A stretch of 54,035 nt of DNA from Nemertoderma westbladi (taxonomy: Eukaryota; Animalia; Xenacoelomorpha). Shown here piece after piece: positions 1 to 54,035 of the stretch. The notes beneath the pieces were generated by a model, which searched no databases, was not told the DNA's origin, and was given only the letters and a program-made list of their open reading frames with translations. The position numbers and the translations under genes were made by a program. The stretch spans positions 1 to 54,035 of the forward strand of contig JAUCBJ010007791.1 in assembly GCA_032718475.1 (NCBI GenBank), written 5' to 3'. Position 1 is the first letter of the stretch. Every line of letters starts with the position of its first letter.

Positions 1-1012
1 GTTATATTTAGTTTTCTTTAGTAATTGTATTTGTGTTACAGTTGTAGTGCAAAGTAAATCCTTGGGTCTGTTAATTTTTTAAATTATTTTAAATATTTAT
101 AAGTTATTATTTAATTGTTTGTGTAATTTTATCAGGTTTTATTTATTTAACTTCCCGAATCAGACTTTATGTAATGTTTGTTTCTTTTGGTTGTTCGAGG
201 CAGTGAACAAGATAGTGCCATACCAATCAATACCACTATTTGATACACTAATTTATACCGTTCATTATATTTTTATTATGGGTCACGGGGCTGCGGATGG
301 TGGAAGTGTACGTCTACTTTTATATGAAAAAAAAATAATTAAATATAATTTAAAATGGTCTAACTTCTAGGTACGGTATGTGCTATAATTGTTTCGACAT
401 TGGACTCACTGAATACTTTCATATTATCTTGTAATATTTCTTATAAATATATGACCATCCATTTGTTTACGTATATATTTATCATATGTTTATTCCCAAT
501 AATAATATTTTCATACATCTCATAGCTTATTGTGCATGGTATTTATTAAATTAACGTTATCTTATAATCCGTCTCTTCCCATTGTTTTAAATTCTATTCT
601 TGGGGTTTCCGCGAATTAGTTTCAAACTTGTGTAAGCTGCGAATGCCCTGATTGCTGCGTACCAAACCTATCTAGGAGTCAATGTATGTGGTAAAACCTA
701 GCATCACCATGCAATTGCTCCCAAGAGGGACCAAGCCGTATCGAAGCTCGTTTTGTGAAAGTCCTTAGTGAATATCATTCCTTTGTATTCCCTCTGTAGT
801 TGTCTGCACGGGGTCAGTTTAAGGGGGGGGGGGGGGGGTGGGGAGGGGGGGTGGGGGAGGGTGGGGGGGGGGGGGGGGGTGGGGAGGGGGGTGGGTTTTT
901 TGTCGGTTAATATTATACCGATGTGCCGGATTGACTATTTTCAAACCGGCCAGGCCGGATCCGGCCGGATTTTTTATATATCACCACTTTATCCATGAAT
1001 GTTGTACAAATA

Positions 1013-2560
1013 CCGGGGGGGGGGGGGGGGGGGGGCTCATATTGACCCCCCTCCTCTAAAATCTACACATTTTAACGAAAACGCCTGATTTTTTGTTTGT
1101 ACGTAGATCTCACTTGTCCGAATCCGACCGATACAAAAAAATTTCGAAAAAAGTTCTGGGGTGGTTATTTGGCTGCACCAAAATTACAAGTAGTGCACAA
1201 TTTTCACAAAATTTGAAAGTTAAATTTTCGGCTAATTGTTTTTCAATACAGGTTTTCTGGGGCGCAAAATCCATTGGAAAGTGTTTAAAAATGATCTGAT
1301 TACTATAAACGGCTGTTTTAGTACTCTACTTAGGCAAAAAATGAAAAAAAACAAGTAACCAGCACTTTTCAGTTTGAACACAAAATTTTTAATTCACTTA
1401 TACGATGCTATAATTCACATTATTAGGTTTTCAGGGCGCTGATTCTAATGGAATACTAATTTGCCAGATATTGCTAATTGTATTTTTCGGCGTAATATGG
1501 CAAATTTTGGTGCTAGCACCAAATTTCGTACCCATCACCAAAAAGTACAAGTTTGAGATGTCCAGTGCGGTTTTTATTGATTCCATCGGATTCAGGACCC
1601 CCATAAACCCGTATAACGCAAGAAACAAGATGATACTATCTATTGATCAATTTGCTTATTTTCAAAATTTTGGTGCTGGTACAACAATTTTCAACCACCA
1701 GCGAAAAATACAGGTTTGAAAACTTTTATGGAATTTTTACATATTCCATTGAATTCAGAACCCTTACAAACCCGTATAACGTAGGAAACAAGGTGATACA
1801 ATCAATTAATATATTTGGTAGGTTTCAAAATTTGGTGCTAGCACCAAATTTTGCACCCACTTCCGAAAAAAACAAGTTTGAGATGTCTAGTTAGATAATT
1901 ATTTATTTCATTGAATTAAAAACCGCCATAAACCTCTAAAACGCGAGAAATAAGTTGTAACAATCAATTTAACTATTGAATGGATTTTCAAAATTTCGTG
2001 CTGGCACCAAATTTTGCTCACCGCGCCGAAAAATACAAGTTTGGTACTCCTGGTGCAACTCGTATATATTCCATCGAAATCAGAACCCTAAAAAACCCCT
2101 ATTGCGCAAAAAAACAGGTTCAAACAATTAATTTACAAATTTTACATATTTCAAAATTTGGTGCTGGCACCAAAATTGGCACCCGCAGAAAAAAACAACT
2201 TTGAAATGTTTATTTAAGTTTTGTTTACATTAGTTTATTTAAATGAATTCCATCCAATTGCAATCAACAAAAAACCGGTGTAAATCAAAAATAGAGATGT
2301 TACAGATCATATTTAAATGAAATGTAATATTCAATAAACGCCTCAAAAAAAGAGCCAAAAGTAGGGTTAAAAAATGGTGCTATAACTCGAAAACTATCCA
2401 ATATTTTTGAAAACCGTTTTCAATATTAGGAAGACAATAGATTTTTAGAAAAAGTTACAAAATTTCAGATTCCCCCCTGCGTTTGTTTCAGAGTTATAAC
2501 AAAAAACCACGGGAGGGGTCATATTGACCCCCCCCCCCCCCCCGTGTTTAATAGGGTTAA
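1013..2560. mobile_element. piggyBac-like MITE nested in the previous element
   Basis: Right end ...CCCCGTGTTTAATAGGGTTAA (piggyBac-type AGGG-TTAA terminus). G-run/TCATATTGA/C-run motif near both ends. Left TTAACCCT terminus not visible. Confidence 0.45.
1430..2205. repeat. Degenerate ~163-bp tandem repeat (~5 units), each with a TTTGGTGCTAGCACCAAA-type palindrome
   Basis: Palindromic core recurs near 1507, 1670, 1831, 1996 and 2158. Confidence 0.75.
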
Positions 2561-3339
2561 TGCACGAACAGAACTGGAGGGAGGGAGGGAGGGTATTACA
2601 TCATTGGTCCTTTGGGCGTTAAGCTCTGCATCGATAGATAACGTGCTGGATCATCAGTAAGGTCCATGATAAGGACTTTGACTTTAATAATATTATGAAT
2701 TCAGAAGTAGATAAGTATGTCAATTATCCCAACTAAAGACTAATGGGGACTAGAAGGGCCTTTTGCGTTGGTTGGCTGCAAATAAGGGATCATACTTGTA
2801 CATAGTATCACCAGCGTCTTCAATTTATTCCGAGCGGCGTCTTCAATTTATTCCGAGCGAATATTTGTAGAGGCTGGTAATGTATTTGATGAGAAACGCT
2901 CTCGTCTACTTCTGGATCGTGGAGAGAAACTAATATTTTTTTTACCATAACCTACGCCGATTCGATATTTGATAATTTGATATAGTTAAATTGGATATAC
3001 TAGAGTTTCTAAATTGCCTGTCGAATATATAAACTGGTCATTCACGGTAAGCCTTATATCAATTTATAACAAACGTAGCTAGACCAAACATCAACACAAG
3101 CAAATTTACATTAATTATAAATTTTGTCAACAATTCGTTGAAATTGAAATCCGGCCAAAAACTTAAAATCCGGCCCGAGCCGGATTTTTTTCTCAAAATC
3201 CGGCCGGAATTCCGGCACACCCCTACGTAATTAATATTATGTGCTATGCTAATACAAGCCTTTACTTTAACAAAACATTAATTTATTTCGATGTAACGTG
3301 AGATATACAATTTGATTTAGCATTTCGTATATCTTAATT

Positions 3340-6300
3340 ATGCACTATTCTGTAGTGTGCATTATTTACACTATTTATAGTATAGTGTGCATTGTGTACA
3401 CTATTTATAGTATAGTGTGCATTGTGTACACTATTTATAGTATAGTGTGCATTGTGAACACTATTTACTATTTTACTATAGTGTGCATTGTGTACACTAT
3501 TTATAGTATAGTGTGCATTGTGTACACTATTTATAGTATAGTGTGCATTGTGAACACTATTTACTATTTTACTATAGTGTGCATTGTGTACACTATTTAT
3601 AGTATAGTGTGCATTGTGTACACTATTTATAGTATAGTGTGCATTGTGAACACTATTTACTATTTTACTATAGTGTGCATTGTGTACACTATTTATAGTA
3701 TAGTGTGCATTGTGAACACTATTTACTATTTTACTATAGTGTGTATTGTATTGTGTACACTATTTATAGTATAGTGTGCATTGTGAACACTATTTACTAT
3801 TTTACTATAGTGTGTATTGTATTGTGTACACTATTTATAGTATAGTGTGTATTGTGTACACTATTTATAGTAGTGTGCATTGTGTACACTATTTATAGTA
3901 GTGTGCATTGTCTATACACTATTTACTATAGTTTGTATTGTGTACACTATTTATAGTATAGTGTGCATTGTGAATACTATTTACTATAGTGTGTATTGTA
4001 TTGTGTACACTATTTATAGTATAGTGTGTATTGTGTACACTATTTATAGTAGTGTGCATTGTGTACACTATTTATAGTAGTGTGCATTGTCTATACACTA
4101 TTTACTATAGTTTGTATTGTGTACACTATTTATAGTATAGTGTGCATTGTGTACACTATTTACTATAGTGTGCATTGTGTACACTATTTATTGTAGTGTG
4201 CATTGTGTACACTATTTATTGTAGTGTGCATTGTGTACACTATTTATAGTAGTGTGCATTGTCCTTACACTATTTACTATAGTTTGTATTGTGTACACTA
4301 TTTACTATAGTGTGCATTATGTACACTATTTATAGTATAGTGTGTATTATGTACACTATTTATAGTATAGTGTGCATTGTGAACACTATTTACTATAGTG
4401 TGCATTGTGTACACTATTTATAGTATAGTGTGTATTGTTTATGCATTATTTACTATAGTGTGCATTGTGTAAACTATTTATAGTATATTGTGCATTGTCT
4501 TTACATTATTTACTATAGTGTGCATTGTGTACACTATTTATAGTAGTGTGCATTGTCTTTACATTATTTACTATAGTGTGTATTGTGTACACTATTTATA
4601 GTATAGTGTGCATTGTGAATACTATTTACTATAGTGTGTATTGTATTGTGTACACTATTTATAGTATAGTGTGTATTGTGTACACTATTTATAGTAGTGT
4701 GCATTGTGTACACTATTTATAGTAGTGTGCATTGTCTATACACTATTTACTATAGTTTGTATTGTGTACACTATTTATAGTATAGTGTGCATTGTGTACA
4801 CTATTTACTATAGTGTGCATTGTGTACACTATTTATTGTAGTGTGCATTGTGTACACTATTTATTGTAGTGTGCATTGTGTACACTATTTATAGTAGTGT
4901 GCATTGTCTATACACTATTTACTATAGTTTGTATTGTGTACACTATTTATAGTATAGTGTGCATTGTGTACACTATTTACTATAGTGTGCATTGTGTACA
5001 CTATTTATTGTAGTGTGCATTGTGTACACTATTTATTGTAGTGTGCATTGTGTACACTATTTATAGTAGTGTGCATTGTCTATACACTATTTACTATAGT
5101 TTGTATTGTGTACACTATTTACTATAGTGTGCATTATGTACACTATTTATAGTATAGTGTGTATTATGTACACTATTTATAGTATAGTGTGCATTGTGAA
5201 CACTATTTACTATAGTGTGTATTGTGTACACTATTTATAGTATAGTGTGTATTATGTACACTATTTATAGTATAGTGTGCATTGTGAACACTATTTACTA
5301 TAGTGTGTATTGTCTATACACTATTTACTATAGTGTGCATTGTGTACACTATTTATAGTAGTGTGCATTGTCTTTACATTATTTACTATAGTGTGTATTG
5401 TGTACACTATTTATAGTATAGTGTGCATTGTGAATACTATTTACTATAGTGTGTATTGTATTGTGTACACTATTTATAGTATAGTGTGTATTGTGTACAC
5501 TATTTATAGTAGTGTGCATTGTGTACACTATTTATAGTAGTGTGCATTGTCTATACACTATTTACTATAGTTTGTATTGTGTACACTATTTACTATAGTG
5601 TGCATTATGTACACTATTTATAGTATAGTGTGTATTATGTACACTATTTATAGTATAGTGTGCATTGTGAACACTATTTACTATAGTGTGTATTGTGTAC
5701 ACTATTTATAGTATAGTGTGTATTATGTACACTATTTATAGCATAGTGTGCATTGTGAACACTATTTACTATAGTGTGTATTGTCTATACACTATTTACT
5801 ATAGTGTGCATTGTGTAAACTATTTATAGTATAGTGTGCATTGTGTAAACTATTTATAGTAGTGTGCATTGTCTTTACATTATTTACTATAGTGTGTATT
5901 GTGTACACTATTTATAGTATAGTGTGCATTGTGTACACTATTTATAGTATAGTGTGCATTGTGTACACTATTTATAGTATAGTGTGCATTGTGTACACTA
6001 TTTATAGTAGTGTGCATTGTCTATACACTATTTACTATAGTGTGTATTGTGTACACTATTTATAGTATAGTGTGCATTGTGTACACTATTTATAGTATGT
6101 GTGTATTATCTATACACTATTTACTATAGTGTGCATTGTGTACACTATTTATAGTATAGTGTGCATTGTCTATACACTATTTACTATAGTGTGTATTGTG
6201 TACACTATTTATAGTATAGTGTGCATTGTGTACACTATTTACTATAGTGTGCATTGTGTACACTATTTATAGTATTTGGTGCATTGTCTATACACTATTT

Positions 6301-7985
6301 ACTATAGTGTGTATTGTGTACACTATTTATAGTATAGTGTGCATTGTGTACACTATTTACTATAGTGTGCATTGTGTACACTTTTTCTGTGGTATAGTGT
6401 GTATTATCTATACACCATTTACTATAGTGTGCATTGTGTAAACTATTTATAGTATAGTGTGTATTGTTTATGCATTATTTACTATAGTGTGCATTGTGTA
6501 CACTATTTATAGTATAGTGTGCATTGTCTATACACTATTTAATATGTAGTGTGCATTGTGTACACTATTTATAGTATAGTGTGCATTGTGTACACTATTT
6601 ATAGTATATTGTGCATTGTCTTTACATTATTTACTATAGTGTGCATTGTGTAAACTATTTATAGTATAGTGTGTATTGTTTATGCATTATTTACTATAGT
6701 GTGCATTGTGTAAACTATTTATAGTATAGTGTGTATTGTTTATGCATTATTTACTATAGTGTGCATTGTGTAAACTATTTATAGTATAGTGTGTATTGTT
6801 TATGCATTATTTACTATAGTGTGCATTGTGTACACTATTTATAGTATAGTGTGCATTGTGTAAACTATTTATAGTATAGTGTGTATTGTTTATGCATTAT
6901 TTACTATAGTGTGCATTGTGTAAACTATTTATAGTATAGTGTGCATTGTCTATACACTATTTAATATGTAGTGTGCATTGTGTACACTATTTATAGTATA
7001 GTGTGCATTGTTTATGCATTATTTACTATAGTGTGCATTGTGTACACTATTTATAGTATAGTGTGCATTGTGTAAACTATTTATAGTATAGTGTGAATTG
7101 TTTATGCATTATTTACTATAGTGTGCATTGTGTAAACTATTTATAGTATAGTGTGCATTGTCTATACACTATTTAATATGTAGTGTGCATTGTGTACACT
7201 ATTTATAGTATAGTGTGCATTGTGTAAACTATTTATAGTATAGTGTGCATTGTCTTTACATTATTTACTATAGTGTGCATTGTGTAAACTATTTATAGTA
7301 TAGTGTGCATTGTTTATGCATTATTTACTATAGTGTGCATTGTGTACACTATTTATAGTATAGTGTGCATTGTGTAAACTATTTATAGTATAGTGTGCAT
7401 TGTCTTTACATTATTTACTATAGTGTGCATTGTGTAAACTATTTATAGTATAGTGTGCATTGTTTATGCATTATTTACTATAGTGTGCATTGTGTACACT
7501 ATTTATAGTATAGTGTGCATTGTGTAAACTATTTATAGTATAGTGTGCATTGTCTATACACTATTTAATATGTAGTGTGCATTGTGTACACTATTTATAG
7601 TATAGTGTGCATTGTGTACACTATTTATAGTATAGTGTGTATTGTTTATGCATTATTTACTATAGTGTGCATTGTGTACACTATTTATAGTATAGTGTGC
7701 ATTGTGTAAACTATTTATAGTATAGTGTGAATTGTTTATGCATTATTTACTATAGTGTGCATTGTGTAAACTATTTATAGTATAGTGTGCATTGTCTATA
7801 CACTATTTAATATGTAGTGTGCATTGTGTACACTATTTATAGTATAGTGTGCATTGTGTAAACTATTTATAGTATAGTGTGTATTGCCTATATATTATTT
7901 ACTATAGTGTGCATTGTGTAGACGATTTACTGTGTAGTGCGGAGTGCCTAGACTATTTACTGTGCAGTGTGCTCTGTGTACACTA
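3340..7985. repeat. 30-bp minisatellite array (consensus ATTGTGTACACTATTTATAGTATAGTGTGC), ~4.6 kb, with 27-29 bp variants and higher-order blocks
   Basis: Directly visible tandem array. ORFs called within it are repeat artefacts. Confidence 0.98.
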
Positions 7986-8044
7986 GTTATTGTGTACACA
8001 TATTATTATTATTATTATTGCAAGAAGTGTGTACAAACAAACGA

Positions 8045-9809
8045 ACACGTGGGTCAATGCCAACCATATTGACCAATGTCTCGTACGTGATTTTTCAAAT
8101 TTGTTGAATTTTGAAATTAACTTTGAGAATTTGCCATAGTCATGGTTGTAAAGAGCGATAATTTCTGCATATGAAACCAGAAAGTGCCCCAAAAATTTCT
8201 TTACCGTTATTGCGAGAAACATTCTGGAATGCAAAAATTGAGAAAATTTTTTTGTCACGGATGGGAAATTTATAAACTTACTTACTACTTTTTCGTACTA
8301 CCATATTCTTGAAAACTTGAAGTAACAGTCGTTTAATGGTGGTATTGAGGTGTCCGGCAAGAGATATCGGATTGAAGTGGAAAGTTTTCTGGTGAGAAAA
8401 AATTTAAGAATTCTGTCACTAAAAATAAATTTTTTGTAGAGTGACAACACAAAGTTTCACTTTCTGGGAAACTTTGCCGTGAAAAGTTGGGCTAATTGTT
8501 TTTTTTCCTGTTAATAACAATGTGATACACAAAACTGTTACATATGGTCATCTGAAAACCGTTATTTTATATTAAAAAATTAATTTGAAAATGTAAATAG
8601 ACAGTTTTTTGATGTCATGTATGGGACATATTGATATGGTATAGGAAGGAATTTACATGGAAACTATTATTGTAAATGTTGACATTTATTTTCCAATTAA
8701 AAACAAATCATAAAATTCTTCAAACAACTCCTCCGTACTGTACTTAGAATTTACATAAGTCCAGTTGATCGTCCTTCCCACTACTGCCAACTCCTGTTCC
8801 ATTCCCTACTTCCATCCCACTCTCAACTACTGTCCCAATCTCAAAACCCTTTCAACAAAATAGTTTATTTGGTCTGTTGTAAATTAAGGGGAAGGAGCAG
8901 GTTACAGTTTATCTGTGACTGGTAAGCCTTCAACCATTAATTAAATGTAAGTAATTAGTTGTTTAGTTAATTTCTGCCCCCAACACAATGTCAAGTATGG
9001 GATTTTTTAACCTGGCCAAATAAATGTTTACGTAGCAGTCTCACTGATACAACCCATACATGGCAAAACTATCTGAGAAATGGATGTGGTAATCTAAATC
9101 TTTATAAGTTCGCGTTTTCTGATAAAACCTCCATTAAGTATGGGACACTTTTTTGGACCATTTTGGACACGGTCACGCAATATATTATTCATATGAACTG
9201 ATTAACCACCTAAAATTGCCAATCTAACTCAAACATATCTGGAAGAATATGAGTGGAAGTGTTAACACATCGGGTTAATGGCCCATATTTGACAATTTAT
9301 ATGCCATTAAATTAATCATTTACCGAGTGTCACGTATGTGACAGAAAATCGGACCACGTTAATTTCTTTTTGTATTTCTGATATCTCAAATTTAATAGGA
9401 AGCTATTTTTATTTGTTCACAGGAATTATACTCAGCAGGGATATTAATCGTTTATTTGTTCACAGGAATTATACTCAGCAGGGATATTAATCGTTTATTT
9501 GTTCACAGGAATTATACTCAGCAGGGATATTAATCGTTTGGCACCTGAATTGTAATTTTAATGGCCAAAATGAGCCCGTAATCACAATCATTATATTTGA
9601 AAAATGTCCCGTTTTTTTTAAATTCGTTGTAGATTTTTAACAAACTTTGGTTGGATTGTATCACAGCAGGAGGGGACCGATTATTGTGTATTCGGCAATC
9701 TAATTATCAAAGCCAACCCGACCATTCATTCTCGAGTGATTTACATTTTTGTATATTTTTTGTTCCGACGTAACTTGGTCAATATGGTTGGCATTATTGA
9801 CCCACGTGT
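8045..9809. mobile_element. Non-autonomous TIR element (~33-bp inverted repeats), superfamily unassigned
   Basis: ACACGTGGGTCAATGCCAACCATATTGACCAA (8045-8076) is the reverse complement of 9775-9809 apart from a 3-nt indel. No coding capacity inside. Confidence 0.65.
9408..9539. repeat. 43-bp perfect tandem repeat x3
   Basis: TTTATTTGTTCACAGGAATTATACTCAGCAGGGATATTAATCG at 9408, 9451 and 9494, with no spacers. Confidence 0.95.
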
Positions 9810-10180
9810 GAGAAATAAGGACATACAATTCTCGGATTTGTCCAACACCCAATTCTTGGATCCATTCAATTAACATTAACATTAATAGATATTTTAGTTT
9901 TATATTCCCTTCACCATTAGACAGAGAGAGATGTTACACAACAGATAATCATACTCTTTTCCGGTTCATTATCTGGTAAAGAAGCCAATCAATATCTGTG
10001 AGATTCATTCATTCTGCAAATAATATATTAAAAAATATGAAATCGGCAACAAAGAAAAAGTTTGTTGTAACAAACTTTAATTTATTTTTCCTTCCAGTAT
10101 AGTTAATTCGTAAATTTATAGTTTCTGTCTCAATTGAAGGGTTGAGCATGAAAAGATCCTATCTGTCATTTTCTTAGAAT

Positions 10181-12088
10181 AATAAAATAGGACATGGGGT
10201 CTATTCCCTCAGATACTACCTAGCATTTAGGGCCACTTGGGCCACTGTTAGTACTCAGGCACTAGGCCCATCAAAAAACACAACACAAAATACCAAATCG
10301 ATTTTAGTGCTACATAAACCCAACCCAACTACCACAAGAAAAATTGCACCAAACCATACAGTAACTACAGGTTCCGGTAAGTATTGCACGAAATAGGCTA
10401 TCCCATAAATTACGAAAAATATAGGACATTTTGTCCGCCGAAAAAGGTAAGTCTAAGTAATAAATTTTATAAAAATAAAAGGGTTTCGGAGATTTAAACA
10501 CTGAACCCTGGGATTCGTGGTTCTCCTCATCAGCAGTGTGCCACGAACCCCACCTCTACCCTAACAAAACTGCACCACTAAATTAAAATAATGACCAATA
10601 AATTAGAAATCCTACCGTACCACCGAACAGAGTTGAAACCACCCTCCCCCAATGTATGTTACCATCAGCCCAAAATGCATAAACATGATTTCCCAACTGA
10701 ATGCAACCAACCCCAATTAGCACCTACCGGTATGTACAGATATATGATCAGATTTTTAAACAAAATTGCGCAGATGTCAGGAAATACCCCTTTAAATATA
10801 TAATTATATGATGTTGACAACTACGACTTTAGAGGGATTGTAATATTCATATTAAAACAATAAAATAGGACATGGGGTCTATTCCCTCAGATACTACCTA
10901 GCATTTAGGGCCACTTGGGCCACTGTTAGTACTCAGGCACTAGGCCCATCAAAAAACACAACACAAAATACCAAATCGATTTTAGTGCTACATAAACCCA
11001 ACCCAACTACCACAAGAAAAATTGCACCAAACCATACAGTAACTACAGGTTCCGGTAAGTATTGCACGAAATAGGCTATCCCATAAATTACGAAAAATAT
11101 AGGACATTTTGTCCGCCGAAAAAGGTAAGTCTAAGTAATAAATTTTATAAAAATAAAAGGGTTTCGGAGATTTAAACACTGAACCCTGGGATTCGTGGTT
11201 CTCCTCATCAGCAGTGTGCCACGAACCCCACCTCTACCCTAACAAAACTGCACCACTAAATTAAAATAATGACCAATAAATTAGAAATCCTACCGTACCA
11301 CCGAACAGAGTTGAAACCACCCTCCCCCAATGTATGTTACCATCAGCCCAAAATGCATAAACATGATTTCCCAACTGAATGCAACCAACCCCAATTAGCA
11401 CCTACCGGTATGTACAGATATATGATCAGATTTTTAAACAAAATTGCGCAGATGTCAGGAAATACCCCTTTAAATATATAATTATATGATGTTGACAACT
11501 ACGACTTTAGAGGGATTGTAATATTCATATTAAAACAATAAAATAGGACATGGGGTCTATTCCCTCAGATACTACCTAGCATTTAGGGCCACTTGGGCCA
11601 CTGTTAGTACTCAGGCACTAGGCCCATCAAAAAACACAACACAAAATACCAAATCGATTTTAGTGCTACATAAACCCAACCCAACTACCACAAGAAAAAT
11701 TGCACCAAACCATACAGTAACTACAGGTTCCGGTAAGTATTGCACGAAATAGGCTATCCCATAAATTACGAAAAATATAGGACATTTTGTCCGCCGAAAA
11801 AGGTAAGTCTAAGTAATAAATTTTATAAAAATAAAAGGGTTTCGGAGATTTAAACACTGAACCCTGGGATTCGTGGTTCTCCTCATCAGCAGTGTGCCAC
11901 GAACCCCACCTCTACCCTAACAAAACTGCACCACTAAATTAAAATAATGACCAATAAATTAGAAATCCTACCGTACCACCGAACAGAGTTGAAACCACCC
12001 TCCCCCAATGTATGTTACCATCAGCCCAAAATGCATAAACATGATTTCCCAACTGAATGCAACCAACCCCAATTAGCACCTACCGGTA
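10181..12088. repeat. 678-bp tandem repeat, ~2.8 apparently identical copies
   Basis: Units start at 10181, 10859 and 11537. Identical ORF-track peptides recur at 678-bp offsets. Confidence 0.97.
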
Positions 12089-13029
12089 ATCTGCGTTTTT
12101 CCTCCCTCTCTGGTAATTTTTCGCGTAATTCTTTTCCCCCCTTGTTTACAGTCTGTTTTACCCCAGCCCTAGCTCATGCTGTCATGAGTAGGAATGCCTA
12201 AGGTGCGTGGTAAAAGCTAAGGTCGGTGGTAGCGTGCTAAGGTCGGTGGTAGCTTGTTAAGGTGCGTGGTAGGGAGCTGCTAAGGTAAGTGTAAAATCCA
12301 GTGAGAATATTGAGTTCTCTGGTAGTAGAGGGAAATTTAAATTCTATAAATTGTACTTTCAGTGACGCTGCCTATCTATACGCTATACCTGCCTTAGGCT
12401 GTTAGGGGTCTATTATCAGACAATTATTATAGCAATAGGCAGAGGATGTTTAAAGGCAGAGGCTGTTTAATATACCTACCGGTACTGTAGGGTTAGGGGT
12501 TCAATAGCTTCTCTATTCAGCCCAATTCAGAATTCAGCCCAAGGCATCATATATCATGACATCTGATGTAGGCTAGGCCCTATTCTTTATTATTACTGTA
12601 TTATCACTGCATTATTATGCGATTATTATTATACCCGATTATTATTCACGGATTAAAACAGCAATATCTCAAATAGATGTTATAAATGTTATAAACAATT
12701 GATATGGATATTACACATGCAATTGTATTAGGAATTTTCAACGGGATTTAATTGGCAAAGTTAATACATATGAAGTAAAATATGGTGGTGGTGAATATTA
12801 TAGAGCTGAAATTATAATACATGGTAATATGATTGACAATAACTTCTATACCTTCCTTACTAAGGCTCGGGACATGAAAGCTAATGGTTATTCATTTAAA
12901 CAACTCCGGAAGGAAATTCAAACCCAGGATATCCGGAGTAATCGACGACCTCATTTCAGGAGCTATCAGTTGAATGGTCCACCCTTGCTGTTATCGTGTG
13001 AAGAGAACCATCAACTGATTTTATGACAT

Positions 13030-13516
13030 AAGGTGTTTTTTAGGATGCTAGATCACATATATGCCACTCAATATCATATTATCCGACCAAATTCGATTTT
13101 TGTCATTTGAAATTTTATGCTACTTGTATTTTTCGTCCCAGAGCAGACAAGCACCGACGATCATAGTTGCATTCATATTCCCACGAATGATTTTAACGAG
13201 TTGTATCATGATCAGCGACCTTGAAAACCAGTATAGCTTTAGACTTATCAAACCAAAGGCAACATTTAACAGTTTGAAATTTTTGCTACTTTGTACTTTT
13301 CATTCTGGAGCACCAGATGGCACTAAAAATGACGGTTGCATTGCCCGAATATTTTTTTAACAAGTTTTATCGTAAACAGCGACCTCGAAAACCTTTAAAC
13401 CATCGAAATTATAATTTTTGAGCCAAGATATAAACAAATGTCTAAAATGACCCCCCTCTGCCCCTCCCCCCCTGGGCCAATTGAGTAGTAAAATAGACTG
13501 GACCAGATAGGGTTAA
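13030..13516. mobile_element. Right-hand part of another piggyBac-like MITE
   Basis: Ends TGACCCCCC...CAGATAGGGTTAA, resembling the 2560 terminus. Internal CAGCGACCT(T/C)GAAAACC repeats. Left boundary uncertain. Confidence 0.35.
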
Positions 13517-13935
13517 TTTATTTGGTCATATATGGCCATTGGTTTATTCTACACTAAAGAGAATCGCATGCTAGACACGTGCGATACGCATGGGTACTTC
13601 GCATGATATCCGCATGCGTATCGCTTCTAAAGGTCCGGACACTTTCTCATGCGATTCGCATGCGAATTAGATGCGTGACCCACATGCGATACGCATGAAC
13701 ATTTTTGACTGGGGTTTCAATGGAAGTAGTTAAAATAATGTCCTATTTAAAAATGAAAACCATACTTTTTTATCTACTTATAAAATAAACCATTTCAGCA
13801 ATATGTCTAATGTTTTCACATTTTTTTCTTTTTTTGTTCCCTTTTCCCTCTTTTCCCCTTTCTGTTTTTCCTTGTTTTCCTGCTGGTTTTCTTATTTTTT
13901 TTCCCCCCTCCCAGCAGTCTGTTTCACCCCAAGCC

Positions 13936-14015
13936 TAGCTCAGTCGGTAGAGCGTTGGAAATTATATGTGTAGTAGGTATTGAGTTCGAATCCTAGTAAG
14001 TGCGAATTATTTTTT
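13936..14015 (+). ncRNA. tRNA-derived Pol III cassette in the 5' LTR U3 (not a functional tRNA)
   Basis: A-box/D-arm TAGCTCAGTCGGTAGAGC, B-box GAGTTCGAATCC, T6 terminator at 14010-14015. Anticodon and acceptor stems do not pair. Confidence 0.7.
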
Positions 14016-14072
14016 GTGCAGAATTTCAACTCATTTAAATTAACCGCTACAAATTAATTGCATTTATCTGTA

Positions 14073-14254
14073 CCAATGAGACTGTAGTTATTTGATTGTA
14101 ACCAATGTCGTGCAAGTTATATATTAGCTGGACCAATAGCTATCTTTAAAACCTTGTTAGAACCCATAGAACAATCGAGAATTTTCTCGATTGATTGCGG
14201 CACAAATTTGCTATAAAAGGGTGCGATTTGTTCATTAGTTATATTCTCTCAGTT
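14073..14254 (+). promoter_or_regulatory. Pol II promoter of element A
   Basis: CCAAT at 14073, 14102 and 14133 (~30-bp spacing, typical of NF-Y), TATAAAA at 14212, Inr-like TTAGTT/TCAGTT at 14235/14249. AATAAA follows at ~14328. Confidence 0.65.
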
Positions 14255-15940
14255 ATTCAGTTATCTGATATTTGTTTATTCTGTCATTAGTTTTCAGATT
14301 ACATTGTATTATAATTATATCTTCTGTAATAAAGTCAGAATTATCGCTAATCTGCTTTTCCTATCTGTTTTACTATGATTCACCACGGTGAACCCAACTA
14401 AGGGACAGGATGGCAGGCTAGAGATCGGGCCGCAGCAATGAACGGGAACATCACGGGAATGTAGACGAGAGACAACCCGCAATACCATCTAGAGTTATTC
14501 GCCCATCGCCTGAAAGGTTAGACAGCGTTCGATCCTTGCTACCTAAGTGTAAGACCAAAAGATCAAAAGGTAGAAGTAGTGACACGCTGTAAGCCTAAAA
14601 TTACATCTTAGGGACTGTACTGTCTTGATTCAGGAAAAACCGCAGTAGACCTTCATATTCCTACGGGGGAGGGAAGAGCGCAGGCAGATACTAGTACGCA
14701 GATAGGACGTAGGCACACCGGTACAAGGCATACAATTGGTTAGGGTGCAGCAAACTGTACGCTTAACTCTTGCTAAGTACAGGTGCGTGTGCGACTATTT
14801 GCAGTACGACAGTGTCCATTGCATTAGAACTTGTAGGCTAGGGGGGTTGCTGTGTTTTCACCTGAATTAGGATTGTACCGTTCAGGCGGTAGGGCAGTTT
14901 ACGTACTAGGCGCAAATAAATTGAGGCTATTAGGGATACTAACATCTACCGTGTCCCCGCCAACGCCCTAATAGGAAGTTACCCGGACTACCTGGGTGAC
15001 TAAAATTCTAGATAGGAGCCAGGATAGCTATTAGTACCCGTACGCCTACAGTAGTAAACTAACACATCTCTTCTTAGTATCAGGGACCTGGTACCTAAAA
15101 TTGCCGAATTCTGGGCGTAGTATTAACCTTATGCCTGAATTTGAGTCCTGGAAATACGCAAGAGGGGAAGGAACCTTATCATTCGTGAGTATTGGACCTA
15201 CAAGTTATAAAATTAGAATATTCGTAAAATGCACACCGTACCCAGTAATTATATATGTGAAGGAGCAAAACTGCTTTTGACCGTTCAGAATTAACACACG
15301 CGCGTTAGAAATTATTTACACCTCAAAATATATAAAATTAACTTTCGTCCTTACTGCACTTTGCTCGCTAGTTAGACATCTCCAAATATCTGCCTCTGTA
15401 CCTAGCTAGCGTCTCTTTGCCCAACCATATAAATCACACCGCGGCAAAGTATACGAGCCCTCTTAGTCCGTCAGTGAGTCAGCCTGATTTTAGGATTCGC
15501 TGCGCGGGATTTTGTTTTATCGAAGTTTGTCTGCTCGTAGACTGTTTTCTGCCTCACCGGTTATAAGAGATCGATACTGCAATATATTCGCTTACTTAGA
15601 GTTTACTGTTTTGGTGAGAAGGTCGGATTTATGATTTGATTTACAAACTTTACAGTAGGATATTGCAGGTATTGTTACCGTCTCTTCCAATAGTAGGAAT
15701 AGGCGTATCTCTTCAATTAGTAGGAATATGTTTTACTGAACTACGGTTCGGTAGGACTAAAGTTATTTGAAAATTTTGTATTTTGAGGTAAAAATTCGTA
15801 TTTGATTAGCTAAGCGCTAATTTTTTGAAATAAAATTTTGATTTGAACCGCGCGTAAAACATTTTGGAATTGAATACCGGTGTTTAAAAGGGTTTAAATA
15901 CCATATTGTACCGGTACAAAATTTTTCGTAAAAGTAAAAC

Positions 15941-15960
15941 CTAACTCTTTTGTTTTTCAG
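15941..15960 (+). promoter_or_regulatory. 3' splice acceptor in the leader of element A
   Basis: CTAAC branch point + TCTTTTGTTTTT + CAG. Confidence 0.55.
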
Positions 15961-16527
15961 GATTCAGAACTCATTTCTAGACTGTAACGGGAGCAAGACC
16001 GTGTTTTGCAAGTTTGGGAGATAGATAACTCAACAACTTTGGTTGAGAAAATCGCGTTTCGTCCGCAACGCTGGAAACGGAAAGGTTCACGTTCGGTTTG
16101 TATCTGGGAATCTGTTTTTCTGGAGAATTATTGGAGTGGGTGAGTTCGAAAAGTTGCATAAATAAGTTAGGCATTACCGTATTAGTTAAAATTATTGTGG
16201 GTTCCACTGTCTCAAGTATTTATGCATTCCGTATGATTTCTTTGTTCATTGCTGAATTAGTCCGTATTATTGTATTTAATTTACCTTTTGATAACGCATA
16301 TCGTTATCCGATTTATTTGTTATAAAATTGGCCGCTAGGCTAATTTTATTATATACTTATTCCGTGACATTTATTTGCTGTAAAATTGGCCGTTTAGGCT
16401 AATTTTATCCATCTGCTATAAAATCGGCCGGTAGGCTAATTTTATATGACTGTAATTAGTACCGTTTAGATAAATACGGTAAACTCGATACTTTGACACT
16501 CACTTTACTTGACTTACAACTACCAAA

Positions 16528-17256
16528 ATGAGTGACAAACAAGACTATACGAAGAATACACAAACCGACTATGACTCATGCGACGGAGATAAGTCAGCAG
16601 CGGAAGAACAACAGGGGAAGACTCGCGAGCCTACCGAACCTACACCGTGTGCGTCACCAGTACATCCAACGGGAGTACCGGATGCCGTAGTACGAGGCGA
16701 CGGCAGGACCGAGGACTTTCTAACTGTTCCGCAACCTAGATACAGGGAAACGGACATGGTAAGTTCAGCAGGAAGTCAGGAAAGCGTTGTTAGGAGCGTT
16801 GGTGGATACATGGCGCATATTACCAGGAGTATTGGAGAAGGCCAATGCATATTAGACGGGTTGACCGCTCCGATGTCTCGATTCGAGTTCTACACCCTCC
16901 AGGTTAGAGTACAGAGTAAAGTATATAAGTCCGTAGATAATCTAGTTGGCCTACAAGATCTAGCTAGACAGAGACAGGACATGGATACTCAACTTAGAAT
17001 CCTCGAGAAACTAATGATCGCTAGAGAGAAACTGATTCAGTTTAAGTCGACGATTAGACAGATACAACAGGAACAAGCGGACCAGTTGTTAGGTGAGTCA
17101 GTTTCGGACGAATTATTACAGCCCGAGGAAGAACAGGAACTGTACCGACTGGATGGACAATTGAAACATCTGACGGACCACTTACGTATGTGCGGCGAGG
17201 ATGTCGGAGATTGGGAAACCGTGCCGGAATATACGAGGGAAACTTCACTCGCATAA
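16528..17256 (+). CDS. N-terminal part of Gag (242 aa), in frame with 17293-23568 across a single TAA
   Basis: Same frame as the downstream ORF. The 12 codons between the stop and 17293 are open. Good Kozak context (AAAATGA). Confidence 0.65.
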   Translation: MSDKQDYTKNTQTDYDSCDGDKSAAEEQQGKTREPTEPTPCASPVHPTGVPDAVVRGDGRTEDFLTVPQPRYRETDMVSSAGSQESVVRSVGGYMAHITRSIGEGQCILDGLTAPMSRFEFYTLQVRVQSKVYKSVDNLVGLQDLARQRQDMDTQLRILEKLMIAREKLIQFKSTIRQIQQEQADQLLGESVSDELLQPEEEQELYRLDGQLKHLTDHLRMCGEDVGDWETVPEYTRETSLA

Positions 17257-17292
17257 ATCGAATCGGCACCGGGAATACTGGATCAATTACTG

Positions 17293-20200
17293 GTGAGTAT
17301 TCGCAGCGAAATTGGCGAGGTGAGTATGGCTACGTCAGAAATTGCTCGACAACAGCAGATCTACAGACAACAACAGGAGTGGGAGGAACAAACTCAATTA
17401 CTAATGGCACAAGTAGCAGCAGAAGAAGAGAAATTACGCGTTGCGAATGTTGCGAGAATCTCTCACCTGCAAGAACAAGCTGAGTTGGAAGTAGCCGAAA
17501 TGGAAAGGTTAGAGTTGGACATTGCACAACAAGCGGCAGCGGCCGAGTTAGCGCAACGAACGGCAGCAGCCGAGTTAGAGCGACAAGCGGCAGCGGCCGA
17601 GTTAGAGCGACAAGCGGCAGCGGCCGAGTTAGAGCGACAAGCGGCAGCGGCAGCGGCAGCGTCCGAGTTAGAGCGACAAAGGTTAGCTTCAGAAGCGAGA
17701 ACCGAAATGAAAAAACGGCAAATAAAGGCTCAATCAGCGATACGACAAGCGGAGTTCGAGGCGCAACAACAACAAACGGAACAACGCGAGAAAGAAGTTA
17801 AACTTCGTTTTGAACTCGAGAAGAAGGCGAGAGAATTAGCCAACGCCAAGGAAGATCTGGATCTACAAGCCCGCGATCGATCAATGAGATCTCTTGACGG
17901 ACATGACTTGGACCAGATAGAGGTAAGACATCGCCAAATTCAGGAACGGAAGAAGGAAGGAAGCGTAGGAGCACCCGGACGGGAACGACAATTAGTAAAG
18001 GACTTGTGTCAACGATTCCCACAGGTAACTCATATGTTTGCACCGGTTACGACTAAGGAACCTGTTTCGATTGCGGGTAGTAGTAACATTTCTCCTATCC
18101 ATGGTGCGACGGAACACAGGTTTGTTATTCCGGACGAGTTTACACCGCCAAGAGCAACGTCGTCGCCTATTCCGAAAGTCAAGGTAAGTAACCCACCGAT
18201 TACAGATCGTAGTAGTTTGTTGACTGGACCTGCACTACTGACGACTAAACAGGTGAGTCCACCGTCGACACCTAAACCCGTTACACACTACGCTTACCCA
18301 ATGACGTTTAGGCCTACAAGGCCTTTAGATTCAAACGCTGTCACTCGACCACCGGTTCAGTTTACATCGCAATCTACGACTTTGAGGAAGACTTGTGAGC
18401 CTACCGAACAACGGAGAACAGTGGACGATGTTCCGAAACGAAACATTAGAATTCGAACGACACAACGGACGCGAGCACGTCGACCACCATATCCAGATGA
18501 TAGTAGTACTTCGAGCGAATCGGATTATCCGAAACGCGAGGTATTTAGAACAGGGGCGGCCGATGAATATAAACGCGAGCGTTCAGACAACTCCTTTGTA
18601 GACAATCCTCCACAGAATACACCGACACAGAAGGCGTTACCACCAGCGGGCGCGATCGGTGCACAACAGTTCGCCGACATTGTCAACAAGTTGGCCCGGA
18701 TTGAGGAACGTCTGGAGGAAGGTTACACCGACAGTTCGAGAAATTCCGAATTCGAACACAATAGACACCCGAAGGAACCACAAAGACCGGTACCTTCAAA
18801 ACATACATCGTATCAGGGAAAAGCGCCAAGAAGGGAGAACATCAACCAGGTTACCAACCAAGGACGCGAAACTCTGAACGTTGCCGAGGAGATAGCGAAA
18901 TTCGCAGCCAGACAGGGATTGCCGGTACAACAACCACCGAAGTTTTCCGGTAGCTCAAAACACTGGCATACTTTCGTAGACTATATCGAATCCCAGATCG
19001 CCGTGTGCGCCTTTACATCACGGGAGAAGTTCAATTACCTGCTCCAAACGTTGTCAGGAGAACCTAAACGTTTGGCAGAGACCTTCGTTGGTGTACCGGA
19101 CGCCTTTGAACTAGCGTACGATCGTTTAACTTCGATATACGGAGGTACAGTTAGTATGGCCAGGTCAGTAATAGAGGAACTCTGTAAGGGAGGGGCTATC
19201 ACTAAACCCGTCGACTTATTAAAACTAGCTGACGAGATAAGGAACGCTATCACTACTTTAAGATCCATTGGACAACTTGACTACGGGAATACCCCTACAG
19301 TCCTATTAAAGATCATAGGACGACTCCACCATCGACTTCGTCGGGAGTGGAGAAAGGTCGAATACCAGCGAGAAGAGCGGGGAGGATTCTTAAAATTAGA
19401 AGATGTGTACCTTTTAATATCCAGGGAGGCAGTAGTAGAAACTCGATCTAACTACACTGACCAGCACATCGTGGCAGAAGGAATCACATTGCCATCCTCC
19501 AACCGACAAAAACCCCAGACAACATCCACTAAGACGGCCACTTACACCACACCGACGGAATCACGACAATTCTCGGACGGTAGTAGGGTATCTGCGCCCA
19601 TTGGGACAAAACAGACGAGACAGCAACTTGGTACCGACTTCAGTGGCTGCCAATACTGCGAGCATTTAGGCAAGCGGTATATCGGTCACAAGTTACGAGG
19701 TTGTCGACAATTTCGCGAGTTGAACTCGGAAGAACGACGGCTGCAGATACGGCCACTGGACTCTTGTTGGCGGTGTACGCGACACGGACACGTCCGTAAA
19801 GATTGCCCAAATACCGACACTTGTCCATCCTGTGGACGCAACCACGACGGTCTGCTCCACACAGACAGCCACACACCGACAAAACGCTTCGCCAGGGAAC
19901 ACCCGGAAGCAGCAGCGAGATGTGATGCGGCCTACCAAAAACGAGAATCGAAAACGACTCCAACCTTCGTGACCCATATTGAGGATTGCTTCTCAGAACA
20001 ATCCGGATCGTCGGACGAAGAGTTAGAAGACGACGACGAATATTCCAATGGAGACGAACAACCGTCGATCGCGCTTCTGACTACTGACCAACTGAAGGGA
20101 TTCAGTGTAATTCCGATTAAGATTACTGGCACAAAGGGGAGCAAAAGAATCTACGCGATTCTAGATTCAGCCTCATCTCATAGCTACGTGGATGAAAAGA

Positions 20201-23200
20201 TAGCTGACGTAGTGACGGATCTTAAACAAGGTAAGCGCGTCAGTTATACCGTAAGTAGTATGCACGGACAGCGTGCAATACCAGTGACACGAGTCAAGTT
20301 AAACTTAGACTCTCTTCTTCCGAAATCACAACACAGCGAGAGGGAGAGGTCTTTGTTACCCTTTAAAGATCTAACCTTTGCGGCCACGAAGGACTTTAGT
20401 AACCTACTAGGTCCAGTGCCGGAACAATCTCTAGAGGACCGTAAGTATTTCAGACACCTTGGTGTACCCGAATGTCCTGTCAATTATAGATCGGTAGCCA
20501 TGCTGATCGGGACAGACCAATTCAACCTACATCAGGTGTGGGAAACTAGACCATCGGCAGTAGTAGCGGGAAACGCATACGCCTGCAGAACGCCGATAGG
20601 GTGGTATACTCGAGCGCCTGTGCGCACACTAGACGTAAGTGACGAGGAAGACGATGTACAGAGTACATGTAGTTTATTAACTACAAATTCAATTCATTCC
20701 TTTTCACACGACGTGAACCATACTACACTACAGTCGACAAAACATGACAGACGTGTAACTAGTATGATAAGTCACAAGGAGCAGCTAACCCACCAGGTGA
20801 GTTTAAAACTTGGGGAGAAGACGAGTCAGCTAGAGATTTCATCGACGACAGATGATAGGCTTGCGAGTCTACCTACCCCAATAACCTCAACAGTGCCCGT
20901 CGATATCGATGATGACGCGTTGAGAAATCATCAGTTGGAACAGGCCGCATTGGACAAAGAATTAACGGAGAAGACTATCAGGTGGTTAGAACAAGATACA
21001 GCTGAACCTGGTAGCTACGAACCTTGTATGTCGGAACAGGAGAAACAATCTCTGAAGATCATGGAAGATACTATCCGACAGACGGAAGACGGACATTATG
21101 AGGTGGGGATGTTATGGCGTAGCCAAAGTCCTAAACTTATAAACAACTACCCACTGGCTTTAAGACGTCTACACTCAATCCGACAGCGTCTATTAAAGGA
21201 CGAGAAAGCCCATCTGCAGTACAACACTCAGATGGAGACGTATTTGACCAAGGGATACGCTATCCGAATGACTAACCCGGAGATAGTGACTGACCAAACA
21301 TATTACTTGCCACATCACTATGTGAGACACCCCGACAAACCAGATAAAGTACGCGTAGTCAATGACTGTGCGGCTCTGTTTGAGGGAATGTCCCTCAATA
21401 GTGAGTTGATGGATGGACCAAACATGAATAATTATCTTATGGGGGTGATTATGCGCTTCCGTCAGCGTCAAGTAGCCTTTACTTGCGACGTTGAAGCGAT
21501 GTTTCACCAAGTGAAAGCGTTAGAGCGAGACAGAGACAGTTTGCGGTTCCTCTGGTATCCGGAAGGAGACTTAAGTCTACCACCAGCGACTTACCAAATG
21601 CAAGTTCGCGTTTTCGGTGCCAGAGACAGCCCAAATTGCACGATGTACGCCCTAAAGCAGGCCGCTAGGGATCAGAAACATCTATATGACCCAGAGATAA
21701 TTAAAATCGTAGAACGTGACTTTTATGTAGACGACGGTTTACAGAGTTGCGACACAGTAGAACGTGCTACAACAGTAGCACATCAATTACGGGACTGCTT
21801 AGCGGGCGGAGGTTTTAACCTCACCAAATTCGCCTCAAACAGTGCCGAATTAGTAGACTCATTCGGGACGACTGAGCGTGGAGGTGGTGACATAGACCTA
21901 GAGTTCGAACCACTACCGACGACTAAGGTGTTGGGGCTCTTTTGGGACCCAAACACAGACAACTTTCGAGTGAAAGTGAGACTGGACAGTCAAGAGAACA
22001 CACTGACAAAGAGATCATGCTTGTCAAAATTGAGCCGATTGTTCGATCCGTTAGGATTCATCAGTCCAGTGATACTGCAAGCCCGCATTTATATGCGCAG
22101 TATATGGAAGGATGGACTAACATGGGACGAGCCGATCTCATCAGACCAAGTGGACTTATGGAAGACCTGGGAGGCGGAATTATCTTCGCTAGAGGATTAT
22201 TCCATACCCAGGGTTTACTTTCCATTACAAAGTACATTTCCTGACAACTTGGAACTACACTGTTTTTCTGACGCCAGTGACAACGGTTTTGGTGTGGCAG
22301 CGTACTTGCGCAGACAAGTAGAATCAGACGAGTTCGATGTTTCGCTCATTACTTCTAAGGCTAAGACCATGCCTACTAAGTATATGACGACACCACGAGC
22401 CGAGCTACAAGCCGCAACCCTGTCAACCACCATCGTGAACCTCATACAGACAGAACTACAGTCGAGTTTACAGATATTTTATTGGACTGACGCGACGTTG
22501 GTTTTATTTTACATAAACAACGACACACTCGAATTCAAGACATTCGTAGCTAACCGTCGCGCGGAAATTCTAGACCGTTCAATAAAAGAGGATTGGCGAC
22601 ATTGTCCCGGACCACAAAACCCAGCTGATATTGCGTCGCGAGGAATGATGCCTGAGGAATTCTGTAAACCGGAGAACAAAGAATTTTGGCAACACGGACC
22701 CCAATTCTTGCAGAAATCGACACAAGATTGGCCTCCGTTATACGACAACAAATCTAACACTATCCCTAAGGACGCCGAAATCAAGAAACCAAAAAAGGGG
22801 AAGGCAAAGAAAAGGACGACGGCGGCAAAACTCAAGAAAAAACCGAAGGCGAAATGGAAAGATATAACTTCAAAGGTCAAGAGAGGAAGACTTGCGAGCC
22901 TTTCTACACCAGACATATCGCCAGACGGTCAACCAGACACGTTACTAGACGGTCAACCGGACGTTTTGCCAGACATGTCACAAAATGTTCCACCAGACAC
23001 TAGTAACACATTGACAAATAGTAAAGCCGCAGTTTCCCTATTGGAGCGGTCTTCTATTGACAAACAACCAGATACGTTACCAGACGTATCGCCAGACACA
23101 TTACTAGACAGTCGACTAGACATTTTGTCAGAAACATCACAAAATGTTCTACCGGCCATTAGTAATGTATCGACTAACAGTAAAGCCGCAGTTTCCCTAT

Positions 23201-23568
23201 TGGAGCGGCCTTGTATTGACAAACTACCAATTTTGACACACTTGAGCAACCATAAGCACGGTGAAACCTCATGTATTACAGATGTGGGTAGTACCTACGC
23301 TAATGTAAATACAGGTGTTACTTTGCGCTCAAGAGACATACCGAACTTGCAACCTATGGTGAAACCTGGGATTAATATCGGCAGAAAAATAAGTTTACCG
23401 AAACCTGCTGACCCCATAGAGTTCAAACCACCATTAACGATCGACTTACAAAGTACTGACAATCAAGGTAAGAAGACAAAGCAATTACAACAACATATTA
23501 CTTGTAGACCCGGACGGATCAACAGTCAACAAGGGAATACCTACCGGCGGACCCGTGGGCCCTTCTAG
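17293..23568 (+). CDS. gag-pol: BEL/Pao Gag-protease-RT-RNase H polyprotein
   Basis: Coiled-coil (AAAAELERQ)n; PPKFSG capsid-like (DUF1759-type) region; knuckles CQYC..H..C, CWRCTRHGHVRKDC, CPSCGRNH..LLH; protease ILDSAS; RT DVEAMF and FYVDD; RNase H FSDAS, PRAEL, WTDA, NPADIASRG. Confidence 0.95.
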   Translation: MSIRSEIGEVSMATSEIARQQQIYRQQQEWEEQTQLLMAQVAAEEEKLRVANVARISHLQEQAELEVAEMERLELDIAQQAAAAELAQRTAAAELERQAAAAELERQAAAAELERQAAAAAAASELERQRLASEARTEMKKRQIKAQSAIRQAEFEAQQQQTEQREKEVKLRFELEKKARELANAKEDLDLQARDRSMRSLDGHDLDQIEVRHRQIQERKKEGSVGAPGRERQLVKDLCQRFPQVTHMFAPVTTKEPVSIAGSSNISPIHGATEHRFVIPDEFTPPRATSSPIPKVKVSNPPITDRSSLLTGPALLTTKQVSPPSTPKPVTHYAYPMTFRPTRPLDSNAVTRPPVQFTSQSTTLRKTCEPTEQRRTVDDVPKRNIRIRTTQRTRARRPPYPDDSSTSSESDYPKREVFRTGAADEYKRERSDNSFVDNPPQNTPTQKALPPAGAIGAQQFADIVNKLARIEERLEEGYTDSSRNSEFEHNRHPKEPQRPVPSKHTSYQGKAPRRENINQVTNQGRETLNVAEEIAKFAARQGLPVQQPPKFSGSSKHWHTFVDYIESQIAVCAFTSREKFNYLLQTLSGEPKRLAETFVGVPDAFELAYDRLTSIYGGTVSMARSVIEELCKGGAITKPVDLLKLADEIRNAITTLRSIGQLDYGNTPTVLLKIIGRLHHRLRREWRKVEYQREERGGFLKLEDVYLLISREAVVETRSNYTDQHIVAEGITLPSSNRQKPQTTSTKTATYTTPTESRQFSDGSRVSAPIGTKQTRQQLGTDFSGCQYCEHLGKRYIGHKLRGCRQFRELNSEERRLQIRPLDSCWRCTRHGHVRKDCPNTDTCPSCGRNHDGLLHTDSHTPTKRFAREHPEAAARCDAAYQKRESKTTPTFVTHIEDCFSEQSGSSDEELEDDDEYSNGDEQPSIALLTTDQLKGFSVIPIKITGTKGSKRIYAILDSASSHSYVDEKIADVVTDLKQGKRVSYTVSSMHGQRAIPVTRVKLNLDSLLPKSQHSERERSLLPFKDLTFAATKDFSNLLGPVPEQSLEDRKYFRHLGVPECPVNYRSVAMLIGTDQFNLHQVWETRPSAVVAGNAYACRTPIGWYTRAPVRTLDVSDEEDDVQSTCSLLTTNSIHSFSHDVNHTTLQSTKHDRRVTSMISHKEQLTHQVSLKLGEKTSQLEISSTTDDRLASLPTPITSTVPVDIDDDALRNHQLEQAALDKELTEKTIRWLEQDTAEPGSYEPCMSEQEKQSLKIMEDTIRQTEDGHYEVGMLWRSQSPKLINNYPLALRRLHSIRQRLLKDEKAHLQYNTQMETYLTKGYAIRMTNPEIVTDQTYYLPHHYVRHPDKPDKVRVVNDCAALFEGMSLNSELMDGPNMNNYLMGVIMRFRQRQVAFTCDVEAMFHQVKALERDRDSLRFLWYPEGDLSLPPATYQMQVRVFGARDSPNCTMYALKQAARDQKHLYDPEIIKIVERDFYVDDGLQSCDTVERATTVAHQLRDCLAGGGFNLTKFASNSAELVDSFGTTERGGGDIDLEFEPLPTTKVLGLFWDPNTDNFRVKVRLDSQENTLTKRSCLSKLSRLFDPLGFISPVILQARIYMRSIWKDGLTWDEPISSDQVDLWKTWEAELSSLEDYSIPRVYFPLQSTFPDNLELHCFSDASDNGFGVAAYLRRQVESDEFDVSLITSKAKTMPTKYMTTPRAELQAATLSTTIVNLIQTELQSSLQIFYWTDATLVLFYINNDTLEFKTFVANRRAEILDRSIKEDWRHCPGPQNPADIASRGMMPEEFCKPENKEFWQHGPQFLQKSTQDWPPLYDNKSNTIPKDAEIKKPKKGKAKKRTTAAKLKKKPKAKWKDITSKVKRGRLASLSTPDISPDGQPDTLLDGQPDVLPDMSQNVPPDTSNTLTNSKAAVSLLERSSIDKQPDTLPDVSPDTLLDSRLDILSETSQNVLPAISNVSTNSKAAVSLLERPCIDKLPILTHLSNHKHGETSCITDVGSTYANVNTGVTLRSRDIPNLQPMVKPGINIGRKISLPKPADPIEFKPPLTIDLQSTDNQGKKTKQLQQHITCRPGRINSQQGNTYRRTRGPF

Positions 23569-25135
23569 TAAATCAAAGCCTTCCAAAATCTCCATTGACT
23601 TACCTGATGACGTCACAAATACTCACGTCGACCGGATTGTAAACTTAACAGACTCTTGGTCAAACGCTTGCCGAAAATTAGCGTGGATTGTACGTTTTGT
23701 ACAATACGTTAAAGGCAAACGCGACTTTACACGTCGACTTACTTTGGCTGAGATTGACAGGTGTGAGATTAAATTAATTCGCCATTACCAACTGCGATAT
23801 TTCGCGCGCGAATTCACATCCATAAATCAAGGTCAACCAATCAAGTCGTCACCAATACTGAGTTGGAGTCCGATTATTTATAATGGCTTAATTTGTCATA
23901 AATCTCGGCTTCAAAACATTGACTTTAACACAAACTTTAGGTACCCAATAATAATACCGCAACATCACGAACTACAACGTGCAATGATACTGGACGCACA
24001 TTTACATCTGAAACACGCTGGAAGACACCACTGTCTTTCCTACTTACGTACAAGATTTGTATTAATTAGACCCAGTAAAGCGTTAAGTTCAGTGACACGT
24101 ACGTGTATTATTTGTAAAAAGGTACATTCTAGAATAGGTACCCAGGAAATGAGTGAACTTCCACAAGCACGACTTCAAGCATTCAGACCACCTTTTACAG
24201 AGACTGGAATTGATTGCTTTGGTCCCATACATACGAAACGTGGACGTATACTAGTAAAACGCTGGGGACTGATTTTCACATGTATGTCCAGTAGGGCAGT
24301 TCACATTGAACGTGTGATGGATCTTTCCACCAACGCGTTTATACTAGCACTGCGGCGATTTATCGCTAGACGCGGACTAGTGAAATGCTTGTACTCAGAC
24401 CAAGGGACAAACTTTGTTGGTGCTCGGAATGAGATTGCTAGAGCCTTTAAGAAATTAGATCATGATCAAATCTCGAACGAACTACAACCTCACAAGATTG
24501 TTTGGAAGTTCAACCCTCCAGATAGTCCTTGGAGAGGCGGAGTCTGGGAGAGATTGATTAGATCTATAAAGACAGCCATGGCAAAGGTCATTCCAGTAAA
24601 CCATATATTGACAGACGACCAACTAACAACATTGTTTGTTGAAATCGAGGCAATACTAAATACTAGACCAATAGTATTAGTACCCGATGACAAACAATCT
24701 CAGTTTGCTTTGACTCCGGCACACCTGCTAATGCAGGCACCGACTACATTGACACCTATTTCTATTCCAATAGAAAGCGACAGCTACGGTAGAAAAGCGT
24801 GGAAAATCACGCAACTACTGGCTAACAAATTCTGGGAAATATGGCAAAACCATTATTTGCCCTCTATTTCTGCCAGAACAACTTGGTACAATAACACCCG
24901 CGCATTAAAGCCGGGAGATCACGTGCTGTTAGCGGAAGTGAATCTAAAAAGACGCTTCTGGATAACAGGTGTAATTTTAGCCACACATCCATCTATGGAT
25001 GGAGTGACAAGAACTGTGACAGTACGGACAATTGACGGTCGTACAGTAGACAGACCGACTCAACGTCTCGTACTTCTTGAAGAGACTCGTAACGAGTCTG
25101 GAGATTACAAATCTCCACCTAATACTAGTAAATAA
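23438..25135 (+). CDS. BEL/Pao integrase in the +1 frame relative to pol (frame open from 23438)
   Basis: HHCC (HLHLKH...CIIC); DDE motifs GIDCFGP, SDQGTNF, GGVWERLI; BEL-type C-terminal FWEIWQNHYL...RTVTVRT..RP region. Confidence 0.93.
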   Translation, partial: RSTYKVLTIKVRRQSNYNNILLVDPDGSTVNKGIPTGGPVGPSSKSKPSKISIDLPDDVTNTHVDRIVNLTDSWSNACRKLAWIVRFVQYVKGKRDFTRRLTLAEIDRCEIKLIRHYQLRYFAREFTSINQGQPIKSSPILSWSPIIYNGLICHKSRLQNIDFNTNFRYPIIIPQHHELQRAMILDAHLHLKHAGRHHCLSYLRTRFVLIRPSKALSSVTRTCIICKKVHSRIGTQEMSELPQARLQAFRPPFTETGIDCFGPIHTKRGRILVKRWGLIFTCMSSRAVHIERVMDLSTNAFILALRRFIARRGLVKCLYSDQGTNFVGARNEIARAFKKLDHDQISNELQPHKIVWKFNPPDSPWRGGVWERLIRSIKTAMAKVIPVNHILTDDQLTTLFVEIEAILNTRPIVLVPDDKQSQFALTPAHLLMQAPTTLTPISIPIESDSYGRKAWKITQLLANKFWEIWQNHYLPSISARTTWYNNTRALKPGDHVLLAEVNLKRRFWITGVILATHPSMDGVTRTVTVRTIDGRTVDRPTQRLVLLEETRNESGDYKSPPNTSK

Positions 25136-25747
25136 TTAGGAGTTTACAAATAGATTTCCACGTACCTGTACACTGTAGTAAAGACAGCGGTAGAATTCCA
25201 TTGTCTTTATATGTGAACATTAAGGGTGGTACCCTTATGTGTCACATAGGAGCGGGATTTGTAGGTATAAGAAATGGAATTCTACTTGGAACTCACAATA
25301 TTGAGACATTTTCGAAAATTTAGACAATCCATTTGGATTTGAAAAATTTTTAAAAAAAAAAAAAAATTTTCTCCAGTGAATAGATTTCAGGGTACAGTCG
25401 GGTGGAACTTAAAATTAGAGAAACAAGAGAGGAAGACTTGCGAGCCTTTCTTAAAATTTTTAATTAAATTTTACACGGTCTTGTTTCAATAAGTTACGTC
25501 AATAAATAGACTCCCCTATATTTATTACTAATTCTTGACTGCTTATTTTCTGATAATAGTTTGGGATCAAAAAGTGAGTATTTTAGACTCACGGCCAGTT
25601 TAGCCCAAATTCGTTTTTATTTCGGCAAAAAATTTTAGATAAGAAGCAGCGTGTCATTAAAGAAACCCTAGATCTTAGGCTATGGGTAGGAGGTTAGAGC
25701 GTTGTCGAGCCCAAAGGGCAGACGAAAACTCTCACGTCTCCTCACAA

Positions 25748-25781
25748 CTAACTATAAACTCTGTTGTATTCCCTCTAGTAG
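25748..25781 (+). promoter_or_regulatory. Splice acceptor upstream of ORF3
   Basis: CTAAC (25748) + CTCTGTTGTATTCCCTC + TAGTAG, ~30 nt before the strong-Kozak ATG at 25811. Confidence 0.6.
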
Positions 25782-25810
25782 CAATGATTATGTAACCATT
25801 ACTTCCAATA

Positions 25811-27432
25811 ATGGAGAAGGGGATACAAGGAGAGCCGAGATGGGGATATGATATCCAAGAGGAAGCAGCAGCGCCATTCGAAAGATTCGGTGCAAAGGAT
25901 TTAGTATATTTCGAGACGTGTATCTTCGCTGTGCGGGATCTCTTATCGAAAGACCATCTATGTTTACATTGTTACCCTATGAAGGAGAACGTATCGTGGA
26001 GATTACGGATGAATCACGGCAGACGCGCGCGCCTATCGGTCACCTTGGTGATGATTTCGAAGTAACTACTACGATCACTGACGATCCTTTAGAGGAACTT
26101 CTTGAGATAGAAAGGAACCTCCCGAAGAAATCTCAGACAGAGATTCGACAACTTGAAGCAACAGATGCTATAGTTTGTATACAACCTTCAGAAACCTACC
26201 AACCCATAGACCCAGATGATTACGATTATAGTATGGGAGGAAGCGCTCGACCGATTGGAGATCTTATATACGAACGAGTGTGGTACCCTGCCAATACGAT
26301 GTGTAGTAAATGTGGCGTCGCTGGACATCATATGGCAAAGTGCAGTGGAAAGCACATTACTACGACTCAGCTAATCTGTGGATGGTGTGGGGATCAAGGG
26401 TCTCATACCTTTTATACTTGCTGGAGATTTATGGCTCAATGTACTTATTGCAATATAAAAGGACATCGAGCATCTGAATGCCAACTAAGAGACATACCTT
26501 ATGAACACGAATCTGTAAAACTCGTGAGGAAGTTATTTGATGAGTGGGAAGATTTGGCCGACGAACATGTATCGGCACAAAGAAGACGGTTTCCGATGAG
26601 AGCGCATCTCGGATTTTGGGCGGTAAATCCTCAAACGATGATGTCGGAAGGATATATCTCCGCTATGCCCCAATATGACGAACTTATCGAGGTTGTCGAT
26701 ATTTTGCCCCACGACAGCGGATTCCGAGTGGTGCGCGAGTATCTACTACAGATTCACCCGGATGACAAAAACACGTGGAATTTTCAGAAAGTCGTTAATC
26801 GCATTACGTATGGTGAATTCGATCGTTTCCGAACTGAAAAGCGGAATAAAGGAGCTTGGTTAACCGTCGCATGGGCGTACCGAGCCGCGTTTTACCATAA
26901 ACGTATACGAGCGAGCGTATTCGAGGAAGAGGAGGTCCTAGAGGCGACAAATATACCAGCCACTCCGGTTGCGCCGTCTGCACGTCACCCTCGGGAGGAC
27001 GGACAGGGTAGGATCATACGGGTCCAGAAAGTGGGCCAACAATTAAAGAAAATTATTAATATAGAAGAACGCGAGGGAGCTGAGCCGACCATTCGAGTTA
27101 CTCGGGATACGGTATCGCTTCCTAGAGAACCAACAGGAGGATCGGGACACACACCAGCTGATCAGAAAGGGGCACAAGCTGCTCTTGGGTCTGCGTCGTC
27201 CGCTTCTCGCGCGTTCCCAGACGTTCTACCAACTGTAGTGACGACTGATCGGTCACGAGGAATCGGTCGAGGTTTTGGGATGCCAAATAGACGAATTTGC
27301 GAGGAAATAGTCGCACCGTCTCTCAACGTCCAAACGAAACCAGTGACTCGCCCCACGAGTCCCATATCGCGAGCAAAGTCACCTGTGCGCAGTTTTCGAG
27401 GACGCGGCAGGGCTCGATCAACTAAGCGATAA
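25811..27432 (+). CDS. ORF3 of element A: triple CCHC zinc-knuckle accessory protein with an Arg/Gly-rich basic tail (probable frameshift ~25900-25960)
   Basis: CSKCGVAGHHMAKC, CGWCGDQGSHTFYTC, CTYCNIKGHRASEC. The following domain aligns with the B and C proteins. ATG 25811 (MEK) resembles C's start (MEN) but is in a different frame from 25918-27432. Confidence 0.8.
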
Positions 27433-28199
27433 AAGGGAGGGCAAGGGTGGACGGAGGACTCGTGAGCCTTTCTTGTGAATTTGTGATTTATTTGAATTAT
27501 ATATTTTATATTTAATTAGTAAGTCTTGTATTCTGGAAAAACTCATATTTAGTAAGATTTATATTTTGTAAGAATTTATATTTTATATTTGTGATTATTC
27601 CGAACTTATGCAATTTATATTGTTCCGAATACTATGCAATTTATATCTTGTAAGCAGTATTTGTATTTACAGTGAAACAGAAAGTAAGAGTAGATGGAAG
27701 ACTCGTGGGCCTTTCTTATAGTTTTATTTGTAAAGTGTTATATTTTGTATTTAGAAAGTTTTATAGTCAGAAAGTTTTGTGCTCAGAAAGACTCATATTT
27801 GTAATTATTCCAAACTTATGCAATCTACATTTAGGTACGAAAGTATTTGTAATTATTTGAATTTATGCAATATTTGAGATGCAATAGTAGATGGAAGACT
27901 CGCGAGCCTTTCTTATTGTTTTCATTTATTTGTATTTGTAATTGTTTGAATTTATGCAATATTGAAATGCAATAGATTTATATTGGTGAATTTAATTTAG
28001 ATTTATATTGTACTTACTTAGTAAAGCCTTAAATACGTAAAGTTTGAATTTGTAATTAATTTTGTATCGAATCATTACGTAGAAAGGAAGTATTGTTTGA
28101 AACTTAATTGTAAATATGTAAGTACGCCCTAAGTATTTTATAGTTTGATTGATTATTGGTGAAAACCGTATATTTTATGCACGATAATATCCTGTTTTC

Positions 28200-28208
28200 A
28201 TGGAGCGG
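28200..28208 (+). other. Polypurine tract of element A (3' LTR inferred to start at 28209, reading TATAG rather than TG)
   Basis: TTTTCATGGAGCGG parallels the PPT of B and C (TTTTCTGGGAGCGG|TGT). Confidence 0.65.
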
Positions 28209-28235
28209 TATAGAATTATATTCCCTAAATGCCGT

Positions 28236-29419
28236 TGTTCGCGCTTTTGAAGACCTTTAGCAGTTTAACCTGCCAAAATTTATATGTCTTTTAGTTAATT
28301 AACACACCTTTAGCATACGACAATATTTTATGCTAATAAACAAAACATTAGCCGAAGCCAGCCCATGCGCGATCATTCACCCGATGGATCTACACCCGGG
28401 AGGCTGAATTCGGATGCTTAGATTTTATTATTGCAGTGTAAGGTTGCAGTGTAAGCCTACTGTATTATTCGATTGATTGCTAATATGTAATTTCTGACAG
28501 ATATTATTAACTTTCGGGAAATATTAACAGTTCCTTTAGGACGTGGCGCTCTATCTATTTAATCAGAGCTAGGACTTATACTAAACGCAACGATAAGGCT
28601 TATGATTAAAGTATAAGTCGCATTCTTTAGGAAATGCTTTGTTACCAGTCACATCACACTCACAATCATGCACACTATTCTGCCGACCGTCAGTATATTT
28701 GATCACACATAAAGAGAACAGCAATTGACTCAGGTAGTGTCTACTAAATAACATTAGATTCAATACACACCACATTGATATAAATCGCAATTGTTATATA
28801 TAGCCTGTCTCTCTAACCTGTAGTGTATCAAGAAATTGGGAAATTTGGGTGATTTATCAATATTCTCCAAATGACAATATTTCATCAACAAATCGATACA
28901 ATTAATAACTGACGGTAAATAGCAGTACAAACAATATGATTAGTGCAGTTAAATTAAGTGAGGTAACACCGCCGGTAACAGTTATACTTTCTATAATCTA
29001 AGCAGTTTTTGCTAGAGTTGTTCCAAAAGCCGGTGTTATGGCGAAAAATGGGAACACAACAACAGAAACATGTGACTACTACTACTATACGAGTATACCA
29101 AAAACTCTTATTCCACGAAGCCCCGTTCAACACAGAGGATGAGCATAGAGATAGGAAATTCAGTTCAGTAGCGCTGGGATAGGTCGAAATCAACGCCCAC
29201 GCAAATTCTATTGGCCGACAAGGGCAGCAAGGCTAAGGCAACCTCTCTAAGCTAGTTGGCCGATTAAACTGAGCCCAGATATCTCCGTATAGCACATCAG
29301 CCAATAAGCTGGTAGCTTGCACTATTTTAGTTATAAATCCCTTTGAGAGTATTCTAGCGACTGGGGGGGAACTGGCCAGCAAAGGCAAACGTATCAGTTA
29401 TCCCACAAAAGCTTTTACA
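28236..29419 (-). repeat. 3' LTR of element B
   Basis: Minus strand TGTAAAAG...GCGCGAACA. I spotted one mismatch (~29221) versus 38598-39781. AATAAA on the minus strand near 28425. Confidence 0.97.
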
Positions 29420-29428
29420 CCGCTCCCA
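29420..29428 (-). other. PPT of element B
   Basis: Minus strand TGGGAGCGG immediately before the LTR TGT. Confidence 0.8.
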
Positions 29429-29497
29429 GAAAATGGGATTTAAGTCTATAAAATATACAAAATCACAGTTTCTAAAATATAAAAATACTCTAAACAG

Positions 29498-30582
29498 TTA
29501 GTCTTTCTTGCGCGGACGGCGTTTACGCAGTTTTTTAAAGCTAGCAAGAGTCCTTTTCTCTTTGGGGCGAGCCGCTTTACGAGGAGGGCTATAACTCCTG
29601 GGTGAAGGGTGCAATATGATTGCATCAGAAGGTATGGGATTGCGATCGGTATATCCGCCGGTCGAAGTACCGGGTTGATTGACATCAACGTCCGGGGCGA
29701 GGGGTCTAACGGCTTTGAGAGCTCGTTTCAAGACAGCCGCTCTTACGGGTCCTTTACGAGTGGTCTGAACGAGGGCCGTGGGTGGACCATAGGCAGTTAG
29801 AAACTTCCTTGGTTTAATGGTTCTTTCCAACTCGCGTTCGCGGGCTCCGTACTCGTAAGGCCGTCGATATACTTCTTGTAACTCGGGGTGTGAGTTGACA
29901 AATAAGTCTCCATAGGCCGGATCTTGACGGATAAAGTTTATTAAGTTGTACGAATTGATGTCACTCGGATTAATGCTCCTGAGAAATTTGCGTACATATT
30001 TGGTTGAAATACATTCTCCAACGCGCTTCAATAGTTCATAACTTGATAGGCGCGATTTCTGCTCGACGGAGGCAAACAAATAAGGATGGAATGCATAAAC
30101 TCCTTCGTAAGCGCGTCCAGGATTATAGCGATGGCGCGAATCACAATGTAAATCAGTGTTCGCTTCCCAAGCTCTGATGTAACGTAGTGTGATCATTTCA
30201 TCTACGCTTTCCAAATCGTGATTAAAAGGACAATCGAAACTGGCATGTCCCTTTAGTTGACAATGGTGACATTGAGTCGTAAATTGGGGGCAGACAGCAA
30301 AAATGTGCAAATTATTAAGCCGACAATATGCACAATAGATTTCCATCGACGGTTGCTCGTGGAAATAGGAACAGAGATCGTTGGTGTCCATAGACGTAAT
30401 ATGGTCTCACGATGCGCACAACCGACAACGTTGCCGAGAAACATAGTTGACATGGCGATAATCGTACGCAGTGAGACACTGTGGACCTTGATACCATTCT
30501 AGGATGTAATCGTTGTCGCTGTTCCGAGCGCGATAGGCTGAATCTCCTCAGATTCTAGACATATTGGTTCGTCTTCCCAGTC
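29498..30582 (-). pseudogene. Zinc-knuckle accessory gene of B: N-terminus deleted, 1-bp deletion (~30530) and CGA>TGA (30407-30409); a 297-aa ORF from 30391 remains open
   Basis: Collinear with 51302-52385. CAYCRLNNLHIFAVC, CHHCQLKGHASFDC, KKLRKRRPRKKD tail. Confidence 0.8.
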
Positions 30583-30946
30583 TGTTACGAATATAATTTT
30601 CGTGATCTATTCTCGGTTTATCGTTACGACTCCGCTGGGTATGATATTTAAATAGAACCATTTCCCTTTCGGTGTATACATCGTCCGTATCATGTAAATC
30701 GATAGGATGGCCGGTAGTTAAAAAGTCCATATACGTACCATTACGATTCGTATAGCGAGCGGTGAATTTTCTATAGTCCAATTCACGCGTAAGTTGTTCC
30801 TGGGACATCGGCGGTTCGATATAACGACCATCGTCCTCCGTAATAGTCGGATCGGCTTCACCGCGTATCAAGCTATCCACAAACGCTTGTAAAGGTAGAG
30901 TATATCGCTCTCTAATACCAAGGTCATCTTCTATCAATTCCGTCAT
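30548..30946 (-). CDS. Small accessory ORF-X of B (132 aa, unknown function)
   Basis: The homologous frame is conserved in C (TDDVDTEREMVLFKYHAQRSRND, 54033-53926). Acceptor-like CAG just before the ATG. Confidence 0.55.
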   Translation of the reverse strand: MTELIEDDLGIRERYTLPLQAFVDSLIRGEADPTITEDDGRYIEPPMSQEQLTRELDYRKFTARYTNRNGTYMDFLTTGHPIDLHDTDDVYTEREMVLFKYHTQRSRNDKPRIDHENYIRNRLGRRTNMSRI

Positions 30947-32567
30947 ATCTGCTATCTGAGTTTATTAATATCAATATAAGTTAATATTTTAGGCAAGCGG
31001 GCGTCGCTGCCTACTAGGCTTTTGCCCCCGGACAGTGGGTTTCTCAGCGCCGATGTACCGCTGTCGCAGTGTTTACGCCAACATGTAGCAACAGCACGAC
31101 AACGATAACCGGCACAAGTCCCACCACTGTCCGTCCCAAAGGCTTGAATCCACTTGAGGTTATCTCGGTAGAGTTAGGGCTATTTTACAATTGCGATTAA
31201 CTACTGTAAACACACTTTAGTAGTAACATTCACCTATAAACGCACAAATTCCATACAATCATTGCTTACTGCACACATGCATGCCATTTGTCCGTTAGTC
31301 AGTGTCTTCCAGAATGTCACGTTATTACTATGTATCCTGGGATACTAATAGCGCGCTATGTATACTCTTATGCTACGCAATGGGGCAAGCTTTTTATTGT
31401 TCTTTTAACTTGCTTCTAATTCTAGCGTGGGTGTTGCCATGGTGACATTATGGAAAACTAGCGGTAGAATTAGGGTAATTCTCATGCATACAGATCTGGG
31501 ATGTTATTTAATAGTAATTCTTTAGTTGTCAATATCCTCTTTATGCATGATTTTATAAATTTTATCGGCTATTGACTATATGTTGGAGATTCTCGCGCTC
31601 TAATACACTCAATATGAATCTCCGCTCCCATGATCTATTAATTACTGGAATTTTGGGAATGTTATAAATTGCACAAAATGACAATTTATGAAATTCATTT
31701 GAATATGAATTTAAATTTGTTCCCGTGAATTTTATTATTTGATGTTAAAATGACACAAATTTTATTCCAGAGCATATCTGGGGACTTAGGATCCTTAATT
31801 CTATAAAATAGTCCTTCTAAGAATATCGTTAAATACTGCGATATCTTAATTGACTAGAAATTTTAAAGGATCGGGATTTTACAGATTTTAATAAATATTA
31901 ATTAATATTTAGGAGGGGCACCGATTTATTCCAGAACTTGTCTGGGGACGTTAACCACTGATTCTAGAATTTGTCTTTCAAGTATATCGGTGGGTGCCAC
32001 GATATCTTAATCGACTAGAATTACAGATGGTCAAAAGTTTAACAGATTTATTTGCGATTTACGCTACTGTTAGAGGGACATCACGCTACTATATGTATTA
32101 TTTGTTATAAGGTAGAAGAGCAATATCGCACGAAGCAATGTCAGTGTGAAGAGGCAAGTCGTTTCCAAGGTCTACCCAGAGCTTGGTTTAGCCGAGACTC
32201 GAGGATCTGAACTTTGCATTCCTAATACTCTGCCTACCAATAATACTTAAATATAGTAGTGGCTTTATTGTACTTTAATAAGTACTGACATGTCATCTTA
32301 CTATAGTCTCGCATTTATAATATAATACGGACAGTAAGGAAAGAGAAAAATAATTATTTCTTGCCGTCGCACTAAATATATTATAAGTAATTAAGTACGT
32401 AATAAACACTAATATATTGCACTAATTTACTAAATATTCTAAAATAACATTCTACTAAATAAAATTAAAGAAAACGATTATAATAAAATTACATAATAAT
32501 ACATACATAAATATAAAATAAAAAACAAATATAAAATGATATAGTCACACACCCACTCCATATGTTA

Positions 32568-35500
32568 TTATGTTATGGAGTCCCTAGATATTTGTCGGAT
32601 TAGGGAAGTGGTCGTAGGAAGAGTATCTTGCCTTCCATAGTTTCCGGACAGTTTTTGGTCTCTTTCCAGTAAACATAAACGACCAGCTGGGTGATTGGGT
32701 ACTCGTGTTACTTTCTCCGCTCCCTTGGCCTGTCTAATCTCAGCCGGGTTAAGGTGGGGAGGCCATTCATCTTCTTCTTTACTTAGGGAGTCGGGTCCAC
32801 CTAACCAGCCGGGAGTATCGATCCGTTCTTGAGGAGTCGCTCCTCTGGAAGCGATGTCGGCTAGATTAATCATCTCGGGGCGATGTCTCCATTGATCTTC
32901 ATTGGAGTTAATATCGTCATTATCTGAGGAGTATGGTGTTCCCTCAGTTAGTTCGTCCACTTCACTGCTCTCCACTTCCCAACCATTTATCTGGCATATT
33001 CTTTCTGGTGGTAGTCTCTCTTCGAGAGTTCTGCGGGAAGGGCCAGTAAAGTACCAACCTACTCTAGTTCTTACCGCATAGGTTTGTAGTGGCTGCGGTT
33101 GAGCAGGTCGTTTTTCCAATGTCTCGAGCGCCTCGTGCGCGTTTTGGCCGATAAGTATTTGCACTCCAGGATAATCCGTCTGGAATCGAGGTATTTTAAG
33201 TTGTTGGATGCTCTTGTCCTCGTTCCAGTTATAAGGCTCTACTTGGGTATTAGCGAAGTTCTTTATAGCTACCATTTTTACTGACCTTATACTTTGTTCT
33301 CCTAATTTATCCTGTGGGGTGGACAACGCACCTACATAGTAATCTGCCGTTATGGTAGATTTCCAAACCTGTATAACTCCTGACATATTTAACTTAGTTC
33401 GGAATTTGGGTTGTCCAGCAAAGATGTCTTCGGCTAGTTCTTGATCGATGAATGTTCCTGTACTGCCGGAGTCAAGGAGGGCATTCACTATGTAACTTTT
33501 GTTAGGACCCTGAACTCTTACCTGCACTACAGGAAATTCTCTGATTCCTACGTTGGAAGTTGAAGGTTTCCAGGATGGTTGTCTGTCAAAGTTAGTTGGG
33601 GAGAACTCATTGTCGGTGTCCTTTTCGTAAGTAAGTGCTCGATACACTGCGGTATTTATTAGGTAACAGGATTCGTTGGCGTCGGAGAATTCGTCCGTAT
33701 AGAATCCTTCCCACTCAGAACTTTGGTCAGTGTCGTTCATATCACTGAATTGGACATGTGATTTGGGCTCACTTACCTGACTCGGGCTGTTTCGTTCGAA
33801 TTCACTTTGTAACAAGATGTGATGTTTCGCACCGCACTTTGCACACTTTATGTCGGAGTAACAGGTTCGCCGCTGGTGTCCGCGTCTGAGGCAATTATAG
33901 CATAACCGCTTGTCCCACACAACTGTACGTCTGTCTACAAGGGATTTCTTTAGGAATTCCGCACACGCACTCAAACGGTGGGGCCCGTCGCACAGCGCAC
34001 AGTTGGGTTTAATGTTACTCACCTTATTTTGGGTGACGTTATGCACTCTAGTTCTTTCTTCGGGCTTTCTTCCGTGTACTCTGTTAGGAAACTGAAGAGG
34101 AGTCTTAGCAACCTGTTCTCTCCTGTCATGGGTTCGAGCTTTAGATTTACTTACGTCCTTTGAGGTCTTGTTAACATAGTAAAATTTCTCGGTGTCTTTC
34201 CCGCTGTCTTCTTCTTGAGAAGCTTGGCTTTCGCCGTCATCAGTATAACACACCGGTGTTACTCTTCTCCTAGAAACGGGTTTCTCACTTACCTTATTTT
34301 CCGGTGTTTTCTCTCTGGATTGCTTTAGGAGTTGTAATTTCACCTCGCCATCCAAGAATGACACGAGATCAGCCATGGTAGGGTCTCGTTGTTGTTGTTC
34401 CATCGTATATAACACCTTCTTGTCCCAGCGTGTACCTACTCCACCCTTGGGCAAAGTAGATGCTAAGGCTCCTACAACCATAGAATTCTGGTATTCATGA
34501 GACTTACCTAACCAATCTAGTTGTCTACAGATCTCCTGAATCTCATCGGAAAACTCTATAATCCCGCTGCTAAGAAACTTTCGGGGGGCCATTAATTTCG
34601 CATATAAATACCTAGCTATGTTATTCCTATTACCATACCTGATGTTTAGTGTATCCCAAACTTGTCTTAATCCATCTGGATGTCCAATAAATTTTAACGC
34701 CATTGACTTGGGAGGTCCTTCCAAGCACTCGATGAGGAATCTAAGTTTCTCTCCGTTGGATAACACAGAGTTCTGTATGTTATCTTTATAATATTCATTA
34801 AAAGGTAACCATTTCATCTCATCTCCATTGAACTTGACTATCTCTCCAACCTTTACCGCTTGACGGGCTTCGGTTCTAGCCATTTGATGCGTAAAACTTT
34901 CTTGGGCCATCGTGTTATTGAATATCGAGTTATCGGTATATAAATTTCTCGGATTATTATCAGGTCTATTGGGAATGTCATTAACAACAGGCGTATAATC
35001 ACCCTTAATAGGGTTTGCTATAGGAGTTTCTACTTCACTAGTAGTATAGATGCGTGTAGGCTCCACACCTTGCGCATGTAATACTTCAGACCTAACAGGC
35101 TGACACACTGTTACAGGGGTTATTGGTATTCCCTTTTGTAGGTTGACTAATTTGTCGCATTCTAGTGCGATACTTTGCTGCACTTTTTGCAACTCTAACC
35201 TACTTTCCCTTACTGTTCCCTTGAGCTGCTGAACAGTCTCTTCCATTTCCCGGACTTGCTGAGAGGAGCACAAACAGTGTTCCCTCAGCTGCTCGAGCAG
35301 GAGACCCATCTCCCGTCGTCCCTCAGCTACCCACTCAACCGCCGAAGCGGGAGTCGCCAACGTAGTAGCGGGCGAGCGAGAGACGACGGGCGATAAATTC
35401 TTGATCTCTCGCTCGGCGTCCAGGACGGGTTCGGACTCGGGAACAGTCCTACTGGGTACAGGTAGTTTAGTACTGTACAAAGGGAATTTATAGGCAGTTT

Positions 35501-36434
35501 CTGGGAGCACAGGTGTCTCTATCACCGAAGGGGTGATTTCAAGAACAGGCCTAATTATTTCAGGCTCATCTACTACAGTAGGGAGTCTTTCTACTGTAAT
35601 AATTTGGTCTGTGGGTTCTGTACTACCTAAGTCTGTGCTAGCTAGTTGCCTTCTCCCAGCTGGGGGCAGATTAGGCAATTTCTGACGGTGAGGCATTCTT
35701 CTACGTCTGTTGGAACGAGATCTATTTCCTCCGCCTTCAGGATCAGTGGTATCGCCTTCATCAGGTGACGTAACGCTTGCGTCCTTCTTCTGAGGTTTCT
35801 CTGCCGTCGCTTCGCCTTCCACTTGAGAAAAGACGGCGTCTGTTGATTCTCCTTGGGTCATGTGCTCGGTTAGCAGAGCTTTCCATTGAGTCGTTGCTTG
35901 GACTTTAAGACTCACACGCCAGAACAAAGTCTTTACGGCGACCCGCAACGACGTATCTTGGCTTATCCTTGAGACTTTCTCATAGGCTGAAAGAATTAGT
36001 CTGATCCACAGAACTCGTTCGCGAACTTGATAAAGCAGCTCTTCCTGCTCCCGAGGTCCGTAAGGCCGCTGAAACAGCTGCTCCTCCAATCGCCGCAGAG
36101 AGCTGAAGAATCTCTGTGCATATTCTGCTACCGACCCCTTCCACATAGCCGAATCCCTAGTGTTCCATACCACTCCCATCCTGTATAAGTCCTCCCAGCC
36201 AGCTTTCGATAAGTTAAACGGGAGTCCGGGTCCGGGGAAATTCCATTGCGTCTCGACAATAGACTTCAGTTCCTCCTTCGTGTATCCCGCATAACTATCC
36301 TTGGTCGATCGCTCACTTTTCGCCCAATCCATCTGGTGCTCCTCCACCGCAATCAATACCCTTTTGAGTACGGCTACAGGAAGGATGAGAAGGGGATCCG
36401 AACTATCTGACAGTGCCCGTTTTGTGTCAGACAT
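32568..36434 (-). CDS. gag: Gag-protease of B fused in frame to an RNase H C-terminal remnant (1288 aa)
   Basis: VKFNGDEMKW capsid-like region; CALCDGPHRLSAC, CYNCLRRGHQRRTC, CAKCGAKHHILL; LLDSGS protease; then directly WRH...NLADIASRG...WLGGP..EWP. No YVDD or DDE. Confidence 0.92.
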   Translation of the reverse strand: MSDTKRALSDSSDPLLILPVAVLKRVLIAVEEHQMDWAKSERSTKDSYAGYTKEELKSIVETQWNFPGPGLPFNLSKAGWEDLYRMGVVWNTRDSAMWKGSVAEYAQRFFSSLRRLEEQLFQRPYGPREQEELLYQVRERVLWIRLILSAYEKVSRISQDTSLRVAVKTLFWRVSLKVQATTQWKALLTEHMTQGESTDAVFSQVEGEATAEKPQKKDASVTSPDEGDTTDPEGGGNRSRSNRRRRMPHRQKLPNLPPAGRRQLASTDLGSTEPTDQIITVERLPTVVDEPEIIRPVLEITPSVIETPVLPETAYKFPLYSTKLPVPSRTVPESEPVLDAEREIKNLSPVVSRSPATTLATPASAVEWVAEGRREMGLLLEQLREHCLCSSQQVREMEETVQQLKGTVRESRLELQKVQQSIALECDKLVNLQKGIPITPVTVCQPVRSEVLHAQGVEPTRIYTTSEVETPIANPIKGDYTPVVNDIPNRPDNNPRNLYTDNSIFNNTMAQESFTHQMARTEARQAVKVGEIVKFNGDEMKWLPFNEYYKDNIQNSVLSNGEKLRFLIECLEGPPKSMALKFIGHPDGLRQVWDTLNIRYGNRNNIARYLYAKLMAPRKFLSSGIIEFSDEIQEICRQLDWLGKSHEYQNSMVVGALASTLPKGGVGTRWDKKVLYTMEQQQRDPTMADLVSFLDGEVKLQLLKQSREKTPENKVSEKPVSRRRVTPVCYTDDGESQASQEEDSGKDTEKFYYVNKTSKDVSKSKARTHDRREQVAKTPLQFPNRVHGRKPEERTRVHNVTQNKVSNIKPNCALCDGPHRLSACAEFLKKSLVDRRTVVWDKRLCYNCLRRGHQRRTCYSDIKCAKCGAKHHILLQSEFERNSPSQVSEPKSHVQFSDMNDTDQSSEWEGFYTDEFSDANESCYLINTAVYRALTYEKDTDNEFSPTNFDRQPSWKPSTSNVGIREFPVVQVRVQGPNKSYIVNALLDSGSTGTFIDQELAEDIFAGQPKFRTKLNMSGVIQVWKSTITADYYVGALSTPQDKLGEQSIRSVKMVAIKNFANTQVEPYNWNEDKSIQQLKIPRFQTDYPGVQILIGQNAHEALETLEKRPAQPQPLQTYAVRTRVGWYFTGPSRRTLEERLPPERICQINGWEVESSEVDELTEGTPYSSDNDDINSNEDQWRHRPEMINLADIASRGATPQERIDTPGWLGGPDSLSKEEDEWPPHLNPAEIRQAKGAEKVTRVPNHPAGRLCLLERDQKLSGNYGRQDTLPTTTSLIRQISRDSIT

Positions 36435-37759
36435 GTTTGATTGTACAGTTGAATGCCTACTGCTATATTACAGTCAAAGCAAGTCTAGTAATTCAGTATC
36501 ACTGTTAGCCTAGTACCGGTAATTAATTACAATATATTAGAATACCGGTATACACTTATAGTATATATAAGTATTGTAAACTAGGTTTGTCACAGAGTAC
36601 CGGTATATAATTTTAGCACAAATATATATAAATATATAATAGGCCTATCGTGAATACCGGTATACAGCTTACACTGATAGTATATATAAGTATAATTATG
36701 GACTAGAATTAATTACAGAGTACCGGTATGATTTCAGCTCAAATTTATAGAAATAAATATAATAAGCCTATGGTAAATACTGGTATGTCAATTATTTTAG
36801 AATAATTGAATTTCTGAATATTTTAGGGTTACTTGGTTACTTTAACTTACTTTATTACCGTTATTTAAGCAGTAGTCCAACTGATATTGAGACCTAGTTG
36901 TTGTATGGCAGGCCTACTATTTATAAATCGTTTGAGTTGATTTATAATATTTATATACCCGTTTAAAATGGGTTTTTGTCAATATTTGAAATAAATGTTA
37001 TTATTTCTGGGGGAGTCACTACACAGAAGCTGTGCGCTCTCAGTGAAGTGTTACTTATTGAGACACTAAAACAGATAATTCTACTGGCCTAAGTTACTTA
37101 TCTACAAATTACTTACGATACGAGTGAGATTAAATCTCTAATTAAACACAACAACAAAATATTACGTACGAATTTTTAGGGTAATTTTACAGGAAGTCTA
37201 CAAACCAGCCTAACAAAGGGTTAGAATTCTGGTTATTACAATGGACAGGGTACTACGGTATTTGAAAATAATAAGTAGTAGTAAATACACTGCGTTGTCC
37301 AGATAGGAAAATACCACCGCCTGACGACCTATAACCGTATCGCTATAGGTACTACGTTATGTATCACGGATTGTTCCTACCTAGAAGTTAATTACCGCGG
37401 ACTACCAGATCCAGCGTGCCTATTAACCACTTTACAACACAAATATACTGCCTACACACTAATTACTTCGGAAAGCACTGTACACTAAACCCTAAATTAG
37501 GTACAAGTACTGGTATAACAAATAATCAGCAGTTAAATATACTTGAACAGTTAAAAGAACCACGGCATCTGCTGGAGTGACCGAAGCACAAAGTCACCAG
37601 TCTTTACCTACGCCGAGCAGCCCTGATGTAGTACCGGGGTTAGTTTAACTATAACGGTATGTATAACAAGCACAATTACTGTAGGAATAAACTTGGGGAC
37701 ATGAATGTTGCGAATAATCGCATAAACTCTGAATAATAAATATTACGCTACCCGTACAG

Positions 37760-38310
37760 AATACTCAAACAAATACAAACCAAAACGCTGGCAGACTACC
37801 ACCAAGCCTAAATAAACTACCGTACGTGTAGATTCTGAAATAGTTAGTTAGCATGCGTTCTAACACGGTAGTACGACTTATTCTTCAAGAGGGGATTGAC
37901 CTTACCGCTATGGCTGCCCCAACTTACTAACGGAGCTTTATCAGACAAACTCTACACACGCAGCAATCTCTTCAGACCTAATAATAGCTAGACAACAATC
38001 CAGCCTACAAAATATCTGAGTAATAACTATTACGGTACCTGAACAGACCACACAAACAAACACAGGCCAAAACGCTGGCAGACTACGATCAAGCCTAAAT
38101 AAACTACAGTATATGCAGATTCTGAAATAGTTAGTTAGTATGCATTCTAACACGGTAGTACGACTTATTCTTTAAGAGGGGATAGACCTTGCAGCATATG
38201 GCTGCCCCAACTTACTAACAGCACTTTATCAGACAAACTCTACACACGCCGTAATCTCTCCAAACCCAACAACAGTCAGACAGCAGCTCAGCCTACAATT
38301 ATCTGAACAA
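37760..38310. repeat. ~287-bp imperfect tandem duplication in the leader of B
   Basis: CCAAAACGCTGGCAGACTAC at 37780 and 38067. Each unit has a minus-strand CTAACTATTTCAG acceptor-like motif. Confidence 0.85.
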
Positions 38311-38597
38311 TCTGAGCAGGGTCACACGCCTTCTGCTCAATATTAGCCTACTAGTAAATAAAACCGACAGAAATAAGTAGAATCTCAAATAAAAATCAGG
38401 GCGGCCGTTCCCTGATTAAATACTAAGACCTACCGGTATACTATAATCAAAATCGAATAATACTAATGTACTTATACTGGAAGTACCGGTTAGGGCAGTT
38501 GGGCCTACGGACCTACAGAAGTGCCGGTTCAGTTTTACCGGTCACTACGGTATTTTGCAACCTTATTGCTTACTGCAATAAGATCGTTAACTGTTAC

Positions 38598-39781
38598 TGT
38601 TCGCGCTTTTGAAGACCTTTAGCAGTTTAACCTGCCAAAATTTATATGTCTTTTAGTTAATTAACACACCTTTAGCATACGACAATATTTTATGCTAATA
38701 AACAAAACATTAGCCGAAGCCAGCCCATGCGCGATCATTCACCCGATGGATCTACACCCGGGAGGCTGAATTCGGATGCTTAGATTTTATTATTGCAGTG
38801 TAAGGTTGCAGTGTAAGCCTACTGTATTATTCGATTGATTGCTAATATGTAATTTCTGACAGATATTATTAACTTTCGGGAAATATTAACAGTTCCTTTA
38901 GGACGTGGCGCTCTATCTATTTAATCAGAGCTAGGACTTATACTAAACGCAACGATAAGGCTTATGATTAAAGTATAAGTCGCATTCTTTAGGAAATGCT
39001 TTGTTACCAGTCACATCACACTCACAATCATGCACACTATTCTGCCGACCGTCAGTATATTTGATCACACATAAAGAGAACAGCAATTGACTCAGGTAGT
39101 GTCTACTAAATAACATTAGATTCAATACACACCACATTGATATAAATCGCAATTGTTATATATAGCCTGTCTCTCTAACCTGTAGTGTATCAAGAAATTG
39201 GGAAATTTGGGTGATTTATCAATATTCTCCAAATGACAATATTTCATCAACAAATCGATACAATTAATAACTGACGGTAAATAGCAGTACAAACAATATG
39301 ATTAGTGCAGTTAAATTAAGTGAGGTAACACCGCCGGTAACAGTTATACTTTCTATAATCTAAGCAGTTTTTGCTAGAGTTGTTCCAAAAGCCGGTGTTA
39401 TGGCGAAAAATGGGAACACAACAACAGAAACATGTGACTACTACTACTATACGAGTATACCAAAAACTCTTATTCCACGAAGCCCCGTTCAACACAGAGG
39501 ATGAGCATAGAGATAGGAAATTCAGTTCAGTAGCGCTGGGATAGGTCGAAATCAACGCCCACGCAAATTCTATTGGCCGACACGGGCAGCAAGGCTAAGG
39601 CAACCTCTCTAAGCTAGTTGGCCGATTAAACTGAGCCCAGATATCTCCGTATAGCACATCAGCCAATAAGCTGGTAGCTTGCACTATTTTAGTTATAAAT
39701 CCCTTTGAGAGTATTCTAGCGACTGGGGGGGAACTGGCCAGCAAAGGCAAACGTATCAGTTATCCCACAAAAGCTTTTACA
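38598..39781 (-). repeat. 5' LTR of element B
   Basis: Copy of 28236-29419. Confidence 0.97.
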
Positions 39782-39786
39782 GCCGT

Positions 39787-41675
39787 GGATTTTCAAAATT
39801 TTATTTTATTCGGATTAACTTTGTAAAAGATTGCTTTGAATCCTCATTTGTATTTGTAATATCTATTGTACATCTATTGGTCAAGTGGTTCAGTAGCTCA
39901 GTCGGTAGAGCGTTGGAAATTATATGTGTAGTAGGTATTGAGTTCGAATCCTAGTAAGTGCGAATTATTTTTTGTGCAGAATTTCAACTCATTTAAATTA
40001 ACCGCTACAAATTAATTGCATTTATCTGTACCAATGAGACTGTAGTTATTTGATTGTAACCAATGTCGTGCAAGTTATATATTAGCTGGACCAATAGCTA
40101 TCTTTAAAACCTTGTTAGAACCCATAGAACAATCGAGAATTTTCTCGATTGATTGCGGCACAAATTTGCTATAAAAAGGTGCGATTTGTTCATTAGTTAT
40201 ACTTCTCAGATTATCTTATCTTATCAATATTCTGTCGTGCTTAGTTTATTTCAGATTACATTGTATTATAATTATATCTTCTGTAATAAAGTCAGAATTA
40301 TCGCTAATCTGCTTTTCCTATCTGTTTTACTATGATTCACCACGGTGAACCCAACTAAGGGACAGGATGGCAGGCTAGAGATCGGGCCGCAGCAATGAAC
40401 GGGAACATCACGGGAATGTAGACGAGAGACAACCCGCAATACCATCTAGAGTTATTCGCCCATCGCCTGAAAGGTTAGACAGCGTTCGATCCTTGCTACC
40501 TAAGTGTAAGACCAAAAGATCAAAAGGTAGACGTAGTGACACGCTGTAAGCCTAAAATTACATCTTAGGGACTGTACCGTTTTTAATTCAGAAAAAACCG
40601 CAGTGGACCTTCATATTCCTACGGGGGGGAGAGCGCAGGCAGATACTAGTACGCAGATAGGACGTAGGCACACCGGTACAAGGCATACAAATGGTTAGGG
40701 TGCAGCAAACTGTACGCTTAACTCTTGCTAAGTGCAGGTGCGTGTGCGACTATTTGCAGTACGACAGTGTCCATTGCATTAGAACTTGTAGGCTAGGGGG
40801 GTTGCTGTGTTTTCACCTGAATTAGGATTGTACCGTTCAGGCGGTAGGGCAGTTTACGTACTAGGCGCAAATAAATTGAGGCTATTAGGGATACTAACAT
40901 CTACCGTGTCCCCGCCAACGCCCTGATAGGAAGTTACCTGGACTACCTGGGTGACTAAAATTCTAGATAGGACGCCAGGATAGCTATTAGTAACTGTACG
41001 CCTACAGTAGTAAACTAACACATCTCTTCTTAGTATCAGGGACCTGGTACCTAAAATTGCCGAATTCTGGGCGTAGTATTAACCTTATGCCTGAATTTGA
41101 GTCCTGGAAATACGCAAGAGGGGAAGGAACCTTATCATTCGTGAGTATTGGACCTACAAGTTATAAAATTAGAATATTCGTAAAATGCACACCGTACCCA
41201 GTAATTATATATGTGAAGGAGCAAAACTGCTTTTGACCGTTCAGAATTAACACACGCGCGTTAGAAATTATTTACACCTCAAAATATATAAAATTAACTT
41301 TCGTCCTTACTGCACTTTGCTCGCTAGTTAGACATCTCCAAATATCTGCCTCTGTACCTAGCTAGCGTCTCTTTGCCCAGCCATATAAATCACACCGCGG
41401 CAAAGTATACGAGCCCTTTAGTCCGTCAGTGAGTCAGCCTGATTTTAGGATTCGCTGCGCGGGATTTTGTTTTATCGAAGTTTGTCTGCTCGTAGACTGT
41501 TTTCTGCCTCACCGGTTATAAGAGATCGATACTGCAATATATTCGCTTACTTAGAGTTTACTGTTTTGGTGAGAAGGTCGGATTTATGATTTGATTTACA
41601 AACTTTACAGTAAGATATTGCAGGTATTGTTACCGTCTCTTCCAATAGTAGGAATAGGCGTATCTCTTCAATTAG
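39787..41675 (+). repeat. Remainder of the 3' LTR of element A (first 27 bp at 28209-28235), cut at 41675 by a LINE
   Basis: 39894-41675 matches 13936-15720. Full tRNA-like cassette at 39887-39973. Confidence 0.85.
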
Positions 41676-42571
41676 ATGGGGTGATGATAACTTCACCTAC
41701 TGGCTCCAGAGGTCGAGGAAATCCTGCCAAGTACCTAACTGATCTAGACTTTGCTGATGACTTAGGAGTACTCTCAGAATCATTAGAGGGAGCCCAACGG
41801 CTCCTCAGCTCATTAGAACATGCTGCTTCTAGTGTTGGTCTTTTTATTAACTCCAGAAAGACCAAAATTCTGACCGTTAACTTTGAAAGTCCTCAGCAAG
41901 TCTTTGATCGGATAAGCATAAGCCCAAAGGATGGTATGCTTGAGCATGTGGACGACTTCTGTTACCTGGGATCATGGATCCGGAAGTCAGGTGAGGACCT
42001 TCGAATACGTAAGGGAAAAGCATGGGCAGCCTTGAATAGGCTTTCCAGGATTTGGAAGTCACCGAGAATTAATCGGAAACTTAAGGTCCGTTTATTTAGA
42101 GCAGCAGTAGTTCCAGTACTCCTCTACGGGAGTCCATGCTGGGCTCTAACTGCTGAGGACACCAAATCTCTGGATGGCACATTCACAAGAATGCTACGCC
42201 GGGTTCATTGTGTCAAGTACAATGCACACATCTCCAACCAGACACTATATAACATTGGAGGTGTCTCATTGGTTCCCCCAAGCTTGACACTAGAACAAAA
42301 TCGCCTCCGCTTTGCAGGACATTGCTTTCGCCGTGAGGACCAGCCAGTGCATAATCTTGTACTTTGGCAGCCTCATGGAGTGAATAAGCATGGTGGACAG
42401 CCCATGACTTTCTTGAGACGCATCTTAAAGGACACTGGCCTTAAAGATGCGGATGATCTAGCAAATGTCATGGGTGATAGGGAGTTGTGGCGGTGCAATT
42501 TTGTTGACAAGCCGGCACAGCATTCTTAAAAATGCAGCTGCAATGCAGCATGCCGATCCTAGTAGTAGTAG
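41676..42571 (+). mobile_element. 5'-truncated RTE-like LINE (RT C-terminus, short 3' UTR, (TAG)4 tail)
   Basis: YLTDLDFADDL, FCYLGS, PVLLYGS..W, RLRFAGH. Stop at 42529, tail at 42560-42571. Confidence 0.88.
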
Positions 42572-43374
42572 TCTGGGGTATGGGGTGCACTGCTGGAGGT
42601 GTGGGATGTACTACCGGTAGTGCAGTCTGGGGTAAGGGGTGCATTGCTGAACGTACAATCGGAGGCGTGGGATGTGCCACCGGTGGTACAGTCTGGGGTA
42701 TGGGAGGATGCACTGGAGGTACTACAGGAAGTACCACCGGTGGTACAGGCTGGTGTGTGGAATGTACTAGCGGTGGTGCTGTCTGAGGTGTGGATTGTAC
42801 TGAGGTCGTCGGTAATAAACCTGGTAAAGTGGAATTAAGGACAAATATGTTATTTAGAACTTGGGCTTTATCAAAGGCTTCATACACCGCTGTATCACCT
42901 TCAAATAAGAACGGGATGGATAATAATTTGTTTTTCCCCAGTACCGACTTTACTATTGAAAACCATTTCTTAGAGTCTAAGTTGCTGGAACTTTTGGTTG
43001 ATATGTACAATTCACTAGAATATGAAGCCTTAGCTAAGCAAACTTTTTGAGAGACAAAATTTCGACAAATTAAGTTTAACGTTTAAGTCGATAAAAATTG
43101 GCGAGTGGTCAGAAATAGGAAGGTTGTTGTCAAAACAAATATCAGCATGTGCGTCTGCCTTAATTTTCAGGGGAAGTAAATTAGTGAATAATAAGTCAAG
43201 CAAGATTGGGATTGGGATCGAGTTATAGAGTTTATCACTTGGGTAAAACCAGTTAAAGAGCAGAATTTGTTTACTAGAAAAGGAGTTTGGTGAAAACAGT
43301 TGGTATTAAAGTCACCTAAAAGAAGAATTCCGTCATATTTATACGCTGTGGTGATGTTACAAATAACATTGTAC
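42572..43374 (-). pseudogene. Decayed CR1/L2-like LINE ORF2 fragment (endonuclease end and linker) ending in a Pro-rich degenerate repeat
   Basis: ILLLGDFN, GFTQVINSITR, SKKWFSIVKSVLGK..IPFL, DKAQVLNNIF, spread over shifting frames. Confidence 0.65.
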
Positions 43375-44640
43375 GATAGGGCCTTAGGTTGGAGCTTCGT
43401 CCGCGCCAATGATAGGGCCTTGGGTTGGAGCCTCGTCCGCGCCAATGATAGGGCCTTGGGTTGGAGCCTCGTCCGCGCCAATGATAGGGCCTTGGGTTGG
43501 AGCCTCGTCCGCGCCAATGATAGGGCCTTGGGTTGGAGCCTCGTCCACTCCAATGATAGGGCCTTAGGTTGGAGCCTCGTCCGCGCCAATGATAGGGCCT
43601 TGGGTTGGAGCCTCGTCCGCGCCAATGATAGGGCCTTGGGTTGGAGCCTCGTCCGCGCCAATGATAGGGCCTTGGGTTGGAGCCTCGTCCGCGCCAATGA
43701 TAGGGCCTTGGGTTGGAGCCTCGTCCGCGCCAATGATAGGGCCTTGGGTTGGAGCCTCGTCCACTCCAATGATAGGGCCTTAGGTTGGAGCCTCGTCCGC
43801 GCCAACAATAGGGCCTTGTGTTGGAGTCTCGACCACCAACGATACGGCCTTGGGTTGGAGCCTCGACCGCCAACGATAGGGCCTTGGGTTGGAGCCTCGT
43901 CCGCACCAATGATAGGGCCTTAGGTTGGAGCCTCGTCCGCGCCAATGATAGGGCCTTGGGTTGGAGCCTCGTCCGCGCCAATGATAGGGCCTTGGGTTGG
44001 AGCCTCGTCCGCACCAATGATAGGGCCTTAGGTTGGAGCCTCGTCCGCGCCAATGATAGGGCCTTAGGTTGGAGCTTCGTCCGCGCCAATGATAGGGCCT
44101 TAGGTTGGAGTCTGGACCGCGCCAATGATAGGGCCTTAGGTTGGAGCTCGACCACCAACGATAGGGCCTTGGGTTAGAGCCTCGACCGCGCCAACGATAG
44201 GGCCTTGGGTTAGAGCCTCGACCGCGCCAATGATAGGGCCTTGGGTTGGAGCCTTGCCTGCCAACGATAGGGCCTTGGGTTGGAGTCTGGACCGCGCCAA
44301 TGATAGGGCCTTAGGTTGGAGCTCGACCACCAACGATAGGGCCTTGGGTTAGAGCCTCGACCGCGCCAACGATAGGGCCTTGGGTTAGAGCCTCGACCGC
44401 GCCAATGATAGGGCCTTGGGTTGGAGCCTTGCCTGCCAACGATAGGGCCTTGGGTTGGAGTCTCGACCGCGCCAATGATAGGGCCTTGGGTTAGAGCCTC
44501 GACCGCGCCAATGATAGGGCCTTGGGTTGGAGCCTTGCCCACCAACGATAGGGCCTTGGGTTGGAGTCTAGCCCGCCAACGATAGGGCCTTGGGTTGGAG
44601 TCTAGCCCGCCAACGATAGGGCCTTGGGTTGGAGCCTCGA
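43375..44640. repeat. 36-bp GC-rich minisatellite (GATAGGGCCTTGGGTTGGAGCCTCGTCCGCGCCAAT), ~35 units with 33-34 bp variants
   Basis: Directly visible tandem array. Confidence 0.98.
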
Positions 44641-44995
44641 CATCTGCGCCCGAAAGGCGCGAGTTTCAAATAAACTCACTGATGGAAATTAAGATTAAGA
44701 AAACACCCATGTGGAATTAACTTATATAGATAAGCTAATTGCACATTTATATCTTAAGTTACCTTAAGCAGTATAATAAGCAATATATCTTTGTGAACTT
44801 TATACTAGACTATGAATTTTAAGTACACAATACGTAATTCTAAGTAATATAATAAAGATTGATTGTTGTATGATGAACCTGTATTTTTATATTTTTAGGA
44901 CCGCGTAGAGAGACCTTTAACATTCACTCCGTTGTTGTTGATATTGTTCTTTTATTAATTAATAATTTCCAATTAGATTTAATAAGGCTTCCTAC

Positions 44996-45077
44996 AGTGC
45001 AGTGGCGAAGTTGGTAGATCGTTGGTCTTGGAATCTCTAGATACCGAGTCCAACCCTCTTTTCCGCTGAATTTTTTT
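44996..45077 (+). ncRNA. Degenerate tRNA-derived remnant
   Basis: A-box TGGCGAAGTTGG, GGTAGATCGTTGG (12/13 to the LTR cassette), decayed B-box GAGTCCAACCC, T7. Confidence 0.4.
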
Positions 45078-45931
45078 GGTAGTAAGATTTTCATAGTAAG
45101 TTATTCACAAGGAGATATAGTTCATGCGTTAGTAGACGCGGCCCTTTACGCAATTTCGCATTGTTTTACTTAGGTTTATTTCTCAGATATGTGTCTAATA
45201 CGCCCAAATGTGTACAGTAGTGGCGTGTTAGAGGAGGGGGGGGGGGGGGGGGGGGGGGGGGGATTTTGCTCGGAATGGCCAAATGTTTATACAACTCGTT
45301 TTCATGAATAACTCAAGCATAGGCTATGGGGATGGCGGTAAAAAGAATTGCTGGTACCCACTTGAGAGGGTAAAATACTGTACAAAAATGATATGACATA
45401 TTATTGGCAAACCTTGTACATCTATGGTTAATTAATTGTTGGCACGAGGTAGGTACTTGTTTCGGTAGACTAGCAGCAATAATTAATAACTAAAATACAA
45501 TATCCCCATTATTTATAAAAATATTTTATAATGCCACAGTTTTTATTGTTGGATGTGTTCATATCGTTATTATTCCAATACGTTTTTCCAGTGCTGACAG
45601 TTCCTATATTCAAATCGAATCTGAAAAACTAATTTCAGAGCATTGCGTACAAATACTAGACTTCTGTACTTATTGTTAAACTTTTATAAACTTTATTATT
45701 ATATGATGTATAATTTTCTGTTCAAACGAGGTCAATTTTACATCTAAACGTCTTAAGTTATAAAAGGGTAAAAAGCTATTCAATTCAATACAATTTTTAT
45801 AATTTCCTTTCCATTATTTCCATAAAATATGCACATAACGAAAGTAAACTGAACAACAAAGATTACAAAACAATGCACTGGATACTGGCAATAGCAGAGC
45901 TAGGAGTAGTGCCATTATCCAGATGCTGGAC

Positions 45932-46233
45932 CTACTACTACTAGGATCGGCATGCTGCATTGCAGCTGCATTTTTAAGAATGCTGTGCCGGCTTGTCGAC
46001 AAAATTGCGCCGCCACAACTCCCTATCACCCATGATTTGCTAGATCATCCGCATCTTCAAGGCCAGTGTCCTTTAAGATGCGTCTCAAGAAAGTCATGGG
46101 CTGTCCACCATGCTTATTCACTCCATGAGGCTGCTAAAGGACAAGATTATGCACTGGCTGGTCCTCACGGCGAAAGCAATGTCCTGCAAAGCGGAGGCGA
46201 TTATGTTCTAGTGTCAAGCTTGGGGGAACCAAT
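45932..46233 (-). mobile_element. Second, shorter copy of the RTE-like LINE 3' end
   Basis: Reverse complement of ~42268-42571 with a (TAG)n tail. Imperfect TSD ATGCTGGACCTA/ATACTGGAACTA. Confidence 0.9.
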
Positions 46234-47017
46234 ACTGGAACTAGTGGAGCGGGGGGGGGGGGGGGGCGGCGGTGTGGGGGATGAAGTTTATACTAGATTC
46301 GGAATTTTGCTAATTTATAACTTCGATGACACTTTCTTTTTTTATTATTATGAGGCAGATTCTCATCACACAAGCAACCAACTACACACGGGTCAGGTTC
46401 AGGCACCCCAGCAGACAAACTATCACATACTGCATGTGTATCACAATATTGAGAAATTTTCAGGATTACAATTTAGTTACAAAAAAAGCAAAAAGAAATA
46501 CAGTTAATCGGATAAAGGCTAATAGTATAATTAAATTAATAATATTATTATTACTGTATAGGCCCTAATGTTTAATTTTATTTTTATGATTGCCTTGCTA
46601 CTCCTCTTCAAATTGCGGTTCACTGAATTCTGGCGCGCACTTTATTGGCTAAACTCTTAGGACCTCCTTGTCTCTCTCTATATACAGTATAATTGTTTTT
46701 TGACCGGCTGTTTTCTTTAGGTTGTAACGCAACCGTAAATTCAAGGCCAGTATCACTTAAAAGGGTCTCAAGAAAGTGGACCTCTTGATGTAATATTGAA
46801 TGTATAATTCGCCTCGCTCGTGAAAATTCGAACTCAGCAAATTTTACATCACAGAGGCATAGTGTGTGGTGAGAAATAAAGTGATATATATTTTCTATTC
46901 TTATACTGTACTTCTTGTGAAGCTACTTATAATTTATGTACTTGGGAATACCAATACTTCTTTGATCTTTATAGTTTTCTAACTTTATTACTATCAGCCG
47001 TCTGTGATTTCATCAAA

Positions 47018-47956
47018 ATGGATAAATTCATAATGTTATTTTTCCTGGATCTTATTTTCATATTGTTTATAATGGTTCCCTTAATGTGTTTGCAGTTTTA
47101 CGGTGAACCGCAAGACCGCGGTTTCTACTGCAACGATGACTCAATTCGATATCCAATGAAGAAAGAGACAATAAAAGAATCTGTGAATGTTATATGTGGA
47201 ATTGTATTAGTTGTACTCACTGTCTTTGTGTGCGAATGCGTTAACGCTTATACCAAGTACGGGAGGTACTTTATTCACGGTGCACCTTTACCAACGTTTC
47301 TGCGGGGGTCTACTTCCAGGGTCATCAACGCATGCGCGCGATCTCCCATCTACATCTGCTACGTATCGTTGGGGATCGCATTATTCGGTGGTTGCGCCTC
47401 CAATGTCATAACGAACATTGGTAAATTCGCGATTGGCCGACAGAGGCCTCACTTTATTGCGGCTTGTAAACCTGATCCGTTGAAGTTTATATGCCAGCCC
47501 GACACCCATACTATGTACACGACTGCGGTCTGCGAAGCTCCTGCCATTGAATTCCGCGAAGCCCGAATTTCCTTCCCTTCGGGACACAGTTCTTTTTCAT
47601 TGTACATCGCCGTCTACCTTATCATATACCTCCAGTACCGTTTCCCAGGGACACGACCACCCACATTCAAACACATGATACAGTTTTTGATCTTCTGTTT
47701 GGCTTTGTGGGTGGCTTTTACGCGTATTGCGGACTATTACCATCACTGGAGCGATGTGCTGGCCGGAGGGCTGTTAGGCACGGTGGTGGCCTGTCTGTGC
47801 GGAAGGTGGCTGCGGCTGTGGGTGGAACCCTTACACGTGCGACACAGTGAGAGTGCTGTACTACTGGATTCCGTTAGGAGATACACAAAGGATGACAACG
47901 CGCAACCTCCCGGCGAACAAACAGAGACTTCCTCACCACCATCCAATATTATCTAA
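47018..47956 (+). CDS. PLPP: Phospholipid (lipid phosphate) phosphatase, PAP2 family (PLPP/wunen-like), single-exon CDS
   Basis: RGFYCNDDSIRYP; catalytic motifs C1 KFAIGRQRP, C2 SFPSGH, C3 TRIADYYHHWSD; about six hydrophobic segments. Confidence 0.95.
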   Translation: MDKFIMLFFLDLIFILFIMVPLMCLQFYGEPQDRGFYCNDDSIRYPMKKETIKESVNVICGIVLVVLTVFVCECVNAYTKYGRYFIHGAPLPTFLRGSTSRVINACARSPIYICYVSLGIALFGGCASNVITNIGKFAIGRQRPHFIAACKPDPLKFICQPDTHTMYTTAVCEAPAIEFREARISFPSGHSSFSLYIAVYLIIYLQYRFPGTRPPTFKHMIQFLIFCLALWVAFTRIADYYHHWSDVLAGGLLGTVVACLCGRWLRLWVEPLHVRHSESAVLLDSVRRYTKDDNAQPPGEQTETSSPPSNII

Positions 47957-48420
47957 TGTATTATTATAACTAAATATTTAAAATATTGTATATTCATTTT
48001 GCCATCTAATTAATGATCCTTTCATTTCCCCAACTTTCGGGTAAATTGTTTTGGATTTGGCTGAGCTATTGAATTGACTCACATCCATATTATACATTTT
48101 TTATGACAATAATTGTCATGAATATTTCCTCTACTGGTCTGGTTCGCCGTGTTGGAGAGCTAATAATATACACCACAACAACTGGGGTCTACAGTATATA
48201 CTCACTCAATTTTATTCGTATGGGATGAACGATGACCCCTCCATAATAATTAATATTATTAACGCCGGATACACCCAAACAATGAGGAATAATAATAATC
48301 AATAAAAAATAAAACGCTAAAAATATTGAATTTAATGAAGTTCACAATCATAGTTTACATAGAGGGGTCATGGACTCCTCCAATGACAAGAAAACTCAAC
48401 TGTCAATGTACAAGATGGCC

Positions 48421-48478
48421 CTGCTCGATGTACTACTACTACTATGATCGGCATGCTGCATTGCAGCTGCTAGATGTA
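48421..48478 (-). mobile_element. Ultra-short (~35 bp) RTE 3'-end insertion with TSD
   Basis: (CTA)n + GATCGGCATGCTGCATTGCAG flanked by CTGCTCGATGTA / CTGCTAGATGTA. Confidence 0.75.
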
Positions 48479-49759
48479 GGCCTACTGTTGCCTATTCAAT
48501 ACACTGTTACTGGTACAACAGAACTGCAGACTTAGAGTCGTCAAAAAACGGTTGGCCTAGGCCTACATACAGTATTTCCTTCAGATTGGAATTCACTTTC
48601 ATTTTAATAACAGCTACCCACATTGATCTGGCTGGCCCATCTAATCCCATCTGTCACGTTAACAATAGGATCCAAGATCCAACCTGACCAATAGACACCA
48701 AAGCTTCTTGGCCCTTCAAATTTAATGGATGTACTGGTGATTATTAATTTATGGACATGAACTAATACTCAGTATGAAAGATAATCAGATTGCTATGAAA
48801 CTTTCAGTACATAATAATAAAATATATTACAGTATTATAATATTGTATTGACATTTGAATTCGTCGAAGTAATAATATTGAAATATAATTAAATTAATTT
48901 ACTATGTACCCTGTTAATGCCTCAGTGTACAATTTTTTGACAATTCAAAGGAAATGACACAAAAATAGCAATAGGAGGTAGGCAGGGATGGAGAGAGGTT
49001 AGTGAACATTTTTAGGTGTCCAATCTCTCTCCCTGTCTTGTAGTTACACCTCCCCCCCCCCCCCCCCCCCATCCAATCCCAGTGAACCATTCTGATTAGC
49101 AAACTGCAACAACTCCAGCTAGCAGCTCCACACCACTCACTGACTTGATATGTTGACCAATTAGACACATTTCTCAAAGCAAATCACTTTGAACTAATTA
49201 AAAACTATAAAGAAATATGGGGTATGGGGATTCCAGCTGTTAAATTTTTAAGTATAATTATTTAAACCTTATACTATAAATTAATTCATTTCCATAAAGG
49301 ATAGGCTGAAAATTCCGTTTTTTAACGTAAAAAAGATTACTAAAAATTAACTTTTGTTATCCTGAGTTATGCAAAGTCATTCGAACGAGTTTGCAAAAGT
49401 AGGGAAAACAAACTTGATTGGATGTTTGTTGGTATAGAAACCAGCCCAACCAATTAGATTTGTTTTCCCGAATTTTGTATCGTTCGAACGCGTCAAAAGT
49501 CGGGGAAACAAAAAAAAGATTACAAAAAAACTTTTGTTTTCCCGAGGAGTTTTGTAAAGTCGTTCGAACGAGTTTGCAAAAGTCAGGGAAGCGAAAAAAA
49601 AAGATTGCAAAACTAAACGCTCAGGGCCACCATATTCTGGTACTACTCAATAAAAAATAAGGTGATAATAGTTAGTGATTCCAGACATTCAAAAATGTTT
49701 AGGTGGGAAATCAAGGCACTACATAGATTATTTTTAAAACAATAATTATATAGAATTTC

Positions 49760-49925
49760 CACAGTGGAAGGATAGGCGCTACTCCTATCCTAACCCGATC
49801 AATAATTGATTTGGTCCTCATCTTATCGGCCCAGGGGATAAAAGGCTGAGCGGACCTTGGCTAGTTTCGAAGCTACAGCCAAAAGATTGCAGGCCCGTCG
49901 GCTCAACCAACTGAGACAATTACTA
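49760..49925 (-). mobile_element. tRNA-head SINE-like element
   Basis: Minus strand A-box TGTCTCAGTTGG, B-box-like GCTTCGAAAC, then CTCAGCCTTTTATCC...GATAAGATGAGGACC resembling conserved SINE central domains. Boundaries approximate. Confidence 0.55.
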
Positions 49926-50020
49926 CTACTACTACTACAAGGTTGAGCGAGCTCGGACATTACAACCTTGCAAAAAGTATAAATAATATAGAATTATGTC
50001 GATTTTTTTGTTCTAGACGA

Positions 50021-51223
50021 TGTTCGCGCTTTCAGACCTTTGGCAGTTTAATCCGCCAAATTAAGATGTCTTCTAGATATTAAATCGCTTTTTAGCCTAT
50101 GACAAGTATTTGATTCACTACACTAGTCGAAACCAATCTGTGCGCGATCATTCACCCGCTGGATATTCCCGGGAGATTGGGTTCGACGGTTTAATTTTAT
50201 TGCTATGTAAGCCTAATGTATTATTCGACTGACAGTATTATATAATCTCTGACAATATTATTCACCTTAGGGAATATTAACAGTTCCTTTAGGACGTGGC
50301 GCTTTATTTATATAAACAGAGTTATGACTTAAACTACTCACAACGATATGGCTTAATTATAATTCACATATATGGCGCATTCTTTAGGAATTGCTTCTTT
50401 AACAGACTCACTCATACACAATGCTGCACAATACTGCACACTAATCTGCCAATCTTCACTGATTTTAGTCACATATAAAAGGAACACAGACTGACTCATG
50501 TAGGGTCTATCAAATAACATTAGATTCACTTCAAACCACTTTAACATAAGTCACAATCGTTATTGGTAACCTTTCTCTCTTACCTTCGGTATATCAAGAA
50601 TATTGGGTTTTCGGGGTTATTTCTCGTTATTCCAATATAATAATTCATCAACAAATATAATGAATAACCGACAACAAATAGCAGTATACAGTATCGATTG
50701 AGCAGGTAATTTTAGCAGTTTCAGCAGTTATACGTCAGTTATTAAAAGCCGTGTGTGCCGTGTGTCAGCAGTTAAAGGATATATGTCCTTATAATTAAAC
50801 CTACTAGTGTTAAGCTAAAAAGCAGAAAGCACAAAACACTACAAAGCCGTTCTTTCGTGGCTTTGAAAAACTCGTGACTACTACTCTATACGAGGATACC
50901 AACTACCCTTATTCCACGAAGCTCCCGTTCAACACAGAGAAAGAGCAGTGAGATAGGAAAATTTCAGTTCAGTAGCTCTGTGATAGGTCAAAATCAAGGC
51001 TAACTCAAATTCTATTGGGAGATACAAAAACAAGGCTATGACGCAACCTTCCTAGGCTGGTTGGCCGATTAAACAGAGCCCAGATACCTGCGTACAGCAA
51101 ATCAGCCAATAAGCTGGTAGCTTGCACTATTTTAGCTATAGATCCCCTTTAGAGTATTCTAGCGACCGGGGGGGAACTGGCCAACAAGGCAAACGAATCA
51201 GTTATCCCACAAAAGCTTTTACA
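50021..51223 (-). repeat. 3' LTR of element C (1203 bp)
   Basis: TGTTCGCGC...AAAAGCTTTTACA on +. Collinear with B's LTR but diverged. Confidence 0.93.
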
Positions 51224-51301
51224 CCGCTCCCAGAAAATGGGATTTAAGTCTATAAAATATACAAAATCACAGTTTCTAAAATATAAAAATACTCTAAACA
51301 G

Positions 51302-53077
51302 TTAGTCTTTCTTGCGCGGACGGCGTTTACGCAGTTTTTTAAAGCTAGCAAGAGTCATTTTCTCTTTGGGGCGAGCCACTTTACGAGGAGGGCTGTAGCT
51401 CCTAGGCGAAGGGTGCAATATAATTGCATCAGAAGGTGCAGGGTTACGATCGGTATACCCGCCGGTCGAAGTACCTGGTTGATTAATATCAACCTCAGTG
51501 GAGTGAGGTCTAACGGCCTTTAGAGCGCGTCTCAGGACAGCAGCTCCTACGGGTCCTTGACGGGTCGTCTGGACACTAGCGGTGGGTGGACCGTGAGTAG
51601 TGAGGAACTTTCTCGGTTTAATGGTTCTCTCCAGCTCGCGTTCTCGGGTTCGATATTCATATGGTCGCCGAGATATTTCCTGTAGTTCAGGATGCGAGTT
51701 CACAAAGATGTCGCCATACTCCGGGTCCTGACGGATAAAATTGATCAGGTGATATGTGGTTATATCATTAGGGTTAACGTTTCTAAGGTATTTCCTGACA
51801 AACTTGGTGGAAATACACTCACCAACACGCTTCATTAACTCGTAACTTGGTACGCGTGTTTTCTGTTCAATCGACGCGAATAGATAAGGATGGAACGCGT
51901 AAACTCCCTCGTAAGCTCGTCCAGGGTAATAGCGATGTCGGGATTCGCAATGTAAATCGGCGTTCGCTTCCCAAGCTCGGATGTATCGCAGGGTGATCAT
52001 CTCGTCTACGCTCTCTAAATCGCGATTAAAGGGACAATTGTAACTTTCATGTCCTTTAAATTGACAGTAGTGACATTGAGTCATAAATTGTGGGCAGACG
52101 GCAAATATATGAGAGTTATTAAGCCGGCAATAAGCACAATATATTTCCATCATCGGTTGTTCGAGGAAATAGGAACAAGGTACGCTCGAGTCTAGAGGAG
52201 TGAAGTGGTCTCTCGATGCACATAATCGACAACGTTTTCGAGAAACGTAGTTGGCGTGTCGATAATCGTACGCTGTGAGACGCTGTGGACCTTGATACCA
52301 CTCTATGACATAATCATTGTCACTGCTCCGGGAAGCCGTAGGTTGAATCGCTTCTGATTCCAAGCATACTGGTTCATCCTCCAGCTGCATAGACGAAGTG
52401 GGTGCGTCGGTTTCCGTAAGTGGACCCACTGTCTGTATTTCCACGACAGAATAACCTGTAGATATTCGGGGTCTTTGTATAACGGATGAATGTAGGTTCT
52501 GTATACAAACGTCTTGAAAGACGGCAAATCCAGCGCTACTCAGTTTCTCCGCAGCTGAGTCTCTAAGACTGAGCTTGGTCAGCGCGCGGTCCTTGAACTG
52601 ACTATCGACGTTACGGAACGGAGTCAGAAAGCGCCGGAAACATTCGAAACGTATGAACTTATTGTGTTCGTCTAACTTGGCGAGTTTAGTTCCAAGTATT
52701 AAGGGATGAGCGCGTATGGTACGACTGCACACATCGGCTAGCCAACCGGCAAGTGCTGCGTTTTCAAAGATCGTGTATATAGCTAAGGAAGGGCGAAGGG
52801 GAACACTCATAAAGCTATATACGGCACCAGGCGCAGTTAATGGTCCATCAAAATATAAACGAGAGTAATGATCTCCATATACTTGCTGGTAATTTATAGG
52901 ATTTCCAACTTTGAAATTCCAACCATATTCTTGAAAGGCAAGATGTCCGATGGATGTCCGTTGTACTTTAGTAATGCCGCTGGGTGTATTGGCATACATA
53001 GTGCGAAAGAAACCTCGGCCTTCGGCCCAAGGAGCAATCAGCTGAGTATCAACGAAAGGGTATGGAATGTTCTCCAT
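51302..53077 (-). CDS. Intact zinc-knuckle accessory protein of C (591 aa)
   Basis: CRLCASRDH..C, CAYCRLNNSHIFAVC, CHYCQFKGHESYNC; shared domain; basic tail. Acceptor TATTTCAG at 53153-53146. Confidence 0.88.
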   Translation of the reverse strand: MENIPYPFVDTQLIAPWAEGRGFFRTMYANTPSGITKVQRTSIGHLAFQEYGWNFKVGNPINYQQVYGDHYSRLYFDGPLTAPGAVYSFMSVPLRPSLAIYTIFENAALAGWLADVCSRTIRAHPLILGTKLAKLDEHNKFIRFECFRRFLTPFRNVDSQFKDRALTKLSLRDSAAEKLSSAGFAVFQDVCIQNLHSSVIQRPRISTGYSVVEIQTVGPLTETDAPTSSMQLEDEPVCLESEAIQPTASRSSDNDYVIEWYQGPQRLTAYDYRHANYVSRKRCRLCASRDHFTPLDSSVPCSYFLEQPMMEIYCAYCRLNNSHIFAVCPQFMTQCHYCQFKGHESYNCPFNRDLESVDEMITLRYIRAWEANADLHCESRHRYYPGRAYEGVYAFHPYLFASIEQKTRVPSYELMKRVGECISTKFVRKYLRNVNPNDITTYHLINFIRQDPEYGDIFVNSHPELQEISRRPYEYRTRERELERTIKPRKFLTTHGPPTASVQTTRQGPVGAAVLRRALKAVRPHSTEVDINQPGTSTGGYTDRNPAPSDAIILHPSPRSYSPPRKVARPKEKMTLASFKKLRKRRPRKKD

Positions 53078-53925
53078 ATTCCCATTGTATGCCTAATATG
53101 TTCTCCGACAGCGATGGTAGAGCAGAGGAAAAACTATTTCGCATTCTGAAATATTCAGAAATAAGATCTCAGTAGGAGGATTGTAACATTCGAGTACTAT
53201 CCCCAACCGAATTTATCCCCCAGTGTGATGAGGTAAACACCAGCTCAAAGATATGTTTGCCTCAGTTGTTCTACATAAGATTTATATCCCCAATCATTAA
53301 GGGAGGTGAACAACCAGATTTATGACACATAATGGTACCAGTTGTTCACAAACTATCCGCGTGTCCTTTCAGTCCTTGTTTCACGGTTGTGGACTTGAGG
53401 AAATTAGGAAGTGGTTGATTATCTAATCAAGAACGAGAGGGTGGAAGTTGATATCATAAATATCAACAGAATATGACATGGACAGGAGGTGCGGACACCA
53501 ATATTAGCATCCAGATGAACAGTAAGGGATGGGAGGTTTAGTATTCGTTTCCCGAAGCTCCGAGCACGTTGGGAAGAGAAGGTGGGATGAAATATGTCGT
53601 ATCTTTAGTAACAACATATAAGAGGGTAAGAGGAGTAGAGAGGAGGGAGGATATACGATAGTATCCATAAGATACCACAATGGATGTGTTTTCCGTCACA
53701 TCATCATTCATTCCTGCCTTTTAATTGTGACACTGATCACAATAATTACAGGAAAACGATGAAGGAAGAGAAAGTTACAGCCTCCCGAAGGAGACCGCCC
53801 GCGAGCACCCGTGCCCCGGGGAAAACTATTCACATTATGGACCCTGGACATTAACCCATGTCTCTTCTCCAGTGGTTCTCCTTTATTTGTCCGCATCAAC
53901 CTTCTTCCACGTTCTATCCTTCGAG

Positions 53926-54035
53926 TTAATTTCGAATAGGGTTCTCGTGTTCTATTCTCGATTTATCGTTTCGACTCCGCTGGGCATGATATTTAAATAA
54001 AACCATTTCCCTTTCGGTGTCTACATCGTCCGTAT
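53926..54035 (-). CDS. C-terminal end of ORF-X in element C (partial)
   Basis: Aligns with ~30586-30690. TAA at 53928-53926. Confidence 0.5.
   Translation of the reverse strand, partial: TDDVDTEREMVLFKYHAQRSRNDKSRIEHENPIRN

Follow-up and report, generated by a model that had tools for sequence, protein, structure and literature searches.

A reading frame of its own (ORF3) lies 3′ of the integrase end, i.e., in the env position of BEL/Pao elements, at this locus, raising the question of what kind of protein it encodes and what that protein does for the element. Among LTR superfamilies, BEL/Pao has received little study. Replication of Belpaoviridae is poorly understood, and the third genes given for them are env-like only, with function unknown (ICTV profile). 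A soluble, selected third protein in two families with ~26% Gag-protease identity would offer a handle on how unspliced RNA escapes nuclear retention and silencing. The window, i.e., the whole 54,035-nt stretch that was analysed, holds all or part of three elements, here called A, B and C.

The elements and their classification

Element A belongs to BEL/Pao (Belpaoviridae), with a DUF1759 Gag followed by protease, reverse transcriptase (RT), RNase H and integrase in Gypsy order and with Pao-type Pfam domains. Element B is also a BEL/Pao element, having a DUF1759 Gag, a triple Cys-His box, a Pao-type protease, TG..CA LTRs and a target-site duplication. Element C is presumed to be a BEL element only from the likeness of its LTR and ORF to those of B, its pol lying outside the window.

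13936..15720, + strand: 5′ long terminal repeat of A, ends not canonical TG..CA
14517..15960, + strand: weak candidate GT..AG intron, from the A LTR to the gag leader
16513..23568, + strand: gag-pro-RT-RNase H of A (DUF1759, E=8e-11; Peptidase_A17 (Pao), E=1.5e-42)
23438..25135, + strand: integrase of A (Integrase_H2C2, E=1e-4; DUF5641, E=2e-21)
39894..41675, + strand: 3′ long terminal repeat of A, pairing with 13936..15720
28236..39781, - strand: element B, with TG..CA LTRs at 38598-39781 and 28236-29419 and a 5-bp target-site duplication
32568..36467, - strand: gag-protease of B, fused without a change of frame to the end of RNase H and to what is probably the C-terminal tip of integrase
30551..30961, - strand: small ORF of B, 137 codons stop to stop, between the pol end and ORF3
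50021..51223, - strand: 3′ LTR of C, 75-86% identical to the B LTR

The terminal repeats of A are 98.3% identical (1747/1777 aligned). Contigs from all four runs span all 30 bins from the LTR through pol to ORF3 of A, indicating that the gene is not confined to the present A copy. In this copy the gag-pol ORF is broken by a stop at 17254-17256, and the integrase frame differs from that of the upstream pol ORF. A target-site duplication was sought for A and none was found. Cer7 reportedly carries an additional ORF and a tRNA-like primer of its own. A tRNA-like head of the A LTR was considered and rejected, as it was called by neither ARAGORN nor Rfam and folded no better than shuffles (z=-1.1). 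Belpaoviridae have LTRs of 0.2-1.2 kb, a tRNA primer-binding site and a polypurine tract adjoining the 3′ LTR (ICTV profile); the repeats of A, as delimited here, measure 1.78 kb, and neither a TGG primer site nor an adjoining purine tract was seen. The candidate intron has a pyrimidine tract on the side of its acceptor at 15960 and is skipped (1444 nt) in one contig of run X4, a run of unrecorded RNA status, the shorter arm of the contig measuring 25 letters; none of the 12 joints listed leads into ORF3. The depth of run X4 contigs along A is higher over ORF3, a contig-derived value and not taken as a sign of expression.

Element B lies within the 3′ untranslated region of A, and its LTRs show 1 difference in 1184 positions. 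It is without RT and the integrase core, and its fused frame matched DUF1759 (E=2e-13), the RNase H end (E=5e-6) and, when 2 kb were searched, the integrase tip (E=0.005). A TGG primer-binding site was not seen directly after its 5′ LTR. Part of its small ORF, for which Pfam gave no match, also occurs in C at 53930-54035.

Anatomy, homology and relatives of the ORF3 protein

25811..26065, + strand: 84-codon ORF in a frame other than that of A ORF3, whose start it overlaps
25852..27432, + strand: A ORF3 (accessory protein), open from stop to stop, 526 aa, first ATG at 25960
26302..26481, + strand: three zinc knuckles of A ORF3 (aa 151-210)
26488..26841, + strand: post-knuckle domain of A ORF3 (W/F-E-x-x-A-D ... 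R ... G-aromatic ... Y)
29498..30577, - strand: ORF3 remnant of B, with a 5′ deletion, one frameshift and one stop inside knuckle 1
51302..53077, - strand: C ORF3, intact, 591 aa, ATG at 53077
52231-52034 and 52024-51683, - strand: knuckles and domain of C ORF3, preceded by a ~170-aa N-terminal region and followed by a basic tail

The first-pass annotation described ORF3 as a triple zinc knuckle, an unrecognised domain and an Arg/Lys tail in each element. The ORF that it reported in A is genuine, but its proposed start at 25918 is a GTG within a frame that is open from 25852 and has its first ATG at 25960. Its placement of the gene just before the polypurine tract and 3′ untranslated region suits B and C, where the stop lies 78 nt from the LTR in both, but not A, where 910 nt separate the stop from the terminal repeat after subtraction of element B. 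The remnant in B is ~1.55 kb shorter than the copy in C, with an open stretch at 30406-29498 that gives 297 aa when begun at its first Met, past the knuckle-1 stop. Retention of these 297 aa despite the loss of RT and integrase had been taken as a sign of function; because this copy is broken by a deletion, a frameshift and a stop, its retention says little about function. The recent insertion of B with a broken ORF3 indicates, moreover, that ORF3 is dispensable in cis.

The knuckles of A are CX2CX4HX4C, CX2CX5HX4C and CX2CX4HX4C, starting at aa 151, 176 and 197, and those of C are CX2CX4HX9C, CX2CX5HX4C and CX2CX4HX4C. The triple knuckle is therefore present in A and C but not in B, which keeps knuckles 2 and 3 and has a stop codon within knuckle 1. 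In the domain search the A knuckles gave weak zf-CCHC matches only (E=0.003). The triple Cys-His box of BEL Gag ends in CX2-4CX3HX4H (PMC554778), and both Gags of this window keep knuckles of their own, as had been proposed, with a spacing unlike that of ORF3. Duplication of the BEL Gag nucleocapsid was rejected as the origin of ORF3, since the third ORF3 knuckle is CX2CX4HX4C and tblastn gave no Gag match at E<1.

The ORF3 proteins of A and C align at 27% over 321 columns (E=6e-25). The reported alignment of the domain between the distant A and B/C proved correct: without the knuckles, the post-knuckle domain alone reaches a local score of 102, which 0/2000 shuffles attain (maximum 58). The homology also extends 5′ of the knuckles, past the first ATG of A (score 66; 0/2000 shuffles, maximum 63). 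Over six aligned sequences, 12 positions are invariant, with E94, D98, R106 and Y136 among those beyond the knuckles. Set against Gag-protease regions that are 26-27% identical between the two families, this homology implies either that both sides of a deep split have the gene or that it was exchanged between them. The proposed dN/dS check gave a dN of 0.089, a dS of 1.08 and a dN/dS of ~0.08 between B and C (342 codons), so ORF3 is under purifying selection between these copies. Among the variant sites listed for A ORF3, 3 of 4 fall on third codon positions. With high confidence, the two distant BEL/Pao families have in ORF3 an accessory gene that is under selection.

A basic C terminus was found in all three ORF3 proteins (9, 12 and 13 K+R in the last 25 aa), but the tails are not homologous: those of A and C do not align (1769/2000 shuffles score equally well), and the remote homologue P0008 is without one (3/25 K+R). 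The tail of B and C resembles an NLS (KKLRKRR). Counts of NES-like patterns (3 and 4) do not exceed those of shuffles (5.4 and 6.9, respectively). A hydropathy scan bears out the earlier view that signal peptide and transmembrane helix are lacking: the 19-residue maxima are 0.78, 1.19 and 0.83, compared to 2.84 for a membrane PAP2 protein of the same window. With no hydrophobic segment, the ORF3 protein is not an envelope.

No curated family in the libraries searched matched the post-knuckle domain, in agreement with its first description as unrecognised. When 1.84 billion proteins were searched by HMM, eight matched, three of them with both knuckles and domain; the other five (P0010, P0011, P0013, P0014 and P0015) were discarded because their likeness was of a generic knuckle or repeat kind. 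A word-seeded protein search with aa 140-330 of A gave 0 matches, and such searches with a 6-row profile recovered own members only (2/844 candidates and 1/2489). Locus scans of viral, metagenome and prokaryote-genome collections yielded nothing related to A, C or P0012 and, for P0008, its own contig only; 0/7 window proteins were present in an exact-match collection. The best PDB sequence matches of ORF3 were LIN28 (E=0.002), dArc1 and nucleocapsids (E 0.002-0.3). The two AlphaFold models, at mean pLDDT values of 41.7 and 32.7, were too poor to read a fold, and Foldseek on these low-pLDDT models returned nothing at E<=0.001, a result uninformative on fold. Judged from its sequence, ORF3 likely represents an undescribed accessory protein family within a kind of arrangement that is already known. 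Annotation pipelines would overlook such an unnamed zinc-knuckle-associated domain or label it env.

A putative role in RNA export and its alternatives

CCHC knuckles bind zinc and single-stranded RNA. By analogy, we tentatively propose that the ORF3 protein exports and protects the unspliced genomic RNA of the element, as a nuclear RNA-binding regulator like CERV for Cer1 and Rev for HIV. It would be translated from a subgenomic RNA; its knuckles would bind zinc and single-stranded RNA, its basic tail would supply nuclear import, and its small conserved domain may pack on the knuckles or recruit a host factor. The candidate leader intron would have to stay in the genomic RNA, and for this the element would require the ORF3 protein. 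Weighing against this proposal are the single contig behind the leader joint, NES-like counts no higher than those of shuffles, the lack of a basic tail in P0008, the differing architecture of CERV, structure models too poor to use and the recent insertion of B with a broken ORF3. The intact C copy can be expressed and assayed unmodified. A broader and more doubtful extension is that the knuckle and W/F-E-x-x-A-D module might be a previously undescribed but ancient family that regulates retroelement RNA in LTR elements across animals. In BEL/Pao it would serve as the Rev/CERV equivalent, so that these would count as 'complex' retroelements in which the export of unspliced RNA is regulated, and in some relatives the module would be joined in tandem with an exonuclease fold that is catalytically dead.

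The same anatomy would fit a protein that counters silencing or decay of RNA by the host (piRNA, siRNA or exosome) through binding to the element's RNA or to a host factor, with no role in driving export, a reading that we consider unlikely. Rotifer LTR elements with DEDDy exonuclease ORF3s (PMC5408684) favour it, as does the N-terminal part of P0008, which by eye resembles a catalytically dead DEDDy fold. However, this likeness is statistically unsupported (44/300 shuffles did as well against a 4-sequence profile), P0008 has no such match in Pfam, NCBIfam, PHROG or PDB, and a DEDDy domain was not found in A or C.

Retroviral nucleocapsid CCHC knuckles are nucleic-acid chaperones, and ORF3 could act as a second chaperone of this type in the particle, for primer annealing or strand transfer. 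The knuckles, the PDB matches given above and the absence in A and B of a TGG primer-binding site directly after the 5′ LTR are consistent with this; the knuckles retained by both Gags, the length of ORF3 (490-590 aa) with its separate conserved domain and the NLS-like tail of B/C make it improbable. We give still less weight to a DNA- or chromatin-binding factor, i.e., an LTR transactivator or integration tether, which would suit zinc-binding motifs with a basic, low-complexity tail and the co-occurrence of both families at one site, with B inside A. A single nested insertion is no proof of targeting, and single-stranded nucleic acid is the usual ligand of knuckles spaced in this way.

The three remote homologues, none of which is placed in a BEL element, could point to a captured host gene or a passenger without a role for the element. 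This is very improbable in view of the dN/dS of ~0.08 within an element family, the identical position in two distant families, the lack of introns in ORF3 and protein searches that gave no named or Pfam-annotated host homologue. Least credible is an Air1/Air2 (ZCCHC7) mimic, in line with the knuckle likeness noted at first, which would engage Trf4 or Mtr4 and block TRAMP: it shares tandem CCHC knuckles, but Air2 ranks last of 24 PDB matches (E=4.5), ORF3 has three knuckles (one X5-spaced) rather than five canonical CCHC, and the IWRxY motif, which contacts Trf4 (PMC3384339), has no counterpart in any of the 8 proteins scanned.

Comparison with known systems

Tandem CCHC knuckles also occur in Air1/Air2/ZCCHC7, LIN28 and nucleocapsid proteins; this likeness is generic, and the post-knuckle domain is unmatched in them. 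Within Belpaoviridae, Tas, Cer7, roo and mosquito BEL elements carry env-like third genes that agree with ORF3 in superfamily and genomic position, but these are described as envelope or fusion glycoproteins, whereas the ORF3 protein is without a hydrophobic segment (PMC8742986, PMC554778, PMC13524379). In bdelloid rotifer LTR elements (Juno, Vesta, TelKA and Mag clades), ORF3 encodes DEDDy exonucleases, GDSL esterases or TM/coiled-coil proteins, which, like the present ORF3, are non-envelope, common to distant retroelement lineages and proposed to have RNA-related auxiliary roles; knuckles are described there for gag and pol (PMC5408684). The closest functional model is CERV of Cer1 in C. elegans, an env-position, cysteine-rich, NLS-bearing protein that is needed for genomic RNA export (PMC10309623). 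Cer1 is a Ty3/Gypsy element, in contrast to BEL/Pao here, and CERV is described with H, M and G domains and a C4-type loop, which by description sets it apart from the three CCHC knuckles and domain of ORF3; the correspondence is thus one of analogy, not homology (PMC10309623).

Architecture of the three elements

The window holds three LTR retrotransposons (A, B and C), A belonging to one BEL/Pao family and B and probably C to another, very distant one. BEL/Pao elements have been recorded only in animals according to the available part of PMC554778, and the host is therefore probably an animal. Each element carries a third gene, ORF3, at the env position.

Features of the retrotransposons and neighbouring sequence (coordinates, strand where assigned, description)
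3345-7800: minisatellite array of 28-32-bp units
10174-12088: near-perfect 678-bp tandem repeat
13936-15720 and 39894-41675, +: terminal repeats of A, 1.78 kb each, identical at 1747 of 1777 aligned positions
~22760-23560: ~270-aa low-complexity, partly repeated insert with a Lys-rich start, between RNase H and integrase in A pol
25852-27432, +: ORF3 of A
28236-39781, -: element B, within the 3' untranslated region of A, with a 5-bp target-site duplication
29498-30577, -: ORF3 remnant of B
30551-30961, - and 53930-54035, -: further uncharacterised ORF separating the end of pol from ORF3 in B and C; their DNA is 90% identical over 106 nt, and 30551-30961 matched nothing in Pfam
32568-36467, -: ORF of B with two in-frame deletions (RT; integrase core), its 1299-codon frame still open
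41573-42529, +: probable remnant of a non-LTR element, an RT fragment with DUF6451 adjoining the 3' repeat of A
42268-46233: probable non-autonomous DNA transposon, its inverted termini of 304 bp flanking a 34/36-bp tandem array
46880-47956, +: ORF without introns for a PAP2 lipid phosphate phosphatase (E=1.7e-26), either a host gene or a retrocopy
51302-53077, -: ORF3 of C

The gag-pol domains of A are of BEL/Pao type (Pfam DUF1759; Peptidase_A17, E=1.5e-42; DUF5641, E=2e-21); gag is interrupted by a stop in this copy and the integrase lies in a separate frame. In the long ORF of B, gag-protease continues in frame into the RNase H end and what is probably the tip of integrase, RT and the integrase core being absent; the LTRs of B (TG..CA) mismatch at 1 of 1184 positions. 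The open frame and near-identical LTRs make B a likely non-autonomous derivative that still codes for Gag and was mobile recently. Element C is truncated at the window end, and we infer its BEL status from the LTR (75-86%) and internal sequence it has in common with B. No TGG tRNA primer-binding site directly follows the 5' LTR in A (15721-15760) or B (38550-38597), and no purine tract adjoins the 3' repeat of A; priming of A and B may be unusual. Each terminal repeat of A begins with a tRNA-like A box, B box and T run resembling a SINE head (13936-14015, 39894-39973), which neither ARAGORN nor Rfam called; another stretch with similar A and B boxes is found at 45003.

The ORF3 proteins and their homologues

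ORF3 is likely a genuine accessory gene family of BEL/Pao elements, under selection and containing a domain without a name, its BEL linkage coming from this genome. The ORFs, the spacings of the three zinc knuckles and the domain alignment described in the first-pass annotation are all present in the sequence. ORF3 of A and C share 27% identity over 321 columns (E=6e-25), and the post-knuckle domain aligns on its own (score 102; shuffle maximum 58, 0 of 2000 as high). The stretch upstream of the knuckles also aligns (score 66; shuffle maximum 63, 0 of 2000), extending beyond the first ATG of A, and the start of A ORF3 is therefore a candidate only. The tails are similarly basic, as had been noted, but cannot be aligned between A and C (1769 of 2000 shuffles equal or better). 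No ORF3 segment reaches membrane-helix hydrophobicity, in agreement with the earlier view that the protein is not an envelope. Its third knuckle is CCHC and differs from the third Cys-His box of BEL Gag, the comparison standard in the available part of PMC554778; tblastn of ORF3 against Gag of A and of B gave no match.

Searches of known families returned sub-threshold knuckle matches in Pfam, none in NCBIfam and one weak match in PHROGs (E=0.025), to a family without assigned function. Among PDB sequences, the ORF3 profile ranked LIN28 first (E=0.002), followed by dArc1 and nucleocapsids. Foldseek also gave no match, a result uninformative on fold since the predicted structures were of low confidence (pLDDT 41.7 and 32.7).

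An HMM built from A, B and C and run against 1.84 billion protein representatives gave eight matches at E<=0.001. Five were rejected as generic knuckle or repeat proteins, and three continue beyond the knuckles: P0008 (633 aa, two tandem units, E=2e-6), P0009 (148 aa) and P0012 (265 aa), none of which is named or reaches the Pfam cut-off for any family. The six-row alignment has 12 invariant columns, including E94, D98, R106 and Y136 beyond the knuckles. Domain-only tests (shuffles of 2000 reaching the score) gave 0 for A-P0012, 1 for C-P0008 and 2 for C-P0012, with weaker values for A-P0008 (26), C-P0009 (23) and A-P0009 (542); these are not independent, because the same profile picked the three proteins. 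Among the homologues themselves, P0008-P0009 gave 0 and P0008-P0012 gave 1. On its 3685-bp contig, L001, P0008 is an ORF without introns (124-2022), its two knuckle-plus-domain units lying behind an N-terminal region, followed by 1.4 kb of non-coding DNA (purine tracts, TATA-like box, AATAAA, TGG) and an acidic ORF running off the contig end. ORF3, LTR and gag would follow one another in this way if the element were tandem or circular; the contig carries no pol from which a superfamily could be read. A by-eye likeness of the P0008 N-terminus to a dead DEDDy exonuclease found no statistical support (small profile, equalled by 44 of 300 shuffles).

Selection and copy number

Between B and C, 342 aligned ORF3 codons gave dN 0.089 and dS 1.08, a ratio of 0.083 (pN 0.084, pS 0.57). 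The ratio was 0.11 in the knuckles; in the post-knuckle domain pN was 0.078, with synonymous sites saturated. Among the variant sites listed in A ORF3, three of four are third codon positions. The stretch from integrase to ORF3 of A was found in part in 5 of the 9 sequencing runs listed. Contigs of four runs covered every one of the 30 bins, in A as well as in B ORF3, with up to 28 at a single A ORF3 variant site and some ~77-82% alike across the knuckle region, which indicates multicopy families with diverged relatives; no one contig bridges pol and ORF3. The retention of ORF3 in B had been taken as a sign of function, for which it is weak evidence because the copy lacks ~1.55 kb present in C and has one frameshift and a stop within knuckle 1. 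The recently inserted B can evidently do without an intact ORF3 in cis.

Possible function and comparison with known systems

In one contig of sequencing run X4, recorded as DNA by guess, 1444 nt are skipped between a GT donor in the A LTR and an AG acceptor within the leader, with 25 letters on the shorter side. In one X4 contig, A>G accounts for 16 of the 17 changes listed, dense over the U5 region of A (14844-15549) and resembling ADAR hyper-editing. With one contig per signal, and alleles able to mimic editing, these features hint that X4 is RNA and that the A leader is spliced. If this intron is real, genomic RNA would have to exit the nucleus unspliced. In Cer1 this is achieved by CERV; CERV, a cysteine-rich protein likewise encoded at the env position, is required for export (PMC10309623, available part). 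Tentatively, ORF3 could work as CERV does, as an export factor for unspliced genomic RNA, although we infer every functional step by analogy. An anti-silencing factor is an unlikely alternative, and a chaperone within the particle a more doubtful one; a DNA or chromatin factor is improbable, and a mere passenger slightly more so. Least probable is mimicry of Air proteins, to whose knuckles the first-pass annotation had likened ORF3: Air2 ranks last of the 24 PDB sequence matches (E=4.5), and ORF3 has neither the five canonical knuckles nor the IWRxY motif folding on Trf4 described in the available part of PMC3384339.

The literature base comprised PMC8742986 and the available parts of PMC5408684, PMC3118150, PMC554778, PMC13524379, PMC3384339, PMC6338049, PMC6238403 and PMC8556966. 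Wherever the text available from it mentions BEL third genes, these are env-like (including PMC8742986, PMC554778 and PMC13524379). Full-text searches of openly accessible papers listed no zinc-knuckle third ORF in BEL/Pao, and Repbase or Dfam may already contain an annotation of it; the supplements of PMC3118150, as described in its available part, list BEL/Pao sequences that may include this one. The protein family appears not to have been known previously. Its arrangement is of a known kind, non-envelope ORF3s being described, in the parts available, for rotifer LTR elements (PMC5408684) and for Cer1 (PMC10309623).
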